Source of the DNA: Alphaproteobacteria bacterium
Lineage (GTDB): Bacteria; Pseudomonadota; Alphaproteobacteria; MPNO01
Reading direction: 5' to 3'
Length of the DNA stretch: 64,000 nt
Assembly (NCBI GenBank): GCA_965202905.1
Contig: OZ241868.1
Location: 2,524,208 to 2,588,207 of the forward strand
The translations under genes and the position numbers were made by a program. Shown piece after piece: positions 1 to 64,000 of this stretch. Numbering within the stretch: the stretch's first letter is position 1; each line of letters starts with the position of its first letter. Below the pieces are notes generated by a model, which did no database searches, had not been told where the DNA came from, and saw only the letters and a program-made list of their open reading frames with translations.

Positions 1-2
1 CG

Positions 3-233
3 ACGACCCTGGGGCGCCGGGACGCCTGCCGTGCGCTGACGACGTTCACCTACCGCCCCCGTTATCGGCGCGGTCTGGGGCAGACGCTGTCGCATTTTCG
101 TATGACGACGGCGCTGGCGAAGCAGACGCCGGTGATCCGGGTGACGCGGCCGTCGGGCCTGTCGCGCATCGAGATGCTGGCGGACCGGATCGAGACGGCG
201 CTGCAAGCGCCGGAGCAGGCGGTGGCGGGCTGA
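3..233 (+). CDS. C-terminal part of an HPr-kinase-like (PadeK/ThcoK-type) lasso-peptide tailoring kinase, 5' truncated by the window edge
   Basis: Manual translation from nt 3: TTLGRRDACRALTTFTYRPRYRRGLGQTLSHFRMTTALAKQTPVIRVTRPSGLSRIEMLADRIETALQAPEQAVAG*. The TYRP..LG....HF.....LA...PV..V.RP pattern resembles the C-terminus of lasso-cluster kinases. It ends 11 nt before the sulfotransferase. The catalytic part lies outside the window. Confidence 0.6.
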   Translation, partial: TTLGRRDACRALTTFTYRPRYRRGLGQTLSHFRMTTALAKQTPVIRVTRPSGLSRIEMLADRIETALQAPEQAVAG

Positions 234-243
234 GGGTCGGGCG

Positions 244-1119
244 GTGTCGATCGTCTGGATCGCGGCCTATCCCAAATCCGGCAGCACGTGGCTGCGGACG
301 ATGTTGACCAACTATCTGCGCCCGGACGACGAGCCGGCTTCGATCAACGACCTGTTGGGCGGCGTGGGCGACAGCAGCCGGGTGATGTTCGACGATATGC
401 TGGGGCCGGTCTCGTCCGACATGACGGAGGACGAGGTGCTGCGCTGTCGCCCGTTGTTCCAGGAGTTGCTGGCCGCGGAGCGTCCCCATCCCACCTTCTA
501 CAAGACGCACGAAGCTTGGCTGCGCGGTCCCGGCGGCGCGCCGGTGTATTCCCGCGCGGCGGCGGCCGGCGCGGTCTATCTGGTGCGCAACCCGCTGGAT
601 GTGGCCGTGTCCTACGCGCACCACCTGAACCAGCCCGTCGATGAGACCATCGGACGGATGGACGATCCCGACAGCTATGAATGGGGCGGCAGGAGCCGGA
701 TCACGCACACCCTGCCGCAGCGCATGCTCACCTGGAGCGGGCAGGTGTCGAGCTGGCTGGACCAGGAAGAGATCCCTCTGCACGTCGTGCGCTACGAGGA
801 CATGCTGGCGGCCACCGTCGACACGCTCGGCGGGATCGTCCGCTTCGCCGGGCTGGATGTCGACGCCGCCCGGCTGGGCCGGGCGGTGGACCACGCGTCG
901 TTCGAGCGGTTGCAGGCGCAGGAGGCGGATTCCGGGTATCGGGAGAAGCCGACGAGCGCGCGGCCCTTCTTCCGCAGCGGGGTTGCGGGCGGCTGGCGCG
1001 AGTCGCTCGGCGAGGATCAGGTGCGGCGTCTGCTGGCTGCGCACGGGTCGGTCATGGAGCGGTTCGACTATCGGCGCGAGGCCGAGTCGTTTCTGTCGAA
1101 CGGCGAGGGCCGCCGATGA
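244..1119 (+). CDS. PAPS-dependent sulfotransferase (Sulfotransfer_1 family)
   Basis: 5'-PSB motif YPKSGSTWLR and 3'-PB motif LVRNPLDVAVSY; VRYEDM and C-terminal FFRSGVAGGW. Its stop overlaps the cyclase start (ATGA). Confidence 0.92.
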   Translation: MSIVWIAAYPKSGSTWLRTMLTNYLRPDDEPASINDLLGGVGDSSRVMFDDMLGPVSSDMTEDEVLRCRPLFQELLAAERPHPTFYKTHEAWLRGPGGAPVYSRAAAAGAVYLVRNPLDVAVSYAHHLNQPVDETIGRMDDPDSYEWGGRSRITHTLPQRMLTWSGQVSSWLDQEEIPLHVVRYEDMLAATVDTLGGIVRFAGLDVDAARLGRAVDHASFERLQAQEADSGYREKPTSARPFFRSGVAGGWRESLGEDQVRRLLAAHGSVMERFDYRREAESFLSNGEGRR

Positions 1120-2909
1120 TCTCGGGCTTTTACGCGCGGCGGGGCGGCGGGGCGGCGGCGGCCTCCCCGGCGGATGCCGGCCAGCTTCGGCCGGACCCGG
1201 CGGTCGGCCTGTCGGGTGCGGAGGGCCTGCGGTCGGAGGACCGTGAGGCCGGGCTGACGGTGGTGGCGGATTGCCGCCTCGACGACCGGGCCGCCCTGGC
1301 GGGCGCGCTCGGCCTGCGCGACGTGGAGTCGCTGTCCGACAGCGCGCTCATCCTGGGGGCGTATGCGCGCTGGGGGCGCGACTGCCCGTCGCATTTGTTC
1401 GGCGACTACGCGTTCGCGGTGTGGGATGCCCGCCGTCGCACCCTGTTTTGCGCCCGTGACCATGTCGGCGCGCGCGCCTTCCACTACGCGCTGACTGCCG
1501 ACCGATTCGTCTTCGGGAGCGCCGTCGGGTCGGTGCTCGCCGCGCCCGGCGTGCCGGACGCGCTGGACGAGGAGGTGGTGGCGGGGCTGCTGTCGCCGAA
1601 GGTCCGGATGCCGGTGGATCGCAGTTGTTTCCGGGCCGTGAAGCGGCTGTCGCCGGGCCATATGCTGGCCGTGGAGCCGGAGTCGTTGCGCATCGAGCGC
1701 TGGTGGCGGCCGGAGGCCGCACCGTCGGTCGCGCCGACCTCGGACGACGACCGTTCGCAGACCTTTCTCGCGCTGTACCGGCAGGCGGTGGGGGACTGCC
1801 TGCGCGGGGCCGAGGCGGGGTCGGTGGGGACGCATTTGAGCGGCGGGCTGGACTCGTCGAGCATCACGGTGCTCGCGGCCGAGGAGTTGCGCCGCCGGGG
1901 GGAGCCGCCGCCGACGGCGTTCGCGTGGCAGCCGGCGCCGCCGTCGGGGACGGCCGGGGAGGATGATGCGAACGCCGACGAGTATCGCCTCGTCGAGGCG
2001 ACGGCGAGCCGGGCGGAGACGCCGTTGGTCTGGTGCGCGCCCACCGGGGCCGATGTGGAGGCGTGGCTGCGCCAGGACGGGGCACGGGAGTGGGGCAGTG
2101 ATACGCTGCTGCACGAGATGTCGGTCCAGCGGGCTGCGGCGGCGCGCGGGGTGCGTCGGATACTCTCGGGCTGGGGTGGCGATGAATGCGCGTCCTACGG
2201 CGGTCGCGGCTATTACCAGGAACTGCTGCTCGGCGGTCGCTTCATCCGGCTGTGGCGGGCGCTTCGCGCGCGCCGGTCTTCTGCGAAGAACGCCCTGTCG
2301 GCGGTCGTTCTGCCCTTGCTGCCGTTCGGGATGGAACTCGCCATCCGTCGCGCTTTGGATTCGGAGCGCACCGCGCCGCCTCCGCAGCGCTCTTTCGCGC
2401 ATCCGGATCTCGCGCGTCGGTTCAAGCTGCGCCCGCCCGACCTCGGGACGAGAGGCGTTCGGCAGAGGCAGTGTAGCCTGATCGGGCTGGGTCATCTGTG
2501 CGAGCGCATGGAAGGTTGGGCGCTGGAGGGGTCGCGTCGCGGCATCGAGTACGGCTACCCGCTATTGGACCGTCGTCTGATGGAGTTCGTCCTGGGGCTG
2601 CCGCCGGAGCAGTTTCATCAGGGGCGCTGGAGCCGCTGGGTGATGCGCCACGCCCTTCGCACGGTGCTGCCGCCGGAGGTGTGCTGGTACACCGACAAGC
2701 GTGATCCGGTGCGTTTCGCGGGTTACCGGGGGAGCGTGATCGAGACGCTGCCGGTGCTCCACCGCGAGTTGGCCGGTCGCGCGGCGGCGCCCTCGCGGGC
2801 GCGCTATGTCGACATGCCGCATTTGCTGACCTGCCTGGAGGATGGCTGGCCGGCCGGGGAACCCTTTGCCCACCGGGCGCTGACGGCGGTGCGGTTTCTC
2901 GACTTCTGA
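1116..2909 (+). CDS. Lasso peptide cyclase (C protein; asparagine synthetase-like)
   Basis: ATG at 1116 overlaps the upstream stop. Motifs GDYAFAVWD, ARDHVGAR, LSGGLDSSSI, SGWGGDE and YPLLDRRLMEF are present. It lacks the catalytic Cys1 of true AsnB (starts MISG). Lasso precursors and a B2 gene lie next to it. Confidence 0.9.
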   Translation: MISGFYARRGGGAAAASPADAGQLRPDPAVGLSGAEGLRSEDREAGLTVVADCRLDDRAALAGALGLRDVESLSDSALILGAYARWGRDCPSHLFGDYAFAVWDARRRTLFCARDHVGARAFHYALTADRFVFGSAVGSVLAAPGVPDALDEEVVAGLLSPKVRMPVDRSCFRAVKRLSPGHMLAVEPESLRIERWWRPEAAPSVAPTSDDDRSQTFLALYRQAVGDCLRGAEAGSVGTHLSGGLDSSSITVLAAEELRRRGEPPPTAFAWQPAPPSGTAGEDDANADEYRLVEATASRAETPLVWCAPTGADVEAWLRQDGAREWGSDTLLHEMSVQRAAAARGVRRILSGWGGDECASYGGRGYYQELLLGGRFIRLWRALRARRSSAKNALSAVVLPLLPFGMELAIRRALDSERTAPPPQRSFAHPDLARRFKLRPPDLGTRGVRQRQCSLIGLGHLCERMEGWALEGSRRGIEYGYPLLDRRLMEFVLGLPPEQFHQGRWSRWVMRHALRTVLPPEVCWYTDKRDPVRFAGYRGSVIETLPVLHRELAGRAAAPSRARYVDMPHLLTCLEDGWPAGEPFAHRALTAVRFLDF

Positions 2910-3069
2910 GGCTTTCCGCCCCTCCACCCCCTCCACCCCTCCATGGGACGTCTGGAATCGAAGTCGTCGGGCGGGCGTTGGGCAGGATGAGACCGTGCGC
3001 CGACCGTGCGCCGGATGCGGATCGTCGAGAAACGAAAGTCGCTTTCGGTCCGGAGCGGCGGACGCTTCG

Positions 3070-3180
3070 CCGCCGCTCCATTCCGGGCCGCCCGGTGTTC
3101 GGGGCGCGGCGCCGCGCCGACGGAAGCAGGCTGCAACGCCACGCCTGACCGGTTGCGGACGGGCGCCGCCCGGTCGGCTG
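3070..3180 (+). pseudogene. Decayed 3' fragment of lasso B2 protease
   Basis: DNA resembles the IPGRLVFGVRRRTDGGGLQYHAW region of the intact B2 gene (about 4235-4345). Confidence 0.7.
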
Positions 3181-3195
3181 TACGGCGAATTCATG

Positions 3196-3224
3196 TTGAC
3201 CGGCAGGCCGCCGGTAAGTACGAT
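3196..3224 (+). promoter_or_regulatory. Sigma70-like promoter upstream of precursor
   Basis: TTGACC-N17-TACGAT about 80 nt upstream of the precursor ATG; the motif recurs before other precursor copies. Confidence 0.65.
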
Positions 3225-3304
3225 CGGCGCGTGTCGAAGGTGGATCGCTCACAGGCGGCCGACGGCGCGACAGCGCCCGACTCTTGAACTCAGGGAGTGA
3301 AAAC

Positions 3305-3477
3305 ATGACCAGCCATCGAAACGCCCTTGTACCCCCCCCCCCCCCCCGCAGGATGAGGCGCGGGAACGCTGGACCCGGCCGATGATCCGCGAACTGGGCC
3401 GCGCCCAGACGACGGAAAGCGGCACTGCCGCTGGTACAGCTGAGAATACCGAATATTTCGACATCGACGCGTCGTAG
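3305..3477 (+). CDS. Lasso precursor A1, core SGTAAGTAENTEYFDIDAS; out of frame at a C16 tract as assembled
   Basis: MTSHRNALV-(C16, 3332-3347)-QDEARERWTRPMIRELGRAQTTE|SGTAAGTAENTEYFDIDAS*. WxxPxI motif, Thr at -2, Ser1, Glu9. In-frame reading needs 3n+2 C. Confidence 0.85.
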
Positions 3478-3571
3478 ACCCGACTCTCGGACATCATGCG
3501 GATCGTCCACAGGCGGCCGACGGCGCGATACGGCGCGACAGAGCCCAACTCTTGAACTCTGGGAGGAGAAC

Positions 3572-3745
3572 ATGACCGACCACCGAAACGCCCTTGTACC
3601 CCCCTCCTCCCCGCAGGATGAGGCGCGGAAACGCTGGACCCGGCCGACGATCTTCGAACTGGGCAACGTCAAGGTGACGGAGGGCGCCACTGCTGCCAGG
3701 GATGTCGAGAGTGGTACTCATTACCCCCTCAGCCAGTCATCGTGA
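3572..3745 (+). CDS. Lasso precursor A2, core GATAARDVESGTHYPLSQSS; intact
   Basis: MTDHRNALVPPSSPQDEARKRWTRPTIFELGNVKVTE|GATAARDVESGTHYPLSQSS*. RBS GGGAGGAG. The C tract is interrupted by T's and stays in frame. Confidence 0.9.
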   Translation: MTDHRNALVPPSSPQDEARKRWTRPTIFELGNVKVTEGATAARDVESGTHYPLSQSS

Positions 3746-3940
3746 CGCACGGCCGCCGCCACTCTGCGGAGAGCGCGGCGCCGGGCTGACGAGGGCATCC
3801 GGGCCGAGGGCGTCGGGGCGCGGCGGCGGCGCCAGGGTTGTGTCGGCATACCGGCCCGGCATACCCGACGAGGCGAAGCCAGTGCGATTGCGGGGAATGC
3901 GTGGTTGCGCGGGGGTGCGGCGCACACGATTGGAGGGTGA

Positions 3941-4399
3941 ATGCGGCGGTTGAGCGCGTTCCTTCGTGCGCCGGCGTCGACCAAGGCGCTGGTCGTGGAG
4001 GCCTTGGTGCTGTTCCTGGCGGCGCGGCTGCTGGTCGCGCATGTGCCCATGCGCCACTGGCGTCGCCGGCTGGAGACCCGTATTCAGGCCGGCGACCCGC
4101 TGCCGGAGGGCGACCCGCGCGGGGACACGGCGCGGCAGGTGGCCCGTGCGGTGCGGGCGGCGGCCCGCAATGCGCCCTTCGCCGCCGTCTGCCTGCCGCA
4201 AGCCATGGCCGCGCAGTGGATGCTTCGCCGCCGCTCCATTCCGGGCCGCCTGGTGTTCGGGGTGCGCCGCCGCACCGACGGAGGCGGGCTGCAATATCAC
4301 GCCTGGCTGATTGTGGACGGGCACTGCCTGGTCGGCGGGGGAGAGATCAAGACCTACGCGCCGCTGCCCCCGATCGACGCGGTCGGAGGCCGCGCTTGA
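3941..4399 (+). CDS. Lasso peptide B2 protein (transglutaminase-like leader peptidase)
   Basis: AVCLPQAMA (catalytic Cys), FGVRR and YHAWL (catalytic His); 152 aa; RBS GGAGG. This is the only intact copy in the window. Confidence 0.92.
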   Translation: MRRLSAFLRAPASTKALVVEALVLFLAARLLVAHVPMRHWRRRLETRIQAGDPLPEGDPRGDTARQVARAVRAAARNAPFAAVCLPQAMAAQWMLRRRSIPGRLVFGVRRRTDGGGLQYHAWLIVDGHCLVGGGEIKTYAPLPPIDAVGGRA

Positions 4400-4517
4400 G
4401 GTCTTGTGCGGTCTGGCTTGCGCGGTCTGGAGTGCCGTGCGAGAGTAGCCGGACTGCGCGATGTGAAGCTGAAGTCGAGACCGAGACCGGAAAGGAGAGT
4501 GGGACAGGAACGACGGC

Positions 4518-4698
4518 GTGAAGAAATCACTCGAGAGCGCCTCCCCCGCGAGGGTATGGCAGCGCGGAGACGACGCGCTGGACCCGGCCGACGATCCGCG
4601 AACCGGGCCGCGTCTGGAGGACGGAAGGCGGCCCCGATCCTTCGGCATCTGAGAACGCTGGTTATTACGACGCCCCGATCTATGACAACAGTAGTTAG
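4518..4698 (+). pseudogene. Lasso precursor A3, core GGPDPSASENAGYYDAPIYDNSS; leader frameshifted or lacking a start
   Basis: RWTRPTIREPGRVWRTE|GGPDPSASENAGYYDAPIYDNSS* has Glu9. The VKK-type leader start (GTG 4518) is in another frame. Confidence 0.75.
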
Positions 4699-4714
4699 GG
4701 GCTCGACGCGACGA

Positions 4715-4955
4715 GTTGGCGTCTGCCTGCCGCAAGCCCCGTCTGCCTGCCGCAAATCAGGGGGGCCGCGCAGTGGATGCTTCCTCGGTCCGGAGACGGG
4801 GCCGCCGCTGCATTCCGGGCCGCGTGGCGTTCGGGGCGCCGCGCGGCGCTGACGGAGGCGGGCTGCAATACCACGCATGGCCGATTGCGGACGGGCGCCG
4901 CCCGGTCGGCGGGGGAGAGATCGAGACCTGCGCGCCGCCGCCCCCCGCCTGACAT
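4715..4955 (+). pseudogene. Decayed B2 3' fragment
   Basis: CLPQA, AAQW and GGGLQYHAWPIADGRRPVGGGEIETCAP remnants in shifting frames. Confidence 0.75.
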
Positions 4956-4970
4956 GGAAACCGGTCGGCC

Positions 4971-5519
4971 TTAAAGGCGGCGCAGAATTCGGGCCAATCG
5001 CGCAAGGGTTCGGAACGCGCCCAGCCATCCCGCACCCGTCGGCCGCGCGCGGCGGACCGCGCCGGGCGCCGGGATCGCCATGCCTTTCCGGGCGGATCGC
5101 CAATCCTTCGGGCGCTGCCATTCACCGGCCCACAACCCCGCTCGTTCGCGCTTCGCCCGGCGTTCGTCGCTGCTGTAGTCCGGGGGGCCATATTCGGCGA
5201 CGGCGAAGCCATTGCGGACAAGCCATTGGCAGGCGTCCTCGCGCTTGCGGCCGTTCGTCAGGATGACGCGGCCGATGGTTCGCCCGTAGCGGTCGGCCCC
5301 TTTCCCGGCGTCTTCGATGTTGATGCGCCATCCCTCACGCTGGCGGCGGCGAAGATACGCGGCGAAGGCTTCCGTTGCAGCTTGCCCGGCGTCGAATTCG
5401 CGGCCCCTTGCGTTGCGCGCCGGCTGGCCGTTTTCGGGCGCATCGATTCCGGCGAGGCGCACCGGGCCGACGCCCGGAATGTCGAGCGTATCGGCGTCTA
5501 TCAAGCGGCCCTGGCTCAC
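4971..5519 (-). CDS. Thermonuclease (SNase-like) family protein
   Basis: DADTL…VRLAGIDAPE…DRYGRTIG…LVRNGFAV…AKRERAGLWAGEWQRPKDWR. Likely start is GTG at 5519. Confidence 0.85.
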   Translation of the reverse strand: MSQGRLIDADTLDIPGVGPVRLAGIDAPENGQPARNARGREFDAGQAATEAFAAYLRRRQREGWRINIEDAGKGADRYGRTIGRVILTNGRKREDACQWLVRNGFAVAEYGPPDYSSDERRAKRERAGLWAGEWQRPKDWRSARKGMAIPAPGAVRRARPTGAGWLGAFRTLARLARILRRL

Positions 5520-5529
5520 AGGGGCGCGC

Positions 5530-5725
5530 CCTGGAGGTACTTCGCGACCGCGTTGCGTTCGGCCTTCGCGCCGGCGGCGTAGTGGGCGACCATGCGGGCC
5601 GTCTTCCACCCGCCGGAAAGCATGGCTTCGGTGGTGGACGCGCCGCGCGCGTTCGGGGCGGTTTTCACGTCGCGCCATTCGAGCGTGGCGGCTTCGGAGC
5701 GTCGGAGCGCGCCTTGTCGTGATCG
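5530..5725 (-). pseudogene. Internally deleted tyrosine recombinase (Cre/XerD-like) remnant
   Basis: GALRRSEAATLEWRDV (box I R..E) is fused directly to GASTTEAMLSGGWKTARMVAHY (box II with catalytic Tyr). Confidence 0.7.
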
Positions 5726-5856
5726 GGCGGGGCGTGATCGGGCGGGGCGTCGAGGCGAGCGAGCGCCCGGCGGCGGGGCGTTCCGCATCGCCGGCGCAAG
5801 CGCTGCGCCCGCCAGCCCGGTCGCCGCTGGCGACGGCGCGGGAACCCGGCTGGGGG

Positions 5857-6129
5857 TCATCGGCTGGTCCCCGTCGGCGCCGTGCGCGCGATCAACGCTT
5901 CGAGCGCCCGCATCGCTTCGGCGTGACGCTGGTCATCGGCGGCGATCCCGGCGGCGATTCCGGCGTCGCGCGCGCTGGCGTTCTGCTGCACCAGCCGCAA
6001 GCCCCAGGCGATCAGGAGGCATTGCGCGATCCCGATGGCGACGCCGCCGACGGTGGCCCATGCGGAGATTTCCCGCCAGCCCAGCGAGGCGGCGTGAAAG
6101 GCCAGCGTGGCGGTTTCGAACCCGGTCAT
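5857..6129 (-). CDS. Small single-TM hypothetical protein, copy 1 (90 aa)
   Basis: MTGFETATLAFHAASLGWREISAWATVGGVAIGIAQCLLIAWGLRLVQQNASARDAG…HAEAMRALEALIARTAPTGTSR; seven paralogous copies in the window. Confidence 0.7.
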   Translation of the reverse strand: MTGFETATLAFHAASLGWREISAWATVGGVAIGIAQCLLIAWGLRLVQQNASARDAGIAAGIAADDQRHAEAMRALEALIARTAPTGTSR

Positions 6130-6195
6130 GGCGGACCTTCTCTGTTCCGATCTGTTCCGATGATGCTCGTTGGCGACGGACGGCGCAATTCGATG

Positions 6196-6224
6196 TTGAC
6201 CGGCGGGCCGCCGGTAAGTACGAT
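6196..6224 (+). promoter_or_regulatory. Sigma70-like precursor promoter
   Basis: TTGACC-N17-TACGAT. Confidence 0.65.
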
Positions 6225-6314
6225 CTGCGTGTGCTGGATGTGGATCGCTCACAGACGGTTGACGGTGCGATACGGCACGACCGAGCCCAACTCTTGATCT
6301 CTGGGAGAGAAGAC

Positions 6315-6489
6315 ATGACCAACCACCGAGACGCCCTTGTACCCCCCCCCCCCCCCCCCGCAGGATGAGGCGCGGACACGTTGGACCCGGCCGATGATCC
6401 GCGAGCTGGGCCGCGTCCAGGTGACGGAAGGCGGCCCCCATTCTGAACTTACTGAGAATGACACATATTTCGACGTCAACGCATCGTGA
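6315..6489 (+). CDS. Lasso precursor A4, core GGPHSELTENDTYFDVNAS; out of frame at a C18 tract
   Basis: MTNHRDALV-(C18, 6342-6359)-QDEARTRWTRPMIRELGRVQVTE|GGPHSELTENDTYFDVNAS*; Glu9. Confidence 0.85.
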
Positions 6490-6759
6490 CGCACGGCCGC
6501 CGTCAGTCTGCGGAGCGCGCGGCGCCGGGCCGGTGACGTGAGCTCCGGAAACGGAGCGTTCGGTCCCCGGGCCGGGCCTGCCTCGCGTTCGCAAGCCGGC
6601 CGCACGGCTTCGTCGACTTGGTCTGGCCCCCTGGTCTGGCCCAAGGCGATGCCGGCCCGGCTCCCGGTCGGCCACGCGATCGACGTTCGCTGCGCTTGAG
6701 AACGTGTCAGCGGACCGTCTTGCCCTCTCGTGGATGAACCGGGGGATGAACCGGGGAGA

Positions 6760-6931
6760 CGGGGCCGCCGCTCCATTTCGGGCCGCTTGGCGTTCGGGGC
6801 GCGGGTGCGGCGACGGTGGGCTGCAATGCCACGCTTGGCCGGTTGCGGACGGGCGCCGCCCGGTCGGCGGGGGAGAGACCGAGACCTGCGCGCCGTTGCC
6901 CCCGCTTGACGCGGCCGGAGATCGCGCATAA
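6760..6931 (+). pseudogene. Decayed B2 3' fragment
   Basis: GGLQCHAWPVADGRRPVGGGETETCAPLPPLDAAGDRA matches the B2 C-terminus. Confidence 0.75.
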
Positions 6932-6998
6932 CATCTTTAGGTCTGGAGTACCGCGCGATAGCAGCGAGACCGGTCGAAGCCAGAAAGGAAACCGAGAC

Positions 6999-7172
6999 AT
7001 GAGCGACGGCGTGAAGAAGACTTTCAAAGATTACCCCCCGCAGGATGAGGCGCCGACGCGCTGGACCCGGCCGATGATCCGCGAACTGAGCCGCGTCCAG
7101 GGGACGGCAAGCGCCCTCGCTAGTGATGTGGTTGAGAATTCCCTATATTACATCCATGCGGACCTGTCATAG
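6999..7172 (+). CDS. Lasso precursor A5, core SALASDVVENSLYYIHADLS; intact
   Basis: MSDGVKKTFKDYPPQDEAPTRWTRPMIRELSRVQGTA|SALASDVVENSLYYIHADLS*; Thr-2, Ser1, Glu9; no long C tract. Confidence 0.9.
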   Translation: MSDGVKKTFKDYPPQDEAPTRWTRPMIRELSRVQGTASALASDVVENSLYYIHADLS

Positions 7173-7174
7173 AG

Positions 7175-7620
7175 CGCGGCGCTGGGCTGACGAAGGCATC
7201 CGGGCCGAGGGCGTCGGGACGCGGCGGCGGTATGCCGGCATACCCGACAAAGCGAATCCGGTGCGGTTGCGGGGATTGCGCGGGCGCGCGGCGCGCGGTT
7301 GATTAGGGCGAATGCGCCGGTCGAGCGCGCTCCCTCGCGCGCCGACATCGACCCCGGCGTCGACCAGGGCGCTGGTCGTGGAGGCCTTGCCGCCGTTCCC
7401 GGTAGCGCGGCTACCGGGCGCGTGCCCATGCGCCGCTGGCGTCGCCGGCTGGAGGTCCGTATTCGCGCCGGCGACCCGCTGCCGGAGGGTGGCCCGCACG
7501 GGCGCGCGGCGCGGCGGCGCGTTGCCGGCGCAAGCGCTGCATCTGCAAGCCCGGTCGCCGCTGGCGACGGCGCAGGTTGGACGGCCCCGACCTCGTCCGG
7601 CGCGGGAACCCGGCTGGCGG
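7175..7620 (+). pseudogene. Decayed copy of the B2 upstream region and 5' half
   Basis: STRALVVEAL…MRRWRRRLEVRIRAGDPLPEG remnants similar to 3780-4200. Confidence 0.7.
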
Positions 7621-7634
7621 TCATCGGCTGGCGG

Positions 7635-7940
7635 TCATCGGTTCGTCCCCGTCGGCGCCGTGCGCGCAATCAACGCTTCGAGCGCCCGCATCGCTTCGGC
7701 GTGGCTGGCGGCGTTCGCCTGCATGGCCTCTGCGTGACGCTGGTCATCGGTGGCGCGTCCGGCGGCGATCCCGGCGTCGCGCGCGCTGGCGTTCTGCTGC
7801 ATCAGCCGCAAGCCCCAGGCGATCAGGAGGCATTGCGCGATCCCGATGGCGACGCCGCCGACGGTGGCCCATGCGGAGATTTCCCGCCAGCCCAGCGAGG
7901 CGGCGTGAAAGGCCAGCGTGGCGGTTTCGAACCCGGTCAT
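7635..7940 (-). CDS. Small single-TM hypothetical protein, copy 2 (101 aa)
   Basis: MTGFETATLAFHAASLGW…DQRHAEAMQANAASHAEAMRALEALIARTAPTGTNR. Confidence 0.7.
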   Translation of the reverse strand: MTGFETATLAFHAASLGWREISAWATVGGVAIGIAQCLLIAWGLRLMQQNASARDAGIAAGRATDDQRHAEAMQANAASHAEAMRALEALIARTAPTGTNR

Positions 7941-8006
7941 GGCGGACCTTCTCTGTTCCGATCTGTTCCGATGATGCTCGTTGGCGACGGACGGCGCAAT
8001 TCGATG

Positions 8007-8035
8007 TTGACCGGCAGGCCGCCGGTAAGTACGAT
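8007..8035 (+). promoter_or_regulatory. Sigma70-like precursor promoter
   Basis: TTGACC-N17-TACGAT. Confidence 0.65.
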
Positions 8036-8125
8036 CTGCGTGTGCTGGATGTGGATCGCTCACAGACGGTTGACGGTGCGATACGGCACGACCGAGCCCA
8101 ACTCTTGATCTCTGGGAGAGAAGAC

Positions 8126-8277
8126 ATGACCAACCACCGAGACGCCCTTGTACCCCCCCCCCCCCCCGCAGGATGAGGCGGACGCGCTGGACCCGACCTG
8201 CGCGAGCTGGGCTGCGTCCAGGTGACGGAAAGCGGCACCCATAATGGCTGAGATGTAACGACAACGACGCATCGTGA
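8126..8277 (+). pseudogene. Lasso precursor A6, degenerate (C15 tract plus several small deletions); core resembles A7
   Basis: MTNHRDALV-(C15)… then GTGACGGAAAGCGGCACCCATAATGG…AACGACAACGACGCATCGTGA, which is the A7 core with deletions. Confidence 0.75.
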
Positions 8278-8539
8278 CGCACGGCCGCCGTCACTCTGCG
8301 GAGAGCGCGGCGCCGGGCCGGTGACGTGAGCTCCGGAAACGGAGCGTTCGGTCTCCGGGCCGGGCCTGCCTCGCGTTCGCAAGCCGGCCGCACGGCTTCG
8401 TCGACTTGGTCTGGCCCCCTGGTCTGGCCCAAGGCGATGCCGGCCCGGCTCCCGGTCGGCCACGCGATCGACGCTCGCTGCGCTTGAGAACGTGTCAGCG
8501 GACCGTCTTGCCCTCTCGTGGATGAACCGGGGGGATGAA

Positions 8540-8719
8540 CCGGGGAGACGGGGCCGCCGCTCCATTTCGGGCCGCTTGGCGTTCGGGCGCGGGTGCGGCG
8601 ACGGTGGGCTGCAATGCCACGCTTGGCCGGTTGCGGACGGGCGCCGCCCGGTCGGCGGGGGAGAGACCGAGACCTGCGCGCCGTTGCCCCCGCTTGACGC
8701 GGCCGGAGATCGCGCATAA
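8540..8719 (+). pseudogene. Decayed B2 3' fragment (duplicate of 6760-6931)
   Basis: Same translated remnant as the ORF-track entries at 6704 and 8492. Confidence 0.75.
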
Positions 8720-8786
8720 CATCTTTAGGTCTGGAGTACCGCGCGATAGCAGCGAGACCGGTCGAAGCCAGAAAGGAAACCGAGAC

Positions 8787-8957
8787 ATGAGCGACGGCGT
8801 GAAGAAGACTTTCAAAGATTACCCCCCGCAGGATGAGGCGCCGACGCGCTGGACCCGACCGACGATTCGCGAGCTGGGCTGCGTCCAGGTGACGGAAAGC
8901 GGCACCCATAATGGTCTTCTTGAGACTGCAACATATAACGACAACGACGCATCGTGA
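8787..8957 (+). CDS. Lasso precursor A7, core SGTHNGLLETATYNDNDAS; intact
   Basis: MSDGVKKTFKDYPPQDEAPTRWTRPTIRELGCVQVTE|SGTHNGLLETATYNDNDAS*; Glu9. Confidence 0.9.
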   Translation: MSDGVKKTFKDYPPQDEAPTRWTRPTIRELGCVQVTESGTHNGLLETATYNDNDAS

Positions 8958-9035
8958 CGCACGGCCGCCGTCACTCTGCGGCGAGGGCGGTTTTCGTGGC
9001 GTCCCGCGCGTCGCTCGATCGACGATAACAGCCAG

Positions 9036-9347
9036 TCACACCCTGTCGTCCCGTTTTCGCGGCCGGATGACGCGCTGGAGAATGGCGCCGAGCGCCGCGC
9101 CGGTGAGGACCGACAGCGCAAGGGCGACCCAGCGCAGACCGGCGGACATCTCGCCGAACGGGACGCCGGTGAGAACGGACAGCGCCACGAACGGCGCCAT
9201 GAAGGCCGTGCCGAGACCGGGCGACGCCTGAAGACCCAGAAACAGCCCGACAAAGGGCGCGAACAGGCCGAAAACGGCCCCCGCGATCAGTCCCGTCCGC
9301 AGGGATCGAAGACCGGTCGGCACGACGAGGCGGCGGGGCCGTTTCAT
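9036..9347 (-). CDS. Small multi-TM hypothetical membrane protein (103 aa), copy 1
   Basis: MKRPRRLVVPTGLRSLRTGLIAGAVFGLFAPFVGLFLG…VALALSVLTGAALGAILQRVIRP; hydrophobic; duplicated at 18434-18745. Confidence 0.65.
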   Translation of the reverse strand: MKRPRRLVVPTGLRSLRTGLIAGAVFGLFAPFVGLFLGLQASPGLGTAFMAPFVALSVLTGVPFGEMSAGLRWVALALSVLTGAALGAILQRVIRPRKRDDRV

Positions 9348-9729
9348 TGGTTTCGCGCCTGCCCTTTCGGTACGCGCCACCCCACACCGTCTTTGCCCGT
9401 GACCCGTTGTTTCTCAACGTCCCTCCAAGGGGGTCCCGATGCGACGACCGGCGAAAGATCTTGCCGACCGATCGCGCATCGCGGCCGTCCTCGACGCCCG
9501 CCTGCATCGTGGCCCGTGGGCGCGCCTTGTCGTGACCGGGCGGGGCGTGATCGGATGTGGCGTGATCGGGCGGGGCGTGATCGGGCGGGGCGTCGAGGCG
9601 AGCGAGCGCCCGGCGGCGGGGCGTTCCGCATCGCCGGCGCAAGCGCTGCATCCGCCAGCCCGGTCGCCGCTGGCGACGGCGCGGGTTGGACGGCCCCGAC
9701 CTCGCCCGGCGCGGGAACCCGGCTGGCGG

Positions 9730-10054
9730 TCATTGGTTCGTCCCCGTCGGCGCCGTGCGCGCGATCAACGCTTCGAGCGCCCGCATCGCTTCGGCGTGGC
9801 TGTCTGCGTGCGCTTGCATGGTTTCGGCGTGCGCCTGCATCGCTTCTGCGTGACGCTGGTCATCGGTGACGCGCCCGGCGGCGATCCCGGCGTCGCGCGC
9901 GCTGGCGTTCTGCTGCATCAGCCGCAAGCCCCAGGCGATCAGGAGGCATTGCGCGATCCCGATGGCGACGCCGCCGACGGTGGCCCATGCGGAGACTTCC
10001 TGCCAGCCCAGCGAGGCGGTGAAAGGCCAGCGTGGCGGTTTCGAACCCGGTCAT
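9730..10054 (-). pseudogene. Small single-TM protein, copy 3, frameshifted
   Basis: A 2-nt deletion near 10017-10020 relative to the other copies; extra HAETMQA heptad. Confidence 0.65.
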
Positions 10055-10330
10055 GGCGGACCCCCTCTGTTCCGATGATGCTCGTTGGCGACGGACGGCG
10101 CAATTCGACATCGACCGACGGCCGCCGGTCAGTACGATCGGCGCGTGTCGAAGGCGGCGGTTGAGGGCGTTCCTTCGCGCGCCGCGGCGTCGACCGAGGC
10201 GCTGGTCGTGGAGGCGCGGTCAGCTATCGCGCGCGCCCATGCGGCGCCGGCTGGAGACCCGTATTCGCGCCGGCGACCCGCGCGGGTTGGACGGCCCCGA
10301 CCTCGCCCGGCGCGGGAACCCGGCTGGCGG

Positions 10331-10636
10331 TCATCGGCTGGTCCCCGTCGGCGCCGTGCGCGCGATCAATGCTTCGAGCGCCCGCATCGCTTCGGCGTGG
10401 TTGGCGGCGTGCGCCTGCATGGCTTCTACATGACGCTGGTCATCGGTGGCGCGCCCGGCGGCGATCCCGGCGTCGCGCGCGCTGGCGTTCTGCTGCATCA
10501 GCCGCAAGCCCCAGGCAATGAGGGCGCATTGCGCGATCCCGATGGCGACGCCGCCGACGGTCGCCCATGCGGAGACTTCCTGCCAGCCCAGCGAGGCGGC
10601 GTGAAAGGCCAGCGTGGCGGTTTCGAACCCGGTCAT
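10331..10636 (-). CDS. Small single-TM hypothetical protein, copy 4
   Basis: MTGFETATLAFHAASLGWQEVSAW…. Confidence 0.7.
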   Translation of the reverse strand: MTGFETATLAFHAASLGWQEVSAWATVGGVAIGIAQCALIAWGLRLMQQNASARDAGIAAGRATDDQRHVEAMQAHAANHAEAMRALEALIARTAPTGTSR

Positions 10637-10682
10637 GGCTCGTTCCGATGATGCTCGTTGGCGACGGACGGCGCAATTCACG

Positions 10683-10711
10683 TTGACCGACGGGCCGCCG
10701 GTAAATACGAT
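10683..10711 (+). promoter_or_regulatory. Sigma70-like precursor promoter
   Basis: TTGACC-N17-TACGAT. Confidence 0.65.
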
Positions 10712-10790
10712 TAGCGCGTGCCGAATGTGGATCGCTCACAGGCGGCCGACGGCATGACAGAACCCAACTCTTGACTCCGGGAGAGACAAC

Positions 10791-10980
10791 ATGCCCAACC
10801 ACCGAGACGCCCTCCGTACCCCCCCCCCCCCAGGATGAGGCGCGGAAACGCTGGACCAGGCCGATCGTCCGCGAATGGGACGGCATGACAGAGACGACGA
10901 GCGATGTCTTCACGTCCAGTAAAGACACTACCGCGGAAGATGAGGGTACATACAGCTATATGAATACCAACGCGTCATGA
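10791..10980 (+). CDS. Lasso precursor A8, core probably SDVFTSSKDTTAEDEGTYSYMNTNAS; +1 frameshift at or near a C13 tract
   Basis: RBS GGGAGAG and ATG at 10791. MPNHRDAL… then QDEARKRWTRPIVREWDGMTETT|SDVFTSSKD…NAS*. Positional alignment gives Ser1/Asp9. Confidence 0.75.
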
Positions 10981-11173
10981 TGTAAGGCGCAATTCGCGAT
11001 CCGCAGGCATGGGGCCAGCCACGGGGGCAGCCACGGCGGCCGGGCAGGTTCCTGGGGGGCGGGCCGCCGGGTTCGATGAGACGGAACCGCCCGAGAGAGC
11101 TCGTCGGGATATGTCGTGGCGCCGCCGCGCCCGCCGGCCGTCCCCCCGCCGGGGCTGTCCCGGCAACGACGCC

Positions 11174-11690
11174 ATGACCTCCGCGCGTTTCGCCGTGGCG
11201 GTTGCGGCCCTTTTTCTGGTCCGCCCGGCGGCGGCCGGGACTCCCTTTTCTGGCCGGCCCGGCGGCGGCCGGGACTGTGGTCGATCTTGAACCCGTGCTC
11301 GTCGTCGACGCCTCACGCAGCATCGACGGCTATATGTACAGCCTGCAAGGCGAGGGTTACGCCCAGGCGCCGACCCGTCCCGAGGCGATCCGCGCGATTG
11401 CTTCGGGCTTGCGGGCTTGGCGCGGCGGGTAGCGGCCGCCTGTGTCGAGCGGTCGGGTCGGGCCGAACAGGCCGACTGGCCATCCTGGTCGACTGAACGG
11501 CGATCGACGGCCCGGCCTCCGCAGCGTCATTCGCCAAAACCCCGCGCCAAAACCCTGATGGGCCTGCCGCGACGCTCTTCCGACGGCGCCGGACCCGGCG
11601 CGGCCATCGACTTCGCCGCCGGGCAGTTCGGCGGCAACGGGTTCGGCGGCGCCCGCCGGGCGATCGACGCCTCCGGCGCCGTCCGCCTCA
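11174..11690 (+). pseudogene. DUF1194 (vWA-like) domain protein, fragmented
   Basis: Signal-like MTSARFAVAVAALFLVRPAAA; VDLEPVLVVDASRSID…LQGEGYAQA; GAAIDFAAGQFGGNGFGGARRAIDASG, spread across frames. Confidence 0.6.
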
Positions 11691-11692
11691 TA

Positions 11693-11821
11693 CCGGTCCT
11701 CCCACCCGGTCCTCCCACCCGGTCCTCCCACCCGGTCCTCCCACCCGGTCCTCCCACCCGGTCCTCCCACCCGGTCCTCCCACCCGGTCCTCCCACCCGG
11801 TCCTCCCACCCGGTCCTCCCA
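11693..11821. repeat. VNTR, 13-bp unit CCGGTCCTCCCAC x about 10
   Basis: Perfect tandem copies read directly from the sequence. Confidence 0.95.
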
Positions 11822-12298
11822 GTGGCGTAACGTGGCGGCGTAACGTGGCGACGGGACGCCCAACGCCTCCGCCGCCTGCTCCTGTATCAACTCCCGGGCC
11901 TGCCGCCTCGAATGAAGCTCCTCGACCTTCATCGCTCGTCGTCCTTGCAAGACCTCTGTTGTGCAAGACCTCCGCCGGCTTCATGGCGCCGCTTCTGCGA
12001 GGCGACGGCGAACCGGACGGATCGCCCGGACGGATCGCATGACGCCGGCGCCGGACATGACGCTCGTCAGCAACTCAGCAACACGGGTTAGCGACGCGCG
12101 CGGCCGCGCGCGTTGACAAGCGCGATCCGCCAACGCATCCTGACCGCAAGGCGACGGCAGGCCTTGGGAGCGGGCCCAATCGATCGCCGGATAACTCGGG
12201 GCAGGATCGCCCGGCGCGGCTGGGCGCGGTGGGGGACAGGAATTGGCGCTGCGCGTTGACGTGGCCGCCCGCGGCGGCGTCCGGACCGCGGCGATGCG

Positions 12299-13354
12299 AT
12301 GAGCGGTATTTCGGAAGGCGCGGTTCGTTGCGCCGTACCGGTGTGCGCCGTACTGGTGTGCGCGGTCCTTGTCGGCGCCGCCTCGCCGGCGATGCCGGCT
12401 TCGGAGACGATCGGTCCGACCAGGGTCTCCGGCGATCCGACCAGGGTCTCCGGGCTGGGCGCCGGTGCGCCCGGATCGGCCCGGGCGGCCGCCGTTTCCT
12501 TCGCGCCCGGGGTCCTGCTGCGCGCCGGGGTCCCGCCGCGCGGCGAAATCCCGGTTCGGGCCCGAACGACCGCGGCGCTGGCCGACGCCTTCGACCGGCA
12601 TGGCTATCGCCTCGACGACGTGCGCCGGTTCGGCGCCGTACCGCGGCTGTTCGTAGCGACCGCGCCGCCGGATCTGTCCGCCGTGGCCCGGGTGGCCGAT
12701 CGCAAGGCGCTGTTCATACGGATCGTTCTGCCGCTGGTGCTCGCGGTCAACGAGACGATCGCCGGAAACCGCGCCCGGATCGAGCGGTTGCGCGCCAGGC
12801 TGGCCGAGCCGCGGCGCCTGACGGTCGAACAGGAGCAATGGCTCGCCGCGATGTTCAGCCGCTACGACGCGCCGATGTTCGACTTCGCCGAGCTGCTGCG
12901 CCGGGTCGACGTCATCGTGCCATCGCTCGCCATCGCCCAGAGCGCGGAGGAAAGCGGCTGGGGCACCTCGCGGTTCGCGCGCAAGGCCAACGCCCTGTTC
13001 GGGCAGCGGATCTTCAAGGGGAGCAACGGGCTCGTCCCGCTCGCGCGGGAGCCCGGCGCGCGCCACCGCGTGCGCGCCTTCGACCATCTGCTGGACAGCG
13101 CGCGGGCCTACGCCGCCAATCTCAACTCGCACCCCGCCTATGCCAGGTTCCGCGCGGTGCGGGCCGGGCTGCGCCGCCGGAACCGCCCGTTCGACGGGCT
13201 GGAACTGGCCAGGACGCTGCGGTTCTATTCCGAACGTCGGGGCGCCTATGTCGCGACCATACGGCGGATCATCCGCATCAATCGGCTGACGGTCTTCGAC
13301 GGCGCCCGTCTGGGCGGGGCGACGCCGGACCTCGCGCACGACTCCGAGGGCTGA
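12299..13354 (+). CDS. Glucosaminidase-domain (Bax-like) protein
   Basis: RKALFIRIVLPLV…SLAIAQSAEESGWGTSRFARKANALFGQR…AYAANLNSHPAYARFR. Confidence 0.85.
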   Translation: MSGISEGAVRCAVPVCAVLVCAVLVGAASPAMPASETIGPTRVSGDPTRVSGLGAGAPGSARAAAVSFAPGVLLRAGVPPRGEIPVRARTTAALADAFDRHGYRLDDVRRFGAVPRLFVATAPPDLSAVARVADRKALFIRIVLPLVLAVNETIAGNRARIERLRARLAEPRRLTVEQEQWLAAMFSRYDAPMFDFAELLRRVDVIVPSLAIAQSAEESGWGTSRFARKANALFGQRIFKGSNGLVPLAREPGARHRVRAFDHLLDSARAYAANLNSHPAYARFRAVRAGLRRRNRPFDGLELARTLRFYSERRGAYVATIRRIIRINRLTVFDGARLGGATPDLAHDSEG

Positions 13355-13365
13355 TCGGATACCGC

Positions 13366-13535
13366 CGGTTCGAACCTTTCGCTTCGAACCGCTGGTTTCG
13401 TGTCGATGGATCGACTCATCGAGACATCGGAATGCGTCATGGTCGCCCGATCGTCATCGGCCAGGGGATTTCAGCCGGGGGATTTCAGCCGGGGGATTTC
13501 AGCCGGGGATTCGAATGTCCCGGTCGATCCGCTAG
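13366..13535 (+). mobile_element. MITE-like intergenic repeat, copy A (with an internal 14-bp triplication)
   Basis: Homologous to 39833-39965 and 59470-59603; ends in CTAG, which is the stop of the convergent gene. Confidence 0.7.
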
Positions 13536-14602
13536 CCGCGCGGCAGGTAGAACTGCATACCGTACCAGCGCCAGCGCCCGTCGCGCGCCGGCATGGTGCA
13601 GTTGATCCGCGCCCGCCCCGGCGACAGCGGCTGGTCCAGCCGCACCTCGATCCGCGCGCCGCCCAGGCGCTCGATGCGCGTCCTGCCCTGGCCCGAGGCG
13701 TAGCACGCCAGGGCGTCGATACGCTCGAGCGCCTTGCCGAACACCGTGAACCCGAAATTCGGCGGATTGGTCCCGGCGTTCAGCAGCGGGTCGAGCGGCG
13801 TGACGTCCGTGACCCGTAGCGGCAGCGCGCCGGCCGCCAGCCGGAACCGGCCGATGTCGCCATGCGCCTCGTTCATCGCGAACCGCGGCAGGAAATGAAA
13901 CCGCGAGCCCCGGTGAAGGACGCCGGAATGCTGGCCGAACGCGGCCGTGAACCCGTGTTCGACGACGATGTCGCGCACCTCCAGCGACATCTCGCCGAAG
14001 GGGTAGGCGAACAGCCTCGGCGTGCGGCCGAGCTCCTCCTCGAAGCGCCGGTTGGACTCGGCGATCTCGCGCGCGTTCTCGCCGCGGCTCGCCAGCGGCA
14101 TGTGGAGGTGCGAGGCGGTCTGGCTGCCGATGGTCACGCCGTCGCCGACGAGGTCGCGGATCTGGTCCCAGCTCATGTAGCCGCGAACCCGGTCGTCTAT
14201 CGGATCGGTGGCGACGAACAGCGTGAACGGCAGCCCCGCCTTGCGCAGCCGCGGCCAGGCCTCGGCGTGGACGGAGAGATAAGCGTCGTCGACGCTGAGA
14301 CCGATCGTGCGGTCCGGCAGCGCGCGGCCGATGCGCAGCGAGGCGAGGATCTCCGGGATCGGCAGCACGTTCAGCCCGCGCTCTTCGATCTCGGCGATAT
14401 GGGCATCGAACTGATCGAGGCGTATATTGGTAGACGGCGTCGCGCCCTCGCCGAAACGGTGATACATCAGAATCACGGCCGAGTCCGCCGCCTCGGCGCC
14501 CGGCGCGCCGGCAAGGCCGATGAGTCCGGTCAAGCCCGCGCCGGCAAGGCCGGCAAGGCCGATGAGTCCGGCTGCCCAGGCCGCGCGCAACGAACGAGTC
14601 AT
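13532..14602 (-). CDS. Polysaccharide deacetylase family protein
   Basis: Signal-like N-terminus; AVILMYHRFGE, LSVDDAYLS, TLFVATD, SQTASHLHM, FAYPFGE. Confidence 0.88.
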   Translation of the reverse strand: MTRSLRAAWAAGLIGLAGLAGAGLTGLIGLAGAPGAEAADSAVILMYHRFGEGATPSTNIRLDQFDAHIAEIEERGLNVLPIPEILASLRIGRALPDRTIGLSVDDAYLSVHAEAWPRLRKAGLPFTLFVATDPIDDRVRGYMSWDQIRDLVGDGVTIGSQTASHLHMPLASRGENAREIAESNRRFEEELGRTPRLFAYPFGEMSLEVRDIVVEHGFTAAFGQHSGVLHRGSRFHFLPRFAMNEAHGDIGRFRLAAGALPLRVTDVTPLDPLLNAGTNPPNFGFTVFGKALERIDALACYASGQGRTRIERLGGARIEVRLDQPLSPGRARINCTMPARDGRWRWYGMQFYLPRG

Positions 14603-14932
14603 GGCAGGGACCTCGATGAGCGGCGTCCCGGCGGCGTCCCGCCGCCGTCCCAGTGACGCCCCGGTGTCCAAAGCCCAGCTGGCGCCGTTTTTAGCGCATG
14701 TCGGAACGGGGCGGCAAGCGGCGACTCGCGCCGTTCGAAGGCCGGAGCGCTCCGCCTTCGGAGCGCCGCCCCGCCGGCCTCGTATGGTCGGTTGGCGCGC
14801 TCATCCGGCGCGGGCCTTTACAGGGCCATTGCAGGGCCTTTACAGGTCCTTTGCAGGGACCGGACCCGCCGCTATGGTTCGGCCGCCCGGGGAAATCGAG
14901 CCTGGGGAAATCGAGCAAGCGGGAGACGGCCG

Positions 14933-15769
14933 GTGGCGGGCGCGCTGTGCGGAAGAGTGGTGTTGATGACCGGGGCCGGCGGCGGCATGGGAAGCGCGAT
15001 GACCCTGGGCCTGATCGGCGAGGGCGCGGATGTGCTGGCGGTCGACATGCGCGAGGACGAACTACGGGCGCTGGCCGGGGAGGCCAGGAAGCGCAACGGA
15101 CCCGGGCGGGTCGAGCCAGCCGTCGCCGACATCGCCGACGCGCCCGCCTGCGAAGCCCTGGTGCGGCGCGCGATCGAGACCCTCGGCGGGCTGCATATGC
15201 TGGTCAACAACGCCGGCGTCGGTATGCAGACCATCCGCGAGACCTACATGAACGAGCCGGTCTCGTTCTGGGAGGCGGACATCGACCGCTGGCAGCGGAT
15301 GATGGACGTGAACTTCAAGGCGCCCTTCATGCTGGCGAAGTTCGCCGCGCCGCACATGACGGCGCAGGGCTGGGGCCGGATCGTCAACGTCACCACCAGC
15401 CTCGACACCATGCACCGGAAGGCCTACACGCCCTACGGCCAGTCCAAGGCCGCGCTGGAGGCCGCGACCGCGACCTGGGCGAAGGACCTCGAAGGGACAG
15501 GGGTGACGGTAAACGCGCTGGTCCCGGGCGGACCGACCGACACCGGCTTCATCCCGGCCGATGCGCCGTTCGACCGCGCCGCCCTGATCCAGCCGGACGT
15601 CATGGTCGCGCCGATCCTGTGGCTCGCCTCCGGGGACTCCGACGGGGTGAGCGATTGCCGGTTCGTCGGCGCCGACTTCGACCCGGCCATCCCGCCCGCC
15701 GCCGCCGTCCGGGCACCCGCCGCCTGGCCCGGCGTCGGCGCAGCCGCGTCCTGGCCCGGGGCACGCTGA
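14933..15769 (+). CDS. SDR family oxidoreductase
   Basis: TGAGGGMG, LVNNAG, YGQSK; GTG start after RBS GGGAGA. Confidence 0.88.
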   Translation: MAGALCGRVVLMTGAGGGMGSAMTLGLIGEGADVLAVDMREDELRALAGEARKRNGPGRVEPAVADIADAPACEALVRRAIETLGGLHMLVNNAGVGMQTIRETYMNEPVSFWEADIDRWQRMMDVNFKAPFMLAKFAAPHMTAQGWGRIVNVTTSLDTMHRKAYTPYGQSKAALEAATATWAKDLEGTGVTVNALVPGGPTDTGFIPADAPFDRAALIQPDVMVAPILWLASGDSDGVSDCRFVGADFDPAIPPAAAVRAPAAWPGVGAAASWPGAR

Positions 15770-15773
15770 GCCG

Positions 15774-16556
<783 letters not shown>

Positions 16557-16569
16557 GGCCATCGCCCCC

Positions 16570-17628
16570 GTGATCGCCCCCGTGATCTCGCCCGTGATCT
16601 CGCCTGAGGCCATCGCCGAGGCCGCTCGCAGTCTCCGCGCGGGCGCGCTGGTCGCCTTCCCCACCGAGACCGTCTACGGCCTCGGCGCCGATGCCGGCAA
16701 CGACCGCGCGGTCGCGCGAGTCTTCGCGGCCAAGGGCCGGCCGCGCTTCAACCCGCTGATCGTCCATGTCCCGGACTTCGCCCGGGCCGCGGCGGTCGTT
16801 GCGTTCGACGACCGCGCGCGCGATCTGGCGGCGCGGTTCTGGCCCGGCCCGCTGTCGCTGGTGCTGCCGCGGCGCGCCGATGCGCCGGTCTCGCCGCTGG
16901 CCGGCGCCGGGCTCGATACCCTGGCGGTGCGCGTGCCGGCGAACGATATCGCGCGCGCTTTGATCGAGGCCGCCGGCGCGCCGGTCGCGGCGCCCAGCGC
17001 CAACCCGGCCGGCGGCGTCAGCCCGACGCGGGCCGGGCATGTCGCGGCCGCGCTGGGGGGTGCGGTCGAGATCATCCTCGATGGCGGGCCCTGCGCGGTC
17101 GGGCTCGAATCGACCGTGATCGATCTCTCGACCGCGCGTCCGGTCCTGTTGCGGCCGGGCGGGGTCGCGCTGGAGGATCTGACCGCCGCGCTCGGACCGA
17201 TCGATCGGGGCGCCGCCACGGATGAAGCGGACGAAGCGGCCTTGCGCTCGCCCGGCCGGCTGGCGAGCCACTATGCGCCGCGCCTGCCGCTCCGGATCGA
17301 CGCGGCGACGGTCCGTCCCGGCGAGGCGCTGCTCTCCTTCGGACCCCACGCTCTGACCGGCTTCGCCGCGGAGCGCAACCTGAGCGTCGCCGGCGACCCG
17401 GTCGAGGCCGCCGCCAACCTGTTCGCGATGCTTCGCGAGCTCGACCGCCCCGAATATTCGGGCATCGTCGCCATGCCGGCGCCCGAGGCCGGGCTCGGAC
17501 GGGCGATCATGGACCGCCTGCGCCGGGCGGCCGCCCCCCGACCGCTTGCCGCGTCCGGCGGGGCGGCGTCGACTCCGAGGCGGTCGACTCCGAGGCGGTC
17601 GACTCCGCCGCGGCGGCCGAGGGCGTGA
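16570..17628 (+). CDS. sua5: L-threonylcarbamoyladenylate synthase (Sua5 type)
   Basis: VAFPTETVYGLGA, AKGRPRFNPLIVH, FWPGPLSLV, AAPSAN, GLESTVID, SPGRLASHYAP. Confidence 0.92.
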   Translation: MIAPVISPVISPEAIAEAARSLRAGALVAFPTETVYGLGADAGNDRAVARVFAAKGRPRFNPLIVHVPDFARAAAVVAFDDRARDLAARFWPGPLSLVLPRRADAPVSPLAGAGLDTLAVRVPANDIARALIEAAGAPVAAPSANPAGGVSPTRAGHVAAALGGAVEIILDGGPCAVGLESTVIDLSTARPVLLRPGGVALEDLTAALGPIDRGAATDEADEAALRSPGRLASHYAPRLPLRIDAATVRPGEALLSFGPHALTGFAAERNLSVAGDPVEAAANLFAMLRELDRPEYSGIVAMPAPEAGLGRAIMDRLRRAAAPRPLAASGGAASTPRRSTPRRSTPPRRPRA

Positions 17629-17964
17629 CCGCCGCGCCGACCGGGGTCGGGCTCGCCGGCGGCGCGGCGCCGATCGCCGCGCGCATGGACGAGGCGGAGT
17701 CGACGAGGCGGAGTCCTGCGCCGACCGCCCGACCGGCCCGCCCTCGCCCCCGCCCTCGATCGTGTCCGCTTCGTGTCGGCGAACCGGTCGCCGCCGTCGT
17801 CGCGACCGGGCTCTGCCGGGCCGGCGACGCCTGCGCGCCGATCGAAATCGGCGCCCGGTGAAGTTCTCGTTGACAGGCGCGCCGCCGGTAAAGATGTTTG
17901 AAGGGTGCCAAACTCGGGCCGCTCGCAGGCGGTCTTGGCCCGAGTGCTCGGTGTAGCGGGATCG

Positions 17965-18065
17965 AAGATCCGGGCGATCCCGGTCGATATCGGCGGCGGG
18001 TTTGGCGTCGAGACGCCGCTCTGCGCCGAGGAGGTCGTGACGGCCTCGGCGGCGCGGCTGGCCGG
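17965..18065 (+). pseudogene. Short fragment of a CoxL/xanthine dehydrogenase Mo-binding subunit
   Basis: IRAIPVDIGGGFGVETPLCAEEVVTASAARL resembles the DIGGGFG motif. Confidence 0.5.
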
Positions 18066-18267
18066 TGGAATGGACGCAAGACCGGATCGAGCGCCGTTCA
18101 TCCCAGGGCGATTCTGGCCCAGGGCGATTCTGGCCCAAGGCGATTCTGGCCCGGCTCCCGGTCGGCCACGCGATCGACGTTCACTGCACGAAGCGTTGCC
18201 GGCTCTATCCAGGGGCAGCCGCGGGGGCCGGGTGGGTTCCTGGCGGCGGGTCGCTGGGTTCGATGAG

Positions 18268-18333
18268 ACGGAAGTCGGCACCGAGGCCAGGGCGGCTGAG
18301 AATGCTGATTACTTCGACGCCACCGCATCGTTG
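18268..18333 (+). pseudogene. Orphan lasso core A9 (VGTEARAAENADYFDATAS), no leader, stop lost
   Basis: ACG GAA | GTC GGC ACC GAG GCC AGG GCG GCT GAG AAT GCT GAT TAC TTC GAC GCC ACC GCA TCG TTG. It parallels the A1 core and is followed by the conserved post-precursor flank. Confidence 0.7.
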
Positions 18334-18349
18334 ACCCGACCCTCAGGCA

Positions 18350-19200
18350 TCATGACGCACGGCCGCCGTCACTCTGCGGCGAGGGCGGTTTTCGTGGCGT
18401 CCCGCGCGTCGCTCGATCGACGATAACAGCCCGTCACACCCTGTCGTCCCGTTTTCGCGGCCGGATGACGCGCTGGAGAATGGCGCCGAGCGCCGCGCCG
18501 GTGAGGACCGACAGCGCAAGGGCGACCCAGCGCAGACCGGCGGACATCTCGCCGAACGGGACGCCGGTGAGAACGGACAGCGCCACGAACGGCGCCATGA
18601 AGGCCGTGCCGAGACCGGGCGACGCCTGAAGACCCAGAAACAGCCCGACAAAGGGCGCGAACAGGCCGAAAACGGCCCCCGCGATCAGTCCCGTCCGCAG
18701 GGATCGAAGACCGGTCGGCACGACGAGGCGGCGGGGCCGTTTCATTGGCTCCCCGCCTGCCCTTTCGGTACGCGCCACCCCACACCGTCTTTGCCCGTGA
18801 CCCGTTGTTTCTCGACGTCCCTCCAAGGGGGTCCCGATGCGACGACCGGCGAAAGATCTTGCCGACCGATCGCGCATCGCGGCCGTCCTCGACGCCCGCC
18901 TGCATCGTGGCCCGTGGGCGCGCCTTGTCGTGACCGGGCGGGGCGTGATCGGATGTGGCGTGATCGGATGGGCGTGATCGGGCGGGGCGTCGAGGCGAGC
19001 GAGCGCCCGGCGGCGGGGCGTTCCGCATCGCCGGCGCAAGCGCTGCATCCGCCAGCCCGGTCGCCGCTGGCGACGGCGCGGGTTGGACGGCCCCGACCTC
19101 GCCCGGCGCGGGAACCCGGCTGGCGGTCATCGGCTGGTCCCCGTCGGCGCCGTGCGCGCGATCAATGCTTCGAGCGCCCGCATCGCTTCGGCGTGGTTGG
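18350..19200. repeat. Dispersed duplication of about 8950-9800
   Basis: Near-identical DNA, including the 103-aa membrane protein gene. Confidence 0.88.
18434..18745 (-). CDS. Small multi-TM hypothetical membrane protein, copy 2
   Basis: Translation identical to 9036-9347. Confidence 0.65.
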   Translation of the reverse strand: MKRPRRLVVPTGLRSLRTGLIAGAVFGLFAPFVGLFLGLQASPGLGTAFMAPFVALSVLTGVPFGEMSAGLRWVALALSVLTGAALGAILQRVIRPRKRDDRV

Positions 19201-19432
19201 CGGCGTGCGCCTGCATGGCTTCTACATGACGCTGGTCATCGGTGGCGCGCCCGGCGGCGATCCCGGCGTCGCGCGCGCTGGCGCTTTGCTGCATCAGGTG
19301 TAAGCCCCAGGCAATGAGGGCGCATTGCGCGATCCCGATGGCGACGACGCCGACAGCGGCCCATGCGGCAATCTGTTGCCAGCCCAGCGAGGCGGCGTGA
19401 AAGGCCAGCGTGGCGGTTTCGAACCCGGTCAT
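19127..19432 (-). CDS. Small single-TM hypothetical protein, copy 5
   Basis: MTGFETATLAFHAASLGWQQIAAWAAVGVVAIG…. Confidence 0.7.
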   Translation of the reverse strand: MTGFETATLAFHAASLGWQQIAAWAAVGVVAIGIAQCALIAWGLHLMQQSASARDAGIAAGRATDDQRHVEAMQAHAANHAEAMRALEALIARTAPTGTSR

Positions 19433-19674
19433 GGCGGACCCCCTCGTTCCGATGATGCTCGTTGGCGACGGACGGCGCAATTCGACATCGACCGACGGGC
19501 CGCCGGTCAGTACGATCGGCGCGCGCCGCGGCGTCGACCGAGGCGCTGGTCGTGGAGGCGCGGCCAGCTATTGCGCGCGCCCATGCGGCGCCGGCTGGAG
19601 ACCCGTATTCGCGCCGGCGACCCGCGCGGGTTGGACGGCCCCGACCTCGCCCGGCGCGGGAACCCGGCTGGCGG

Positions 19675-19980
19675 TCATCGGCTGGTCCCCGTCGGCGCCG
19701 TGCGCGCGATCAACACTTCGAGCGCCCGCATCGCTTCGGCGTGGCTGTCTGCGTGCGCCTGCATCGCTTCTGCGTGGCGCTGGTCATCGGTGACGCGCCC
19801 GGCGGCGATCCCGGCGTCGCGCGCGCTGGCGTTCTGCTGCATCAGCCGCAAGCCCCAGGCGATCAGGAGGCATTGCGCGATCCCGATGGCGACGCCGCCG
19901 ACGGTGGCCCATGCGGAGACTTCCTGCCAGCCCAGCGAGGCGGCGTGAAAGGCCAGCGTGGCGGTTTCGAACCCGGTCAT
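19675..19980 (-). CDS. Small single-TM hypothetical protein, copy 6
   Basis: Paralog lying in a tandem unit of about 550-570 bp. Confidence 0.7.
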   Translation of the reverse strand: MTGFETATLAFHAASLGWQEVSAWATVGGVAIGIAQCLLIAWGLRLMQQNASARDAGIAAGRVTDDQRHAEAMQAHADSHAEAMRALEVLIARTAPTGTSR

Positions 19981-20246
19981 GGCGGACCCCTCTGTTCCGA
20001 TGATGCTCGTTGGCGACGGACGGCGCAATTCGACATCGACCGACGGGCCGCCGGTCAGTACGACCGGCGCGTGTCGAAGGCGGCGGTTGAGGGCGTTCCT
20101 TCGCGCGCCGCGGCGTCGACCGAGGCGCTGGTCGTGGAGGCGCGGCCAGCGCCCATGCGGCGCCGGCTGGAGACCCGTATTCGCGCCGGCGACCCGCGCG
20201 GGTTGGACGGCCCCGACCTCGCCCGGCGCGGGAACCCGGCTGGCGG

Positions 20247-20552
20247 TCATTGGTTCGTCCCCGTCGGCGCCGTGCGCGCGATCAACGCTTCGAGCGCCTG
20301 CATCGCTTCGGCGTGGCTGGCGGCGTGCGCCTGCATGGCTTCGGCGTGGCGCTGGTCATCGGTGGCGCGCCCGGCGGCGATCCCGGCGTCGCGCGCGCTG
20401 GCGCTTTGCTGCATCAGGTGTAAGCCCCAGGCAATCAGGGCGCATTGCGCGATCCCGATGGCGACGCCGCCGACGGTCGCCCATGCGGAGACTTCCTGCC
20501 AGCCCAGCGAGGCGGCGTGAAAGGCCAGCGTGGCGGTTTCAAACCCGGTCAT
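20247..20552 (-). CDS. Small single-TM hypothetical protein, copy 7
   Basis: Paralog in the tandem unit. Confidence 0.7.
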   Translation of the reverse strand: MTGFETATLAFHAASLGWQEVSAWATVGGVAIGIAQCALIAWGLHLMQQSASARDAGIAAGRATDDQRHAEAMQAHAASHAEAMQALEALIARTAPTGTNQ

Positions 20553-20615
20553 GGCGGACCCCCTCGTTCCGATGATGCTCGTTGGCGACAAACGGCGCAA
20601 TTCATGTTGTCCGGC

Positions 20616-21000
20616 GGCAGTGTCTCAGTTTGAAAATCTGCGGCCCCGGCTCGTTGAACCGGGGCCGCGAACCGGAGATCGATCGGAAGCGGTAGACCAG
20701 GCCCGGGCGCGGCGCCGCGGGAGCCTTCGGGCGGCCGTTCACCCCGGGCCCGGCGACCCGCGTAGCCCGCCTTCCGACGCTCTGCTTCACGCACGACGAC
20801 TTCGTGCGCCTCCACGAGACGCTGAGAGGCGCCCCGGCGATGGCGGCGGGCGTATCGGACACGCTGCGGGACACACGCTGCGGGACGGGGAATGGATCGC
20901 CGGGGAATGGATCGCCGGGGAATGGATCGCCGGGGAATGGATCGTCAACTCGATCGACGCGCAGGCGACGAAGCTATTCGATTCAAACCGAGACACTACG
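20616..21000 (+). mobile_element. Internally deleted IS (IS1-like family) remnant retaining both ends
   Basis: Left end GGCAGTGTCTCAGTTTGAAA and right end TTCAAACCGAGACACTAC form an imperfect inverted repeat. Internal DFVRLHETLRGAPAMAAGVSDTL is a transposase C-terminus. It contains GGGGAATGGATCGCC x4. Confidence 0.7.
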
Positions 21001-21119
21001 CCATTTCTTGTTGACAGGCGGGCCGCCGGTAAAGATGATTGGAGGGTGCCGAACATGGCCTGCTCGCAGGCGTTCGGTGGCTTGATTGGATCCAACTCTT
21101 GATCTCTGGGAGAGAAAAC

Positions 21120-21295
21120 ATGACCAACCATCGAGACGCCCTTGTACCCCCCCCCCCCCCCCGCAGGATGAGGCGCGGAAACGCTGGACCCGGCCAACGA
21201 TCTTCGCACTGGGCGATGTCGAGGTGACGGAAGGCGCCACTTCTCCGAATGTCAAGGAGGATAACACCGAATACCCCTCGTCATCATCATCGTAG
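21120..21295 (+). CDS. Lasso precursor A10, core GATSPNVKEDNTEYPSSSSS; out of frame at a C16 tract
   Basis: MTNHRDALV-(C16, 21147-21162)-QDEARKRWTRPTIFALGDVEVTE|GATSPNVKEDNTEYPSSSSS*; promoter-like TTGACA-N17-GATGAT at 21011. Confidence 0.85.
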
Positions 21296-21360
21296 ACCCG
21301 TCTCTCGGACATCGTGACGCACGGCCGCCCTCGATCTACGGGTAGCGCGGCGGCGGGCCG

Positions 21361-21572
21361 GTGAAGCGAAATCCGGAAACGGAAGGTCCGGTCCCCGTAC
21401 CGGTGGATGCTGCGATGGACGCCGCGGCGCTCCGCGACCGGGCGGCGCGGCTTCCCGATCGGCTGTGGGGCATCGAGGACGGCTTCGAGAGCAACCGCTA
21501 TTCCTGCTTCCATCATACCCGGCACATCATCTTCCGGTTCATCCCGGGCAATTTCGATCCGCGGCGTTTCTT
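21361..21572 (+). pseudogene. 5' fragment of a putative Asp/Asn beta-hydroxylase-domain protein
   Basis: DAAALRDRAARLPDRLW…FHHTRHIIFRFIPGN, recalled as the N-terminus of that family. It is truncated by a B2 remnant. Confidence 0.45.
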
Positions 21573-21759
21573 TTGCGGTTGCGGTTCCAGGGATTGCGCG
21601 GGCGCGCGGGTGCGCGGCGCGCATGGTCGGAGGGCGAACGCGGCGGCTGAGCGCGTTCTTTCGTGCGCCGGCGTCGACCCCGGCTTCGCCCGAGGCGCCG
21701 GTCGTGGAGGCCTTGCCGCCGTTCCCGGCGGCGCGGCTGGGGCGGGCTGAATCCAGCCC

Positions 21760-23187
21760 GTGGCGGGCGTGAGCGCGGAGTCCCGGGATCTCATCGAACG
21801 GCTGAGAGGCCTGCTCGGCGCCGCCGCCGTTCTGACCGAACCGGCCGACACGGAACCCTTCCTGATCGACGAGCGCGGCCGGTATCGCGGACGGGCGGCG
21901 GCGGTGGTGCGTCCCGCCGACGCCGAAGCGGTCGCCGCCACCGTAAGGCTGTGCGCCGGGCGCCTCGTCCCGATCGTCCCCCAGGGCGGCAACACCGGGC
22001 TGTGCGGGGCCGCGACGCCGGACGAGAGCGGGCGCGCGATCGTCCTCAGCCTTGCCCGGCTCGACCGGGTTCGCGCGGTCGATCCGGCGAACTACACCGT
22101 CACCGTCGAAGCGGGGGTGATCCTGGCCGACGTGCAGAAGGCCGCGGCCGCGGCCGACCGGCTGTTTCCGCTCAGCCTCGGCGGCGAGGGGACGGCCCGG
22201 ATCGGCGGGACTCTGTCGACCAACGCCGGCGGCGCCGGGGTTCTGCGCTACGGCAACGCGCGGGATCTGGTGCTGGGGCTCGAAGTGGTGCTGCCCGACG
22301 GCCGGATATGGGACGGGCTGTCGACGCTGCGCAAGGACAACACCGGCTATGACCTCAAGCATCTGTTCGTCGGCGCGGAAGGCACGCTCGGCGTCATCAC
22401 CGCGGCGGTCCTGAAGCTGTTCCCGCGGCCGCACGCGCTGGAGACGGCTCTGCTCGCGGTCGAAAACCCCGCGGCGGCCGTCGCGCTGCTCGCCCGCGCG
22501 CGCGCCGCGACGGGCGACCGGACGACGACCTTCGAGCTGATGCTGCGGACGCCGCTCGAGCTGGTCTTCGCCCACATTCCCGGTGCCCGCGATCCGTTCG
22601 AGACGCCCCATCCCTGCTACGCGCTGCTCGAGCTCGCCGCCGGCGCGGCCGATGACGACATCCGCACGCTGACCGAATCCTTCCTCGCCGAGGCAATGGA
22701 GGATGGGCTGGTGCGCGATGCGGTCATCGCCGGGAGCGGTGCCCAGGCGGCCGATTTCCGGAAGCTGCGCGAAACCATCCCCGAGGCGCAGAAACACGCC
22801 GGCGCCTCGATCAAGCACGATGTCTCGGTGCCGGTCTCCCGGGTCGCGGACTTCATGGACGAGGCCTCGCGGCGGGTGTCCGAGCGCGTACCGGGCCTCA
22901 GGGTCTGCGCCTTCGGCCATGTCGGGGACGGCAACATCCATTTCAACCTCAGCCAGCCCGAGGGCGCGGACGGCGCGGCGTTCATGGCCCGGGAGGACGA
23001 GCTCAACGGCATCGTCCACGACATCGTCGTCGCCATGCGCGGCAGCATCAGCGCCGAGCACGGCATCGGCCAGCTCAAGCGCGCCGCCCTCGTCCACTAC
23101 AAGCCCGCGGTCGAACTCGACCTGATGCGCCGCATCAAGGCGAGTCTCGATCCCGACGGCCTGATGAACCCCGGAAAGGTGCTCTGA
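21760..23187 (+). CDS. FAD-binding oxidoreductase (D-2-hydroxyacid dehydrogenase, GlcD-like)
   Basis: VPQGGNTGLCG, IGGTLSTNAGG, LRKDNTGYDLK, FGHVGDGNIH, SAEHGIG, MNPGKVL. Confidence 0.92.
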   Translation: MAGVSAESRDLIERLRGLLGAAAVLTEPADTEPFLIDERGRYRGRAAAVVRPADAEAVAATVRLCAGRLVPIVPQGGNTGLCGAATPDESGRAIVLSLARLDRVRAVDPANYTVTVEAGVILADVQKAAAAADRLFPLSLGGEGTARIGGTLSTNAGGAGVLRYGNARDLVLGLEVVLPDGRIWDGLSTLRKDNTGYDLKHLFVGAEGTLGVITAAVLKLFPRPHALETALLAVENPAAAVALLARARAATGDRTTTFELMLRTPLELVFAHIPGARDPFETPHPCYALLELAAGAADDDIRTLTESFLAEAMEDGLVRDAVIAGSGAQAADFRKLRETIPEAQKHAGASIKHDVSVPVSRVADFMDEASRRVSERVPGLRVCAFGHVGDGNIHFNLSQPEGADGAAFMAREDELNGIVHDIVVAMRGSISAEHGIGQLKRAALVHYKPAVELDLMRRIKASLDPDGLMNPGKVL

Positions 23188-23317
23188 ACCGGCGTCGGCG
23201 CCGCCCTGGCAGCGCCTTGGCGCGCCGGCAGACGCGGTTCGGCCGCCCCGCCGGCCCGGCCCGCCGCGTCTGCCGAAGCGCGTCCGCCGAACCGCGTCTG
23301 CCGAAAGGATCCCGACG

Positions 23318-25159
23318 ATGAGCGATTTCGCAGCCCCCTTGCGCGACATGCAGTTCGTGATCGAGGAGCTCGTCGGGCTCGAAACCGTCAACACGCTGCC
23401 CGGGCTCGACTGGGTGAGCAAGGATCTGGTGCGCGCGGCGCTCGCCGAGGCCGGGCGGTTGGGCGCCGAGGTCCTGGCCCCGCTCAACCGCACGGGCGAC
23501 ATCGAAGGCGCGCGGCTGGAGAACGGCGTCGTGACGACGCCCGCCGGATTCGCCGAAGCCTACCGCATTTTCGTCGAGGGCGGCTGGAACGGCGTGACCG
23601 CCCCGCAGGACCACGGCGGACAGGGGCTGCCCGGGCTGGTGGGCATGGCGGTCGGAGAAATCTGGGATTCGGCGAACCTCGCTTTCTCGCTCTGCCCGAT
23701 GCTGACCCAGTGCGCCGTCGAGGCGCTCAGCATCCACGGCTCGCCCGAGCAGCGGCGGACCTGGCTTCCCAAGCTGGTCAGCGGCGAATGGTCCGGCACG
23801 ATGGTCCTGACCGAGCCGCAGGCCGGCTCCGATGTCGGCGCGCTCAGGACCAGGGCGGCGCGCGAGGGCGACCACTACCGCATCGCCGGCCAGAAGATCT
23901 TCACCACCTGGGGCGACCACGAGATGGTCGAGAACATCGTCCACATGGTGCTCGCCCGGACCGCGGGCGCGCCGGCCGGGGTGAAGGGGATCTCGCTGTT
24001 CATCGTCCCCAAATACCTGGTCGATCCGGACGGCTCGCTCGGGCCGCGCAACGATCTGCGCCCGACCTCGCTGGAGCGCAAGCTCGGCATCCACGCCAGC
24101 CCGACCGCGGCGATGTCCTTCGGCGACGACGAGGGCGCGATCGGCTATCTGGTGGGCGAGGAGAACCGCGGTCTGGAATACATGTTCACCATGATGAACA
24201 ACGCCCGGATCGCGGTCGGGCGCGAAGGCCTGGCGATCGCCGAGCGCGCCTATCAGCAGGCCCGGGCCTACGCCCGCACCCGTATTCAGGGCCGCTCGAT
24301 CGCCGACCCGGCGGCCGGGCCGGTCGCCATCGTCGAGCACCCGGACGTCCGGCGTATGCTGGTGCGGATGAAGGCCGAGATCGAGGCCATGCGGGCGCTC
24401 GCCTATTCGATCGCCGCCGATCTCGATGTCGCGCGCCTTCACGCCGATGCGGCCGAGCGCGCGCGCCGTCGGGCCAGGGTCGACCTCCTGGCGCCGGTGC
24501 TCAAGGCCTGGTGCAGCGACCGGGGCGTGGCGATCGCCTCCGAGGCGGTCCAGGTCCACGGCGGCGCCGGGTTCATCGAGGAGACCGGCGCCGCCCAGCA
24601 CTACCGCGACGCCCGTATCGCCCCGATCTACGAAGGAACCAACGGCATCCAGGCGCTCGATCTCGTGCGCCGCAAGGTGCTGGGCGATGACGGCGCGGCG
24701 GTGCTGGCGCTGATCGACGAGATGCGCGCCCATGCCGGGCGGGAGGGCGCGGCCGAAACCGCGCCGATCCGCCTTGCGCTGGCCGCGGGACTCGATGCGC
24801 TCGAGGAGACCACCCGATGGCTGCTCGAGACCGCGGGATCTGCGGGCGCTGCGGGCGCTGCGGGATCCGAGGCCGCGGGCGCCGTGGGATTCGAGGCCGC
24901 GGCGGCCGCCGCGGCGCCCTATCTCGAAATCCTCGGCACGGTCGCGGGCGGCTGGATGATGGCGCGCGCGGCCGGGCTCGCCGTTGCCGCCGGGGCTGCC
25001 GCCGGGGCGACGGCCGACGGCGACGCGCCGTTCTACCGGACCAAGATTCAGACGGCGCGCTTCTACGCCGAGGTCGTCCTGCCGCGCGCCGCAAGCCTCG
25101 AACGGGCCGCCATCGGCGGCGCCCCGCTACTCGCCGATTTCGACGAGGCATGCCTCTGA
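23318..25159 (+). CDS. Acyl-CoA dehydrogenase (DmdC-like long form)
   Basis: GTMVLTEPQAGSDVG, KIFTTWGDH, EENRGLEYMFTMMNNARI, QVHGGAGFIEETG, IYEGTNGIQA. Confidence 0.92.
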   Translation: MSDFAAPLRDMQFVIEELVGLETVNTLPGLDWVSKDLVRAALAEAGRLGAEVLAPLNRTGDIEGARLENGVVTTPAGFAEAYRIFVEGGWNGVTAPQDHGGQGLPGLVGMAVGEIWDSANLAFSLCPMLTQCAVEALSIHGSPEQRRTWLPKLVSGEWSGTMVLTEPQAGSDVGALRTRAAREGDHYRIAGQKIFTTWGDHEMVENIVHMVLARTAGAPAGVKGISLFIVPKYLVDPDGSLGPRNDLRPTSLERKLGIHASPTAAMSFGDDEGAIGYLVGEENRGLEYMFTMMNNARIAVGREGLAIAERAYQQARAYARTRIQGRSIADPAAGPVAIVEHPDVRRMLVRMKAEIEAMRALAYSIAADLDVARLHADAAERARRRARVDLLAPVLKAWCSDRGVAIASEAVQVHGGAGFIEETGAAQHYRDARIAPIYEGTNGIQALDLVRRKVLGDDGAAVLALIDEMRAHAGREGAAETAPIRLALAAGLDALEETTRWLLETAGSAGAAGAAGSEAAGAVGFEAAAAAAAPYLEILGTVAGGWMMARAAGLAVAAGAAAGATADGDAPFYRTKIQTARFYAEVVLPRAASLERAAIGGAPLLADFDEACL

Positions 25160-25180
25160 GGCGTCTCGCAGCTCCCGCCA

Positions 25181-25230
25181 GACCCCTGCCCGCCGACCCC
25201 TGCCCGCCGACCCCTGCCCGCCGACCCCTG
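25181..25230. repeat. Short tandem repeat GACCCCTGCCCGCC x3.6
   Basis: Read directly from the sequence. Confidence 0.9.
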
Positions 25231-25254
25231 AAAGTCGTCCGGCGACGGGGGGGG

Positions 25255-26013
25255 GTGAGCTGGTTTGAAATTTCCCGCCTACGGCTCGAAGAAGTCCGCC
25301 GCCGACATTCACTAGTGGGGGCTTGAACGTCCAACCCTTCGCCTCGGCTTCCTGCCGTAGACATCATTCTAAATTTCGGATGTTGGACGACAAGCCCGGA
25401 TCGTCCGGATTTTCGATCTCATCTACGGCAACAGCTTGCCGATGTTCGCGGTTTTCTTTGCATGGGCTCAAGGCATAGCCGGAGGCCGCCGAGGGGCGTT
25501 CGGCGAGGGGGCATTCGGCAACGATGTCGATGACGCCATGCCGGTGAAGCCGCACGGCCCGGCCGAATGCGCCGGCATCCGCAAGCGATGGATCGAGGGC
25601 CGGCCCGATCCGGCTCATATCTCGACCAGTTCCATCGAGCGCAGCAACCCGACCCTGCGTATGTCGATCCGGGCGTATGTCGATCCGGGCGTATGTCGAT
25701 CCGGCGGTTCACGCGGCTGGCCAACGCCTTCTCGAAGAAGATCGGGAACCACGCCCACAATGTGGCGCTCCACCTCGGGCGCGACGATTTCCGTCGGCCA
25801 CGCATTGGCAACGCATCGGCAACTCGAGAGCCTCGACGGGATCGGCCCGGCAATGGCCGCCGGCGTTACGGCCCGGCTTTGGAACATCCCCGGCTTTGGG
25901 ACATCCCGGCTTTGGAACATCGGGGGCGTCGTGCGGCTGGTGGACGAAGCGGCGCCGAAGCCGAACCGACCCACCGCCTGTCGCAGCAAGCGGGAAATTT
26001 CAAACCAGCCCAC
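25255..26013 (+). mobile_element. Degenerate IS (IS1-like family) with a perfect 20-bp terminal inverted repeat
   Basis: GCTGGTTTGAAATTTCCCGC (25259-25278) and its reverse complement (25990-26009). Transposase remnants ISTSSIERSNPTLRMSIRRFTRLANAFSKKIGNHAH…PAMAAGVTARLW. Confidence 0.8.
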
Positions 26014-26285
26014 TACCCGGCGGCGAGCCGGCTGTAAGGGCATGGGCCGGATGTGTGCGCCGGACATGTGCGGCGTGCGTGCGGCGCTGGTGGATCGACC
26101 GAGACATTTGACCCCCCCGGCCGATCGTGGAGGGCCGAAAGTCTTTGCGAATCCGGGCTCGGACGGGCCGTGAACCGGCCGTAAACGGGGATTTTCGGGG
26201 CGTTTCAGGGGGCGTTCAGGGGCGGTAGATCCGGGCCGGGCCGTTTGGAGGGGTCGTTTCGGCGGTGAAGATCGAACCGTGCGGA

Positions 26286-26740
26286 TCAGCCGTCGGCGGC
26301 GTCTTCGCCTTCGTCCTCGTCGCAGGCGTCGAGGACATCGGCGAACTCGGCCGCGAACTGGTCGCGGGACACCCGCCGATCGACCGATCGCCCATCGGCC
26401 GGAAATTCCTGACCCGACAGGAGGCCGGGCACGCGCTCGGGCGTGATCGGCAGTTCGATCCCGTCGATGTCGAGCGCATCGGCGACGGCGCCGACGATGG
26501 CCGCAGGCGCCCCGATCGCGCCTCTCTCGCCCATGCCCTTGCAGACGCCCTCGGCCAGCGGCGAGGGCGGCTCCCGATGGACGATCTCGAGGTCGGTCCC
26601 TGCGAAGGCGGCGGGGATCATGTAGTCGGCGAACGGGCCGGTTCGGAGCTGCGCATCGTCGTCGCAGGCATCGTCGTCGCAGGCATCGTCGTCATAGAGG
26701 ATCTGCTCCAGCAGCGCCGCGCCGACACCTTGCGCGACCG
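26286..26740 (-). pseudogene. C-terminal fragment of a CoxL/xanthine dehydrogenase Mo-binding subunit
   Basis: AQGVGAALLEQILYD…DYMIPAA…KGMGERGAIGAPAAIVGAVADAL…LPITPERV. Confidence 0.75.
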
Positions 26741-26980
26741 TAGTTCCGCCGGGCCGGTATCGAAGCCGACCGCGGCGAGCCGGACTCATCCGCCCTGCCA
26801 ACCACGCGCACCGCGCCCCCGCGCAATCCCCGGAACCGCAACCGCACCGGATTCGCCTTGGGGTATGCCAAGCCGGTATGCCGACATATCCCCGCGCCCC
26901 GACGCCCTCGACCCGGACACCCTCTTCAGCCCGGCGCCGTCACTCTCCGCAGAGCGACGGCGGCCGTGCGTCATGATGTC

Positions 26981-27169
26981 TTAGGAGGAGGCGAAGGGGC
27001 CGAGGCCGGAGCCAAGCACATAATAACCTGAACTCTCTTCTGCCCCAGGATCAAGGCCGCCTGCCGTCCCCTGGACGCGGCCCAGCTCGCGGATCATCGG
27101 CCGGGTCCAGCGCGTCGGCGCCTCATCCTGCGGGGGGGGGGGTACAAGGGCATCTCGATGGTCGGGCAC
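26981..27169 (-). CDS. Lasso precursor A11, core GGLDPGAEESSGYYVLGSGLGPFASS; in frame (tract of 11)
   Basis: MPDHRDALVPPPPQDEAPTRWTRPMIRELGRVQGTA|GGLDPGAEESSGYYVLGSGLGPFASS*; G11 at 27132-27142 on the + strand. Confidence 0.9.
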   Translation of the reverse strand: MPDHRDALVPPPPQDEAPTRWTRPMIRELGRVQGTAGGLDPGAEESSGYYVLGSGLGPFASS

Positions 27170-27210
27170 GTTTTCTCTCCCAGAAGTCAGAAATTAGCTT
27201 CACCCTGTCG

Positions 27211-27239
27211 ATCGTATTCACCGGCGGCCCGCCTGTCAA
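27211..27239 (-). promoter_or_regulatory. Sigma70-like precursor promoter (minus strand)
   Basis: TTGACA-N17-TACGAT on the reverse strand. Confidence 0.7.
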
Positions 27240-27518
27240 CGAGAACTTCACCGGGCATCGCTAACGAGCGTCGCCAACGAGCTTCGTGTCCGGCGCCGGC
27301 GCCATGCGATCATGGCTTGCGGCAGGCAGACGGGGCTTGCGGCAGGCAGACGGCGGCGAGGAGCGCATTGCGGGCCGCCGCGGCGCCGCACGCGCCGCCT
27401 GCCGCGCGACATCGTCGATATGGCGCCCGCGCCCGGGTCGATATGGCGCCCGCGCCCGGGTCGATATGACGCCCGCGCCCGGACGGGAACGGAACGCGCT
27501 CGTCGAGCGGGTCGATGC

Positions 27519-29011
27519 TCATGCCGGCTCCACGTCTGCCGGCTCCACGTCGTAGCCGTCCATCAGGCCGTCGACGATGTCGTCGAGTCCGTCCCAGTCG
27601 CAGGCGAGAAAGCTGTAGAGGTTCATGATGAAGCCGGGGCCGGCGTAGAATTTTCGTACTGGGAATGCCGGCCGGCGAACTCGGAGCCCAGCAGGTCCCA
27701 GGCGAGCCGCAGCAGCTTCATGCGGTCCTTGGCCGTCCGGTCGGGCGCCGACCAGTAGGTCTCGAATTTCTCCGCCAGCTCCGGGTCGGCCAATACCGAG
27801 GAATCGGCGGGCATCTGGAACACCCCGCCGCCCATCAGCTCGCGCACCCGATCGCAGATCTCCGAATGGTTCGTCGCGCACCAGTGGAGCGCGGCGTACA
27901 TGTAGCGCCGGTTGACGGTCACATAGCCCGATCCCGGCGCCATCTCCTCGCAGTCCAGAAGCTGGCCCCGGATCAGCCCTTCGAGCGCGGCGAGCTTTGC
28001 GGCGAGCTCGCCCAACAGGCCCTGAACCGCGGGGATGGAGGCGGCGTCGTTCATATGCGCGATGCGGTTCGCCACCGCGACGATCAGCTTGAGCTTCTCC
28101 AGGAAGCGGACATTGGCCTGGTGGTTGGCGAGCGAATGGCCCGGCGTCAGCGTATAGATCGCCCGCGTCATCTCGACGTCGTCGTGCAGGAAGACATTCT
28201 CCCACGGCACCCGGACATCCTCGAACAGGACGGCCGCATCGGTCTCGTCGTAGCGCCAGGACAGCGGCATGTCGAACTCGCTGGTCGCGAACCTCTCGTA
28301 GGGCTTGCGGACCCAGATCGACACGCCGGGCGTCCCCATCGGCGCCGCGCAGGTGATCGCCTCCTTCTCATGGCCCGGCGCGACGGGCTGCAGATTGCCG
28401 ACCCAGGTCGCATGGCAGAAGACCGCCGAGGTGCCGATCATCTTCAGGCCGTTGAGCGTCACCCCGGCGTCGTCCTCGGCGGTGACCCGCAGCGTCGGCG
28501 CCGGGCGGAGGGCGTCGTTCCGGGCGGCGTCGGCGGACGCCTGCGGCCGGCGCGCGGCCTGCGGGTTGGTCACCGTGTGGGCGAGGAAAAGATCCTCGCG
28601 CCGCGCCTTCCTGTAATAGGCGGTCAGGTTCGCGCCGGCGCCGGGCCGCAGGCTCTCGAACAGGTCCGGCCGGGTGGCGAGCCCGGCGAGATAGCTCGGG
28701 AAATTGTCGGGCGAACGGCCGAGCAGGCCGTAGGACCACGAGGCGATGCGGCGATGGACCTCGTAGCGGCGCTCGAGATCCGCCCGCGAGCGCGGCATCA
28801 GCCAATAGGCCGAATACTCGTCGCCGTCCTCTTCGCACACCATCAGGTCGCGCTGGTCCGGCGCGCGCTTCCGGTCGTAGATCTCCGCGAACGACCGCGC
28901 CGCGTTGCGGAAGGCCGGATGCGCGGCGACATCGGCGACCCGCTCGCGCCCGACATAGACGCAACGGCCGTCGCGCAGGCTCTCCAGATAGTCCTCACCG
29001 CTCAGCAGCAT
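27519..29011 (-). CDS. 4-hydroxyphenylacetate 3-monooxygenase large-subunit (HpaB) family; 1-nt frameshift near the C-terminus
   Basis: MLLSGEDYLESLRDGRCVYVG…HPAFRNAARS…GRSPD…RLAWDLLGSEFAGRHSQYE. The continuation KFYAGPGF is in another frame because an A-run at 27651-27654 is one base short. Confidence 0.85.
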
Positions 29012-29085
29012 CCCTGCGACCCCACGAGAACGAGAACGCGAAGCGCGAGCATAGGGCGAAGGCCCCGGCGCTGCTACTCTCGCCC

Positions 29086-29254
29086 GCCAACGGCGAGGGC
29101 CAACGGCGAGGGCCAACGGCGAGGGCCAACGGCGAGGGCCAACGGCGAGGGCCAACGGCGAGGGCCAACGGCGAGGGCCAACGGCGAGGGCCAACGGCGA
29201 GGGCCAACGGCGAGGGCCAACGGCGAGGGCCAACGGCGAGGGCCAACGGCGAGG
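29086..29254. repeat. VNTR, 13-bp unit GCCAACGGCGAGG x13
   Basis: Perfect tandem copies between divergent genes. Confidence 0.97.
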
Positions 29255-29264
29255 GAATGACGGC

Positions 29265-30626
29265 ATGACCGAAGAACCGACCGGAGCGCTCGCGCGCTTC
29301 GCCGCAACGCTCGACTGCGGGGCGATCCCGCCCGCCGCGCGCGAGGCCTGCAAGACGCTGCTGCTCGACGCGCTGGCCTGCGCGCTCGCCGGGCGCCGGG
29401 GCGAGGAGACCGGCCAGATCGGGGCGATGGCCGCCGCTCTCGGCGCCTCGCGCGAGGCGAGCGTGATCGGCGGCGAGGCGCTCTCGCTCGCCGGCGCGGT
29501 GCTGCACAACGGCTACCTGATCACCGCGGCGACGATGTGCGACGTTCACCGCGAGACGCTCTGCCACATCACCCCGGAGATCGTCCCCCCGGCGCTGGCC
29601 GTCGCCGAGCGCGACGGCGCCCCGGGCCGGGCGCTGCTGGCAGCGATTGCGGCCGGATGCGAGGTGGCGACCCGCGTCGGAATCGGCCTCGACTACCCCG
29701 CCTTCCGGGCCAAAGGCTGGCACGCGCCGGGCGTGATCGGGCCGTTCGGCGCGGCGGCCGCGGTGGGCGGGCTGCGGGGCCTCGACGCCTCCGCCATGGC
29801 CAGGGCCTTCGGTCTGGCCGGCAGCCAGTCCGCCGGGACGTTCGCGGCCTGGGGAACGCCCACCGTGAAGTTCCATCAGTGCCGCGCCGCCCTGTCGGGC
29901 CTGATGGCCGCGCTGCTGGCCGAACAGGGGTTCGCGGCGACCGAGGCGTTCCTGACCGCGCCCGACGGCGGGCTCTACGCCGCCTATGCCGAAGGCGGCC
30001 GGCCGGAAGACGCCGCGGCCGGCCTCGGCGCGCGCTGGGAGCTCGAGCGGATCGCCCTGCGGCTATGGCCGGCCGCGGCCGCCTTGCAGGATGTGCTGAC
30101 CGCACTCGCCGCGCTGGAGCCGGTCGCGGTCGACGATATCGAGCAGGTCCGCATCGCGCTCTCCCGCACGCCGTTCGAAATGCATGGCGGGTTCGCGACC
30201 TATGCGGCCAGGTTCGAGGCGCTGCTGTCGGCCCATTACGTCGCCGCGGTCTATCTGCGCGACCGGACCCTCACGCTCGATCAGTTCGAGCCGGCCTGCT
30301 ACGACGACCCGGCGCTGCGCCGCTTCGCCGCCGGGAAGGTCGTCGTCGCCCACGACCCCGCGCTCGCCGGCGGCCAGGCCGCGGTGACGCTCGCCATGAC
30401 GGACGGGCGCGCGCTTTCGGCGCGGTGCGATCACCCGCTGGGCAGCCCCGAAAACCCGCTCCCGCGCGCCCGGATCGAGGACAAGTTCCGCCTCTACGCC
30501 GCGCCGCGCCTCGGCCCCGAGCGCGCCGAGGCCGCGATCGCCGCGATCGAGGGCCTCGAAGACCTTCCCTCGGCCGCGACTCTGATGGAGCTCCTGCGCC
30601 CGCAGCGCGAAGCGCCCGGCCGATGA
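29265..30626 (+). CDS. MmgE/PrpD family protein
   Basis: LLLDALACALAG, DVHRETLCH, GWHAPGVIGPFGAA, GLAGSQSAG, HPLGSPENPL. Confidence 0.88.
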   Translation: MTEEPTGALARFAATLDCGAIPPAAREACKTLLLDALACALAGRRGEETGQIGAMAAALGASREASVIGGEALSLAGAVLHNGYLITAATMCDVHRETLCHITPEIVPPALAVAERDGAPGRALLAAIAAGCEVATRVGIGLDYPAFRAKGWHAPGVIGPFGAAAAVGGLRGLDASAMARAFGLAGSQSAGTFAAWGTPTVKFHQCRAALSGLMAALLAEQGFAATEAFLTAPDGGLYAAYAEGGRPEDAAAGLGARWELERIALRLWPAAAALQDVLTALAALEPVAVDDIEQVRIALSRTPFEMHGGFATYAARFEALLSAHYVAAVYLRDRTLTLDQFEPACYDDPALRRFAAGKVVVAHDPALAGGQAAVTLAMTDGRALSARCDHPLGSPENPLPRARIEDKFRLYAAPRLGPERAEAAIAAIEGLEDLPSAATLMELLRPQREAPGR

Positions 30627-30738
30627 TGCGCGTCATGGTCTCTTCGGCGTCGGCCAAACGGCCCGGATTTACCGCCCCTTCCGCCTTCTTCCCGGCTTCT
30701 TCCGGATTCACGAAGACTTTGGTGATACTCTCGCCGGC

Positions 30739-31890
30739 ATGGCCATGCGCAGACGTCATGCCGAGATCGCCGGGGCGGGATTTGCCGGCCTCGTCGCCGG
30801 CATCGCGCTGTCCCAGCGCGGCTGGTCGGTGCGCATCCATGAGCGCGCCGGGGCGCTGCGGGCGTTCGGCGCCGGGATCTTCATCTGGGAGAACGGGCTG
30901 CGGGTGCTCAAGGCGGTCGGCGGCTATGACGAAATCCTCGCCAACGCGCACGAGAGCGGCATCTACGAGACCCGCGAACGCCGGACGGTGCTCGAGCGGA
31001 AGTCGTTCTCCGCGGGCACCAACGACCGCATGCTGACCATGACGCGCCAGACGCTCTATTCGGCAATTCTGGCCGCCGCCGGGCGCGAGGGGATCGAGAT
31101 CCGCACCGGCTCCGAGGCGATCGGCGCCGAGGCCGACGGCGTGCTGATGACCGCGGACGGCGGCCGGTTTGCCGCGGATCTCATCGTCGGCGCCGACGGC
31201 ATTCATTCCCGCGTCCGCGACTCCCTGAGGTTGCAGAAGGAACGTCACAAGGCCGGGCTCGGGCTGTTGCGGGTGCTGGCGCCGCGCTGCACGGACGAGC
31301 TGGGCGAGGGGCCCTGGGATCGGGTGATCGACATCTTCAACCTGCCCAACCGCTCGCTTCGGATCCTTTACGTTCCGTGCAACCGAGAGGAGGTGTATCT
31401 GGGGATGATGGCGCCGGCCGACGATCCGGAGGCGACCGCCGTGCCGGTGCGGTCCGACATCTGGGCGCCGGCCTTCCCCGAGCTCGAGCCGGTGATCCGC
31501 AACGCCGCGGCGGACGGCCGCTACGACGCCTACGAAACCGGCAAGCTGACGCGCTGGGCCGCCGGCCGGGTCGCGATCGTGGGCGATTCGGCCCATGCCA
31601 TGGCGCCCTCCCTCGGCCAGGGCGCGGGGATCGCGATGGCCAACGCCCTGGCGCTCGCCGTGGCGCTGGAGGAGACCCCCGATATCGCCGCCGCGCTCGC
31701 CCGTTGGGAGACCCGCGAGCGCCCGATGACCGAGTACACGCAGGACCGGTCGGCCAAGGTCGCCCGCGACCGACTGCGCAACGGCGGCCGGATCTGGTCG
31801 GAGGACTCGATCGCGCCCGCCCGCTCGATCCCCACCGGCACCGCGCACCTGCCGCGCGTCCTGGACGGACCGGCGCACGTCCAGGCGTGA
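30739..31890 (+). CDS. FAD-dependent monooxygenase resembling 2-methyl-3-hydroxypyridine-5-carboxylate oxygenase (MHPCO)
   Basis: HAEIAGAGFAGL, LRAFGAGIFIWENGLRVL, ADLIVGADG, RILYVPCNREEVYLGMMAPADDP, GDSAHAMAPSLGQGAG; closely parallels the recalled MHPCO sequence. Confidence 0.75.
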   Translation: MAMRRRHAEIAGAGFAGLVAGIALSQRGWSVRIHERAGALRAFGAGIFIWENGLRVLKAVGGYDEILANAHESGIYETRERRTVLERKSFSAGTNDRMLTMTRQTLYSAILAAAGREGIEIRTGSEAIGAEADGVLMTADGGRFAADLIVGADGIHSRVRDSLRLQKERHKAGLGLLRVLAPRCTDELGEGPWDRVIDIFNLPNRSLRILYVPCNREEVYLGMMAPADDPEATAVPVRSDIWAPAFPELEPVIRNAAADGRYDAYETGKLTRWAAGRVAIVGDSAHAMAPSLGQGAGIAMANALALAVALEETPDIAAALARWETRERPMTEYTQDRSAKVARDRLRNGGRIWSEDSIAPARSIPTGTAHLPRVLDGPAHVQA

Positions 31891-31928
31891 AGCCGTACCC
31901 GCGCGGTCACGGACTTCTCCTTGCCTGC

Positions 31929-32699
31929 TCAGACCGACCGGTAGCCGCCGTCGGCCATCACGATCCCGCCGGTGACGTAGCCGGAGAGATCCGAGGCCAG
32001 GAAGACGGCCGGGCCGACGATGTCTTCCGGCTTGCCGGTCCGCCGCAGCGGGGTGTGGTCGAGGAAGATGTCGATCAGCTCGGGATGGTCGGCGCGCGCC
32101 CGGGCGTTGAGCGGGGTCTCGATCAGGCCCGGCCCGATGGCGTTGACCCGCACCCCGTCTTTGCCGAGCTCGGCCGCCAGCGCGCGGGTGAACCCCAGCA
32201 CGCCGTGCTTGGAGGTGGTGTAGGCCAGCGAGTTCGGCGTGCGCACGTGGACGAAAGACTGGATGGAGCCGATATTGATCACCCGGCCGCGCGTGGCGCG
32301 GAGCTGGTCGAGGAAGGCGTGGGTGACGTTGAACATGCCGTTGAGGTTGACCGACATGATCTCGTCCCACTCCCGGGTCACGGCCTGCCGGTCGCCCGTG
32401 AACGGGGTCCTGCGGTTGATCCCGGCGTTGTTCACCAGGATCGTGATCTCGCCGATGGTCTCGGCGACCTGCCGCGCCACATCGCCGCACATCGCGCGGT
32501 CGCCGACATCGAGCGCGATGCAGTGGGCGCGGTGGCCGGCGTCCTCGATCTCCTGCCGGACGGCGCCCGCGGCCCCGGCATTCGCATCGAGGATCACGAT
32601 CTCCGCGCCGTGCCCGGCATAGCCCGCGGCGATGGCGCGTCCGATCCCCGATCCGCCGCCGGTGACTACCGCGCGATGCCCCTCCAGCAATCCGCCCAT
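31929..32699 (-). CDS. SDR family oxidoreductase
   Basis: TGGGSGIG, VNNAG, YTTSK, VNAIGPG. Confidence 0.9.
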   Translation of the reverse strand: MGGLLEGHRAVVTGGGSGIGRAIAAGYAGHGAEIVILDANAGAAGAVRQEIEDAGHRAHCIALDVGDRAMCGDVARQVAETIGEITILVNNAGINRRTPFTGDRQAVTREWDEIMSVNLNGMFNVTHAFLDQLRATRGRVINIGSIQSFVHVRTPNSLAYTTSKHGVLGFTRALAAELGKDGVRVNAIGPGLIETPLNARARADHPELIDIFLDHTPLRRTGKPEDIVGPAVFLASDLSGYVTGGIVMADGGYRSV

Positions 32700-32794
32700 C
32701 CCGTCCTCCTGTTCGCTGACCGGCCCGGTCGGAGACTACCGCTACCGGGCGGGGCGCGGAAGCGTGCGGGACGACGGGAGAGCGCCGCCGGGCC

Positions 32795-33010
32795 TCAGCC
32801 GGGCATCAGCGTGTCGACCTCCTCGTCGGCGGGAAAGCGGCCGGTGGCAAGCTTGGAGAACGCAAGCTCGCCGTCGCGGACGATCTCGAACGCGCCGTGC
32901 GCGCCCGGGGCGATCTCCGCCTCGGCGCCTCTGGTCCGCAGCCGGTCCCTCACACGGAGGGCGCGGGGCTTGTAGTTTCAGGCCACGCAGTATTCGATCC
33001 GGAACTTCAT
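32795..33010 (-). CDS. Rdx (SelW/SelT/SelH-like) selenoprotein, CxxU, with in-frame UGA; absent from the ORF track
   Basis: MKFRIEYCVA-U(TGA, 32978-32980)-NYKPRALRVRDRL…GAFEIVRDGELAFSKLATGRFPADEEV; 71 aa with the typical Rdx C-terminal motif. Confidence 0.9.
32947..32961 (-). promoter_or_regulatory. Candidate bacterial SECIS upper stem-loop
   Basis: CCCTC-CGTGT-GAGGG hairpin starting 16 nt after the UGA, with G/U in the loop. Confidence 0.55.
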
Positions 33011-33040
33011 GTCTGTCCCCATTTCTGTCCCCGTGGCGGT

Positions 33041-34090
33041 TCAGGCAAAGGCCGGCATCACCTCGCCGGCGAAACGGCTCATCATCTGCGGGTAGGACTG
33101 AATGCCGGCGAGCAGAATGTACTCGATGCCGCCATTGCCGAGTTGGCGGATGCGCTCGACGATCTCGTCCGGCGTGCCGATCAGGGCGCCGCGCTCGGCG
33201 GCCTTGCGCAGGTCGGGGTCGGACGCCATCGACGAGACATAGCTGCCGTCCGCGGTCCGCGCGAGCCGGTTCATCCGTTCCAGCGCGTCGATCCGCCTGG
33301 CGATCGCGTCGTCGCGCTCGTCCTCGCTGTCGATGATGTCGACCGCGCGGGCCAGCGCGACCGTCATCGGATCGAAGACCCTGCCGGCGGCCTCGACCGC
33401 GTCGCGATAGATATGGAAGCGCTCCAGCGCCACCTCGAAGGTCGCGAACTGGTCGAGCAGCAGCGAATAGCCGTCCCCGGCCGCCTTGCGCAGCGAGTCC
33501 GGGCGGCCGGCCGCGAGCCATAGCGGCGGGTGCGGCCGCTGCACCGGCGACGGCTCGACGACAATGTCCTCGAAATCCCAGCGCTCCGAGTGCCAGGAGA
33601 ACCGTTCCTCGGCGACGAAGGCCTTGCGGATCAGCCCCATCGACTCCTCGAATCGCTCGCCCGCCTCCTCCAGGGGCACACAGAAGCCGTGGAACTCGTT
33701 CGGCCGGTAGCCCTTGCCGACGCCGAAATCCAGCCGCCCGTTCGACAGCAGATCGACGGTCGCGGCCTGTTCGGCGAGCAGAACCGGGTTGTGCCAGGGC
33801 ACCACGATCACCGCCGTGCCGAGCCGGATCGTCGAGGTCTTGGCGGCCAGATAGGTCAGCAGGTTGAGCGAGGCCGATACCTGGGCCGCCCCGGTGAAAT
33901 GATGCTCGACCAGGAAGATCGAGTGATAGCCCATGGACTCGGCAGACTGGATCGCGGCGACGAACTCGTCATAGGCGTGGCTGTCGTCGGAGACCGCCAT
34001 CTTGTAGCGATCTGCCGCGCCGGCCCAACGCGAGGCCGCATCCGCGCTCTGGCCCCGGGCGGTGGCGCCGCCGAACATCCCGAACTTCAT
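33041..34090 (-). CDS. LLM-class flavin-dependent oxidoreductase
   Basis: FLVEHHF, TIRLGTAV, SNGRLDFGVGKGY, PHPPLWLA. Confidence 0.9.
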   Translation of the reverse strand: MKFGMFGGATARGQSADAASRWAGAADRYKMAVSDDSHAYDEFVAAIQSAESMGYHSIFLVEHHFTGAAQVSASLNLLTYLAAKTSTIRLGTAVIVVPWHNPVLLAEQAATVDLLSNGRLDFGVGKGYRPNEFHGFCVPLEEAGERFEESMGLIRKAFVAEERFSWHSERWDFEDIVVEPSPVQRPHPPLWLAAGRPDSLRKAAGDGYSLLLDQFATFEVALERFHIYRDAVEAAGRVFDPMTVALARAVDIIDSEDERDDAIARRIDALERMNRLARTADGSYVSSMASDPDLRKAAERGALIGTPDEIVERIRQLGNGGIEYILLAGIQSYPQMMSRFAGEVMPAFA

Positions 34091-34240
34091 GAACGCATCC
34101 TCTTCAAGGCGCCTTGTCCGTCTCCGGTTCGCATCCGGCCCAGCCTGGCGGGCATCGCCGCGCGCGGCAAGTCAAACCGTGGGCGAGAAAGCCGCGGATA
34201 TGCGATAGTCGCCCGATCCGCAATATCAGGAGGCCTCAGG

Positions 34241-34750
34241 ATGCTGCCCATGCCGATTGCCGATCTGAACGCGATTGCCGAGGACCTCGCCGCAACCGGC
34301 CAACGGGTGCGCGTCCTGTGGCAGCGGCCCGACACGCTGGCCTTCGTTGCGCGCGGCCGGGAGTATCGCAGCGAGTTCCACATCAACCCGTCCGACGAGG
34401 TGATGTACATGATCCGCGGCGAGATGAACCTCCATTTCCGCACGCCCGAGGGCAAGGAGGACGTCTCGGTGCTCAAGGAAGGTTCGGCGATCTACACCGC
34501 ATCCGGCGTGCCCCATTCGCCGCGCTTCCCTCCCGACGCCTTCCTGCTGGTCATGGAGCGCCAGCGCATGCCGGGCGAGGTGGACCTGTTTCAGTGGTTC
34601 TGCCCCGAATGCGACGAACTCCTGCACGAGATCGACTTCGTGGTCGAGGACTACACCCTCGACCCGGTCTCCAAGGCCTACGCCCGGTTCTTCGAGTCCG
34701 AGGAAGCGCGGCGCTGCACGGCCTGCGGCAACGTGACGCCCGCGCCCTGA
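34241..34750 (+). CDS. 3-hydroxyanthranilate 3,4-dioxygenase-like cupin
   Basis: RSEFHINPSDE…VPHSPR…MERQR…WFCPEC…CTACG (Fe ligands plus a rubredoxin-like Cys4); RBS AGGAGG. Confidence 0.8.
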   Translation: MLPMPIADLNAIAEDLAATGQRVRVLWQRPDTLAFVARGREYRSEFHINPSDEVMYMIRGEMNLHFRTPEGKEDVSVLKEGSAIYTASGVPHSPRFPPDAFLLVMERQRMPGEVDLFQWFCPECDELLHEIDFVVEDYTLDPVSKAYARFFESEEARRCTACGNVTPAP

Positions 34751-34777
34751 GCGGGAAGACAAAGAGGAGGACGCCCG

Positions 34778-35185
34778 ATGGCGCCCAAAGAGATCATCAC
34801 CTCGGCCAGCGCGCCGACCACCGGATTCTCCGATAAGGCGACGCCCTCGCCGCTCGCCCAGGCGATCCGTTTCGGCAACATGCTGTTCGTCTCCGGCCAG
34901 GGCGCGCTCGACCCCGAGACCCGCACGGTGATCGACGGCGACATCGAGGCGCAGACCCGCCAGACGCTCGCCAATCTGGAGAGCGTCCTGAAGACCGCCG
35001 GCGCGACGATGGCCAATGTGGTCAACATGCGGGTGTGCCTGCGCGACACCGCGGATTTTCCGCGGTTCAACGCGGCGTTCACGCACTACATGGCCGGCGA
35101 GAAGGTCACCCGGACCTGCATCGGCGGTACGCCGCACCGCGCCGGCGTCAATGTCGAGATAGACTGCGTGGCGATGTTCGACTGA
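34778..35185 (+). CDS. RidA/YjgF family protein (possible 2-aminomuconate deaminase)
   Basis: LFVSGQGALDP, QTRQTLANL, RTCIG, VEIDCVA. Confidence 0.88.
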   Translation: MAPKEIITSASAPTTGFSDKATPSPLAQAIRFGNMLFVSGQGALDPETRTVIDGDIEAQTRQTLANLESVLKTAGATMANVVNMRVCLRDTADFPRFNAAFTHYMAGEKVTRTCIGGTPHRAGVNVEIDCVAMFD

Positions 35186-35327
35186 GCCTGGGCCGCAGCC
35201 GACCGATCGAAGGCCGCGTCCGCCCGGAGAACCGCCGCTATCGCCGCTCGGGACAGCAACGAAGCGCGGCGATTCCCGTCCGGGCCCGTGTCTCGTCTCA
35301 CGCGCGCTGCCGGGAGCGCATCGGCCG

Positions 35328-36353
35328 TCACCTCGCCACCCACTTGTCGCCCGGCTGGAAGGCGACGGGGATTTCGCGCCCGACCTCGCGATAATACCGT
35401 TCGGCGCCCGGATGCAGCTTGCCGGGCACGACCTCGAGCGCGGCGTCGAGGTTGATGACCTTCTTCATCCAGGGCGCGGCGGCGTGGACCTCCTCGATGT
35501 GCTCCCAGAACGCCTTGGTCATGACGTAAACCTTCTCCGCCGGCATGCTCGCCCGGACGCTCAGCCCGACCAGAGCGCCCAGCGTCGGTGCCGGCCGGTC
35601 GTTGACCTGGTTCGGTCCGTAGGCATCGGCCGGGATCTGCCGCCTGGTGCGGCCCGGTGTCCGCAAGAGCTTGCCCTGCCTGGAGAGATCGACTTCGAGC
35701 AGACGGATCTTGTTCTGCAATGCGATCTGCTGGATTGCCGGGCTTGGCGGATTAGCCGGAACCACCAGAAGGTCGAACTTCTTGTCCTGGAAGGCCTGGA
35801 TGGCGGCCGACCAGCTCATGTTGACCTTCTTGTAGTCCTTGCCGTCCTTGTAGCCCGCCTGGCTGTCGATCATCGTCCGGACGATCCGCGTCGCGGCGCC
35901 GCCGGGCGGGCCGATGAAGACGTTACGGCCCTTGATGTCGGCGATCTTCCTGATGCCCGAGCTGGCGTAGGTGACGTAGGTGTAGGGACCCAACTCGTAG
36001 GTGAAGATGTGCGCGACCTTCTTCACCAGTTCGGGGCCGTTCTTGACCTTCCTGAAAGGGCCGGCCTGTTTGTGCATCAGCATCACGCCGATCGGCGAAC
36101 CCATGAAGAAGTCCATCTTGCCCTGCGCCGTGAGCAGCATGTGACGCATGCCGGTCCCGGTCGCGGAGATCTGGATCCTGGTGTCGGGCACATACTTGTT
36201 CACCACGTTGGCGAAGGCTGTGTTGATGGTGAACGGCGACATGCCGGGCGCCAGGCTTCCCAGCTTGTAGAACTCCACGGCGCCGGCTTGCCCCGCCGAC
36301 AGCGCGACGGCCGCCGCGGCGACCAGGATCGTCTTCCGGTTCTGCGTGGTCAT
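35328..36353 (-). CDS. TAXI family TRAP solute-binding protein
   Basis: Signal peptide; FIGPPGGA; LHPGAERYYRE. Confidence 0.88.
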   Translation of the reverse strand: MTTQNRKTILVAAAAVALSAGQAGAVEFYKLGSLAPGMSPFTINTAFANVVNKYVPDTRIQISATGTGMRHMLLTAQGKMDFFMGSPIGVMLMHKQAGPFRKVKNGPELVKKVAHIFTYELGPYTYVTYASSGIRKIADIKGRNVFIGPPGGAATRIVRTMIDSQAGYKDGKDYKKVNMSWSAAIQAFQDKKFDLLVVPANPPSPAIQQIALQNKIRLLEVDLSRQGKLLRTPGRTRRQIPADAYGPNQVNDRPAPTLGALVGLSVRASMPAEKVYVMTKAFWEHIEEVHAAAPWMKKVINLDAALEVVPGKLHPGAERYYREVGREIPVAFQPGDKWVAR

Positions 36354-36411
36354 GGTCCTCTCCTCCCCAGTGTCAGTCGCTGTGTCGGTCCCGGTTCGAC
36401 GAAACGGGCCC

Positions 36412-38307
36412 TCATGCGTCCGCCCGCCGACCCTCGGCCGGCGACCGGCGGAAGCGGTCGATGCCGTAGAGCGCGACACAGGCCGCGAAACCGCCGATCT
36501 CCAGAGTCGGATCCGGCAACAATATTACAATTCCCGCCGCAAGGCGCGCGATCCGCAAGGCGTTCGCGATACGCCCGCGCGTGTCATAGCCGGCAAAGCC
36601 CGTGGCGATCATCCAGACCGCCGCCAACAGCCTGACGATGACCCAGACGAAGGCGCCGGGCTCGAAGCTCTCGACGAGCAGAAGCGACGGGTTGAAGGCG
36701 AAGACGAACGGGATCAGAAAGCCCACGAGCGAGATCCTGAGCGACTGCATCGCGGTCTCCAGCGGGCGCGAGCCGGCGATCGGCGCCGCGGCATAGGCAG
36801 CCAGCGCGACCGGCGGGGTGACCGAGGAAAGCACGCCGAAATAGAGCACGAACATGTGCACCGTCAGGACCGAAAGGCCGAGCTTGACGATCGCCGGCCC
36901 CATGATCAAGACGATGATCAGATAGGCCGGCAGGGTCGGCAGGCCCATGCCGAGGATCAGCGAGCCCACCATTACCAGCAGCAGGGCCAGGAACAGGCTG
37001 CCGTCGCCGACCGACTCCAGGAGCGAGGCGAATCCGATCGCCACGCCGGTCTCGTTGACGACGCCCAGGATGATTCCGATCGTGCCGACGGCGACCATGA
37101 TGCGCGCGGCCTGATAGCCGCCCGAGGCAAGCGGCTTCAGGAGGCGCTGCGGCCGGCGGCGGATGTCGCCGTCCATCGCCAGGCCGACCGCGATCGCGGC
37201 GATCAGGGCGACGAAGCCGGCCATCGCCGGCGACCGGCCGACGATGAGCACGGCCATCAACGCGACGATCGGCAGGACGAAGCGCAGCGACTGCACCCAG
37301 TCCGCGCGCGTAAGGGACTCGCGCTCCTCCTTCGCGATCGGCTCGATGCCGAGCCGGACCGCCTCGGTATAGACCTGGGCGAAGATGCCGAGATACTTGA
37401 AGATTGCCGGCAGCAGCGCGGCCGCGCAGATCGTCAGATATGGCGTGCCGGTGAGTTCGGCCATCAGGAAGGCGGCCGCGGCCATCACCGGCGGCGTAAC
37501 CTGGCCGCCGCTCGAGGCCGCCGCCTCGACCGCGCCGGCGAAGGCGGGCGAAAAGCCGCGCTTCCTGATCATCGGGATGGTGAAGACCCCGGTGCCGACC
37601 ACATTGGCCATCACGCTGCCCGACATGGTGCCGAACAGGGCGCTGGCGACGATGGCGGCATGGGCAGGGCCGCCCCGGATCGCGGCCGTCGCGGTCATCG
37701 ACACCCGGAGCAGGATCGCGCCGGCGCCGGTCTCTTCCAGCATGGCGCCGAAGACGACGAAAATCAGCACCACGCCCGCGACGATCCCCGTCGGGCGCCC
37801 GAAGACGCCATCGAAGCTGTGCCAGGTGGTGCGGATGATCTCCACCAGATCGATGCCGGCGTGCTGCAGGAACCAGGGCAGCGACTGGCCGAGGAGCGCG
37901 TAGCCGAGGAACAGAATCGCGACCAGCGCAAGCGGCGGCCCGAAGGTGCGCCGCGTCAGCTCCAGCGTCACCAGGAGGCCGAAATAGCCGGTCGCGATGT
38001 CGATGGTCTCGAACTCGAAGACGCCGTCCCACAGGCGCTCGCTGGTGATCAGGAACCAGTAGATGACGAACAGGAACCCGAACAACAGGGTGGCGTCGAC
38101 CGCCCAGAGCAGCGCCTTCGCGGGACGCGGCGCGCCGGGGTAGCGCAGCGCCAGGGGCTCGCTCAACAGCACGATCACCACGCCGAAGCCGATCGCCGCG
38201 GTGCGCACGGTGTTCTCGTCGACCAGCGCGATCCCGGCGACGTAGCAAATCAGGGCGGCGAAGATAAAGGACAACGCGCGCGCCGCGCCCGACGATACCG
38301 TCGTCAT
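36412..38307 (-). CDS. TRAP fused 4TM/12TM permease (TAXI type)
   Basis: ASSGGQVTPPVMAAAAF, LGMGLPTLPAY, SSVTPPVALAAYAAA. Confidence 0.9.
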   Translation of the reverse strand: MTTVSSGAARALSFIFAALICYVAGIALVDENTVRTAAIGFGVVIVLLSEPLALRYPGAPRPAKALLWAVDATLLFGFLFVIYWFLITSERLWDGVFEFETIDIATGYFGLLVTLELTRRTFGPPLALVAILFLGYALLGQSLPWFLQHAGIDLVEIIRTTWHSFDGVFGRPTGIVAGVVLIFVVFGAMLEETGAGAILLRVSMTATAAIRGGPAHAAIVASALFGTMSGSVMANVVGTGVFTIPMIRKRGFSPAFAGAVEAAASSGGQVTPPVMAAAAFLMAELTGTPYLTICAAALLPAIFKYLGIFAQVYTEAVRLGIEPIAKEERESLTRADWVQSLRFVLPIVALMAVLIVGRSPAMAGFVALIAAIAVGLAMDGDIRRRPQRLLKPLASGGYQAARIMVAVGTIGIILGVVNETGVAIGFASLLESVGDGSLFLALLLVMVGSLILGMGLPTLPAYLIIVLIMGPAIVKLGLSVLTVHMFVLYFGVLSSVTPPVALAAYAAAPIAGSRPLETAMQSLRISLVGFLIPFVFAFNPSLLLVESFEPGAFVWVIVRLLAAVWMIATGFAGYDTRGRIANALRIARLAAGIVILLPDPTLEIGGFAACVALYGIDRFRRSPAEGRRADA

Positions 38308-38510
38308 CGACTCCACCCGGACGCTCTCCCCGGTCCGCCACGCCGCCGCCGGCCATTTGCCGGGCCGACTCGTTCGGATCAAGGATGGCGGCCGGTGAGC
38401 CGGCTGTCATCCGCAATCTCGCACCGCAATCCCGCCATTAAACGGGTCGGCCGGCCGCATCATTCTGCAGCCTCGCAACGCAGTGAGCCGGGCGGGCGGC
38501 ATGAGCTGCA

Positions 38511-38650
38511 CCACGGACTTTCCGCGGTTCAACGCGGCGTTCACGCACTACATGGCCGGCGAGAAGGCCACCCGAACCTGCATCGGCGGCGCGCCGCCCC
38601 GCGCCGGCATCAATGTCGAGATCGACTGCGTGGCGATGTTCGACTGAGCC
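38511..38650 (+). repeat. Duplicated 3' end of the ridA gene (copy of about 35051-35190)
   Basis: …TTCCGCGGTTCAACGCGGCGTTCACGCACTACATGGCCGGCGAGAAG…GCGATGTTCGACTGAGCC occurs in both places. Confidence 0.92.
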
Positions 38651-38734
38651 TCGGAGGCCGCCACGGACATGGTCTTGAGACGTTATACTTCATGTTGCCC
38701 GCCGGCCGGTGAGTAGAATGAGCGCGCGCGCCGG

Positions 38735-38870
38735 GAACGGGGCGACATGACGGAGACGGACGCCTCGCCAGTAACCAAATCGCCGGGCGCAGAAACTGAG
38801 AGATGGCTACATCGCTCCTTTGACGTCACAACGATGTAAGGCGCAATTCGCGATTCGCAGGCTTGGGATA
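38735..38870 (+). pseudogene. Possible A8-type precursor remnant
   Basis: RERGDMTETDASPVTKSPGAETERWLHRSFDVTTM*, followed by TGTAAGGCGCAATTCGCGAT, the same flank as after A8 (about 10980-11000). No WTRP motif. Confidence 0.4.
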
Positions 38871-38899
38871 GAGACGGCGGCGGACCGGCCGGGCCTCGA

Positions 38900-39823
38900 T
38901 CACCGCCGGTCCTCGCGGACGTAAGGAAGGCCCAGCGCGCCCGGGGCGTCGGAGCGCGACCGGCGCAGCCCGGCATAGACCAGCACGGCCAGGGTCGCGA
39001 GAAACGGTGTCATCTGCAGGAAATACTGCGGCACCGGCCAGCCGGCGGCAAAGATGCGGGGGATCAGCGCCTCGATCCCGCCGAACAGCAGCGCGCCGAA
39101 GACGGCGCGGCCGGGCATCCAGCGCGCGAAGATCACCAGGGCGATCGCGATCCAGCCGCGCCCGTGGGTCATCTCGTTGACCCAGATCTTGGCCGCCGCC
39201 AGTGCGAGATAGCCGCCCGCCATGCCGCACAGGGCGCCGCCCGCGGTGACCGCGCAGAACCGGTAGAGATCGACCCCGATGCCGGCGGCATCGGCGGCCT
39301 GCGGGTTCTCGCCTACCGCGCGCAGATTGAGCCCGATCCTGGTGCGGAACAGGAACCACCAGACGCCGGCGACGATCGGGATCGTGAGGTAGACCATCGC
39401 ATCCTGGGCGAAGACGATTTTGCCGAGGAAGGGGATGTCGGAAAGGACGCCGAGGTCGAGCTTCCGAAAGCCGGCGATCGCCTTGTCGTTCCACCTCAGC
39501 CCGATGAGGCCGGTGAGCCCGACGCCGAAGAAGACGATGGTGATGCCGGTCACCACCTGATCGGCCCGCAGCACGACGACCAGGAAGGCGAACAGGGCGG
39601 CGACGATGACGCCGGCCACCCCTGAGGCGATCATGCCAATCGGCGTCGACTGGCCGAGTTCGACATAAGCCGCGACGCCGGTCAGCGCGCCGCACAGCAT
39701 CAGGCCTTCGGCGCCGAGATTGATGACGCCCGCGCGCTCGTTGATGATCAGGCCCAGCGTGGCCAGGATCAGCGGCGTTGCGAAGACCGGGGTAAAGGCG
39801 AGCCAGTTGGCGATGAACTCCAT
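38900..39823 (-). CDS. ABC transporter permease (BMP/nucleoside type)
   Basis: ERAGVINLGAEG, LRAVGENP, GRGWIAIALVIFARW. Confidence 0.9.
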   Translation of the reverse strand: MEFIANWLAFTPVFATPLILATLGLIINERAGVINLGAEGLMLCGALTGVAAYVELGQSTPIGMIASGVAGVIVAALFAFLVVVLRADQVVTGITIVFFGVGLTGLIGLRWNDKAIAGFRKLDLGVLSDIPFLGKIVFAQDAMVYLTIPIVAGVWWFLFRTRIGLNLRAVGENPQAADAAGIGVDLYRFCAVTAGGALCGMAGGYLALAAAKIWVNEMTHGRGWIAIALVIFARWMPGRAVFGALLFGGIEALIPRIFAAGWPVPQYFLQMTPFLATLAVLVYAGLRRSRSDAPGALGLPYVREDRR

Positions 39824-39832
39824 GGCCGGTCC

Positions 39833-39965
39833 CTAGTGGATCAACCGAGACATTTAAATCCCCCGGCCGATGATGATCTGGCGACCAGAACGCATTCAAA
39901 TATCTCGATAAGTCGATCCATCAACATAAAACCAGTGGTTCGAAGCGAAAGATTCGAACCACTAG
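39833..39965 (-). mobile_element. MITE-like repeat, copy B, CTAG at both ends
   Basis: Reverse-complement homolog of 59470-59603. Confidence 0.75.
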
Positions 39966-41048
39966 CGCACCCAGCGCACCCGGTAACGCACCAGGAAGTC
40001 CGAGGCCGCGACGCACATCACGATGATCGCCTGGATCAGCGAGACCAGGGCCTGGGGCAGGCTGTAGAACACTTTCACGCTTTGCCCGGCCGCGTAGAGC
40101 CCGCCGATCAGGAAAGCCACCACGAGGACCGCCGCCGGGTTGTTGCGGGCGAGGAAGGCGATCATGATGCCCGAAAAGCCGTAGCCGGCGGCCATCGTTC
40201 CGGTCAGCCGGTGCTCCTGGGCGGTGGCCATGACGAACCCGGCCGCGCCCGAGAGCATCCCCGACAGCCCGACCGCGCCCAGGACGGTGAGCGCCACCGG
40301 AATGCCGGCGGCCAAGGCCATCGTCGGGTTGTTGCCGACGAAGCGCATGTAGACGCCAAGCCGGCTCCTTTCCATCACCCACCAGATAAGCGCGACCGTA
40401 ACCAGGCTGAAGACCAGCCCGAGATGAACCTTCTCCCAGCCGATCAGGGCCAGCCGCTCGGCCGCATCGAAGGGCTCGGAGTGGGGGAAGCGCTCGCGCC
40501 GGTCCTGCCAGGCGCCGTAGACTTGGTTGAGAACGAACAGATAGGCGACGTAGTTCAGGAGCAGGGTCGAGATGACCTCGTTGACGCCGAGCCTGATCTT
40601 CAAGAGCGCCGGCGGGAGGATCCAGACGAAGCCGCCGACCAGCGAGAGGATCAGCATCAACCCGATGCGGATCGACGGCGGGCCGATGTCGAAGATCGCG
40701 ATCATCGTCGCCCCGATCGCGCCGAAGAAGAACTGACCCTCGATGCCGATATTCCAGAAATTCACCCGAAACGCGATCGCCGCGCTGAGCCCGACCAGGA
40801 TCAGCGGGCTGCATTCGATCAGGACGCTCGACAGGCCCAGCTTGTCGAAGAACGTCAGCACGACGAACTCTTTGAAGATGTTGGCCGGCTCGACGCCGGC
40901 GGCCACCAGGATCGCCACCGAGATGCCGAGCCCGACCGCCAGCGACAGCGCGATGAAGCCGGCATGTTTGACGCGCCCGATCGACTGGCGCACATCGAGG
41001 CTCAGCCGGCCGAAATGGCGGCGCGCGGGCCGGGCGGGCAGGGCCAGA

Positions 41049-41056
<8 letters not shown>
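39962..41056 (-). CDS. ABC transporter permease (BMP/nucleoside type)
   Basis: FWNIGIEGQ, NEVISTLLLNY, GYGFSGIMIAFLARNNP. Confidence 0.9.
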
Positions 41057-42545
<1,489 letters not shown>

Positions 42546-42635
42546 CGGTGAGGCTCCATCGAGCGGCGCCGAGGGACCCGGCCCGGCCGAAAGCGGCCCG
42601 GCCGGGCGCGGTCGGACGTCTTCCGGGTGGGCGGC

Positions 42636-43718
42636 TCAGAGCTGGCCGATGACGCCCTTGACCAGGTACTTCATGCCCCACAGCTCGCCGTCGCCCGGCG
42701 TCTCGCCGGCGGGGATGACGATCTTGCCCGCATTGTCCCGGATCGGGCCGGTGTAGACGTGCCAGCCGTCGATGATTTTCCGGCGGGCGGCCATGACCTT
42801 GTCGACCACCGCCTTGGGCACGACCTCGTTGCAGCAGGCGATGTCGGCGCCGCCGTGCTTGAGGCCGACGAACTCGCCATGCGGCTTGGTCTTCCAGGCG
42901 CCGCCGGAGATCTCCTTGTAGAGCGGGACCAGGAAGCGGTCCCACACCCAGACCGAGGAGCACAGCGTCGCCTTGGGCGCGAATTCCCGCATGTCGCGGT
43001 GATGGCCGGTGCCCCAGACGCCCTTCTCCTGGGCCGCAACCTGGACGGCGGGCGTGTCGACATGCTGGCCGATCACGTCGATGCCGCGCTCGATCAGCGC
43101 CAGCGCGGTCGCCCGCTCCTTGACCGGATCGTACCACGAGCCGGTGTAGACCACGTTGACGGTCGCCTTGGGATTGACCGCCTGAGCGCCCAGCGCATAG
43201 GCGTTGACCGTCCAGGTCACCAGCCCCAGCGGATGGGCGGCGACGAAGCCGAGCTTGTTGGTCCTGGTCATCGCACCGGCGACCATCCCGCACAAATACT
43301 GGCTCTCGTAGGTCCGGCCGTAATAGGACTGCAGGTTAACCCCGTTGGTGGTGCCGGCCGGGTTGACGAAGGCGACCTCGGGATACTCCTTGGCAAGCTC
43401 CTTGAAGGTGTCGGAATAGCCGAATGCCGAGCCGTTGATGATGTTGAAGCCGCGGCGGATGAAGCGTTCGACCACCGGGCGGATGGCCGAGGACTTCTCC
43501 GGCACCTTCTCGGCAAACGGGATCTTCCAGCCGAGCTTGCCCTCGACCCGGATGCGGGCCTCGTCGATCGCCTGGGTCCAGCCGCCGTCGTTCTTGACGT
43601 TGAAATAGACGAAGGCGACCTTGGGCTCGCCCTTGAGCTTGAAGGCTGCATCGGCCGCGCCCGCCGCGCCCAGCGCCAGCGCCGCGGCAGCGCCGACCAG
43701 AACTGTTCTGAACATCAT
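42636..43718 (-). CDS. BMP family ABC substrate-binding protein
   Basis: DGGWTQA, SYYGRTYESQYLCG, GSWYDP, QHVDTP. Confidence 0.9.
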   Translation of the reverse strand: MMFRTVLVGAAAALALGAAGAADAAFKLKGEPKVAFVYFNVKNDGGWTQAIDEARIRVEGKLGWKIPFAEKVPEKSSAIRPVVERFIRRGFNIINGSAFGYSDTFKELAKEYPEVAFVNPAGTTNGVNLQSYYGRTYESQYLCGMVAGAMTRTNKLGFVAAHPLGLVTWTVNAYALGAQAVNPKATVNVVYTGSWYDPVKERATALALIERGIDVIGQHVDTPAVQVAAQEKGVWGTGHHRDMREFAPKATLCSSVWVWDRFLVPLYKEISGGAWKTKPHGEFVGLKHGGADIACCNEVVPKAVVDKVMAARRKIIDGWHVYTGPIRDNAGKIVIPAGETPGDGELWGMKYLVKGVIGQL

Positions 43719-43925
43719 ATCCCGCTCTCCCCTGCGTGGAGGGTCGTCATGGAGCCTCGACCCGTATTCGCTTTGCCGACACCGTGTTCGGACCGGGGAC
43801 CGTAAGAAACGATCGGACGGCTGTCAAACTACGGCCCGGCAGGTCGCGCCGTTGTCGCGGTGGCGACAATTCGCGACAATGCGGGCTGGGCGCCGCGGCC
43901 GGGCGCGGATCGGGAGGATGGGCGC

Positions 43926-45116
43926 ATGAAGCGGAGCGAAGAGCGAATTCTCACCACCCATGTCGGGAGTCTCATTCGCCCGCAGGAGATCAAGGACCAC
44001 CTGATCGCCAGGCACAAGGGCGGATACGACGAGGCCGCGCATCGCCGCAGCCTGACCGGGACCGTCGCCGAAGTGGTGCGCCGGCAGGCGGAGGCGGGGA
44101 TCGACGTCGTCAGCGACGGCGAGTTCGGCAAGGGGATAAGCTGGGCGCAGTACATGCTCGAACGGCTCAGCGGCTTCGAGCGCCGGCTGCTCGACGAGGA
44201 CGCGACCGATCCCCAGCAGGCCGGCGCCGACCGCGGGCGCTTCCCGGAATTCTACCGGGAGATGGACGAGGCCGACGGGCGGGACGGGCGCGGCGACGGC
44301 GGCGCGGTCAAGGCCGAATCGGTCTGCGTCGGGCCGATCGCCTATACCGGCCAGGCCGAGTTGCAGCGCGATATCGACAACCTGAAGGCGGCAATGGAGG
44401 CGGTCGAGGTCGAAGAGGGCTTCCTGCCGGTCGCCGCCCCCGCCAGCTCCATTCCGGACCGGCGCAACGAGTACTACGCGACCGACGAGGAGTGCGTGTT
44501 CGCGCTGGCCGAAGCGATGCGCACCGAGTACCGGACCATCGCCGAGGCCGGGCTGCTGGTACAGATCGACGACGCGCGCGCGGCCGTCACCTTCGACCGG
44601 ATGGTCCCACCGGCGAGCAAGGAGGAGTTCCTGTCCTGGCTCGAGATGCACATGGCGGCGCTGAACCACGCGATCGAAGGCATTCCGGCCGAGCGTATCC
44701 GCTATCACGTCTGCTGGGGAAGCTGGCCCGGCCCGCATACCACCGACGTGCCGCTGAAGGACATTCTCGACCTCGTGCTTTCGGTCAATGCCGGAGCGTA
44801 TGTCATCGAAGGCGCCAACCCGCGCCACGAGCACGAATGGCGGGTCTGGCAGGACGCGAAGCTGCCCGACGGCAAGCTGCTGATCCCGGGCGTCATCAGC
44901 CACGCCACCAACATCGTCGAGCATCCCGAGCTGGTCGCCGAGCGCATCGTCCGCCTGGCCAGGCTGGTCGGGCGCGAGACCGTCATCGGCGGCACCGACT
45001 GCGGCTTCGCCCAGGGTCCGTTCCACCGCCGGGTCCACCCGACCGTCATGTGGGCGAAGCTGGAAGCGCTCGTCGAGGGTGCCCGGCTGGCGAGCCGGGA
45101 GCTCTGGAAGCGGTAA
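43926..45116 (+). CDS. Cobalamin-independent methionine synthase II family protein
   Basis: ILTTHVGSL, DVVSDGEFGK, HVCWG, IEGANPRHEHEW, GTDCGF. Confidence 0.9.
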   Translation: MKRSEERILTTHVGSLIRPQEIKDHLIARHKGGYDEAAHRRSLTGTVAEVVRRQAEAGIDVVSDGEFGKGISWAQYMLERLSGFERRLLDEDATDPQQAGADRGRFPEFYREMDEADGRDGRGDGGAVKAESVCVGPIAYTGQAELQRDIDNLKAAMEAVEVEEGFLPVAAPASSIPDRRNEYYATDEECVFALAEAMRTEYRTIAEAGLLVQIDDARAAVTFDRMVPPASKEEFLSWLEMHMAALNHAIEGIPAERIRYHVCWGSWPGPHTTDVPLKDILDLVLSVNAGAYVIEGANPRHEHEWRVWQDAKLPDGKLLIPGVISHATNIVEHPELVAERIVRLARLVGRETVIGGTDCGFAQGPFHRRVHPTVMWAKLEALVEGARLASRELWKR

Positions 45117-45120
45117 CGGT

Positions 45121-45942
45121 TCAGCCCGCTTCGGCCCCCGCGTCTTCCTCGCCGCCTTCTTCGCCGCCCATTGCGGCGGCGATGGCGCGGTGGCGGTCGG
45201 CGAGCCAGCCGGGGTCGGCGCGGTCTTCCGGGCGGACGGCGACCTCGATGGCGACCTTGGCCGGCGCGGCAAGCACCAGGACGCGGTCGGCCATCTCCAG
45301 CGCGTCATCGATCCGATGGGTGATCAGGACGCAGGTCTTGCCGAGCCGGCGCACCAGCTCCGTAAAGTCCGCGCGCAGGGTCTTCGACGTGACGTGGTCG
45401 AGTTGGCTGAAGCTTTCGTCCAGCAGCACCAGCGCCGGGTCGACGCACAACGCGCGGGCGAGCGAGACCCGCTGGCGCATACCGCCGGACAGTTCGTAGG
45501 GGTATTTGCGGACGTTCTCTTCGCCCGTGATCTTGACGTTCGCCAGCCAGTCGATCGCCTGCTTGCGCTGGAATTGCCGGTCGCGGCCCAGGATCTCCAG
45601 CCCCAGGGCGACATTCTCCCACGCTGTGCGCCAGGGCAGCAGGCGGTCGGTCTGGAAGCTGACCGCGAGCTTGCCGCGCAGTTCGCGGAACTGGTTGTAG
45701 GGGTCCAGCCCCTCGACCCGGACAGCGCCGCGGGTCGGCTCCATGACCCCCATGACCATATGCAGTGCCGTCGATTTGCCGGCACCGGTGCGGCCCAGGA
45801 GCGCCACGATCTCGCCCTCCATCACTCTGAAGGACAGGTCGAGGACGGCCGCGTGCGCGCCGAAATACTTGTCGACGCGATCGAGCTCGATAATCGCGCG
45901 GCCGTTCGCTCCGCTCACCGGACAGTCACCTCCGGGCGCCAT
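45121..45942 (-). CDS. ABC ATP-binding protein (nitrate/sulfonate type)
   Basis: GRTGAGKS, LSGGMRQR, LLDE. Confidence 0.9.
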   Translation of the reverse strand: MAPGGDCPVSGANGRAIIELDRVDKYFGAHAAVLDLSFRVMEGEIVALLGRTGAGKSTALHMVMGVMEPTRGAVRVEGLDPYNQFRELRGKLAVSFQTDRLLPWRTAWENVALGLEILGRDRQFQRKQAIDWLANVKITGEENVRKYPYELSGGMRQRVSLARALCVDPALVLLDESFSQLDHVTSKTLRADFTELVRRLGKTCVLITHRIDDALEMADRVLVLAAPAKVAIEVAVRPEDRADPGWLADRHRAIAAAMGGEEGGEEDAGAEAG

Positions 45943-46742
45943 TTGAGCAGCCGCTTCTCGGCCCAGGCAACGATCGCCTGGACGCCGAGATTGACGACCA
46001 CCAGCAGGATGGTCCAGCCGATGACGGCCTGCATGTTGAGCTCGTCCTGGGCAAGCCCCATCCGCGCGCCCATGCCGGTATTGACGCTGACGAGTTCGGC
46101 GAAGGCCGTCATCCGCGCCGCGTAACCGATGATCGACTTGGTGGTCATCAGGATGTAGGGCACGACATGCGGCAGGATCAGGAGCCGGAAGACCTGCCAG
46201 CGGGTTGGCCGGAAGGTCTCCACCGCTTCGACCAGATCGGTCGACAGCGCCTTGATGCCGTCATAGACGTTGAGCGCGTAGAACGGGATCAGGATCACGC
46301 CGAGGATGAAGAAGACGCGCTCCTCGGTGCCCCTGAACCAGAAGATCGCGAACAGCATCCACGACAGCGCCGGCACGCCGGTGAAGATGACGATGATCGC
46401 CTTGAGATAGGGTTCGGCCGGGCGCGACATGCCCATGATCGCGCCGATCACCGAGCCCGCCACCAGCGAGAACGCGACCGCGAGGATCAGCCGCAGGATG
46501 GTCGTGACGATGTGGATGTAATCGTTGGCGAGGATGTTGAGGATCTCCTCGCCGGTCAGCAGCGCGGACGGCATGATGTAGACTGGAGCGGCCCAGCTCC
46601 AGGCCTCCATCCCGAAGACGATCGCCGCGATCACCACGACGGAGGCGATCAGGTCGCGCCGGAAATAGTTACGCCCGCCGGCGCCGGCGGGCATCTCCGG
46701 TCCGGCGGCGCTTTCGCCGGCACGGTCGATCCGGGTGCTCAT
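45915..46742 (-). CDS. ABC permease (nitrate/sulfonate type)
   Basis: Multi-TM protein with AELVSVNTGMG. Confidence 0.85.
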   Translation of the reverse strand: MSTRIDRAGESAAGPEMPAGAGGRNYFRRDLIASVVVIAAIVFGMEAWSWAAPVYIMPSALLTGEEILNILANDYIHIVTTILRLILAVAFSLVAGSVIGAIMGMSRPAEPYLKAIIVIFTGVPALSWMLFAIFWFRGTEERVFFILGVILIPFYALNVYDGIKALSTDLVEAVETFRPTRWQVFRLLILPHVVPYILMTTKSIIGYAARMTAFAELVSVNTGMGARMGLAQDELNMQAVIGWTILLVVVNLGVQAIVAWAEKRLLKWRPEVTVR

Positions 46743-46829
46743 ACCCCGGGCCACGCCGGGCGCCGCGGCCCGGCCGCGGCGCATCTCCTGGGTGAGGTCG
46801 GCGAAGTCGGTTTCAGGCCGGCCCGCGCC

Positions 46830-47831
46830 TCAGACGGCAAAATAGGACTCCGGCACCGTCGCTGGCAGCGCGCCCGCCTTGCGCATGATCTCGCCGGCGA
46901 ACCGGATGTCCTCGCGGTTCTTCTCGACCGCCATCGAGCGCATCTTGAACTGCATGCGGCCGGAGTCCATCGCGGTCTTGAGCACCGCGGGCTTGATCTT
47001 GACCGTCGGTCCCAGCGCCTGGAAGTCGGCCGGGTTGGCCATGATCCAGTCGAAGCAGTCGGCATAGACCTTGACCACCTGGGCGAGGGTGTCCGCCGGC
47101 GCGTCGCCCAGGGCCTTGCGGTTGACGCCAATGCAGAAATAGGGCTGATCGCGCCCGGTGTGACTGCGGTAGAACTCGTTGACGTTGAGGAACACCTTGG
47201 AGCCCGGGATCTTGTGCAACCCGGTCGACAGCGCGTGCTCCCAGACGATCGCCGCATCGGCGCGCCTGGCGGCGACGATACTGATCGTCGCCGGCGGGTT
47301 GGGCGCGTTCTGGATGCGCACGTCGTTGTCGAAGTCGATTTCGCCGAAAACCTTGGCCCAGGTCTTGGCCATCTTGAAGGTGCCCGAGGCCTGCATCGCG
47401 GCGACGGTCTTGCCCTTGAGATCTTCCAGCGAGCCGGGTCCGTCGTTGCGCGCGAAGATGCCGGCCAGCGTGCCGGTCGAGACGACGCCGATGATCTGCA
47501 CCGGCGCGCCCTTCATGTGCATCTTGGCAAACGAATCCCAGGTGCCCACGCCGATCTGGAAATTGCCCTTCAGGAAATCGGCGTAGTAGGTGCCGAGCCG
47601 GTTGTAGACCCGGAAGGAATCGAACTTCAGGCCGTGCTTCTCGTCGAACTTGTTCTTGAACAGCACCTGGTTCTGCAGGTTCGACCAGCCGCCGGCGAGC
47701 GTCGCAGTCGTCAGAGTCGGGGGCGACGCGCCGAAGGAAAGGTTGGGCGCGGCAATCAGGCCGGCGCCGAGCGCCAGACCGGTCGTGCCGGCACCTTCGA
47801 GAAAACTCCTGCGTGTAACGGTCGTGCTCAT
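46830..47831 (-). CDS. ABC substrate-binding protein with a Tat signal
   Basis: MSTTVTRRSFLEGAG; LEDLKGKTVA. Confidence 0.82.
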   Translation of the reverse strand: MSTTVTRRSFLEGAGTTGLALGAGLIAAPNLSFGASPPTLTTATLAGGWSNLQNQVLFKNKFDEKHGLKFDSFRVYNRLGTYYADFLKGNFQIGVGTWDSFAKMHMKGAPVQIIGVVSTGTLAGIFARNDGPGSLEDLKGKTVAAMQASGTFKMAKTWAKVFGEIDFDNDVRIQNAPNPPATISIVAARRADAAIVWEHALSTGLHKIPGSKVFLNVNEFYRSHTGRDQPYFCIGVNRKALGDAPADTLAQVVKVYADCFDWIMANPADFQALGPTVKIKPAVLKTAMDSGRMQFKMRSMAVEKNREDIRFAGEIMRKAGALPATVPESYFAV

Positions 47832-47945
47832 CGCGGTTCTCCCTTCGCCATCCGCCGCGCTGGCGGATTTTGACTTGAGACCATCTTCGGGAACAATATC
47901 GGCGCTGTCCACACCGCGGATCCCGAGGGCGAGCCGGTCGCGCCG

Positions 47946-48950
47946 ATGCAGAACGTCTGGATCCACTACCTCAACCGCGCCGATGTCGAGGCGTTGGCGC
48001 TGAGCGATGAGGAGATCGTCGCCGCGGTCGAAGGCGCGCTTGCGGCCCAGGGAGAGGGCCGCACGGTCGTCGAGCCGCGGGTACACTTGGTGCCCGAGTC
48101 CTCCGACAAGGGCCATTTCAACATCCTGCGCGGCTATATCGCGCCGCTCGGCGTCGCCGGCGTCAAGGTGGTCGGCGACTTCGTCGACAACTGGCGCTGC
48201 GCCCTGCCGTCGGAAATGGCGATCCTCAACCTGTTCGATCCCGCGACCGGCATGCCGCGGGCGTTGATCGATGCGACCGCGATCACCGGTATGCGCACCG
48301 GGGCGATGACGGCGATCGGCGCCCGCCATCTCGCGCGAAAGGACAGCAAGGTCCTGGGCCATATCGGGGCGCGCGGCACCGCCTACTGGAACGTCCGGCT
48401 GCTCGATCACCTGTTCGACTTCGACGAGATTCGCGTCCACTCGCGCCGGCCCGAGAGCCGGGAGGCGTTCGGCGAACGGCTGCACCGCGATCTCGGCAAG
48501 CCGATCCGTGTGGTCGATGACTGGCGCGGTTGTCTGGAGGGCGCGGACATCCTGGTCGAGGCCTCGCGGCTTCCCGCGCCCGCGCCGCTGTTCAAGACCG
48601 AATGGGTCAAGCCCGGCGCGCTGGTGGTGCCCTACGGGACCATGAGCGCGGTCGAGACCACCCTGACCGACGTGATGGACAAGATCGTGGTCGACGACTG
48701 GGGCCAGTGCCGCCCGGGCCTGCCGTTCGGCGCGCTGCGGCGGCATGTCGACGAGGGCAGGCTGACCGAGGAGACGCTCCACGCCGAGCTCGGCGAGATC
48801 GTCGCCGGCGCGAGACCCGGGCGCGAGGCCGACGGGGAGACGATCCTGTTCTGGCACCGCGGGCTGAGCCTTTCCGACATCGCGCTCGGCGTGAAGATGT
48901 TGGAGAAAGCCGCCGCGCTCGGCCTCGGCCAACGGCTGCGCTACGCCTGA
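47946..48950 (+). CDS. Ornithine cyclodeaminase/mu-crystallin family protein
   Basis: AGVKVVGDF, ITGMRTGA, GHIGARGTA, HAELGEIVAG. Confidence 0.9.
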   Translation: MQNVWIHYLNRADVEALALSDEEIVAAVEGALAAQGEGRTVVEPRVHLVPESSDKGHFNILRGYIAPLGVAGVKVVGDFVDNWRCALPSEMAILNLFDPATGMPRALIDATAITGMRTGAMTAIGARHLARKDSKVLGHIGARGTAYWNVRLLDHLFDFDEIRVHSRRPESREAFGERLHRDLGKPIRVVDDWRGCLEGADILVEASRLPAPAPLFKTEWVKPGALVVPYGTMSAVETTLTDVMDKIVVDDWGQCRPGLPFGALRRHVDEGRLTEETLHAELGEIVAGARPGREADGETILFWHRGLSLSDIALGVKMLEKAAALGLGQRLRYA

Positions 48951-48992
48951 CCAGATCGCCGGGAGGCCGTCCTGACCATCGCCTGCTCGCGC

Positions 48993-49781
48993 ATGTACAA
49001 TGTCGTACCGGAGGCCCGCGCGGCCTGGCGGCGCATCTTCGAATGGGCCGCCGGACGCGCCGGCGTGGCGCTCGAAGTGATCGAGTATCCCGCGCCCGCG
49101 CCGCTCGACGCGCTGTGGGCGCGCGAGGACATGGGCTGTGTGTTGATGTGCGGCTGGCCTTATGCGATGGCCGGGCCTCGACCGCTGCTAATCGCGACCG
49201 CGGCGCCCTCACCGCCGCGCTACGGCGGCGAGCCGGTCTATTTCACGGATTTCGTGGTGCGCGCCGACAGCGGCTACCGCAGCCTTTCGGACACGTTCGG
49301 CGGGCGGCTCGCCTGGACCGTCGAGAACTCTCATTCGGGTTACAACGCGCTGCGCCATCACCTGCTGTCCTACCGGACGGAGGATCGGCGGGATTTCTAC
49401 GGCGAGACGGTGGGCCCGCTTGTCTCGCCCATTCGGGCGCTGCGGAGCGTGATCGACGGCGCGGCGGACGTCGCCCCGCTGGACAGCCTGTGCCACGATC
49501 TCCTGAAGTGCCACGCGCCGGAGCGGGTGGCCGGGCTCAGAACAATCGAGACGACCGGTCCCGCGCCCTTCCCGCCGCTGGTCGCGAGCCCGGGGACGGA
49601 TTCCGGCGACTGCGAACGGCTGCGGCAGGCGCTGCGATCGGCCCACGAAGACCGGGCGTTGCGTCCCGCGCTGGACGATGCGCTGATCGAGCGATTCGTC
49701 GCCGCAGCGCCGACTCTGTACGACGTTACAGTGAGCCGTGCGGAGACGGCGATCGCCGCCGGCTATCCGCGGCCCGGCTGA
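48993..49781 (+). CDS. PhnD/SsuA-like substrate-binding protein
   Basis: YFTDFVVRADS, SHSGYNAL, DVAPLDS. Confidence 0.75.
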   Translation: MYNVVPEARAAWRRIFEWAAGRAGVALEVIEYPAPAPLDALWAREDMGCVLMCGWPYAMAGPRPLLIATAAPSPPRYGGEPVYFTDFVVRADSGYRSLSDTFGGRLAWTVENSHSGYNALRHHLLSYRTEDRRDFYGETVGPLVSPIRALRSVIDGAADVAPLDSLCHDLLKCHAPERVAGLRTIETTGPAPFPPLVASPGTDSGDCERLRQALRSAHEDRALRPALDDALIERFVAAAPTLYDVTVSRAETAIAAGYPRPG

Positions 49782-49885
49782 GGGCCTTTACCCTGGCGGC
49801 TTGGGGTTTCCGAGCAGCACCGGGACCGGCGCACTCACCGCCGGGTGGACATGAACCGCGCGGCGCGCCGCCCGCCCGTCAGGAT

Positions 49886-51037
49886 TCAGCGCGGCTCGAG
49901 CCGCCAGATCGGCTCGCCGTTCTCGTCCAGCAGCAGATAGAGGTGGCCGTCCGGGCCGCTCCGCACGTCGCGGATGCGGTTGCCGAAATCGGTCAGCAGG
50001 CGCTCCTCGGCGACGACGCGCACGCCGTCCAGCGTCAAGCGGACCAGGAGTTGGCCGCGCAGCGCGCCGATGAACAGGTTCCCGCGCCAGCGCGGGAACC
50101 TGTTGCCGTCATAGAAGGCAAGGCCCGAGGGCGCGATCGAGGGCGCCCAATAGGTCTTTGGCTGGGCCATGTCCGGGCGCGCCGTCTCCGTGGCGATGAT
50201 CGAGCCGCTGTAGTTCCGGCCGTAGGTGATCACCGGCCAGCCATAGTTGACGCCGCGCTCGATGACGTTGACCTCATCGCCCCCGAGCGGGCCGTGCTCG
50301 TGCGACCAGATGCGTCCGGTGACCCGGTCGATGGCGAGGCCCTGCGGGTTGCGGTGCCCCCAGGACCAGATCTCCGGCCGGGCGTCGGGCTTGCCGACGA
50401 AGGGGTTATCGGCGGGAACGCTGCCGTCCTCGTTCAGACGCAGCACCGAACCGGCGTGGCGGCCGAGGTCCTGGGCGTCCGAGCGACGCCCGCGGTCGCC
50501 GATGGTGAGATAGAGCTTGCCGTCGGCGCCGAAGACCATGCGCGAGCCGAAATGCTGGCCGGCGTCGGTGCCCGGCCGTGCGGTGAAGATGGTCTCGAAC
50601 CCTTCGATGCCGCGCGCGCCCAGCCGGCCCCGGCTGACCGCGGTGTTGACCCCCTCGCCCACCGGCCAGGCGTGGGTGAGATAGACCAGCCGGTTCTCGG
50701 CGAATCCCGGGTGCAGGACGACATCGAGCAGCCCGCCCTGGCCGTAGGAGCGGATCGGCGGCAGGCCTTGCAACGCGCGTGAGACCTTGCCGTCGCGCCC
50801 GACCGTGCGCAAATTGCCGTCCTTCTCGGTGACCAGCATCCGGCCGTCGGGCAGGAAAGCGAGGCCCCAGGGCTGATCGAGCGGCTCGGAGACCGGCACC
50901 AGGGCGAAGGCGTGCCGTTGCGAGCGGTAGTCGACGGCCTCGGCCGCGTGCGGCAGCGCAAGGGCGCCGAGCGCGGCGGCGGCGATCAGCGCGCGCATCG
51001 CACCGGCCGGCCGGACAGGCTCAATCCAATCCATCAC
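49886..51037 (-). CDS. PQQ-dependent sugar dehydrogenase (YliI/Asd-like)
   Basis: PWGLAFLPDG, GQGGLLDV, HFGSR, GHRNPQG, EHGPLGGDE, NYGWP, RIRDV. Confidence 0.92.
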   Translation of the reverse strand: MMDWIEPVRPAGAMRALIAAAALGALALPHAAEAVDYRSQRHAFALVPVSEPLDQPWGLAFLPDGRMLVTEKDGNLRTVGRDGKVSRALQGLPPIRSYGQGGLLDVVLHPGFAENRLVYLTHAWPVGEGVNTAVSRGRLGARGIEGFETIFTARPGTDAGQHFGSRMVFGADGKLYLTIGDRGRRSDAQDLGRHAGSVLRLNEDGSVPADNPFVGKPDARPEIWSWGHRNPQGLAIDRVTGRIWSHEHGPLGGDEVNVIERGVNYGWPVITYGRNYSGSIIATETARPDMAQPKTYWAPSIAPSGLAFYDGNRFPRWRGNLFIGALRGQLLVRLTLDGVRVVAEERLLTDFGNRIRDVRSGPDGHLYLLLDENGEPIWRLEPR

Positions 51038-52857
51038 ATGCCGGGACTAAGCACTTGGCCCGCCGCGCCTGCCGCCGCCGCGCGGGCGTGCTGCTGGGCG
51101 CGAACCTTCTCGACCGCCCCGGCGCCGGTCTCGGTGGCGGTGAAGATATCGAGCGCGTCGAGTTCGTCGTCGACCGGCGGGCTCAGCGCCAGATCGGTGT
51201 ATGCGAGGCGGTCGGGGTCGCGCTCGACCCGCTTGCGTGCGCGCCGGAACCGCCAAGCGAGCGCCGCCAGGCGCGCATGCTTGGAGACGATCTCCCACGC
51301 ATAGTGGCCGTAGAAGACGACCGGGCTCTCGATCGGCATTCCGTAGCGCCGGTCCTTACGGTATTTCCGCCGGAACAGCCCGCCCTGCAGCGGATGGATC
51401 CCTTCGATGGACTGGCAGCCGTAGAACCAGAGCGCCAGGCGCATGATCCGGCGCGGGCGCATGTTGCTGACGACCGCACGGCGCATCAGGGTCTCGAGAT
51501 GCTCGACGGTGTAGTAAGCCTCCCAGGCCCGATGATAGAGCGCCTGGAACTCCTGGCGCGTCATCAGCGGGTGGTCGGTGCAGACATGCTCGGTGTCGTA
51601 GTTGTTCATGTCCGGGTCCATCGCAACGCCCTTGTCGTAGAGCGCGCGGTGGTCGGCCGAACCCGGCAGCGGCGTCAGGCAGAAGAACTCCAGGAGGTCG
51701 AGCGGCAGTTCGCGCTTGATGATCTCGATGTCGCGCAGCACGCGCGCCGGCGTGTCGGCCGGGAAGCCCACGATGTAGCCGCACACAGTCAGCGCGCCGA
51801 TCGACTTCCAGTCCTGCAGCATCTTGCGATACTCGGTGATCCGGTTCTGACGCTTCTGGGCCGCCATCAGGTTGTCCGGATTGATGTTCTCCAGCCCGAT
51901 AAAGACCCGGTTGACGCCGGCGCGGCCGGCCTTCTCGACAAAGTCGGGGATGAGGTGGCACAGCGTATCGACCTGGATGATCAGCTTGAGCCTGATCCCC
52001 TCACCCTCGCGCAAGGCGATGATGCGGTCGAAGATCGCCTCCCAGTTGCGGTTGCGCGCGAAGTTGTCGTCGGTGATGAAGAACGAGCGGATGCCCTGGG
52101 CGTGGTGCTCGCGCACGATGTGCTCGATGTCATCGGCGGTGCGGTAGCGCGACTTGCGGCCCTGCACGTTGATGATGGTGCAGAAGCTACACTGGAACGG
52201 GCATCCGCGGCCCGAATCGAAGCTGGCGCGCCCGCCGACCGTCCGCTTCACCGTGCCTGCGGGCAGGATCGGCGTGGCCACGCCCTCCAGGTTCGGCAGA
52301 TCGGCGAGGAAGTCGTAGAGCTCCCGCAGCTCGCCGCGATAGGCGTCCCTCAGCACCTGATCGAAGCGGCCTTCGGCCTCGCCGCTAAAGATCGAGATGC
52401 CGAGCGACCAAGCCTCGCGGATGTCGTCGGGCGCCTCCGGCAGCATCGCCAGGCACCCGCTGGGATGGAAGCCGCCGAGGCAGACCTGGATTCCGGCCGC
52501 GCGCAGCGGCCGGGCGATGTCGACAGCGCGCGGAAACTGATTCGACTGCACGCCGACCAGCGCCACCATGCCCTTGCCGCCGCCGTCGGCGATGGCGCGC
52601 GCGATCCGTGCGGGCCTGATCCGCGCGTTGGTCTCATCGAGCGTGACGATCTCGATGTCGACATGCTCACCGAGAACCCGACGCGCCCGGCAGTCCAGCG
52701 CGATACCGTTGAGCGCCGCCAGCGTGTTCGAAGGGATCTCCGAGCGCGCCCATTGGATGACGTAGCCGTCGTCGTCGTAGTGCGACGGCTTGATGAAATA
52801 CAGCCGAAAGACCTCGGATCGATCCCGGCCGCTAGGTGTCTTTTTGAGGTTTTGCAC
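51034..52857 (-). CDS. B12-binding radical SAM protein
   Basis: CxxxCxxC (GCPFQCSFC); N-terminal cobalamin-binding region (LVGVQSNQ, GGFH); FFITDDN. Confidence 0.88.
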   Translation of the reverse strand: MQNLKKTPSGRDRSEVFRLYFIKPSHYDDDGYVIQWARSEIPSNTLAALNGIALDCRARRVLGEHVDIEIVTLDETNARIRPARIARAIADGGGKGMVALVGVQSNQFPRAVDIARPLRAAGIQVCLGGFHPSGCLAMLPEAPDDIREAWSLGISIFSGEAEGRFDQVLRDAYRGELRELYDFLADLPNLEGVATPILPAGTVKRTVGGRASFDSGRGCPFQCSFCTIINVQGRKSRYRTADDIEHIVREHHAQGIRSFFITDDNFARNRNWEAIFDRIIALREGEGIRLKLIIQVDTLCHLIPDFVEKAGRAGVNRVFIGLENINPDNLMAAQKRQNRITEYRKMLQDWKSIGALTVCGYIVGFPADTPARVLRDIEIIKRELPLDLLEFFCLTPLPGSADHRALYDKGVAMDPDMNNYDTEHVCTDHPLMTRQEFQALYHRAWEAYYTVEHLETLMRRAVVSNMRPRRIMRLALWFYGCQSIEGIHPLQGGLFRRKYRKDRRYGMPIESPVVFYGHYAWEIVSKHARLAALAWRFRRARKRVERDPDRLAYTDLALSPPVDDELDALDIFTATETGAGAVEKVRAQQHARAAAAGAAGQVLSPGM

Positions 52858-53046
52858 TCTGTCGTCCTGGCTGGGCAGCCTAACAGGGACGCGCGCCCCG
52901 CAACCCGGACAATCTGGCGGGGCCGTTTCGGTACATTACCGGCCCTCCGACCGCGCGGAAAGACTGAGAAATGCTATTTCTAATCGTCGATCTCGACAAG
53001 CCGGGCCGCAATGACTTGCGATTGGCCAACGGGCCTCACCTGGACA

Positions 53047-53454
53047 TTAGCAGGCCTTGTCGGCATCCCAGTGCATGGCTTCGATCTTGTGCCCGTCGGG
53101 ATCGCGCACGAAGCAGCCGTAATAGGCATCGTTGTAGATCGGCCGGTAGCCGGGGGCGCCGTCATCGGGCGCCCCGGCCGCGAGCGCGGCGCGGTGGAAT
53201 TCATCGACCGCTTCCTTCGAGCCGGCGCGAAAGCAGAAATGCGCCCCGTTGGCGACCGTCGCACGATTGCAGTCGATCGGCGTCTGGACCCAGAACTCGG
53301 GCAACGCCTTGCCGTAGGCGACAGCCTCGCCGTGCTCCATGATGCGGCGGCAGCCGAGCGCGCCCAGCACGGAGTCGTAGAATGCGCAGGCGCGCGCGAA
53401 GTCATTGGTCCCGATCGAGACATGGGACATGATGCCGGGATTGTCCTCGCTCAT
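53047..53454 (-). CDS. VOC (glyoxalase) family protein
   Basis: MSHVSIG, FYDSVLGALG, YYGCFVRDPDGHKIEA. Confidence 0.9.
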   Translation of the reverse strand: MSEDNPGIMSHVSIGTNDFARACAFYDSVLGALGCRRIMEHGEAVAYGKALPEFWVQTPIDCNRATVANGAHFCFRAGSKEAVDEFHRAALAAGAPDDGAPGYRPIYNDAYYGCFVRDPDGHKIEAMHWDADKAC

Positions 53455-53524
53455 TCCTTCCCCCTGGCGACGGTCTCGGGCATGGCAGGCAAACAATAGC
53501 GCCAAACCGGGGAGATCTGTAGCC

Positions 53525-54303
53525 ATGCCCATGATCGACGCCAACGGCGAGAGGCTGCATTACGTCAAGGAGGGCGCCGGGCCGGCAGTTCTGCTGATCC
53601 ACTCCATGGGCGCCGATGTCCGCATGTGGCGCGATCAGATCGCGGCGCTGTCCGACCGCTACACCTGCATCGTCTTCGACTGCCGCGGCCATGGTGGGTC
53701 GAGCTACAACGCGCGCTTCGCGGTCGCCGATGTCGCCGCCGACCTAGATCCGGGCTGGGCGGCCTCGGCATCGCATCCTGCCACGTCATCGGGCTCGCCA
53801 TGGGCGGGCCCGTCGCGCTCTCATTCGCCGCCCGGTGGCCGGATGCAGTCCGCTCGATCGTCATCGCCGACGGGTTCGTCGACATGCGCGAGGCGGGCGG
53901 CGCGCGGATCCCCGACTGGTCGAAGACCGTCCGCGCGACCCCGATGGCCGAGTTCGGCGAGATCTACGCCGATATGCGGCTGCTGCCGTGCGCTTCGCAG
54001 ACCGCACGCCGCGCGCTTGCCGATGCGATCTCCAAAGTCTCGCCGCAAGCCTATATCGACGTGATGAAGGCGATCTTCGAGGTCGAGTTCATCGTCGAAC
54101 TCTCGAAGATCCGCGCCCCGGCCCTGGTGATCTGGGGCGCCGAAGACGATGTCACCCCGCTGCCCCATTCGCGGCAGATCGCGGACGGCATTCCGGGGGC
54201 GCGGCTGGAGACCGTCCCGGGCGCCGCCCACATCGCCAACCTCGACCGGCCGGAGACGTTCAACTGCTTGCTCGCGGGCTTCCTCGACGCTCAGCCGGGA
54301 TAG
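53525..54303 (+). pseudogene. Alpha/beta hydrolase (enol-lactonase-like), frameshifted
   Basis: N-terminal half (LLIHSMG, DCRGHGGS) and C-terminal half (GLAMGG, IWGAEDD, AAHIAN) are in different frames; the break is at about 53745-53760. Confidence 0.8.
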
Positions 54304-54315
54304 GCGAGGCCGGCC

Positions 54316-55220
54316 CTACGCAACCTGCTCAGCAGCGATTCGCTGGGCCAGCAACTTGCGGCCCTGGATGGCGGCGTGATCGACATTGATGTCGATCAGC
54401 ACCGTGTCGCCCATGGTGTCCAGGCTCTTCTGCTGGGCGGCGATCGCCGCGACGTCTTGTTTGAGCGCCTTGGTGAACATCGCGCGCAGCTCCCCGGTGA
54501 AGGGCTCGTCGTTCCGCCGGAAGTTGCGCGCGTGATGCCAGAAATAGTGGGTTGAGGTCGCCGACTCCGGGGTGAGCGTGTGGTTCGAGTAAATCTCCGC
54601 ACCTCGACTGCGGTTGCCCTCGCGCGCGCCGGAGCCGGCGATCGCGCTGCCCGCGTCGATCACGATGTGGCACGGCGGGGTGTAAGCAATGTTCTGCCAG
54701 CGGTCGACATTGGCGGCGGCGCCCAGCGTGTCGGCGTGCAGGAACTGCATGTGCGACAGATCGACGAGATTGTCGACCAGCAGCCGGTAGTCGCCCGCGA
54801 CATGGTAGATGTCGCCGTAAGATGTCCACCCGGGGTCGTCGTTCCAGCGATAGTCGGGGATGAGGGCGGGCTCGGCCAGTTCCGGGGCGCCCATCCAGAT
54901 CCAGGCTCAGCGCCAGCGCTCGACGACCGGATAGGCGCGCACGCCGGCACCGGGCGGGATCGCGGTCTGGCCGGGCGTCGCGATGCAGTTTCCGTCGAAG
55001 TCGAATTCCAGGCCGTGGTAGCCGCATTGCAGGCTGGCTTCGAGCAGCCGTCCCTGGGACAGCGGCAGCGAGCGGCGGCAGCACCGGTCCTCCAGGGCGA
55101 GGCCCGGCCGTCGGCCGCCCGGAACAGCACCACCGGTTCGTCCAGGATCGTCCGCGCGACAAAGCCGTCGGCGAGCTCGCGATCCCAGGCGGCCACATAC
55201 CAGCAGTTGCGCATGAACAT
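54316..55220 (-). pseudogene. VanA-like Rieske oxygenase alpha subunit, frameshifted and internally deleted
   Basis: RNCWYVA, ALEDRCCRR (Rieske His lost), CGYHGLEF and DNLVDLSH are split across three frames. Confidence 0.82.
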
Positions 55221-55365
55221 CGCGTAAACCTCCCCGAGTCTCCGAGCGGCCAGAGGCTCCCGCGTCCGACCGACGATATGGAGACCGGGCCGCGCCCCGG
55301 CCGTTCATCGAATCTAAATCCCAACCCCGACAGGTTTTCAACCGATTCTGACAACAGACCGGCCC

Positions 55366-57124
55366 GTGTCACGGTCCCCCCGGGACTTCACGGCCGCGGC
55401 GCTGAGCCCGCTGGCCGGCGCGCCGCCGTCGTTGCTATCCTGCCCTCCGGATGAGGCCCGACGGACAAGGGGGCAGGCAAGGACGGCCGAAGGCTCGGGA
55501 CGCTACGACTACATGATCATCGGCGCCGGCTCCGCCGGCTGTGTGCTGGCCAACCGGCTGAGCGCCGGCGGCGCGCGCGTGCTGGTGCTGGAAGCCGGCG
55601 GGCCCGACAAGAGCTGGCTGATCCATGTCCCGCTCGGCGTCGGCAAGGTCTGGCGCGCGCCCGACTTCAACTGGTCCTACACCTCCGATCCGGAGCCGAA
55701 TCTCGATGGGAGGGAGGTGTTCCACCCGCGCGGAAGGGTGTTGGGCGGGTCGTCCTCGATCAACATGATGGCCTATGTCCGCGGTCACCGCGGCGACTAC
55801 GAGCGCTGGCACCAGAAGGGGCTCGACGGCTGGTCCTATGCCGACCTACTGCCCTATTTCCGCCGCGCCGAGATCTTTGAAGACCCGTCTGAAGACCCGT
55901 CGAACCCCTATCACGGCAGCGATGGCCCGCTCACCATCGAGACCAGCAGGATCGACGATCCGCTGATCGACATCTTTCTCGAAGCCGCGGTCTCGGCAGG
56001 CTACGGACTCACCGCGGACTATAACGGCGCCACGCAGGAGGGGTTCGCCCGGCTGCAGAGCAATATCCGCAACGGCAAGCGGTGCAGCGCCGCGGTGGCC
56101 TATCTCCATCCCGCGGTCGCCGCCGGATGGGTGCGGGTGGAGACCGGCGCGCTGGCCACCGGCCTGGTGCTCGAAAGCGACCGGGCCGCCGGCGTGCGCT
56201 ACACGAAGGACGGGCGCAGCCGGACGGCGCTCGCCGGAACGGACGTGATCCTCTCGGGCGGGGCGATCAACTCGCCGCAACTCCTGATGCTCTCGGGCGT
56301 CGGCCCGGCTGAGCATCTGGCCGAGCACGGCATCGGCGCCGCGCTCGACCGCCCCGGAGTGGGCGCGAACCTGCAGGATCACCCTTCGATCGGCCTCGAG
56401 TACAACTACGCCGTCCCCTCGACCTTCCACCGGAAGCTCCGGTTCGACCGGCTGGCGTTCAACATGGTCCGGGCGCATTCGTTCGGCGCCGGCCCGGCGT
56501 CGCGCGCGCCGTCCTCGGCGACCGCCTTCGTGCGCAGCCGGCCGGAGATCGAACTGCCCGACATCCAGCTCTTCTTCCGGCCGGTCTCCTACAACGCGCG
56601 AATGGTTTCCGGTCCTGCGGCCGCCGTCGCCGGAGACCTTCACCTTCCGGGCCTGCCATCTTCGTCCCGAAAGCCGCGGCGCGATCCGGCTGCGCTCCGC
56701 CGATCCGGCGGCAAAGGTCCGCATCCGCAACGATTTTCTCGCGACCGAGACCGACCGACGCGCCCTGCGCGATGCATTCAGGCTGATCCGCACGCTCGTC
56801 TCACAGCCGGCGTTCGATAGCTGGCGAGGCCCGGAAAGCCTGCCCGGCACCGAAATCGAGACCGACGATCAGGTCGATGCCTTCGTGCGCCGGACCCTCG
56901 GCACGGTCTACCACCCGATCGGCACCTGCCGAATGGGGAACGACCCGGATTCGATCGTCGATCTGGACTTCCGGGTGCGAGGCATCGACGGCCTGCGGGT
57001 GGTCGATGCCTCGGTGATGCCCGACCTCGTCGGCGGCAACATCAACGCGGTGGTGATCATGATCGCCGAGAAGGCGGCCGACGCCATCCTCGGCAACCCG
57101 CCGCTTCCCCGGGCGGAGATCTGA
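55366..57124 (+). pseudogene. GMC (choline dehydrogenase-like) oxidoreductase with a frameshift at about 56600
   Basis: IGAGSAGCVLA, RGRVLGGSSSIN, GANLQDH, and YHPIGTC/RVVDASVMP in a second frame. Confidence 0.85.
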
Positions 57125-57217
57125 GCCGGCCGCCGTTCCGCGCGACCGGTCGCGCCGCCCCCGAGGCGCAGCCTGACCGGCGCGCCCCGGGTGAGAAAGA
57201 CGGGCCGCGCGGGGGTC

Positions 57218-58267
57218 CTATTTCATCATCTTCATCTTGTCGGCGGCGGCCATCCGCGTCTTTTCCGCCGCGGCCTTGATGATCTCGTACATCTCGCGGA
57301 TCTCCGGATTGGTCGCCAGGTACCGATCGCCCAGCGGCTTGGCGCGGCGGAAGAACTCCCTGCGGTCGGCCTCGGACAGATCGATCACCGTGCCGCCTTC
57401 CTTGGTCCACTGCTCCTCCCAATGCCGGGTGATCTCGATCGCCACTTCGGCCGTCTTGTCGCTGAGATTCCGGCTCTCCTCCCAGACCGCGTCGCGCAGG
57501 TCGGCCGGCAGCTTGTTGAGGAACTGGACATTGGTGAACGCGCCGACCGGTATGTAGCCGCCCTTGGTCCTGGTCAGATATTTGGCGACGGTGAAGAACT
57601 TCGACGGCCCCATGACGATGACCGCGCTGCGCGCGCCGTCGACGACCCGGCGCTGGATCGAGGGGATGACCTGGGAGTAGGGGATCGGCACCCCGGCGGC
57701 GCCGAAGACTTTCATCAGCTCGATCTCGATCTTTGTGGCGAGCACCCGGAGTTTCTTGCCCTGAAGGTCCTCCAGCGAGCGAATCGGCTCGCGCGAGGCG
57801 ATCGCGGCCTCGCCGGCGGCCCACATATAGGTCGCGACGAACCCGGCCTTTTCGCCCAGCCGACTGAATTTGTCGAACACGTTGGGATGGTTCATCGTCA
57901 GATGCTGATGCCAGTGCGAATCGAACATCCCCGGCGCGTCGGGCGCGGCGAAGGCCGGATTGACGCCCTGGAAGAAGCCGGGCGGGGTGTAGAACATCTC
58001 CTGGGTGCCGAGCTGCAGCCCTTCGAGCTGGCGGGGAATGGTGCCAAGCTGGGCGGCCGGGAAGATGCTGACCTTGATGCGGCCGTCGGTCCTCTTCTCC
58101 AGCGCCTCCTTCAGCCACTTCGAGGACACGTGGTTGGAATCGTTGATCGTCACGAACCCGATCTTGAGTTCGTAAGTCTTGGCCGACGCGGCCGCGGCGG
58201 CGGCGCAGGCCATCGCGCATACGGCGACAAGCGAAGCACCCATACCCAGGCGTCTGTCTCTCGACAT
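57218..58267 (-). CDS. dctP: TRAP substrate-binding protein DctP
   Basis: Signal peptide; FPAAQLG; GKKLRV. Confidence 0.85.
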   Translation of the reverse strand: MSRDRRLGMGASLVAVCAMACAAAAAASAKTYELKIGFVTINDSNHVSSKWLKEALEKRTDGRIKVSIFPAAQLGTIPRQLEGLQLGTQEMFYTPPGFFQGVNPAFAAPDAPGMFDSHWHQHLTMNHPNVFDKFSRLGEKAGFVATYMWAAGEAAIASREPIRSLEDLQGKKLRVLATKIEIELMKVFGAAGVPIPYSQVIPSIQRRVVDGARSAVIVMGPSKFFTVAKYLTRTKGGYIPVGAFTNVQFLNKLPADLRDAVWEESRNLSDKTAEVAIEITRHWEEQWTKEGGTVIDLSEADRREFFRRAKPLGDRYLATNPEIREMYEIIKAAAEKTRMAAADKMKMMK

Positions 58268-58429
58268 CGTGCTGCCTCCTTTGTGAGCCGATTCGGATGA
58301 CCGGCCGGACATCAGCCTAATAACGAATCCGGCCCGCGATCAATGGGCGGATGGCGCGCCCGCTTAACCCGGTGGATCCGCTGCGCTAGAGATGGGGCCT
58401 GGGATAGCCTCAACGGACGGGACCGGATC

Positions 58430-59473
58430 ATGAAAGTCGGGCTTTTTGACCACTTGGAACGGGCGGACGACCGGCCACTCGCAACTCAGTTCGACGAACG
58501 GCTGGAGTTCGCGGCCGCCGCCGACCGGGCGGGGCTCTACTGCCTGCACGTGGCCGAGCATCACTCCTCGCCGCTCAACATGGCGCCGGCGCCGGGCGTC
58601 TACCTCGCCGCAGTGGCCCGCGTAACCCAGCGCATCCGGCTCGGCCCGCTGGTCTATCTGCTCACGCTCTACACGCCGCTGAAGCTGGCCGAGGAGATCT
58701 GCATGCTCGACCACATGAGCCGCGGCCGGCTCGAAATCGGGGTGGGACGCGGCGTCTCGCCGTTCGAGCTCAACTACCACCACGTCGATCACGGCGAGTC
58801 GCGGGAGATCTTCTTCGATGCCTACGCCTGTTTGAAGGCGGCGCTCGGCGGAGACACGTTCAGCCATCACGGCGCGCATTTCGACTACAAAGACGTGCCG
58901 ATGCCGCTGCGCCCTTTGCAGACGCCCCATCCGCCGTTCTGGTACGGCTCGTCCAACACCATCGGGGCGACCTGGGCCGGCGAGCACGGGCTGCACTTCG
59001 TCGCCAACGGCCCGATCTCGCTCGCCAAGCCCAATATCGAGGCCTTCCGCACCGCGCTTGCGGCACGCGGCGGCGCGGCCCAGCCTAAGGCTGCGTTTCC
59101 CGACGGCGCCGCAATCGGCATGCTGCGCCACATCGTGGTGGCCGAGACCGATGAAGAGGCGCGCCGGATCGCCAAGCCCGCCATGGACCACCACGCCGGA
59201 AGCCTGCACTGGCTGCGCCGGCTGCACAAAGCCGACTCGCTGACCGGCCGCCTCAACATGCCCCACGGCGAGACCTTCGAGCAGTGGGAGGAGGCCCGGA
59301 TGGTCATCGCCGGCTCACCGGAGACTGTGCTCGCCGAGATGAATGCCCAGATCGCCGAGACCGGCGTCAACTACCTTGTGGCCTACCTCTTCTTCGGCAC
59401 AATGGCTTTGTCCGATGCGCTGCGCTCGCTTACCCTGTTCAGCGAGGAGGTGATGCCCGGGCTCGGCGCCTAG
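58430..59473 (+). CDS. LLM-class flavin-dependent oxidoreductase
   Basis: HVAEHH, IRLGPLV, GRLEIGVGRG, PHPPFWYG. Confidence 0.9.
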   Translation: MKVGLFDHLERADDRPLATQFDERLEFAAAADRAGLYCLHVAEHHSSPLNMAPAPGVYLAAVARVTQRIRLGPLVYLLTLYTPLKLAEEICMLDHMSRGRLEIGVGRGVSPFELNYHHVDHGESREIFFDAYACLKAALGGDTFSHHGAHFDYKDVPMPLRPLQTPHPPFWYGSSNTIGATWAGEHGLHFVANGPISLAKPNIEAFRTALAARGGAAQPKAAFPDGAAIGMLRHIVVAETDEEARRIAKPAMDHHAGSLHWLRRLHKADSLTGRLNMPHGETFEQWEEARMVIAGSPETVLAEMNAQIAETGVNYLVAYLFFGTMALSDALRSLTLFSEEVMPGLGA

Positions 59474-59603
59474 CGGTTCGAATCTTTCGCTTCGAACCAC
59501 TGGTTTTCATGTTGATGGATAAACTTATCGAGACATTTGAATGCGTTATGGTCGCCCGATCATCATCAGCCGGGGGATTCAAAGGTCTCGGTTGATCCTC
59601 TAG
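59470..59603 (+). mobile_element. MITE-like repeat, copy C, CTAG at both ends
   Basis: CTAG-CGGTTCGAATCTTTCGCTTCGAACC…GGTTGATCCT-CTAG. Confidence 0.75.
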
Positions 59604-59695
59604 GGGCACGGGTCTTGCCTCGCCCCGGACGGGGGAACATGGTTGAGGCATCGACGTTGGAGCATCAACGCAAACGGGTCACAGGGAGGTTATCG

Positions 59696-60688
59696 ATGAA
59701 ACGGTTCGGAATGGCCGCCGCGGCGGCGGCGCTGGGGCTTCAGGCGACGGCGGTCGCGGCACAGGAGCTCAGATTCGCGAGCTTCGTGCCGCCGCAATAC
59801 GTCCTGCACAAACCGATCTTCCTCAAGCTGGCCGACGACCTCGCCGAGGCGACGGGCGGGAAGCTCACGATCAAGGTCTATGCGGCAGGCGCCTTGGGCA
59901 AGGGGCCGGTCGAGCAGTACCAGCGCGCGGTCCGGCGGATCGCCGACATCTCCTACGGGCTGCCGGGCTACACGTCCTCGCTGTTTCCCAAGACGCTGCT
60001 GATCGAGCTGCCGGGCGTCGCCCGGGGGCATCAGGACGCGACACGCAAGATCTGGAAGGTGATGGACGGGCACCTGCGGGCGGAGTTCAAGCGGACGGTG
60101 CCGCTTGCGGTCTTCGTCACGCCGCCGGCCGTCTTCATGATGCGCGACAAGCCGGTGCGCACCCTGGCCGACCTCAACGGGCTCAAGATCCGCGTCGCCT
60201 CCAGGTCCGCAGCCGCGGTGATTTCCGCCTACGGTGCGACGCCGGTGCAGATGCCGGCAACCAAGGTCTACACCTCGATGAGCACGGGCGTGGTCGACGG
60301 CGCGCTGATGGGTTCGGATTCGCTGCTGATCTTCAAGCTTATCGAGCCCGCGAAATACGTCACCACCGGGCTTCCGGAAATGCCGACGACGATCTTCATG
60401 GTGATGAACGAGGCGGCCTATGACGAGCTTGGCGCGGACGAGCGGAAGGCGCTCGACGGGCTGACCGGTCTCGACATCAGCTTGCGCTCCGCGCAGGGCC
60501 TGGCGAAGTTCGGCCAGATCGCTCTTGCGAAGTTCGCTAAGATCCCGGACAAGACCATCGTCGAGCTGTCGCCCGCAGCGCGCGCGGCGTTCGATGCCCG
60601 GGCGCAGGCCGCGGTCGCCGGTGTCTTGAAGGAACTCGACGGACGCGGATTGCCGGCGAGCCGGGTCGTCGATGCGATGAAGAACTGA
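59696..60688 (+). CDS. dctP: TRAP substrate-binding protein DctP
   Basis: Signal peptide; YGLPGYTSSLFP; DLNGLKIRV. Confidence 0.88.
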   Translation: MKRFGMAAAAAALGLQATAVAAQELRFASFVPPQYVLHKPIFLKLADDLAEATGGKLTIKVYAAGALGKGPVEQYQRAVRRIADISYGLPGYTSSLFPKTLLIELPGVARGHQDATRKIWKVMDGHLRAEFKRTVPLAVFVTPPAVFMMRDKPVRTLADLNGLKIRVASRSAAAVISAYGATPVQMPATKVYTSMSTGVVDGALMGSDSLLIFKLIEPAKYVTTGLPEMPTTIFMVMNEAAYDELGADERKALDGLTGLDISLRSAQGLAKFGQIALAKFAKIPDKTIVELSPAARAAFDARAQAAVAGVLKELDGRGLPASRVVDAMKN

Positions 60689-60716
60689 CCGACGCGACCA
60701 GGGCGGGGCGGCGCGG

Positions 60717-61223
60717 ATGAGGCCCCTCGATGGGCTGTGTACCGCCCTTGGTGTCCTGTCCGGCCTGATTCTGCTCGGCCTGATCGGGCTGACCTTCGCC
60801 GACGTGGTGATGCGCTACGTCTTTTCGGCCCCGATCCTGGGCGCCAAGGACCTGCTGCAGATGGGCATGGTCCTGGTTTTCGCGTTCGCCCTGCCGCTGA
60901 CCTGGCGGACGGGCGGGCACATCGTGGTCGATCTGATCCCGGACTATCCGATCCGCGGGCTGACGGTCGCGCGCGATGTCGCGGTTCGGCTGATCGGGCT
61001 GTTCGTGTTCGCGCTGCTAGCCTGGCAGGCTTGGCTACGCGCCGACGATGCGGCGCTGTTCAACGAGGCCACCAACATGATCGAGGCGCCGTTTCGGCCT
61101 TTCTTCCAGGCGCTCGCTCTGGCGGCGGCGATCCACACCCTGGTTCTTTGCGTCGAGACCACCCGGCTGATGACGGGCCGGTCGGTGGCGCTCACCCTCG
61201 CCTGGTTGCGGCCGGCCGAGTAG
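60717..61223 (+). CDS. dctQ: TRAP small permease DctQ
   Basis: Four TM segments; DVVMRY; GGHIVVD. Confidence 0.85.
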   Translation: MRPLDGLCTALGVLSGLILLGLIGLTFADVVMRYVFSAPILGAKDLLQMGMVLVFAFALPLTWRTGGHIVVDLIPDYPIRGLTVARDVAVRLIGLFVFALLAWQAWLRADDAALFNEATNMIEAPFRPFFQALALAAAIHTLVLCVETTRLMTGRSVALTLAWLRPAE

Positions 61224-61226
61224 ACG

Positions 61227-62567
61227 ATGGACCCCACTCTCCTCGGCATCCTGGGATTCGTTCTGATCCTTGCCCTGATGAGTCAGCGGGTGCCGGTCGC
61301 TCTGGCGATGATCATCACAGGCTTCGCCGGCCTGGTCGCGATCAACTCCTGGCCGGCGGCGGTCGCGACCCTGGTGACGGAGACCTGGAGCACGGCGATC
61401 TTCTACGAGCTCACCGTGATCCCGTTCTTCGTGCTCATGGGTAACGTCGCCTCGATGTGCGGCATGAGCCGGGACCTCTACAATGCCGCCAACGCCTGGG
61501 TCGGCTGGATGCGCGGCGGGCTCGCGCACTCGACCGTGCTCGGCTGCACCGGGTTCGCGGCGCTGTCGGGCTCCTCGGTCGCCTCGGCGCTCACCATCGG
61601 CCGGGTTGCGATGCCGGAGATGCGCCGCTTCGGCTACGATCGAAGGCTGGCTGCCGGCGCGGTCGCGGCCGGGGGCACGCTCGGGATTCTGATCCCGCCG
61701 TCCACCGGGTTCGTGATCTACGCCATCCTGACCGAGGAATCGATCGGCCGGCTGTTCCTGGCCGGCGTCGTCCCCGGCATCATCCTGGCCGGCTTCTTCC
61801 TGCTCACGATCTTCGTCCAGACCGCGCTCCGGCCGGAACTCGGCCCGGCGGCGCGGCGCTACGACTGGCGCGAGAAGCGCGCTGCGCTGCTGCGCGGCTT
61901 CTCGATCATCTTCGTCGTCGCGGTCTCGATCGGCGGGATCTACGGCGGGGTGTTCACGCCGGTGGAAGCCGCCGCCGTCGGCGCAGTTCTGGCGATGGGG
62001 TTCGCCGCGATCCGGCGCAGCTTCACGCCGGCGCTCGTCGCCGATGCGCTGCTGAAGACCGTTTCCACCACGGTGATGATCTATTGCATCATCATCGGGG
62101 CGGCGATCTTCTCGCCGTTCCTGGCGCTCACCCAGATCCCGGAGAACCTCGCCGGCGCGCTGAAGGGGTTCGACTTCGGCCCGGTGACGCTGCTGGTGAT
62201 CGTGCTCGCGACCTTCATCGCGCTCGGCACCTTCCTCGACGGGTTCGCGATGATGGTGCTGATCCTGCCGATCGTCCTGCCGATCATAGAGCAGTCGCAG
62301 ATCCCGGCCTTCCTCGGGCTCGACCCCGATTCCGGCGACCTTCGAATCTGGTTCGGCGTGGTCATGGTGGTGATCCTGGAGATGGCGCTGATCAGCCCGC
62401 CCGTCGGCATGAACGTCTTCGTGGTCAAGGGCGTGGCCCGCGACGTCTCGATGCGCGACATCTATGTCGGCATCCTGCCCTTCTGGGCGGCGATGATGGC
62501 CTGTTTGGCGCTCCTGGTCGCCTTCCCCGATCTCTCGCTGATCCTGCCCAACACGATGCTGGACTGA
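61227..62567 (+). CDS. dctM: TRAP large permease DctM
   Basis: GTLGILIPPS, LISPPVGMNVFVV. Confidence 0.92.
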   Translation: MDPTLLGILGFVLILALMSQRVPVALAMIITGFAGLVAINSWPAAVATLVTETWSTAIFYELTVIPFFVLMGNVASMCGMSRDLYNAANAWVGWMRGGLAHSTVLGCTGFAALSGSSVASALTIGRVAMPEMRRFGYDRRLAAGAVAAGGTLGILIPPSTGFVIYAILTEESIGRLFLAGVVPGIILAGFFLLTIFVQTALRPELGPAARRYDWREKRAALLRGFSIIFVVAVSIGGIYGGVFTPVEAAAVGAVLAMGFAAIRRSFTPALVADALLKTVSTTVMIYCIIIGAAIFSPFLALTQIPENLAGALKGFDFGPVTLLVIVLATFIALGTFLDGFAMMVLILPIVLPIIEQSQIPAFLGLDPDSGDLRIWFGVVMVVILEMALISPPVGMNVFVVKGVARDVSMRDIYVGILPFWAAMMACLALLVAFPDLSLILPNTMLD

Positions 62568-62569
62568 GT

Positions 62570-64000
62570 CGGATCCGGCGACCGCCCGCCAGATGCGCTC
62601 CGGCGTCAGCGGCATGGCGATGTCGGTGACGTCGTGCCCGGACAGGGCATCGAGCTTGGCCGCGACCAGCGCCGCGGGTGCGCCGATGGCGCCGGACTCG
62701 CCGCAGCCATTGGTGCCCATCGGGTTGTGGGGACAGGGCTGGGATTCGTCGACCTCCGAACGGAAGGACGGCAGGTCGTCGGCCCGCGGGATCGCGTAGT
62801 CCATCAAGGAGCCCGACAAGAGCTGGCCGCTGGCGGGATCGTAGACCACGTCCTCCATCATCGCCTGGCCGATGCCCTGGGCGAGTCCGCCATGGACCTG
62901 GCCCTCGACGATCATCGGGTTGATCACCGTGCCGACATCATCGACCACACAGTAGCCGGCGATCGCCATGGCCCCGGTATCGGGGTCTCTCTCGATTTCG
63001 GCGACATGGGCGCCGTTGGAAAAGGCGAAATTCCGAGGGTCGTAGAACGCGGTTTCGGTCGGGCCGGGCTCCAGGCTCTCGTGCGGGTAGTCATGAGGGA
63101 CGTGCGCGCGCTCGGCCACCGCGGCGAACGACACGGAACGGTCGGTGCCGGCGATGGTGAACGCGCCGTCGGCGAACGCGATGTCGCCTTCGGCGACCTC
63201 CAGCTTATAGGCGACGATGCGCCTGGATTTCTCGATCACCTTGTCAGCGGCGTTGCACAGCGCCGAGCCGCCCACCGCGAGCGCGAGCCGAACGTGCCGG
63301 CGCCGAACTGGACGACCGCGGTGTCTCCCTCGACGATCTCGATCCTGTCCAGCCCGAGCCTGAACCGGTCGGACAGGATCTGGGCGAAGGTGGTCGCGTG
63401 GCCTTGGCCGTGGTTATGCGTGCCGGGCAGCGCGCGCAGATTGCCCTGGCGGTCGACGCGGAGTTCGGCGGATTCGAACATCGCGAGCCGTCCGCCGAAG
63501 GTGCCCAGCAGGCGCGAGGGCGCAACGCCTGAAGACTCGACGTAGTTGGCAATGCCGATGCCGCGCAGCCGGCCGTTCGCTTCGGCCCGGCGCCGGGCCG
63601 AAGCCGTCATAGTCCGAGGCCGCCAGCGCGCGGGCCATGATGCGCGGGAAGTCGCCGCAGTCACAGGTCGGCCCGATCGGCGTCGCGTAAGGCATGACCG
63701 AGGCCGGGATCGGGTTGCGGCGGCGGATTTCCGTCCGCTCGAGCCCGGTCGCCGCCGCGGCCTTGTCCGCCAGGCGCTCCAGCACGTAGCCGGCTTCCGG
63801 CCAGCCGGCGCCGCGGTAGGCATCGGTCGGCGTCGTGTTGGTGAAGACCCCGGTGACCGGACGTGGATCGTCGGGGTCTTGTAGACACCCGCCAGCAGGG
63901 CCGTGTAGATCGCGCTCGGGATGCCCGCGCCGACGGTCGAGTTGCAGGCGCCGAGATCGGCGTGGGTGAGAACGCGCAAACCGAGAAAGGCGCCGACCGC
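62570..64000 (-). pseudogene. CoxL/xanthine dehydrogenase Mo-binding subunit, 3' part, with multiple frameshifts
   Basis: FTNTTPTDAYRGAG, HNHGQGHATT, DDVGTVINPMIVEGQVHGG and GCGESGAIGAPAA are spread over several frames; no clean stop. Confidence 0.85.

Follow-up and report, generated by a model that had tools for sequence, protein, structure and literature searches.

Genes and precursor cassettes at the locus

The window, a 64-kb stretch of DNA from an uncultured sponge symbiont of about 70% G+C that is probably an alphaproteobacterium, opens with genes whose products resemble the enzymes of a lasso-peptide pathway:

3..233, + strand: HPr-kinase-like kinase of the lasso type, C-terminal 76 aa only, the rest lying beyond the window start
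244..1119, + strand: PAPS-type sulfotransferase (PF00685, 2.3e-24)
1116..2909, + strand: lasso cyclase (C), with Asn_synthase and GATase_7 domains
3941..4399, + strand: B2 leader peptidase, the single intact copy (Transglut_core3, 6.2e-24)
3062-3178, 4803-4946, 6719-6928, 7312-7502, 8576-8716, 20104-20196, 21638-21739: B2 fragments

An earlier note on this DNA had described a kinase-like C-terminus, a sulfotransferase and a cyclase in close packing, and domain matches, together with the ATGA at 1116-1119 in which the cyclase start overlaps the sulfotransferase stop, bore this out. The kinase fragment at 3..233 returned no Pfam match of its own; window positions 21-203 aligned (tblastn, 43% identity) to residues 238-298 of a kinase-sulfotransferase fusion in the relative L001, a stretch in the C-terminal portion of the fusion's kinase moiety; the fusion protein carries Hpr_kinase_C. 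The nearest solved structures to the sulfotransferase were the aryl/phenol sulfotransferases SULT1B1 and SULT1A1 and the glycopeptide sulfotransferases TEG12, Teg14 and StaL. The cyclase carries an SGGLDSS PP-loop motif and found its top NCBIfam match in the lasso cyclase model NF033535, at 293 bits (below the strict cut-off of 525) against 145 bits for AsnB (TIGR01536), which places it with the lasso cyclases and not with AsnB. The one intact B2 that had been reported was recovered with 83.9 bits to NF033537 (curated cut-off 33), and the precursor cassettes are interspersed with at least eight B2 fragments. B1/PqqD was not found within the 64-kb window; it is present in the clusters of relatives, and B1 is presumably placed just upstream of the window. 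The proposed class II lasso logic (B1/B2/C) therefore holds for C, B2 and the cores, which fit lasso rules, but not for B1/RRE within these 64 kb. No transporter adjoins the cluster.

Eleven precursor cassettes were located, eight inside positions 1-11000 and three more at ~18.3, ~21.2 and ~27.1 kb:

3196..3477, + strand: A1; promoter-like site 3196-3224, ATG 3305, 16-C tract 3332-3347 out of frame, core SGTAAGTAENTEYFDIDAS
3572..3757, + strand: A2; in frame, tract interrupted (CCCCCCTCCTCCCC), core GATAARDVESGTHYPLSQSS, 3' box 3738-3757
4558..4698, + strand: A3; leader N-terminus diverged and without in-frame start codon, core GGPDPSASENAGYYDAPIYDNSS
6196..6501, + strand: A4; promoter-like site 6196-6224, ATG 6315, 18-C tract 6342-6359 out of frame, core GGPHSELTENDTYFDVNAS, 3' box 6482-6501
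6906..7172, + strand: A5; promoter-like site 6906-6934, in frame, alternative leader start MSDGVKKTFKDYPP with only 5 C after TA, core SALASDVVENSLYYIHADLS
8007..8289, + strand: A6; degenerate, 15-C tract 8153-8167, 2-nt leader deletion, truncated core
8694..8969, + strand: A7; promoter-like site 8694-8722, in frame, core SGTHNGLLETATYNDNDAS, 3' box 8950-8969
10683..10980, + strand: A8; promoter-like site 10683-10711, ATG 10791, 13-C tract 10819-10831 out of frame, core SDVFTSSKDTTAEDEGTYSYMNTNAS
17870..18367, + strand: A9 remnant; promoter-like box, WTRP leader lost, core-like GTEARAAENADYFDATAS, stop codon mutated to TTG, 3' box 18348-18367
21011..21329, + strand: A10; promoter-like box, ATG 21120, 16-C tract 21147-21162 out of frame, core GATSPNVKEDNTEYPSSSSS, 3' box 21310-21329
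26959..27239, - strand: A11; inverted and solo, promoter-like box 27218-27239, GTG start 27169, 11-C tract 27132-27142 in frame, core GGLDPGAEESSGYYVLGSGLGPFASS
Within 5860..20555, - strand: seven copies of a single-TM protein (101-116 aa), divergent from precursor promoters, at 5860-6159, 7638-7970, 9733-10105 (frameshifted), 10334-10681, 19130-19492, 19678-20040 and 20250-20555

The count of about 11 precursors (A1-A8 plus A9-A11) given in the earlier note was thus recovered, but only four copies are in frame (A2, A5, A7, A11), another four being shifted by tract length only and three degenerate (A3, A6, A9). The Trp codons of the leader-bearing copies lie at 3370, 3635, 4579, 6382, 7062, 8188, 8850, 10852 and 21185 on the + strand and at 27109 on the - strand. 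The single-TM protein belongs to a repeated module.

All nine full-length leader-bearing copies retain WTRPx(I/V), Thr-2, Gly/Ser1 and Glu/Asp9, the conservation already claimed for them, and likewise Tyr13/14 and a C-terminal Ser. Gly/Ser1, Glu/Asp9, Tyr13/14 and the final Ser are the only fixed positions in cores of 19-26 aa, and pairwise nucleotide identity among copies is 81% for the leader and 55% for the core. The leader DNA pattern gave 8 matches against 0.00 expected and the promoter box 9 against 0.01, while an independent promoter scan returned 6 sites against 0.6 expected. The cores of all four tract-shifted precursors are still open and fully canonical. The leader motif W-T-R-P-x-I...T(-2) resembles the YxxPxL RRE-binding motif. 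A profile of the precursors matched 22 short peptides with a W-x-x-P motif, 21 of which end in Ser, and poly-Pro is frequent in the leaders of this family.

Poly-C tracts and variation among related assemblies

A poly-C tract of 11-18 nt separates the start codon from the conserved leader in 6 of the 11 cassettes. Within the window it measures 16, 18, 15, 13, 16 and 11 C, of which 11 alone is in frame, and each out-of-frame tract is 1 nt off an in-frame length. Because this frame-setting tract, which the earlier note did not mention, lies in the leader, most precursors escape ORF calls. The interrupted tract of A2 (CCCCCCTCCTCCCC) is locked in frame. Among 31 window genes, Pro is encoded by CCG in 67% and by CCC in 26% of cases, and Pro runs elsewhere in these genes use CCG or CCT and never CCC. 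Pure C runs of 16-21 nt nevertheless recur at the corresponding position in four precursors whose leaders show only distant similarity, namely those of L001 (21 C, out of frame), L002 (18 C), L035 (16 C) and L036 (19 C). DNA and RNA runs were examined as Logan contigs, which break at poly-C tracts; two DNA runs contain a 17-C form that the assembly lacks. Individual out-of-frame copies may be single miscalls from long-read assembly.

Comparison with related assemblies revealed that cores change while their surroundings stay nearly constant. The orthologues of A4 in L034 and L033 carry 11 C each, against 18 C in the window. Relative to L034, A4 differs at 1 of 226 flank nt and at 14 of 57 core nt (Fisher p = 6e-10), and, as read from the alignment, 8 of 8 changed core codons are non-synonymous with no synonymous-only codon change; relative to L033, the flanks again show 1 difference in 226 nt and the core 4 differences plus 4 inserted nt. 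L034 holds seven cassettes with tracts of C10, C11 and C14, and L033 has tracts of C11 and C15. Some cores are mosaics of other cassettes; that of L034 c2 joins 14 nt of A7 to 43 nt of A4. These population data strengthen the picture drawn in the earlier note, in which a single set of enzymes serves many precursors with conserved leaders and hypervariable cores. In L030/L031, whose cyclase is the closest relative (53%), both of the two precursors lack a C tract.

The locus is present in RNA-run assemblies. A3 is covered by RNA contigs, the A11 core type was found on contigs of RNA runs, and such contigs flank out-of-frame tracts on both sides. In four sponge or marine metatranscriptomes, leader contigs reached an assembler depth of ~1000-1480 where the enzyme genes reached 2-10, a difference of about 100-fold, with the caveat that contig word depth is a poor measure of expression.

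Proposed pathway and competing explanations

We favor, with a probability of roughly 0.68, a class II (split-B) lasso pathway of the kinase/sulfotransferase type that acts on a combinatorial library of precursors, which is probably phase-variable. A single enzyme set (kinase, sulfotransferase, cyclase C and B2) would serve every precursor, and each cassette would bring its own sigma70-like promoter, Shine-Dalgarno site and conserved leader. B1 would bind the leader, the kinase would phosphorylate the C-terminal Ser, and the phenol-type sulfotransferase would probably sulfate Tyr13/14; B2 would cleave after position -1, and C would close a macrolactam ring of nine residues, joining residue 1 to Glu/Asp9. 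The double modification (phospho plus sulfo) is conjectural, and Tyr is possibly not the sulfation site, because L001 has the fusion enzyme but a core without Tyr. Diversity could arise through two devices. Cores would diverge by non-synonymous change and by swapping of segments among cassettes, with no change in the flanks, and a hypermutable poly-C tract between start codon and leader motif would act in most cassettes. Since the tract sets the reading frame, cassettes would be individually on or off, like simple-sequence contingency loci, and each precursor gene may flip at random. Gene content, cassette layout, the pattern of conservation, tract-length polymorphism, the presence of the locus in RNA-run assemblies and the recurrence of the tract beside distant leaders are observed, whereas we infer the chemistry, the action of a single enzyme set on all precursors in trans, and how fast and to what biological end switching occurs.

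The most serious competitor, which we regard as unlikely, accepts the library and takes the poly-C as slippage-prone coding of a poly-proline leader spacer, its length variation being mutational noise and partly assembly error. Out-of-frame copies would then be recently dead, or still expressed through slippage of RNA polymerase or ribosome on the run, so that all copies would be made at some level. The frequent poly-Pro of the leaders, the three L034 MSDGVKK-type cassettes with 5, 11 and 14 C that are all in frame, the RNA-run contigs on either side of out-of-frame tracts, and out-of-frame lengths that all lie 1 nt from an in-frame length are consistent with this explanation. However, a 7-nt tract difference between assemblies with only 1 flank difference in 226 nt is far beyond a miscall, lengths that keep the frame and lengths that break it are mixed almost at random (4/10 for the MTNHRDALV type), unbroken CCC runs are kept in distant-leader precursors against the 67% CCG preference, and one interrupted tract is locked in frame.

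It is improbable that an ordinary lasso cluster has merely accumulated decaying tandem duplicates of a B2-A segment, leaving one working B2, one to four working precursors and a functionless "library" of pseudogenes. The B2 fragments, the clear degeneration of A3, A6 and A9, and an in-frame set of only four copies do point in that direction. Yet the tract-shifted precursors, in contrast to the decayed B2 copies, retain open cores and every key residue; each cassette keeps a promoter-like site; the core changes between A4 and L034 are exclusively non-synonymous beside near-identical flanks; contig depth in RNA runs is far higher over precursor regions than over enzyme genes; and a related strain retains a seven-cassette array with 6/7 in frame. 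A very improbable suggestion is that this is no lasso system at all, the protein resembling Asn synthase being an amidotransferase of primary metabolism and the small ORFs being frames that are open by chance in GC-rich repeats. Although the cyclase falls short of its strict cut-off and the window holds no B1, this suggestion is contradicted by a lasso-cyclase score twice that of the AsnB model, a B2 above its curated cut-off, the joint occurrence of PqqD, B2 and kinase in clusters of relatives, and the precursor-profile matches.

Comparison with known systems

The earlier note regarded the system as the best candidate in the window for an undescribed one. This kind of system is not wholly undescribed, as kinase-type lasso clusters (PMC8498205) and sponge lasso families with sulfo-, glycosyl- and nucleotidyl-transferases (PMC9426513) have been reported. 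Lasso kinases phosphorylate the C-terminal Ser of the linear precursor, and kinase-type clusters with a C-terminal Ser have been characterised (PMC8498205); the paeninodin (PadeK/ThcoK) and proteobacterial SyanK clusters yield phosphorylated lasso peptides (Zhu et al. 2016, reviewed in PMC8498205). These clusters share with the present locus split B1/B2, cyclase C and an HPr-kinase homologue, and their precursors share little beyond the C-terminal Ser. Here, in contrast, the kinase, only partly in the window, adjoins a Sulfotransfer_1 enzyme (fused in relatives), the cassettes number eleven instead of one or a few and each has its own promoter, the leader contains a poly-C tract, and the host is a sponge symbiont. 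The "highly modified lassopeptide" families of sponge microbiomes carry extra sulfo-, glycosyl- and nucleotidyl-transferases, and the sections that present them do so at cluster level and say nothing there of arrayed precursors, of cores that are hypervariable or of tracts of a single nucleotide (Loureiro et al. 2022, PMC9426513). Like this locus, they are lasso clusters of uncultured sponge symbionts, and the relatives L030 and L032 have exactly their transferase mix.

In the prochlorosins (ProcM with many ProcA) and the cyanobactin/patellamide cassettes, one enzyme set acts on conserved leaders or flanks with hypervariable cores. Common to those libraries and this locus are flanks near-identical between strains and a changing core, whereas the locus differs in its lasso RiPP class, in cassettes that are separate genes with their own promoters, in mosaic exchange between cassettes and in frame-setting homopolymers. 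Simple-sequence contingency loci include the poly-G/C tracts in surface genes of Neisseria, Campylobacter and Helicobacter, and the Neisseria opa genes have repeats in the signal-peptide coding region. As in those loci, every gene of a multigene family has a slippage-prone repeat close behind its start codon, and this repeat sets the frame by its length, which varies among close relatives. The tracts described here are longer (10-21 nt), and what they would gate is the precursor of a natural product, not a surface protein.

Enzyme genes and lasso class

The window, whose G+C content is about 70%, begins inside a putative kinase gene and continues into the following enzyme genes.

Enzyme genes of the locus
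3-233: putative kinase C-terminus, last 76 residues, matching at 43% a C-terminal portion of the kinase half in the kinase-sulfotransferase fusion on a relative's contig, L001
244-1119: sulfotransferase, PF00685 (2.3e-24)
1116-2909: Asn-synthase-like cyclase C, Pfam Asn_synthase and GATase_7; its ATG overlaps the sulfotransferase stop
3941-4399: B2 leader peptidase, transglutaminase-like, NF033537 at 83.9 bits (curated cut-off 33) and PF13471 (6e-24)

The 76-residue kinase fragment has no Pfam match of its own, and the L001 fusion that it resembles carries Hpr_kinase_C and Sulfotransfer_1. Among solved structures, the sulfotransferase is closest to phenol sulfotransferases and to TEG12 and StaL, two glycopeptide sulfotransferases. 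For the cyclase, the top NCBIfam match was the lasso cyclase family NF033535 at 293 bits (the strict cut-off being 525), compared with 145 bits for AsnB; the protein therefore does not cluster with true AsnB, whereas such clustering would, by the earlier note, have spoken against its lasso reading. At least eight additional pieces of B2 were found, all of them fragments. No PqqD-like B1 was detected in the 64-kb window when the B1 proteins of three relatives served as tblastn queries, nor with an HMM made from those three sequences. PqqD sits inside the cluster in relatives, and because the gene order on L001 is B1, precursor, kinase-sulfotransferase, cyclase and the window starts within the kinase gene, B1 is expected just upstream. 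Judged by sequence, the cyclase, B2 and the precursors described below place the locus as a putative class II (split B) lasso cluster. Two cyclase paralogues (P0121 and P0122), 98% identical to the window cyclase, lie outside the window, so that three enzyme sets of this kind are probably present in the genome; a contig search with the window's own sulfotransferase and cyclases as queries gave no match.

Precursor cassettes and the frame-setting poly-C tract

A six-frame search for W[TS]RP, together with DNA pattern searches, located the same precursor copies that had previously been listed as A1-A11.

Precursor cassettes
3370, 3635, 4579, 6382 (A4), 7062, 8188, 8850 (A7), 10852, 21185: Trp codons, plus strand
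27109 (A11): Trp codon, minus strand
near 18.3 kb (A9): leaderless remnant

Nine full-length copies share the leader QDEAxxR-WTRPx(I/V)...T(-2)x, and the claimed conservation of Thr-2, Gly/Ser1 and Glu/Asp9 held in all nine. Tyr occupies core position 13/14 in eight of them and 18/20 in A8, and Ser ends every window core as well as every full-length core of L034, a contig of another assembly. Between pairs of copies, the leader DNA is 81% identical and the core DNA 55%. Each cassette is a module that runs from a sigma70-like site (TTGACC-17-TACGAT or TTGACG-17-TAACAT) through a GGGAGAG Shine-Dalgarno sequence and the start codon to the leader, the core and then a conserved 3' box; the scan for the sigma70-like site found 6 against 0.6 expected, and the promoter-box pattern gave 9 matches against 0.01 expected. 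Because stretches of housekeeping genes at 12-17 kb and 21.7-25 kb separate groups of cassettes, the modules are dispersed, and A11 is inverted. The 3' box folded no better than shuffled sequences (z = -0.92), no intrinsic terminators were found after the cassettes, and the precursor matched no NCBIfam family. A staphylococcal-nuclease-like gene (4971-5678, minus strand; PF00565, 1e-11) is encoded midway along the array, on the strand opposite to the cassettes there, and a CoxL/xanthine-dehydrogenase-type large-subunit fragment comprising the C-terminal part only (26286-26939, minus strand) adjoins the inverted A11.

Other repeated elements accompany the cassettes.

Repeated open reading frames
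5860-6159, 7638-7970, 9733-10105, 10334-10681, 19130-19492, 19678-20040, 20250-20555 (minus strand): seven copies of a single-TM protein, part of the repeated module
9036-9380, 18437-18778 (minus strand): duplicated 114-aa membrane-like ORF, 98% identity, beside cassette 3' boxes

Neither protein belongs to an NCBIfam or Pfam family. The single-TM protein, which contains a variable number of H-x-E-A-M-x-A heptads and in each copy diverges from a precursor promoter, has homologues almost only in the window's genome and on L033 and L034; it may act as a partner in immunity, export or metal binding. Perfect 13-nt tandem arrays occur at 11693-11821 (9.9 copies) and 29086-29255 (13.1 copies), many additional 11-16-nt tandem repeats lie in intergenic DNA, and a TGAAGC hexamer at 4463 varies in copy number among sequencing runs by +1 or +2 units.

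In six cassettes, a C homopolymer separates the ATG or GTG start (MTNHRDALV...) from the QDEAxxRWTRP leader, with lengths of 16, 18, 15, 13, 16 and 11. The common start type is in frame with leader and core only when the number of C's is 2 mod 3, so that among these tracts only the 11-C tract of A11 is on. The tract of A2 is interrupted (CCCCCCTCCTCCCC) and in frame, and A5 and A7, which have a different leader start with only five C's, are in frame as well. A homopolymer within the 5' coding region decides the reading frame, as at a contingency locus. The earlier note had proposed a library of about 11 precursors served by lasso enzymes. The copies and the lasso logic stood, borne out by NF033535, NF033537 and the core residues, but the copies differ in state: four are in frame, four (A1, A4, A8, A10) are shifted by tract length alone, and three (A3, A6, A9) are degenerate. 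The note's observation was confirmed, and its interpretation finds support in part. Its remark that most precursors are hard to see in ORF calls was borne out, since they are missed or truncated and 31-aa 'MIRELGR...' ORFs are recorded for window copies; this blind spot arises from the frame-setting tract, which the note had not named, and makes genome mining under-count the family. In its 16-C state, A1 (3284-3477) has an ATG frame that stops at 3383-3385 in an ATGA overlap with an ATG at 3382, which opens MIRELGRAQTTE plus the core; termination-reinitiation at this ATGA could give a leader without WTRP. Gene callers have recorded 31-aa ORFs like this internal one (P0166, P0170).

Variation among assemblies and in the wider family

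L033 and L034, contigs of other ENA assemblies reached by searching with the repeated TM protein, carry two and seven cassettes, respectively, with tracts of C15 and C11 on L033 and of C14, C10 and C11 on L034; MSDGVKK-type leaders on L034 contain runs of 5, 11 and 14 C. The A4 orthologue could be aligned through promoter, 5' UTR and leader in all three.

Pairwise comparison of the A4 cassette (flank 226 nt, core 57 nt)
Window vs L034: flank 1 difference; tract 18 vs 11 C; core 14 differences
Window vs L033: flank 1 difference; tract 18 vs 11 C; core 4 differences and 4 inserted nt
L034 vs L033: flank 0 differences; tract 11 vs 11 C; core 13 differences and 4 inserted nt

Tract length is polymorphic among close relatives with near-identical flanks. 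A difference of 7 nt is no homopolymer miscall. Logan contigs stop at each tract or next to it, in DNA runs as in RNA runs. A 17-C form, which is an in-frame length, appeared at low depth in two DNA runs and in no cassette of the assembly. The shifted copies might alternatively be regarded as old pseudogenes, yet A1, A4, A8 and A10 retain open cores with every key residue, which argues against that view. Codon usage does not predict the tracts either: in 31 window genes, CCG makes up 67% of Pro codons and CCC 26%, and Pro runs elsewhere are written in CCG/CCT, so five to seven consecutive CCC would not be expected. The TTG in CCCTTGTAC was considered as an alternative start that would be in frame at 0 mod 3, but was judged unlikely because about 28 nt separate it from the Shine-Dalgarno sequence. 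The switching role of the tracts is the reading that we modestly favor. A metagenome contig scan for GCCCTTGTA plus 11 C returned 14 matches, all of them unrelated chance ones.

The cores are hypervariable. Between the window and L034, A4 differences are concentrated in the core relative to the flanks (Fisher p = 6e-10), and as the alignment is read, eight codons are changed, all non-synonymously and six of them at two positions, with no synonymous-only codon change. Cassette 2 of L034 has a leader end of the A5 type ahead of a mosaic core that matches A7 (8850) exactly over 14 nt and then A4 (6382) exactly over 43 nt. Several further cores behind the same leader were seen in sponge samples, as loose ends of DNA and RNA contigs. 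This pattern fits diversifying selection combined with recombination between cassettes. A diversity-generating retroelement, considered as another source of the core variation, was rejected because the changes involve all four bases and whole-segment mosaics rather than being confined to adenine; a non-exhaustive scan of ORFs in 1-30 kb revealed no reverse transcriptase.

More than 1700 cyclase homologues were found at E <= 1e-30, the nearest outside the window cyclase's own cluster of three having 53-54% identity. The relatives' clusters are heavily decorated, comprising PqqD, C, a ScmC-like kinase (often fused to Sulfotransfer_1), a second sulfotransferase, Asp/Arg hydroxylase, glycosyl- or nucleotidyl-transferases, B2 and an ABC transporter, and they match the sponge 'highly modified lassopeptide' families (PMC9426513). 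A profile of 17 precursors yielded 25 matches among 1.84 billion representative proteins, 22 of which were short peptides, including three of this window's own. W-x-x-P was present in all 22 short matches, C-terminal Ser in 21 and a poly-Pro leader in many; P0165 and P0172, long proteins with multiple profile matches, were set aside as unrelated repeat proteins. The leader poly-Pro is a pure C run in the DNA of L001 (21 C, out of frame), L002 (18), L035 (16) and L036 (19). Both precursors of L030, the nearest cyclase relative, lack a tract, so the device, though common, does not occur in every member. A lone 19-C precursor (6001-6180) stands on L036, a 1.1-Mb contig, with no lasso enzyme encoded within 6 kb; precursors in this family can be remote from their enzymes. 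On L002, from a Pseudomonadales MAG, an ORF that by appearance resembles a nitrile-hydratase-type (NHLP) leader peptide (9165-9371, minus strand) lies directly upstream of the lasso cyclase. On L032, a PqqD ORF (9154-9675) continues into a precursor-like C-terminus (...PAWATPTVRVMSIKRTKSGPHTNYLPGEQFVYAPPPS), perhaps because B1 and precursor are fused, perhaps because two genes were merged in the call, and an 11-C run (15200-15210) lies within the kinase-sulfotransferase fusion gene. The genes upstream of the cyclase on L003 (Binatia) were unrelated and uninformative.

The stretch is present in sponge metagenome runs and in sponge and marine metatranscriptomes from several studies. In four RNA runs, contig depth was 2-10 on enzyme genes, 24-112 on precursor regions and about 1000-1480 on the shared leader segment; these values are word depths from the assembler, pooled across paralogues and strains; they gauge expression poorly and may partly reflect DNA carry-over. 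The window's housekeeping acyl-CoA dehydrogenase had its best named matches in Defluviicoccus MAGs (72-73% identity), which suggests an alphaproteobacterial host.

A proposed switchable lasso library and its relation to known systems

In lasso biosynthesis, B1 binds a YxxP-type leader motif, B2 requires Thr-2 and C closes a ring of 7-9 residues. Lasso kinases act on the C-terminal Ser of the linear precursor, phosphorylating it (PMC8498205). At this locus, one enzyme set would process all cassettes in trans, and the sulfotransferase may modify the conserved Tyr13/14; the core of L001, which lacks Tyr, counts against Tyr as the sulfation site. The tracts would act as stochastic switches. That the cassettes form a lasso library we consider highly probable, and for the library combined with tract switching we estimate a probability of roughly 0.68.

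A more tentative proposal, to our mind rather doubtful, is that the locus varies a secreted natural product in a programmed way, much as in antigenic variation. Each cassette would have its own poly-C frame switch, giving every cell a random, heritable and reversible subset of lasso peptides, while gene conversion of segments between cassettes, whether expressed, silent or leaderless (e.g., A9), would go on generating new cores between invariant flanks. The same device might operate in symbionts with distantly related cyclases, probably through horizontal transfer.

In the usual description of lasso peptides, one cluster yields one product or a few. At this locus, a single pathway apparently serves a large, evolving core set, which offers a natural test of substrate tolerance for the lasso enzymes, the C-terminal Ser kinase and the peptide sulfotransferase, as well as a ready-made scaffold library for engineering. 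If the tracts switch, natural-product precursors would be under stochastic, heritable on/off control, and chemical bet-hedging by a host-associated bacterium could then be tested directly. Full-text searches of the open-access literature found no paper on phase variation or homopolymer slippage in lasso peptides or RiPP precursors, nor on hypervariable lasso precursor arrays; the locus joins a known RiPP class to a known switching principle in a way that we did not find described there. It would work like kinase-type lasso pathways, and its logic resembles that of the prochlorosin and cyanobactin libraries on the one hand and of Neisseria-type contingency gene families on the other.

Follow-up and report, generated by a model that had tools for sequence, protein, structure and literature searches.

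A kinase–sulfotransferase module in lasso peptide gene clusters and the putative sulfation of a conserved tail tyrosine

Lasso peptide gene clusters that carry a kinase are already known, as are sulfotransferase genes in their vicinity, and the role of the latter has never been explained. Such sulfotransferase genes have been noted beside kinase-bearing clusters since 2014–2016, and their function was called unclear (PMC4289311, PMC8498205). The literature that we searched, including a 2026 review, yielded no sulfated lasso peptide. We analyzed a 64-kb stretch of DNA (the window) from an alphaproteobacterium that occurs in sponge metagenomes. It holds a lasso-peptide gene cluster in which one enzyme set would serve roughly ten variable precursor genes, and it raises the question of what the sulfotransferase of this set acts upon.

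The kinase–sulfotransferase–cyclase operon

Positions 3–1119, where the earlier note had placed the precursor cores, hold the C-terminal fragment of a kinase (3–233) and a sulfotransferase (244–1119), and the precursor genes are spread over 3.3–27.2 kb of the window. The fragment encodes the last 76 residues of an HPr-kinase-like lasso peptide kinase (K). It lies on the plus strand, as do all features described here unless stated, and its reading frame runs open to the edge of the window, so that the catalytic portion is encoded 5′ of that edge. By tblastn, it matches the C-termini of kinase homologues located directly 5′ of the sulfotransferase in related loci, and it aligns with the TYRxRFLxGLGxxxxHF...RP end of full-length kinases. 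Among orthologues at the same position, His and G-K-S are invariant and D-D is nearly so, and these proteins match HPr kinase weakly (Pfam, 1e-4; PDB HPr kinase, E 0.05). The HPr-kinase-like C-terminal end, together with same-position homologues bearing the His/Gly-Lys-Ser/Asp-Asp motif in 71 of 79 related loci, supports the earlier suggestion that this ORF is a lasso kinase. Lasso kinases of such clusters act on linear precursors, to whose C-terminal Ser they transfer a phosphate (PMC8498205, PMC9266682), and the same action, also proposed earlier, would fit the present cluster by analogy with the paeninodin type, for which it is established (PMC8498205, PMC9266682). Since this link is textbook knowledge for the cluster type, it is not new.

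Ten nucleotides separate the kinase stop codon from the GTG start of the sulfotransferase (ST; 244–1119, 291 aa), whose stop codon overlaps the cyclase start at ATGA, so that the three genes form a K-ST-C operon. ST is a PAPS-dependent enzyme of the cytosolic SULT/Teg12 type, as indicated by its Pfam PF00685 match (2.3e-24; 86.6 bits vs. a cut-off of 22), its motifs and its AF2 model. The SULT-family motif set checked consisted of the PKSGxTW 5′-phosphosulfate loop, the catalytic His after Lys-x, the RNxxD..S 3′-phosphate binders and RxGxxGxW. All of these PAPS-binding and catalytic motifs were found, namely YPKSGSTW at residues 9–16, K87-T-H89, R115-N-P-L-D...S123 (RNPLDVAVSY) and R244-S-G-V-A-G-G-W251 (FFRSGVAGGW), with H89, R115, R244, G246, G249 and W251 invariant across 39 relatives. 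The AF2 model (pLDDT 90.8) has Teg12 with PAP and teicoplanin aglycone as its best Foldseek match, and the top 50 matches are Teg12, Teg14, StaL and structures of the cytosolic SULT family. All of these nearest relatives of solved structure use hydroxyl groups as sulfonate acceptors, mainly phenols, and Teg12 acts on a phenol of a constrained peptide. The analogy with TPST and RaxST drawn in the earlier note did not hold for this PF00685 enzyme. We ruled out a TPST/RaxST-type enzyme because PF13469 covers only residues 110–207 of ST at 34.9 bits (vs. 86.6 for PF00685) and because neither TPST nor RaxST occurs among the 45 PDB sequence matches and the 50 best listed structural matches. Exact-sequence look-ups with the window ST matched no contig.

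The lasso cyclase (C; 1116–2909) scores above the Pfam cut-offs for Asn_synthase and GATase_7 and shares 50% identity with the cyclases of related loci; it matches the NCBIfam lasso cyclase model at 4.6e-87, yet stays under that model's own cut-off. The sole intact copy of the transglutaminase-like leader peptidase B2 (3941–4399) matches Pfam PF13471 at 6e-24 and NCBIfam lasso_biosyn_B2 (NF033537) at 83.9 bits (cut-off, 33), and B2 fragments are dispersed across the precursor array. A tblastn search of the 64-kb window for B1, the PqqD-like RRE protein, gave no match with 54 B1 sequences from related loci as queries; the DNA 5′ of the kinase lies outside the window. Metatranscriptome contigs from sponge and marine sources span K-ST-C, and the precursor genes are covered at higher depth. 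A gene for CysQ, a 3′(2′),5′-bisphosphate nucleotidase, lies within the array at 15774–16556 (NCBIfam TIGR01331, 286.6 bits vs. a cut-off of 228.8). CysQ clears PAP, a by-product of sulfotransferases. The gene adjoins housekeeping TsaC and its position may be coincidental; we rejected it as support for sulfation; it is possibly no more than a housekeeping neighbor.

The 79 nearest ST homologues come from many phyla and nearly all lie within lasso clusters, with a cyclase gene within 10 kb in at least 54 loci and B1 in 48. The kinase gene directly adjoins ST on the same strand in 71 of the 79, and 14 loci encode single K-ST fusion ORFs that fall in at least three separate places of the kinase tree. 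K and ST thus form a tightly linked module. In a species-representative genome collection, at least 525 related stretches were confirmed among 599 pattern matches. Several related loci adjoin polysaccharide genes.

Precursor genes and their conserved residues

Cores were read by six-frame translation, which gave nine readable copies, the decayed copy A9 and a broken copy at 8126–8244. As the criterion for a lasso precursor we used a Y/W-x-x-P-x-L/I leader, a penultimate Thr, Gly/Ser/Ala at position 1 and Asp/Glu at positions 7–9. Four copies are in frame: A2 (3572–3745; MTDHRNALVPPSSPQDEARKRWTRPTIFELGNVKVTE-GATAARDVESGTHYPLSQSS, ending in THYPLSQSS), A5 (6999–7172; core SALASDVVENSLYYIHADLS, ending in SLYYIHADLS, with a leader start of the MSDGVKK type), A6 (8787–8957; core SGTHNGLLETATYNDNDAS, ending in ATYNDNDAS) and A11, which lies on the minus strand (26981–27169; core GGLDPGAEESSGYYVLGSGLGPFASS, ending in SGYYVLGSGLGPFASS) and is in frame from a GTG. 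In four others, the copy's own ATG is out of frame with the core across a run of 13–18 C residues. These are A1 (3305–3477; core SGTAAGTAENTEYFDIDAS, ending in ENTEYFDIDAS; C16 at 3332–3347), A4 (6315–6489; core GGPHSELTENDTYFDVNAS, ending in DTYFDVNAS; C18 at 6342–6359), A7 (10791–10980; an atypical long core ending in GTYSYMNTNAS, EDEGTYSYMNTNAS; C13) and A10 (21120–21295; core GATSPNVKEDNTEYPSSSSS, ending in NTEYPSSSSS; C16). The precursor-like copy A3 (4522–4698; core GGPDPSASENAGYYDAPIYDNSS, ending in GYYDAPIYDNSS) has no in-frame ATG, GTG or TTG and is therefore, judging from its sequence, probably dead. A9 (18265–18330; VGTEARAAENADYFDATAS, ending in ENADYFDATAS) consists of the core only, with no leader and with its stop codon now TTG, and the copy at 8126–8244 carries a C15 run and several frameshifts and is cut off by a repeat junction. 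As assembled, 7 of the 11 copies are frameshifted or broken, and the poly-C frameshifts can be due to assembly error or to phase variation.

In eight of the nine readable copies, a W-T-R-P-x-I/V leader with Thr at −2 is followed by a core with Gly/Ser as residue 1 and Glu as residue 9; A7 has neither Asp nor Glu at core positions 7–9. The nine readable copies and the decayed A9 all end in Ser, with C-termini that match those listed in the earlier note, and each contains one to three Tyr residues, as that note had also stated. Tyr occurs six residues before the terminal Ser in seven of nine cores, and at four or five residues past Glu9 in all nine. For the terminal Ser, the copies use TCG, TCA, TCC or AGT, with TAG, TGA or TAA as the stop codon, and they also diverge in their 3′ flanks.

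For comparison, precursors of related K-ST loci were picked with an iterated HMM of the leader only, so that core features were kept out of the selection; a strict leader regular expression had missed most of them. This search gave 52 non-redundant precursors, with a terminal Ser in 43, a Tyr within the last ten residues in 46 and, in 30, a Tyr at a distance of exactly four residues from the terminal Ser (E-x-x-x-Y-x-P-x-S). When aligned from the C-terminus, the 52 sequences are conserved only at E(−8), Y(−4), P(−2) and S(0), so that the Tyr and the terminal Ser are the two conserved hydroxyl residues of the tail. In the precursors of this set that have no tail Tyr, neither Phe nor Trp occurs in the last ten residues, and several relatives have lost the terminal Ser and kept the Tyr. 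The Tyr-to-Ser spacing is six residues in the window cores and four in the relatives, with the Glu+4/5 spacing kept in the window. The varied Ser codons, stop codons and 3′ flanks, together with the recurrence of the same residues in the 52 relatives, point beyond chance or shared descent. An acidic context of the Tyr, as the earlier note had proposed, does not extend to the family: Y-R-P, Y-H-P or Y-Q-P prevail among the relatives, and we rejected this rule.

Lasso kinases that have been studied depend on no residue but the terminal Ser and are otherwise hardly selective for sequence (PMC8498205); recognition by the kinase thus does not explain the conservation of the Tyr. We compared kinase clusters that lack ST, from Azospirillum, Mesorhizobium, Sulfitobacter, Priestia, Paenibacillus, Butyrivibrio and metagenomes. 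A tail Tyr was present in 3 of their 11 precursors, Y-x-x-x-S in none of the 11, and Phe was the usual aromatic residue. Loci L084, L090 and L101 are ST-less clusters with a tail Tyr. A metagenome scan with kinases of such clusters gave only six loci, the P-loop pattern being too general. A Fisher test for tail Tyr in clusters with and without ST gave p = 4e-4, a value that is based on eight ST-less precursors and overstates the contrast, since the ST-linked kinases form one clade, apart from the paeninodin-type kinases of Priestia and Paenibacillus, and the difference thus approximates one evolutionary event.

Proposed sulfation of the tail tyrosine and alternative roles

O-sulfation of Tyr is the best-supported role for ST, and on the sequence evidence we put its probability at about one half, because ST is linked to kinase and lasso genes, the tail Tyr is conserved, and tail Tyr is rarer in clusters without ST. 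In the pathway that we propose, the RRE/B1 protein would presumably bind the W-T-R-P-x-I/V leader of a precursor with Thr at −2, Gly/Ser1 and Glu9. ST would quite probably use PAPS to O-sulfonate the peptide, and the likeliest site, at even odds, would be the phenol of the conserved tail Tyr, four to five residues past the ring-forming Glu. B2 would then cut off the leader and C would close the Gly1/Ser1–Glu9 isopeptide ring around the tail, yielding lasso peptides of about 19 residues with sulfo-Tyr13/14 and a C-terminal phospho-Ser. Thus, the core of the earlier proposal that ST sulfates the tail Tyr is retained, owing to the family-wide Y-x-P-x-S end and the lack of a Phe or Trp stand-in, and its two supporting arguments, the TPST/RaxST analogy and the acidic context, are not. 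Sulfation of Ser or phospho-Ser by ST, offered there as an option, received no specific support, and mimicry of host signals by sulfo-Tyr peptides is speculation.

A point against Tyr sulfation is that a Tyr at ring Glu+4 also fits the position of a steric plug. ST could also tailor the lasso peptide elsewhere, on a hexose or other group borne by phospho-Ser, on the hydroxyl of the terminal Ser or on another Ser/Thr, with the Tyr serving as a plug or as a recognition element for C/B2 or the K-ST pair, and with the terminal Ser being contested with the kinase. We consider this possible, if rather unlikely. Adjacency or fusion of K and ST would suggest action at or near the kinase's own site, the C-terminus; the spacing of Tyr from the ring Glu is constant, as in a plug; and some precursors of clusters with both K and ST have no tail Tyr (L087, L048, L073 and L027). 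Moreover, PsmN puts a hexose on phospho-Ser (PMC9266682). Since NTP_transf_5, the PsmN family, occurs in 37 of the 79 related loci, and GT8 and a second (PF13469) sulfotransferase in 15–18, a sugar on phospho-Ser is a possible acceptor. In contrast, the closest SULT-family enzymes act chiefly on phenols, and the tail offers no second conserved hydroxyl residue. Were the Tyr purely a plug, Phe, Trp or His should be tolerated in its place, and no such substitution is seen in 52 plus 9 hypervariable cores; in addition, Tyr is kept where relatives have lost the terminal Ser. Within the 64-kb window, the stretch that the search covered, neither NTP_transf_5 nor GT8 was found.

It is quite unlikely that ST does not tailor peptides at all and travels with the kinase gene while sulfating a small molecule or glycan or acting in self-protection or regulation. 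The function called unclear in the literature (PMC4289311, PMC8498205) and the polysaccharide genes beside several related loci would be in keeping with such a role, whereas the tight adjacency to K in 71 of 79 loci, the repeated fusion, the translational coupling to C in the window and the near-restriction of the family to the neighborhood of lasso genes argue for peptide tailoring. About as unlikely is a decaying or silent cluster in which most precursor copies are pseudogenes and Ser and Tyr were inherited from a recent common ancestor and not selected. Such decay would agree with the damage to A3, A9 and the 8126–8244 copy, the out-of-frame ATGs of A1, A4, A7 and A10, the B2 fragments dispersed through the array and the absence of B1 from the window. 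Against it, ST, C, B2 and four precursor genes are undamaged, the copies vary in Ser codon, stop codon and 3′ flank, both residues are conserved in relatives from different phyla, and the genes are represented in metatranscriptome contigs. Every frameshift, moreover, falls within a homopolymer run of C, for which assembly error or phase variation can account.

Relation to known systems and significance

We class the cluster as a probable paeninodin-type (kinase-tailored) lasso cluster of a widespread K-ST subtype. Paeninodin-type clusters (PadeK and ThcoK; SyanK/SyanA in proteobacteria) likewise place an HPr-kinase-like gene in a lasso cluster and have precursors that are alike in little beyond the C-terminal Ser; their split B1/B2 architecture is shared with the relatives of this cluster, and action of the kinase on the linear precursor would, by analogy, be shared as well. 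Unlike them, the present cluster pairs the kinase with a SULT-type ST (fused in some relatives), has a conserved core Tyr (E-x-x-x-Y...S) and about ten scattered precursor genes; kinases linked to this ST form a separate clade. In the pseudomycoidin pathway (PsmK kinase, PsmN nucleotidyltransferase), further groups are added to the C-terminal Ser after its (poly)phosphorylation, a parallel to the K-ST loci that carry NTP_transf_5 (37 of 79); that family is not visible in the window, and the psm pathway as studied includes no equivalent of ST. Teg12/Teg14 and StaL have the PF00685 fold and PAPS motifs in common with ST (24% identity; Foldseek E 1e-11) and O-sulfonate a phenol on a constrained peptide, which resembles the reaction proposed here, but their substrates are non-ribosomal cross-linked aglycones and they have neither a kinase partner nor leader-guided recognition. 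RaxST/RaxX and eukaryotic TPST represent the same chemistry as that proposed, sulfotyrosine on a ribosomal peptide, whereas ST comes from a different enzyme family and their acidic-context rule is not conserved in these lasso peptides.

The comparative data provide a concrete candidate target for ST, the tail Tyr of an E-x-x-x-Y-x-P-x-S end that is common across phyla. If the proposed role is true, lasso peptides would have in sulfation a post-translational modification new to their class, and the cluster would supply both its first sulfated member and the first instance of RiPP tyrosine sulfation by a SULT-type enzyme. ST would then be a leader-guided phenol sulfotransferase, useful in peptide engineering. 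More doubtfully, we suggest that the K-ST module, with its genes adjacent or fused in hundreds of lasso clusters from many phyla, would write an anionic C-terminal signature of two marks, sulfo-Tyr and, a few residues further on, phospho-Ser. In this bacterium it would do so on a library of hypervariable cores, each turned on or off through its poly-C tract and possibly aimed at targets in the host or its microbiome that recognize sulfotyrosine. Were Tyr sulfation to hold, the doubly anionic sulfo/phospho lasso peptides of this sponge-associated bacterium would be candidates for ligands of host or microbial receptors.

Tailoring enzymes at the start of the window

The earlier note had set the lasso cores at window positions 3-1119; that interval encodes tailoring enzymes instead, and the peptides lie further on. 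The end of a putative kinase ORF (3-233, open to the window edge) precedes a complete 291-aa ORF for a sulfotransferase (ST; 244-1119; Pfam/NCBIfam Sulfotransfer_1, PF00685, 2.3e-24) and an asparagine-synthase-like lasso cyclase (1116-2909), whose ATG overlaps the ST stop as ATGA. The lasso B2 peptidase lies at 3941-4399; both it and the cyclase were identified by Pfam and NCBIfam.

The ST contains a PKSGSTW loop, Lys87-x-His89, RNPLDVAVSY and FFRSGVAGGW, and its key residues are invariant across 39 relatives. Its PDB sequence neighbors are SULT1B1/1A1, Teg12/14 and StaL, and an AF2 model (pLDDT 90.8) was best matched by Teg12 with bound PAP and teicoplanin aglycone; the next matches were further SULT-family structures, chiefly sulfotransferases of phenols and steroids. 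Since neither TPST nor RaxST was found among the matches listed, the analogy previously drawn with those enzymes falls away, and sequence and model predict a SULT-type hydroxyl, most often phenol, O-sulfotransferase.

The 76-residue kinase fragment, whose catalytic part would lie upstream of the window, matches the C-termini of ~310-residue proteins encoded directly upstream of the ST in related loci. These proteins match HPr kinase weakly (Pfam 1e-4, below cut-off; E 0.05 against PDB HPrK) and can be aligned with a Priestia kinase whose cluster is annotated for a paeninodin-family lasso peptide. In the alignment, a His and a Gly-Lys-Ser are invariant and an Asp-Asp is nearly so; these residues make up the His-Lys-Asp-Asp motif described in lasso kinases (PMC9266682). 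The C-terminal Ser of linear precursors is (poly)phosphorylated by PadeK, ThcoK and, among proteobacterial enzymes, SyanK, all with few further sequence requirements, and precursors that end in Ser typify kinase-bearing lasso clusters (PMC8498205, PMC9266682). The proposal that the kinase targets the terminal Ser is therefore sound, fitting both the known enzymes and the motifs in relatives, and the link itself is already known rather than new. Phosphorylation of the terminal Ser is likely.

The precursor array

In a six-frame reading of the window, nine precursor-like genes are readable, with their ends at 3477, 3745, 4698, 6489, 7172, 8957, 10980, 21295 and, on the minus strand, 26981. There is also a frameshifted copy (8126-8244) and a decayed core (18265-18330) without a leader and with its stop changed to TTG. 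The leaders share a W-T-R-P-x-I/V motif and Thr at -2, and, with one exception (A7, 10791-10980), the first core residue is Gly or Ser and the ninth is Glu. The Ser-ending cores with tail Tyr that had been described earlier were recovered with the same C-termini (DAS, QSS, NSS, NAS, DLS, DAS, NAS, (TAS), SSS and ASS) and one to three Tyr each. Terminal Ser codons vary among the copies (TCG, TCA, TCC, AGT) and are followed by TAG, TGA or TAA and then by differing flanks; the terminal Ser is thus kept by selection and not merely inherited. Tyr occurs six residues ahead of this Ser in seven of the nine cores, and at Glu9 +4 or +5 in all nine.

One copy (A3, 4522-4698) has no start codon, and in four others (A1, 3305-3477; A4, 6315-6489; A7; A10, 21120-21295) a run of 13-18 C leaves the gene's own ATG in a different frame from the core. 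Such C tracts, of 11-18 nt and coding for poly-Pro, lie within the leader-coding part of six copies (3332-3347, 6342-6359, 8153-8167, 10819-10831, 21147-21162; minus strand, 27132-27142), and contigs of other sequencing runs end at them. The frame shifts could represent phase variation or homopolymer assembly error.

Each precursor cassette has a conserved sigma-70-like site, TTGAC(C/A)-N17-(T/A)A(C/G)GAT, with a GGGAG ribosome-binding site after it (3190-3260, 6190-6260, 8001-8071, 10677-10747, 17864-17934, 21005-21075), so each peptide gene appears to have its own promoter. Fragments of the B2 3′ end recur upstream of precursor copies (3069-3213, 4801-4945, 6759-6903, 8547-8691), suggesting that the array expanded by duplication of a B2-end plus precursor unit. 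Between cassettes are a staphylococcal-nuclease-like ORF (4971-5678, minus strand) and seven copies of a ~0.6 kb repeat (5905-6204, 7716-8015, 9832-10131, 10412-10711, 19208-19507, 19756-20055, 20328-20627). The repeat encodes a minus-strand ORF of about 115 aa with one hydrophobic helix and no match in Pfam or NCBIfam; an immunity or membrane partner is only a guess. Two perfect tandem arrays of 13-nt units were also seen, CCGGTCCTCCCAC about 12 times (11667-11847) and GCCAACGGCGAGG about 17 times (29047-29294). Within the precursor array, adjoining TsaC, is a CysQ (PAP phosphatase) equivalog (15774-16556) that may clear PAP, the ST by-product, or may simply be a housekeeping neighbor.

The region occurs in sponge metagenome runs, suggesting a sponge-associated bacterium, and in sponge and marine metatranscriptome runs. 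Metatranscriptome contigs with 95-100% likeness span the kinase end, ST, cyclase and B2 at a word depth of roughly 2-13. Precursor genes reach about 30-210, roughly 3-25 times the depth of the kinase-ST-cyclase contigs (runs X6, X7 and X12; window 1-9000), figures that denote presence in RNA libraries rather than quantitative expression, since contig depth is a poor expression measure, the precursors are multicopy and some DNA may have been carried over.

The kinase-sulfotransferase pair in other bacteria

A scan of species-representative genomes yielded at least 525 confirmed ST relatives among 599 pattern matches. Gene content was counted in the best 79 loci of these, which span Pseudomonadota, Binatota, Acidobacteriota, Gemmatimonadota, Chloroflexota, Cyanobacteriota, Bacteroidota, Thermodesulfobacteriota, Bacillota and other phyla. 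The kinase directly adjoins the ST on the same strand in 71 of the 79, and in 14 a single fused ORF carries the Pfam domains of both; fusions occupy at least three separate places in the kinase tree. Accompanying genes encode the cyclase (54/79), the PqqD-like B1 (48/79), B2 (41/79), NTP_transf_5 (37/79), an Asp/Asn beta-hydroxylase (19/79), a second, PF13469-type sulfotransferase (18/79) and GT8 (15/79). The adjacency and the scattered fusions mark the pair as a conserved lasso-cluster module that has been fused repeatedly.

The second sulfotransferase occurs in many related clusters, either on its own or joined to a GT8 glycosyltransferase (second-sulfotransferase/hydroxylase loci: L002, 2316-4085; L068, 4070-5065 and 14344-15207; L097, 8910-9770); no such enzyme, GT8 fusion or Asp/Asn beta-hydroxylase is visible in the window. 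Of the clusters that were read, L097 is the closest (ST 64% identical; gene order C-K-hydroxylase-ST3-ST1-B1-NTP_transf_5), and its precursor ends in ...PESAPYYTPPDES. In Tistrella mobilis pTM1 (L088, 8275-9061 and 10004-11733), a kinase-ST pair with a nucleotidyltransferase adjoins two small Ser-ending peptides, each with Tyr early in the core. No cyclase or B2 lies within 10 kb of that pair, in which the module may serve a purpose other than lasso synthesis.

The tail tyrosine as a candidate sulfation site

Precursors of the relatives were collected with an HMM of the leader segment only, run iteratively on every stop-to-stop frame in these loci, because selection on the core had to be avoided. 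Outside the window, this gave 52 non-redundant matches from 29 loci. Ser is the last residue in 43 and falls within the last three in 48. Tyr occurs within the last ten residues in 46, the last Tyr lying exactly four residues ahead of the C-terminal residue in 30, and none of the 52 has Phe or Trp there in place of an absent Tyr. When the 43 Ser-ending precursors were anchored at the C-terminus, only positions -8 (Glu, 20/43), -4 (Tyr, 29/43), -2 (Pro, 20/43) and 0 were conserved, giving E-x-x-x-Y-x-P-x-S. Several peptides that have lost the terminal Ser keep the Tyr (e.g., ...TYFPFF and ...NYRPATA). In most cases the tail Tyr is followed by Arg, His, Gln or Phe and then by Pro; the acidic context stressed in the earlier note is therefore local to the window and no rule of the family.

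For comparison, eleven precursors were taken from ST-less kinase clusters in plasmid records and assemblies (three Azospirillum, Mesorhizobium, Sulfitobacter, Priestia, Paenibacillus, Butyrivibrio and one metagenome contig). A terminal Ser is present in seven and a Tyr among the last ten residues in three; Y-x-x-x-S occurs in none, and the aromatic residue is usually Phe. The gap to the kinase-ST set is large (Fisher's p = 4e-4, computed with 8 ST-less precursors). By itself this contrast is weak, since the ST-linked kinases form one clade with the ST-less kinases outside it, making it approximately one evolutionary event. Exceptions run both ways: four loci have the ST without a tail Tyr (L087, L048, L073, L027) and three the reverse (L084, L090, L101).

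The ST probably acts on a peptide, and we give a probability of about 0.5 to the conserved tail Tyr being the sulfation site. Besides the kinase's Ser, it is the sole conserved hydroxyl in otherwise hypervariable cores across wide phylogenetic distance, and the ST family mostly sulfonates phenols, including those of peptides. The strongest argument against Tyr as acceptor is that it may serve as the lasso plug: it sits at the expected plug position, and in the window it holds its distance from the ring, not from the C-terminus. However, a purely steric plug should tolerate Phe or Trp, and neither replaces it. The sulfate may instead go to another acceptor, for instance a sugar attached to phospho-Ser, given the NTP_transf_5, GT8 and second sulfotransferase genes of many relatives. 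The suggestion that the peptides mimic host signals is not supported by the evidence.

In reviews the gene figures only as that of a putative sulfotransferase or as one whose role is unclear (PMC4289311, PMC8498205), and sulfation is absent from a 2026 review of lasso modifications. Sulfotyrosine in these lasso peptides is a good hypothesis that, having lost its TPST/RaxST and acidic-context arguments, is now better founded by comparison, on the conserved Tyr, the lack of a Phe or Trp stand-in and the phenol preference of the enzyme family.

Follow-up and report, generated by a model that had tools for sequence, protein, structure and literature searches.

The 64,000-nt stretch of DNA analyzed here (the window), from a sponge-associated, high-GC symbiont, carries long pure runs of cytosine within several small genes next to lasso peptide enzymes. 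An earlier note on this DNA proposed that these runs act as phase-variable switches, which raises the question of whether individual precursor peptides are turned on and off by tract length. Judged from their sequences, the cyclase, B2 protease, sulfotransferase, and small genes form a predicted lasso peptide biosynthetic cluster, with the small genes as its precursors. The enzymes and the promoter of the first precursor cassette are as follows:

145..1119, plus strand: sulfotransferase gene, the cluster's tailoring enzyme (Pfam Sulfotransfer_1, E 3.5e-24)
1122..2909 (start approximate), plus strand: lasso peptide cyclase (Asn-synthase-like, C protein; Pfam Asn_synthase and GATase_7)
3196..3224, plus strand: sigma-70-like promoter of cassette A1 (TTGACC-17-TACGAT; 1 found versus 0.0 expected)
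3941..4399, plus strand: lasso B2 protease (transglutaminase-like; Pfam Transglut_core3, E 6e-24)

Against NCBIfam, the cyclase matches the lasso isopeptide cyclase model NF033535 (E 4.5e-87) with 293 bits, under its 525-bit cut-off, and the B2 protease matches NF033537 with 83.9 bits (cut-off, 33). No PqqD/RRE gene was recognized within the 64-kb window; for a 98-aa ORF at 2991-3287, Pfam and NCBIfam gave no match, nor did BLASTP against the PqqD of a relative.

The small genes read as precursors, with a leader Thr at -2, a small residue 1, and Asp or Glu at core position 7-9, as at the leader/core junctions (slash) ...VQVTE/GGPHSELTE..., ...TTE/SGTAAGTAE..., and ...GTA/GGLDPGAEE.... The window contains ten precursor-like cassettes, and the rest of the genome at least eight. 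Each appears as its own small transcription unit, running from a promoter-like site through a Shine-Dalgarno sequence, start codon, and nine N-terminal codons into the CCC run, and 3' of the tract into a conserved RWTRP-x-I-x-ELG recognition region, the Thr at -2, and a variable core with Glu or Asp at 8-9. The promoter box of A1 recurs upstream of the other cassettes (repeat families D10/D16). B2 fragments and duplicated blocks are found around the cassettes, and the region holds many perfect 13-16-nt tandem repeats. The ten precursor genes of the window are as follows:

3305..3477, plus strand: A1, C16 at 3332-3347, out of frame as assembled, leader and core intact downstream
3572..3745, plus strand: A2, interrupted tract CCCCCCTCCTCCCCG (PPSSP), in frame
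4522..4698 (about), plus strand: A3, MNDGVKK-type N-terminus (a third leader subtype), off frame by one base, with only C5
6315..6489, plus strand: A4, C18 at 6342-6359, out of frame as assembled
6999..7172, plus strand: A5, MSDGVKK leader, C6, in frame (P0010)
8126..8244, plus strand: A6, C15 at 8153-8167, out of frame, extra deletions in leader and core
8787..8957, plus strand: A7, MSDGVKK leader, C6, in frame
10791..10980, plus strand: A8, C13 at 10819-10831, out of frame through an extra upstream base
21120..21295, plus strand: A9, C16 at 21147-21162, out of frame
26981..27169, minus strand: A10, C11 (plus-strand G11 at 27132-27142), GTG start, in frame

A6 is likely a pseudogene, and as a clearly decayed long-tract copy it counts as evidence against a switch. 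The A8 tract corresponds to a C11-type tract with GC changed to CC, and would be in frame but for ctccgta versus cttgta upstream; its twin elsewhere in the genome, P0011, is in frame with identical leader and core. The 5' untranslated region of A1 is present in RNA contigs.

The six pure tracts lie at the positions and have the lengths given in the earlier note, and apart from an intergenic G9 (25247-25255), the 64 kb contain no further homopolymer of at least 8 nt. First-order Markov simulations predict 0.085 runs of at least 11 nt and 0.015 of at least 13 nt per window, versus 6 and 5 observed, and the former comparison rules out a chance origin. Elsewhere homopolymers are avoided, with a maximum of 6 nt across 42.6 kb of intact ORFs. 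Proline codons elsewhere are mostly CCG (65.5%, with 28% CCC), so the pure CCC runs indicate expansion by slippage.

The tracts begin 27 nt past the start codon (28 nt in A8), which is preceded by GGGAG in every tract-bearing precursor, and the leader encodes M-T-N-H-R-D-A-L-V-(Pro)n-QDEA-x-x-RWTRP. Since the tracts lie inside coding leaders, the frame must shift when their length changes. Frame bookkeeping identifies C(3n+2) as the in-frame class: these lengths read through, whereas all others meet a stop 5-17 codons 3' of the tract. In agreement with the earlier note, only the C11 among the six pure tracts is in frame as assembled, and the interrupted tract of A2 is in frame as well; overall, A2, A5, A7, and A10 are in frame and A1, A4, A6, A8, A9, and also A3, with its mere C5, are not. 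Frame is associated with length, with 2 tracts in frame and 7 out at 13 nt or more and 9 in and 2 out among shorter ones (Fisher p=0.022). In-frame genes carry 3 to 10 Pro. Downstream of the tract, the leader and core frames of A1, A4, A8, and A9 are intact, and these genes keep the leader motif, the Thr at -2, the acidic ring residue, and the stop codon. The sequence features of a contingency locus are thus found together, namely, a slippable tract in the 5' coding region, a frame switch with truncation, and length polymorphism. Downstream re-initiation was considered and rejected, as the stretch from the tract to RWTRP lacks a start codon in frame, and the ATG within CAGGATGAGG is in the wrong frame.

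How far the assembled lengths can be trusted depends on the data behind them. Contig names ("ctg116279_7x_l", "contig_2") and the single 3.87-Mb contig suggest that the DNA data are PacBio HiFi, whose residual errors are mostly homopolymer indels (bioRxiv 10.1101/2021.06.28.450238), so that single-base calls at C15-C18 are unreliable. Each out-of-frame length is one base off an in-frame length, and at long tracts the Illumina RNA contigs either end or pass into poly-G artefacts. The C18 assembled for A4 was not seen in read-derived contigs, while in-frame C17 and C14, absent from the assembly, are present there. The exact ON/OFF states in this assembly are untrustworthy, and the specific pattern that the earlier note had read from it is not supported; that note itself cautioned that long homopolymers are prone to miscalls and that other genes here carry indels.

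Tract length does vary: paralogues differ from one another, matched genes differ between independent assemblies, and samples differ as well. Comparison with orthologous loci in a related genome, suggested in the earlier note, gives C16 in A9 versus C15 in its L117 orthologue, with flanks 98.75% identical and both out of frame. P0004 encodes 3 Pro (C8, in frame), while its L118 counterpart, identical in core, has C10 and is out of frame. Two otherwise identical precursors, P0006 (4 Pro) and P0012 (5 Pro), equate to C11 versus C14, the DNA length of P0006, like those of P0009, P0011, and P0002, being derived from proline counts. For one paralogue, DNA run X12 gives C8 and Illumina RNA run X5 gives C14; the paralogues that are in frame carry 3, 4, or 10 Pro. 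The earlier statement that MSDGVKK-type leaders lack a tract holds within the window and fails outside it, where L118 copies carry C15, C17, and T+C11; this second leader type has expanded independently to C15 and C17 in L118.

Lengths from C9 to C17 are found in the read-derived contigs of four runs, which add to two independent assemblies as evidence that the variation is real; among the runs, C9 and C10 are confined to those of sample S5 (two samples compared). Contigs with the out-of-frame lengths C12, C13, C15, and C16 reach about 0.7-1.5x single-copy depth, although summed depths of long-tract contigs are not copy numbers. As a control, all four runs yield a locus-specific contig that crosses the C11 of A10 and has full single-copy depth. 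These are k=31 contigs, and the flanks (~11+13 nt) are common to paralogues, so contigs break inside long tracts and long-tract lengths are not assignable to loci. At the RNA level, three metatranscriptomes show transcripts covering both the leader and the core of the out-of-frame A9, at levels like those of its neighbors.

Taken together, we lean toward the reading that the tracts are real hypermutable simple-sequence repeats in the leaders of a multi-copy lasso precursor family, switching translation by frame. Because tract length differs between copies, strains, and samples, individual precursors are probably switched on and off by frameshift, and hypermutable tracts that toggle precursor translation are the likely account. 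Replicative strand slippage would add or remove cytosines at a rate rising with tract length, and as the N-terminal leader would accept any number of prolines, nothing would keep the length steady. A change other than a multiple of three would end translation 5-17 codons past the tract, and a further slip could restore the frame. Each cell lineage would then translate a different subset of cores, heritably and reversibly, with a single cyclase/B2 set processing them all. The OFF state would probably be leaky, given that tRNA-Pro, and perhaps RNA polymerase too, can slip on a CCC run. Thus, the proposal of the earlier note is partly supported, as regards tracts in coding leaders, individual promoter-like sites, length polymorphism, and transcribed out-of-frame copies; the ON/OFF pattern taken from the assembly is not, and reversible switching within a clone and a selective benefit are hypotheses.

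The mutability itself may be selected for or may be a tolerated by-product of redundancy. A selected contingency system, in which cassettes with their own promoter and slippery tract flip independently and a clone samples combinations from ~20 predicted sulfated lasso peptides, is a tentative possibility. In view of the many tandem repeats of the region, slippage may be no more than a frequent, unselected event in this genome. Among cyclase relatives (~50% identity, from other sponge symbionts), the tract was not found in the clusters, so a functional role gains no support from deep conservation. An exact 17-mer pattern scan of genome contigs returned 113 chance matches and no relative, and a pattern with 20 specified bases gave 3 matches in metagenome contigs, all unrelated.

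The absence of the tract from these relatives also fits neutral decay, an explanation that we regard as unlikely but that survives best among the rivals. Here, slippage would have expanded an ancestral Pro-Pro-Pro, and long-tract copies would drift toward pseudogenes with no reversible functional switch, selection on any one of ~20 paralogues being weak. Consistent with this, additional deletions accompany the long tract of A6, A3 carries a frameshift but no tract, B2 fragments, duplicated blocks, and many perfect tandem repeats surround the cassettes, and the long tracts are in frame in 2/9 cases, not different from a random one third (binomial p=0.73). However, A1, A4, A8, and A9 show no second lesion and have conserved promoters, and A9 is transcribed like its neighbors and is out of frame at two lengths in two strains with the rest of the gene kept. 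A frameshift in a 15-18-nt homopolymer is, moreover, intrinsically reversible at a high rate, unlike ordinary pseudogenizing lesions.

We give little credence to the view that the tracts exist but with a single stable, in-frame length at every locus (C14, C17, etc.) and that the out-of-frame lengths are +/-1 long-read consensus miscalls. It draws on the assembly naming and contiguity that point to PacBio HiFi, on the concentration of HiFi errors in homopolymers, on the single base that separates any out-of-frame length from an in-frame one, on the clustering of out-of-frame calls in the longest tracts, on the C17, C14, and C18 discrepancies between assembly and read contigs, and on the behavior of Illumina RNA contigs at long tracts. 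Yet out-of-frame C12, C13, C15, and C16 occur at roughly single-copy depth in several runs, C13 and C15 at ~0.7-0.8x in X2 imply only modest stutter at that length, and C11 is reproduced at full depth. The out-of-frame C10 allele (C8 in the genome) is found in an independent assembly and in one sample's unitigs, and length calls are reliable for tracts this short. Technical error is likewise exceeded by the differences among matched genes, which amount to 2, 3, and 6 nt.

Runs of 3-10 consecutive Pro are known EF-P-dependent stall sites, and a pure C run reads CCC in every frame, so the tract might instead be an EF-P-dependent throttle, with ribosomal (+1/-1 on CCC-C) or transcriptional slippage giving some full-length precursor at all lengths. 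The out-of-frame genes are transcribed, tRNA-Pro slips on CCC-C, a classic +1 slippery site at which m1G37 and EF-P hold slippage in check (eLife 2020, PMC7577736), and "OFF" phase variants can keep frame-dependent low expression (bioRxiv 10.64898/2026.04.01.715767). Such frame-independent expression is nevertheless improbable, since short stable tracts are in frame in 9/11 cases, so that frame matters to selection, and documented spontaneous frameshifting, usually a few percent, dampens but does not abolish an ON/OFF difference.

Phase variation by homopolymer slippage is textbook knowledge for pathogen surface antigens. Poly-G/C contingency loci are described in Neisseria, Haemophilus, Campylobacter, and Bordetella (PMC5084427, PMC8355987, PMC1891110). 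The tracts described here resemble them in being G/C homopolymers of at least 9 nt in the 5' part of an ORF, with a frame that shifts with length, several independent loci per genome, and strain-polymorphic tract lengths. In contrast to those loci, which concern surface structures, restriction-modification genes, and receptors in mucosal pathogens, the targets are RiPP precursor peptides in a high-GC sponge symbiont, the tracts are longer (up to 18 in the window, and 29 in another part of the genome), every tract is a paralogous copy of a single site, and switching is proposed from sequence. The term "phasevarion," used in the earlier note, denotes a regulon controlled by a phase-variable DNA methyltransferase (Mod). 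A simple-sequence repeat behind stochastic population heterogeneity is the proposed common element, but no methyltransferase or regulon is part of this locus and the repeats belong to the individual structural genes, which makes the label inapplicable.

Multi-precursor lasso clusters of the caulonodin, caulosegnin, and rubrivinodin type are known from Proteobacteria. They share with the present cluster an Asn-synthase-like cyclase, a transglutaminase-like protease, several precursors per cluster, a penultimate leader Thr, a Gly, Ser, or Ala at residue 1, and a ring closed by Glu or Asp at 8-9; the ten cassettes in the window and at least eight elsewhere, their own promoters, and the sulfotransferase set the present cluster apart. 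The prochlorosins of Prochlorococcus, although lanthipeptides, similarly pair a conserved leader with hypervariable cores and rely on one processing machinery for precursor genes scattered over the genome; we know of no repeat-based switch on individual prochlorosin precursors. In insect endosymbionts, frameshifts in poly(A) tracts are reportedly rescued by transcriptional slippage (Tamas et al. 2008), a case similar in that genes interrupted at long homopolymers are still transcribed and may give product, and different in being AT-rich, genome-wide, and in essential genes, whereas here poly-C affects one gene family only. Our literature search found no paper on a lasso precursor with a homopolymer tract in its leader and no report of homopolymer phase variation of natural product precursor genes.

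If precursors do switch independently, one genotype would make a shifting peptide cocktail, which bears on how symbionts diversify chemical defense or signaling, and heterologous expression would need a chosen tract length. Should the system prove to be selected, it would represent bet-hedging in secondary metabolism within the sponge host and would be the first case of RiPP precursors undergoing repeat-driven phase variation. Independent switching would also bear on the "broken" precursors of metagenomic BGC predictions. Long-homopolymer frameshifts in small genes of long-read MAGs cause gene callers to miss real precursors, and in this genome only the in-frame precursor copies are annotated as proteins.

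Ten precursor-like cassettes (A1 to A10) occur in the window, two of them (A3 and A6) apparently defective, and a TTGACC-17-TACGAT promoter-like box is repeated at each. These small genes fit lasso-peptide precursors, since their neighbors are a sulfotransferase gene, a lasso-cyclase-like enzyme, and a B2 protease. Elsewhere on this 3,868,867-bp contig, a protein search recovered at least eight further members of the family, all in frame.

Features of the window, with reading frames as assembled (counted from the start codon; in-frame class, C(3n+2))
145-1119, sulfotransferase gene
~1122-2909, Asn-synthase-type enzyme; best NCBIfam match, lasso isopeptide cyclase (E 4.5e-87)
3941-4399, lasso B2 protease (83.9 bits; cut-off, 33)
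3332-3347, C16, A1, out of frame
A2, interrupted tract, in frame
A3, C5, out of frame
6342-6359, C18, A4, out of frame
A5, C6, in frame
8153-8167, C15, A6, out of frame, with further deletions
A7, C6, in frame
10819-10831, C13, A8, out of frame
21147-21162, C16, A9, out of frame
27132-27142, G11 (C11 on the minus strand), A10, in frame

A homopolymer scan recovered all six pure tracts of the earlier note, and the frame count agrees with it that only C11 of A10 is in frame as assembled, as is the interrupted A2. The one other homopolymer of at least 8 nt is an intergenic G9 at 25247. The window has 69% G+C, Markov simulations predict 0.085 runs of at least 11 nt per window, and the longest homopolymer in 42.6 kb of intact ORFs is 6 nt; the poly-C tracts are not a product of chance and are restricted to the precursor family. 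All six share a context of a GGGAG Shine-Dalgarno sequence, ATG or GTG, nine codons encoding M-T/P-N/D/S-H-R-D/N-A-L-V, and the C run, followed by GCAGGATGAGGCG (Q-D-E-A) and R-W-T-R-P-x-I-x-E-L-G. Next come Thr two residues before Gly/Ser/Ala and a variable tail whose position 8-9 is Glu/Asp. Because proline is encoded by CCG in 65.5% of cases versus 28% for CCC, the pure CCC runs bear the signature of slippage expansion rather than of ordinary coding.

Read evidence came from Logan k=31 contigs of the sequencing runs, with the organism at ~7 to 10x in X1, 21 to 23x in X2, 10 to 13x in X6, and 4 to 6x in X8; its unique sequence is recovered at near-perfect identity. Every long tract interrupts these contigs, since 8 to 13 nt on each side are common to paralogues; depths per tract length are those of short unitigs spanning the tract and, given these common flanks, are not locus specific.

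Unitig depth per tract length in runs X1, X2, X6, and X8
C9: 0, 0, 6.4, 0
C10: 0, 0, 8.8, 20.6
C12: 22.7, 31.9, 15.8, 8.6
C13: 0, 17, 7.1, 5.8
C14: 5.5, 12.5, 7, 9.6
C15: 0, 14.4, 11, 0
C16: 6.6, 14, 0, 6.5
C17: 6.1, 9, 6.3, 0
C18: none in the four runs

In 4 of 4 runs a locus-specific contig spans C11 of A10, with full single-copy depth (9.7, 20.8, 13.1, and 6.3). C9 and C10 are confined to one sample, S5, so that samples differ in the unitigs of these four runs. Lengths that break the reading frame do exist, at roughly single-copy depth; the unitigs therefore do not show a single fixed in-frame length everywhere, and the earlier note's proposal of phase-variable ON/OFF switches is not refuted on this point.

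Matched genes also differ in tract length between this genome and two independent ENA assemblies carrying the family (L117 and L118). The A9 orthologue in L117 has C15 versus C16 (flanks 98.75% identical), and P0004, a family precursor with an in-frame C8 in this genome, has an out-of-frame C10 in L118. L117 further holds an A4-type leader with C11, and L118 holds MTNH-type leaders with C11, C14, and C10. MSDGVKK-type leaders were said to lack a tract, which is true in the window (C6 in A5 and A7) and fails in L118 (C6, C15, C17, and T+C11), where copies reaching C15 and C17 place expansion at the same Pro-Pro site. Precursors P0006 and P0012 differ by 4 versus 5 prolines and are otherwise identical, proline counts among the genome's in-frame paralogues are 3, 4, or 10, and a QNEAQKR-leader paralogue has C8 in DNA run X12 and C14 in Illumina RNA run X5.

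Assembly calls at the individual longest tracts are unreliable: in-frame C17 and C14 occur in read contigs and are absent from the assembly, while its C18 lacks read-contig support. We infer PacBio HiFi metagenomes as source data from contig names ("ctg116279_7x_l", "contig_2") and the single 3.87-Mb contig, and residual HiFi errors are mostly homopolymer indels (bioRxiv 10.1101/2021.06.28.450238). Since a one-base change would bring any out-of-frame length into frame, the ON/OFF states of A1, A4, A6, and A9 are not readable from the assembly. HiFi homopolymer error does not extend to the differences of 2, 3, and 6 nt or to the short out-of-frame C10 allele. Sizing poly-C tracts will be difficult with short reads as well. 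Illumina contigs of RNA run X11 at 6360 and 21162 show C18 or more followed by G10-11, which looks like a sequencing or strand-switch artifact.

Across 20 cassettes (window, L117, and L118), tracts of at least 13 nt are in frame in 2 cases and out in 7, and shorter or interrupted ones in 9 and 2 (Fisher p=0.022); the in-frame share of long tracts is no different from one third. This fits stable short tracts kept in frame by selection and long tracts whose frame is randomized; fast slippage and miscalling would each lead to the same pattern, which does not tell them apart. A second lesion is absent from the out-of-frame copies except A6. The C13 of A8 is a C11 tract whose next GC turned to CC, by itself frame-compatible; A8 is out of frame because of an extra base upstream, and P0011, at another place in the genome, has the same leader and core in frame.

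The tracts appear hypermutable. Since they lie downstream of the start codon but ahead of the leader's recognition part, slippage would toggle translation of each precursor independently, and an N-terminal leader tolerating any proline number would permit tract growth. These 30 kb also contain numerous tandem arrays with perfect 13-16-nt units, which suggests that slippage is generally frequent in this region. Library redundancy would relax selection on any single copy. Poly-Pro renders translation EF-P-dependent. OFF states are probably leaky: tRNA-Pro is classically prone to +1 slippage on CCC-C (PMC7577736), and some expression, at a low level, can persist in frameshifted phase variants (bioRxiv 10.64898/2026.04.01.715767). 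The label "phasevarion" does not hold; at the sequence level, the tracts show the features of a classic poly-G/C contingency locus, and the system would work like one. In a literature search, no paper connected repeat-mediated phase variation with RiPP or lasso precursors.

The precursor family is found at high contig depth in metatranscriptomes from 2016 and 2018. The A9 leader and core, out of frame in two assemblies, are covered in three RNA runs (97-100% identity), and RNA contigs also contain the A1 5' UTR and the A8 core, so out-of-frame copies are not transcriptionally silent. At 21267, in the hypervariable A9 core, 3 of 3 RNA runs covering the core have C>A, a strain difference or allele.

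Around the cassettes, a 98-amino-acid ORF (2991-3287, plus strand) between the cyclase and A1 occupies the expected place of a PqqD-like RRE (B1) and has neither a family match nor similarity to a relative's PqqD; no RRE was recognized among the window ORFs scanned. A staphylococcal nuclease-like ORF (4971-5678, minus strand; SNase, E 1e-11) lies amid the cassettes. A third leader subtype (…ARNSNAELTRW / …SAETTRW) follows MSDGVKK- or MNDGVKK-type N termini in A3 (4522-4698) and in L118 (4480-4540), the latter with an out-of-frame C17. The poly-C site is the junction of differing N-terminal leader modules with the common leader and may also be a recombination point.

Other repeats include perfect 13-nt tandem arrays of CCGGTCCTCCCAC (x9.9, 11693-11821) and GCCAACGGCGAGG (x13.1, 29086-29255), the latter directly upstream of the ATG at 29265, apparently within a divergent promoter region. 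A 13-nt period could alter promoter spacing or frame. Many more perfect 14-16-nt repeats lie in the first 30 kb. A ~570-nt unit in seven minus-strand copies (5857-10735 and 19127-20973), divergent to and adjoining precursor promoters, encodes small ORFs that match nothing in Pfam or NCBIfam.

The poly-C tract was not found in the lasso clusters of other sponge-symbiont MAGs (L119 to L123; cyclases ~50% identical), and the feature is young and lineage-specific. In a related cluster of an Acidobacteria sponge MAG (L122/L123, about 18361 and 8348), N-terminal precursor leaders carry (Glu-Arg)n, ERERERERER, a different, frame-preserving repeat in the equivalent place.

Follow-up and report, generated by a model that had tools for sequence, protein, structure and literature searches.

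The lasso-peptide cluster and its precursor array

We analysed a 64,000-nucleotide stretch of DNA (the window) from an uncultured high-GC sponge symbiont, in which a tandem array of lasso-peptide precursor genes places about 10 precursor modules within 27 kb. Three enzyme genes of the cluster, each assigned by its Pfam matches, lie at the 5′ end of the window.

244..1119, + strand: sulfotransferase gene, in the context of the lasso cluster (Sulfotransfer_1, E=2.3e-24)
1113..2909, + strand: lasso cyclase C, asparagine-synthase-like (Asn_synthase, E=2e-26, and GATase_7)
3941..4399, + strand: B2 leader peptidase, intact (Transglut_core3, E=6e-24)

Together with two paralogs at 98% identity, the cyclase forms a genomic set of three (P0008, P0128 and P0129), all located on the 3.87 Mb contig. 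The closest relatives of the cyclase in the protein collection are only ~53% identical, and the collection therefore contains no close syntenic strain assembly; relatives at ~50% identity have PqqD, B2, a kinase and sulfotransferases as cluster neighbors. No RRE or PqqD-like B1 was found among the window ORFs scanned; the cluster extends past the 5′ end of the window, and the relatives encode PqqD. Of the B2 copies in the ORFs read from window 1-30 kb, which covers the array region, only this one is intact; the others are relics.

Translation of the precursor genes in the array gives one leader and one core each, never several cores per polypeptide. The leader W-T-R-P-x-I-R-E-L-G-x-V-Q-x-T-x, followed by a core that begins with G or S and carries E or D at position 9, is present in all of the window copies (10/10). 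The textbook lasso motif combines a YxxPxLxxxG leader and a Thr at position -2 with a core whose first residue is Gly, Ser, Ala or Cys and which has Asp or Glu at positions 7-9; the window leaders have one residue less between the Gly and the Thr and still fall within the class by motif. Cyclase C, B2 and the leader/core motif place the precursors and their cluster in the lasso type, with the products themselves predicted, and one enzyme set (cyclase C, B2, the sulfotransferase, and a B1 and a kinase outside the window) would mature all of the cores. Exact-pattern scans of genome contigs and metagenome contigs with the conserved leader DNA gave no match. A leaderless precursor fragment is also present at 18100-18345.

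Two near-identical modules that end in different cores

Global alignment and per-segment counts define a 1.2 kb module that is present in two copies, at window positions 5850-7070 (block 1) and 7628-8858 (block 2). From 5′ to 3′, each copy has a gene for a small membrane protein, a promoter that precedes an MTNH-leader precursor, a spacer containing a B2 relic, and a second promoter that precedes an MSDG-leader precursor. The features of the two blocks and of the DNA between them are as follows.

5857..6132, - strand: small single-TM protein gene of block 1, 91 aa (ORF; repeat family D1)
6196..6224, + strand: A4 promoter, sigma-70-like, TTGACC-17-TACGAT
6315..6489, + strand: A4, MTNH-leader precursor with core GGPHSELTENDTYFDVNAS and a C18 tract at 6342-6359
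6481..6530, + strand, with copies at 8269-8318 and 8949-8981: conserved 3′ box, CATCGTGACGCACGGCCGCCGTCAsTCTGCGGAG...
6490..6998, + strand: spacer F1 with the B2 C-terminal relic (6704-6931) and the A5 promoter (6906-6934)
6999..7172, + strand: A5, MSDG-leader precursor, in frame, with core SALASDVVENSLYYIHADLS
7173..7627, + strand: A5 3′ flank with a B2 N-terminal relic and upstream element U (repeat families D14 and D19)
7635..7943, - strand: small single-TM protein gene of block 2, 102 aa, with one additional 11-aa repeat (ORF and alignment)
8007..8035, + strand: A6 promoter
8126..8277, + strand: A6, an MTNH leader 5′ half joined to the leader 3′ half, core and 3′ box of the A7 type; the assembled copy has 8 gap events
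8278..8786, + strand: second copy of spacer F1 with the B2 relic (8492-8719) and the A7 promoter (8694-8722)
8787..8957, + strand: A7, MSDG-leader precursor, in frame, with core SGTHNGLLETATYNDNDAS

The promoter scan recovered four sites where 0.3 were expected, one ahead of each of the four precursors. The relic at 6704-6931 corresponds to the C-terminal half of intact B2 (46% across 70 aa; E=2e-15), and the relic in the A5 3′ flank is identical to the B2 N-terminus at 22 of 34 positions; the region that holds the latter separates the blocks and belongs to neither. The small TM gene of block 1 gave no match in a Pfam search and is covered by no RNA contigs. A4 as assembled has its ATG out of frame relative to the remainder of the gene. 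The poly-C run of the MTNH-leader genes has 18 C in block 1 and 15 C in block 2, and the MSDG-type genes have C6 only. The 3′ box is kept in 18 of 21 aligned modules regardless of the core that precedes it. A role for the box as an RNA structure was considered and dropped: the box and its flanks fold no better than shuffled sequence (z = 0.24, -0.51 and 1.16), and a pattern scan found no intrinsic terminator.

Identity between the blocks is 271/281 with one in-frame 33-nt indel over the upstream element and the minus-strand small TM gene (96.4%), 210/211 over the intergenic region and the 5′ half of the MTNH leader, and 580/585 with two 1-nt indels over the spacer, B2 C-terminal relic, MSDG promoter and 5′ half of the MSDG leader. 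Overall the flanks are 99.1-99.5% identical, which bears out the first-pass annotation in its description of two almost identical blocks that include non-coding DNA and B2 debris, with limits now placed at ~5850-7070 and 7628-8858. Within the blocks, one patch (6370-6484 vs 8178-8272) falls to 87%, with 83 matches, 12 mismatches and 8 gap events. Past 7070/8858, the 3′ half of the MSDG leader matches at 35 of 42 positions and the A5 and A7 cores at 33 of 56 (59%). Divergence is thus restricted to the leader 3′ half and the core, as had been proposed when the core was named the only large difference between the blocks, except that the difference between the MSDG cores lies at the end of the blocks and not inside them. 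The cores had also been called unrelated, and this does not hold: A5 and A7 have 59% of their nucleotides and the family scaffold in common, and other copies in a 21-module alignment bridge them. The cores are diverged mosaic members of a single family, with Gly/Ser1, Glu9, Tyr13 and a C-terminal Ser as the scaffold, and in that alignment different cores have sub-blocks in common while the leader and 3′ box are conserved.

A putative exchange tract in A6

In A6 the pattern of informative sites (11111-2222222222222-1-2-1...) delimits a putative exchange tract.

8178..8300, + strand: inferred exchange tract common to A6 and A7 (8838-8970)

Outside this ~120-nt tract A6 tracks the A4 block, whereas inside it A6 agrees with A7 at 13 consecutive informative sites (14/15; permutation p<0.0005) and includes a 47-nt stretch identical to 8868-8914 (repeat D12). 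The gaps that interrupt A6 in the assembly have a different standing. Read-contig depth is zero at 8185-8202 and 8239-8265, four DNA runs give no depth at the deletion junctions (8181-8265), and A6-specific words are absent from every indexed run. The first-pass annotation had described A6 as a deletion-riddled copy of the A7 core behind a different leader, possibly a conversion intermediate or an assembly chimera. The A7-type sequence stands, with its 47-nt identity; the deletions lack read support, which counts against an intermediate and points to an artefact of the consensus. The deletions are most likely such an artefact at a strain-variable site, and the true A6 gene probably carries an undamaged A7 core behind an MTNH leader. 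A metagenome consensus at loci of this kind can contain invented deletions, as that of A6 probably does.

Read depth, strains and expression

Strains X1 and X2, from two sponge individuals, are each separated from the window by a single substitution in 3,301 bases of housekeeping DNA (~99.97% identity). Core content varies between these near-identical strains. The A5 core is matched by an exact 130-nt contig in X1 only, at 11.8x against a single-copy depth of 10.1x; the A4 core has weak support in X1 (5.8-10.8x), and X2 and the RNA run X7 carry a two-residue A4 variant, SGPHSDLTE. The A7 core is matched exactly by contigs of 154 nt at 21.4x in X1, 132 nt at 20.8x in X2 and 160 nt in the RNA run X5, and a 98%-identical A7 protein is encoded on an independent JGI contig. 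The X1 depths of the spacer (23.5-27x) and of the A7 core (21.4x) are ~2x that of single-copy DNA (10.1x); the two other cyclase copies of the genome may also add to these doubled depths. With A5 at 11.8x, these depths fit two blocks and two intact A7-type cores, which, together with the unsupported deletions, makes the damage in A6 a probable consensus artefact. Read support comes from k=31 contigs, none of which bridges the 1.8 kb repeat, and the tandem order therefore rests on the assembly and the depth ratios. For about 12 window alleles within 5500-9300 no run gives support, and some of the fine structure may accordingly be erroneous.

Turnover of cores faster than divergence of the neutral flanks had been proposed from the blocks. 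The strain comparison supports core turnover ahead of background divergence, X1 and X2 differing in their cores at 1 substitution in 3,301 housekeeping bases; the flanks themselves may be young or homogenised, in which case they would be no neutral clock.

The precursor genes are strongly transcribed in sponge metatranscriptomes, with RNA contig depths of 100-370x over the precursors. RNA contigs start in the 6262-6388 bin, downstream of the A4 promoter, and spacer F1 is transcribed as read-through (RNA contigs of 547-552 nt).

Reuse of cores in independent assemblies

Flanks at least 99% identical around a core below ~60% were found at the block pair, and the same pattern is repeated in L002, an independent long-read contig, where a 5′ block of ~450 nt is ~98-99% identical, the cores are different and the 3′ box realigns. 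A single core is present twice in L002, in different contexts. In a second assembly, L001, an MSDG leader precedes an A4-like core, downstream of which lie a spacer that carries block-1 alleles and, after it, the A7 core. One core family thus stands behind both leader types (A4 of the window, MTNH; L001 copy b, MSDG). Breakpoints are also found inside cores: L001 copy a equals copy b through the His4 codon and thereafter equals L002 copy g (breakpoint test, p<0.0005).

Origin of the block and core pattern

We favor homologous recombination between paralogous modules, with the conserved leader and the 3′ box as homology arms, as the explanation of the block and core pattern, and give it a probability of about 0.62. 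The array would have grown by repeated duplication of a unit of precursor and B2 protease, B2 decaying in all copies seen but one and the decayed copies retaining a 3′ end with the promoter of the next precursor. The two blocks would be copies of the 1.2 kb two-precursor module that were either duplicated or homogenised recently. Recombination between paralogous modules, either gene conversion or unequal crossing-over, would resolve inside the two conserved stretches that bracket every core, namely an upstream arm of ~80 nt in the leader (CAGGATGAGGCGC..CGCTGGACCCGGCCGATGATCCGCGAGCTGGGCCGCGTCCAGGTGACGGAA) and a downstream arm formed by the 33-50 nt of the 3′ box, with a core or part of one moving as a cassette between promoter/leader contexts and array positions. 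We infer RecA-type recombination as the agent, and likewise the direction of each transfer. Core exchange by recombination had been suggested from the blocks, and the A6 tract, the cores found in two contexts and the intra-core mosaics argue for it; the A5/A7 difference is of less use here, as it may mark the end of the duplication and may require no exchange at all if the duplication ended in the leader.

Concerted evolution offers an unlikely account of the same DNA. The duplicates would be old and their cores long diverged, and conversion would homogenise the promoters, leaders and spacers, with tracts that halt at the cores or with selection for diversity removing those that overwrite them. 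The static pattern would appear identical. Across the leader 3′ half (35/42) the similarity tails off with no sharp stop, and the lower identity of the upstream element and TM gene, compared with the remainder of the block, suggests that several tracts were involved. Cores do move, however, as the A6/A7 core behind different leaders and the L002 core in two contexts indicate, and strains nearly identical in housekeeping DNA nevertheless differ in core content.

It is quite improbable that block 2 or its junctions are a mis-join or strain chimera of a hypervariable repeat, with the tandem pair present in no single cell. The A6 junctions without read-contig support and the alleles of both blocks that no run supports fit such an error, as does the only spacer site that separates X1 from X2 (6566/8354), at which block 1 has the X1 allele and block 2 the X2 allele; the best run contains only 0.69 of the sampled words. 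The doubled depth of the spacer and A7 core in X1 speaks against it, the A5, A7 and A4 cores and junctions are each matched by exact contigs, and near-identical modules in tandem are likewise present in the independent assemblies L001 and L002.

A mechanism dedicated to the cores (a site-specific recombinase, a retroelement of the DGR type, or recombination triggered by the poly-C/poly-G tract in the manner of the Neisseria pilin G4) is very unlikely. The 5′ edge of the A6 tract adjoins the C15-18 run, whose opposite strand would be long enough for a G-quadruplex, integrase remnants adjoin the arrays in both the window and L002, and GTGACG brackets the cores in the 21-module alignment. All that is left of the integrases is C-terminal fragments, the genes checked include no intact recombinase or reverse transcriptase, and MSDG-type genes with only C6 still show breakpoints. 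We rejected a site-specific recombinase on the fragmentary state of the integrases, none being intact among the genes checked, and a DGR, which would require template and variable repeats of equal length that differ at adenines, on cores that differ in length and at all four bases and on the lack of a reverse transcriptase among the genes scanned, which cover part of the window. A recent duplication followed by nothing but point mutation, with strong diversifying selection on the cores, is close to untenable and was rejected: both differences between the A4 core of the window and the L001/X2 allele are non-synonymous (G1S, E6D), but a 41% nucleotide difference with indels beside 0.5-0.9% in the flanks is unattainable by substitution, and identical tracts of 15-150 nt common to non-adjacent copies contradict it.

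An extension of the preferred recombination between modules, rather improbable in our judgment, would make the array a self-contained diversification device in which the poly-C/poly-G tract has two roles: a slippage on/off switch of translation (C10-18, in frame only at a length of 2 mod 3), and a replication stall or G-quadruplex that starts short-tract conversion downstream. If so, cores and half-cores would be constantly reshuffled among expressed sites, giving each sponge symbiont population its own changing set of lasso peptides.

Comparison with known systems

A core that changes amid identical surroundings is the pattern that Donia et al. are said to have described in 2006 for the pat/tru clusters of Prochloron cyanobactins. 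By analogy, the array is the lasso-peptide counterpart of this "identical cluster, different core" pattern. It resembles pat1/pat2 and tru of Prochloron didemni, an uncultured ascidian symbiont (PMC3062557), in having two copies in the genome of a marine-invertebrate symbiont that differ essentially only in short core DNA; pat1 and pat2 are identical over ~11 kb apart from a 24-bp core cassette that is 46% identical (PMC3062557). Cyanobactin core content likewise varies between strains otherwise >97-99% identical, and recombination scars are seen elsewhere in the pathway. Cyanobactin precursors carry several cores and no cassette donors have been identified for them, whereas the array genes have a single core and a promoter of their own, many paralogs are available as possible donors, donor and recipient tracts are explicit, mosaics occur inside cores, and the class is lasso.

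Gene conversion in segments underlies antigenic variation at pilE/pilS in Neisseria and vlsE in Borrelia. The array has in common with both the variable minicassettes in conserved flanks, the short mosaic tracts between paralogs and an adjoining G-rich element. Those systems have one expression site, silent promoterless donors and high measured switching; a single expression site with silent donors is not the arrangement here, where all four block precursors have a promoter-like site and RNA coverage.

The prochlorosins of marine picocyanobacteria combine dozens of ProcA precursor genes with one enzyme, and their leader and intergenic DNA is conserved while the core is diverse (10.1101/2020.03.09.984088, citing Cubillos-Ruiz et al. 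2017). For them, "diversifying recombination" is proposed and left unresolved, the cores are reported to diversify mainly by indels and not by domain swaps, and the genes are scattered, in contrast to the whole and partial core swaps visible here between tandem modules (10.1101/2020.03.09.984088). The way in which a core changes amid identical surroundings has been an open question since the Prochloron work. The present locus appears to show both ends of the process, with donor and recipient adjacent, breakpoints in the leader and 3′ box, mosaics within cores and strain-specific core sets, and would extend natural combinatorial libraries to lasso peptides.

Several precursors per cluster are a feature of lasso clusters of the caulosegnin type. 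The cluster described here resembles multi-precursor and sponge lasso clusters in its Asn-synthase-like cyclase, split B2, sulfotransferase, YxxPxLxxxG...T(-2)-like leader and single cyclase for several precursors; it differs from described lasso clusters, which have one to few precursors, in its ~10 modules in 27 kb, its B2 relics as promoter carriers, its three near-identical cyclase copies per genome and its evidence of core shuffling. Sponge-microbiome lasso clusters carry sulfo-, glyco- and nucleotidyl-transferases (PMC9426513). The products of the present cluster are probably sulfated or phosphorylated. High expression in the host and the pairing of one cyclase with many cores make the locus relevant to the chemical ecology of sponges and to the engineering of lasso peptides.

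Organization of the precursor array

The lasso-peptide cluster is already under way at the 5' start of the window, and its enzyme genes, among them one intact B2 leader peptidase, are followed by about ten precursor genes or fragments over 27 kb. The source is an uncultured symbiont of ~70% G+C, and a run index places the window sequence in runs from 2024 labelled as a single organism (coded A), in sponge metagenomes and in sponge or marine metatranscriptomes. Three cyclase paralogs, mutually 98% identical, are all encoded on the 3.87 Mb contig that makes up the genome. At least four more MSDG-type precursors (P0002, P0003, P0006 and P0007) lie on the same contig beyond the window, and the lasso system is multiplied genome-wide.

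Features of the array (window positions; the first three assigned by Pfam)
244-1119, sulfotransferase
1113-2909, cyclase C, asparagine-synthase-like
3941-4399, B2 peptidase, transglutaminase-like, one intact copy
5857-6132, 7635-7943, 9730-9927, 10331-10681, 19127-19480, 19675-20250 and 20247-20600, minus strand, small single-TM gene copies
3332-3347, 6342-6359, 8153-8167, 10820-10830 and 21147-21162, poly-C tracts

All of the ~10 window precursors share the leader W-T-R-P-x-I-R-E-L-G-x-V-Q-x-T-x, followed by a core that has Gly or Ser first, Glu or Asp at position 9 and Tyr near position 13; Ser is the last core residue in all but one of 21 copies read. Type 1 leaders start with MTNH, MTDH or MPDH, carry a poly-C tract and are always divergent from the small single-TM gene, while type 2 (MSDG) leaders start MSDGVKKTFKDY and always lie downstream of a B2 relic. 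The relic at 6704-6931 matches the B2 C-terminal half (46% over 70 aa), and an N-terminal relic is found in the DNA 3' of precursor A5. A consensus scan of 5800-9100 gave four sigma-70-like sites (0.3 expected), one upstream of each precursor; the MSDG promoter sits within the final codons of the B2 relic, which may explain retention of that part of the gene.

The poly-C tracts (10-18 nt) code for the leader poly-Pro stretch, and in the independent contig L002 they are found at 4485-4501, 5319-5329, 8434-8443 and 9188-9201. As assembled, the ATG of A1, A4, A6, A8 and A9 is out of frame with the remaining precursor, which is in frame only if the run is interrupted or has a length of 2 mod 3. 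A variant 2 nt shorter was seen in one run, and the frame differences could reflect phase variation or, alternatively, errors in homopolymer sequencing. The small single-TM protein, present in at least seven window copies, has a coiled-coil tail with a varying number of 33-nt (11-aa, HAEAMQAxAxS) repeats and gave no match in a Pfam search. One L002 copy comes after a C-terminal piece of an integrase, suggesting that the gene derives from a mobile element.

Two near-identical blocks with divergent cores

The near-identical duplicated blocks reported in the first-pass annotation were confirmed by global alignment and per-segment identity, which set the limits of the 1.2 kb module at 5850-7070 (block 1) and 7628-8858 (block 2). 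The upstream element and TM gene match at 271/281 positions with one in-frame 33-nt indel, the intergenic region and 5' half of the MTNH leader at 210/211, and the spacer, B2 relic, MSDG promoter and leader 5' half at 580/585. Divergence is limited to an internal patch (6370-6484 versus 8178-8272; 83 matches, 12 mismatches and 8 gap events) and to sequence past 7070/8858, where the leader 3' halves are identical at 35/42 positions and the cores at 33/56. Block order is as assembled, the 1.8 kb repeat being bridged by no available read, and in this one genome the near-identical flanks could reflect either a young duplication or repeated homogenisation.

The cores had been described as unrelated. 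An alignment of 21 modules, taken from the window and from two independent contigs, L001 (JGI, 1.2 kb) and L002 (long-read, 11.5 kb, with flanking genes other than those of the window), does not bear this out: sub-blocks held in common link the cores into a network. Almost every core, whichever it is, is bracketed by the conserved leader and a conserved 3' box (CATCGTGACGCACGGCCGCCGTCAsTCTGCGGAG...).

Example cores, aligned by sub-block
L001 copy a, SGPH-DGLLE-NDTYFDVNAS
L001 copy b, SGPH-SDLTE-NDTYFDVNAS
Window A4, GGPH-SELTE-NDTYFDVNAS
L002 copy g, SALH-DGLLE-NDTYFDVNAS
A7, SGTH-NGLLE-TATYNDNDAS
A5, SALA-SDVVE-NSLYYIHADLS

Evidence for exchange of cores between modules

A three-sequence informative-site test with permutation identified A6 as a mosaic of A4 and A7 (p<0.0005): five sites are like A4, 14/15 then resemble A7 (13 consecutive), and the last 48 are like A4. 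The exchange tract, at ~8178-8300, contains a 47-nt stretch identical to A7 (repeat family D12), upholding the earlier observation of A7-type core sequence within A6. L001 copy a equals copy b until the His4 codon and L002 copy g thereafter (p<0.0005), so breakpoints also fall within cores. In L001 an A4-type core sits behind an MSDG leader, followed by a spacer with the block-1 allele at every diagnostic site and then the A7 core; by sequence comparison, the difference from the window arrangement is what one unequal crossover in the identical 6797-7070/8586-8858 segment would produce. L002 holds eight additional precursors assembled from the same parts. Two of its adjacent modules are ~98-99% identical over a ~450 nt 5' block, differ in their cores and realign at the 3' box, and the core SGPDASLTETTYFIPESQTS is present at two positions that differ in their neighbours.

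The simplest agent would be general homologous recombination among tandem paralogs, that is, gene conversion and unequal crossing-over. From the breakpoint positions, the homology arms would be a leader segment of ~80 nt and the 3' box (33-50 nt). Integrase pieces near the array are C-terminal fragments only, and no intact recombinase or reverse transcriptase is present among the genes checked. DGR-type mutagenesis is excluded by the pattern of core differences.

Integrity of A6

The three groups of A6 deletion junctions (8181, 8199-8203 and 8247-8265) have zero depth in DNA runs X1, X2, X6 and X8, and of the words sampled from A6 no indexed run contains more than the one shared with A7. In X1, where single-copy sequence has a depth of 10.1x, the spacer reaches 23.5-27x, and a 154-nt unitig running from the 3' half of the A7 leader through the core to the 3' box reaches 21.4x; these depths fit two blocks with two intact A7-type cores. 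The deletions are concentrated where A4-type and A7-type sequences differ. Given the zero junction depth, ~2x A7-core depth and placement of the deletions, the most likely source of the A6 damage (about 55%) is an artefact of the consensus where strains vary; recombination that truly yielded a patchy gene has a lower, though appreciable, probability. For roughly a dozen further alleles of the window between 5500 and 9300 no run gives support, so the fine detail of the array should be read with caution. Window alleles found in none of the DNA runs compared lie at 5807-5808, 6686, 6740, 7220, 7334, 7419, 7423 and 8584, several being small indels; the runs agree among themselves at these positions, and the window alleles could stem from errors in the local consensus or from a private strain.

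Turnover between strains

Strain divergence was gauged on a 3,301-nt housekeeping control (21800-25100). In X1 this assembled as a single 3.5 kb contig (10.1x) that differs from the window by one substitution and a 24-nt repeat indel, and in X2 (~15-16x) it has one substitution, giving a background of ~0.03% between the window and these symbiont strains of two sponge individuals. The 24-nt indel, at 24862, is in-frame in the Ala/Gly-rich linker of an acyl-CoA dehydrogenase gene and separates the X1 strain from the window. The A5 core was recovered as an exact 130-nt contig in X1 only (11.8x), the SGPHSDLTE allele of A4 was found in X2 and RNA run X7, and A7-core depth is 21.4x for X1 and 20.8x for X2. 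Since the array differs between samples on this ~0.03% background, turnover of core content outpaces genome divergence, in agreement with the fast replacement proposed earlier. In X8, from another sponge sample, a loose end at 7101 runs from the same MSDG-type leader into a different core (GGIRQPDRA...), indicating that the population holds more cores than the window genome.

The closest precedent is Prochloron didemni, in which pat1 and pat2 differ over ~11 kb only in a 24-bp core cassette (46% identical) and near-identical strains vary in core content (PMC3062557). Diversity in prochlorosin genes is likewise concentrated on the core, with 'diversifying recombination' raised as a hypothesis that is still unresolved (10.1101/2020.03.09.984088). 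A 2026 review treats gene conversion in PKS and NRPS clusters, not in RiPP precursors (PMC13500794), and sulfotransferase-bearing lasso clusters have been noted in sponge microbiomes, their precursors not being analysed (PMC9426513). What sets this array apart from known hypervariable-core systems is that it makes lasso-peptide precursors, that every gene encodes one core and has a promoter to itself, and that donor tracts and within-core mosaics can be seen.

Expression and additional observations

The precursors are clearly transcribed within the host. Contigs from four metatranscriptomes cover 6262-7277 and the A7 gene, and contig depth, a rough expression measure, is highest on precursors (in X5, 372x at 6389-6515 and 185x at 7024-7150). 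Read-through RNA contigs of ~550 nt span the spacer; neither the TM gene nor the integrase remnant is covered by an RNA contig in the four metatranscriptomes.

A perfect 13-nt tandem repeat (CCGGTCCTCCCAC, ~10 copies) occupies 11667-11847, and a related repeat is found at ~3990-4140 of L002. An inositol-monophosphatase-family gene at 15774-16556, ~12 kb from the sulfotransferase, is a candidate CysQ-like PAP phosphatase that may recycle PAP from peptide sulfation.
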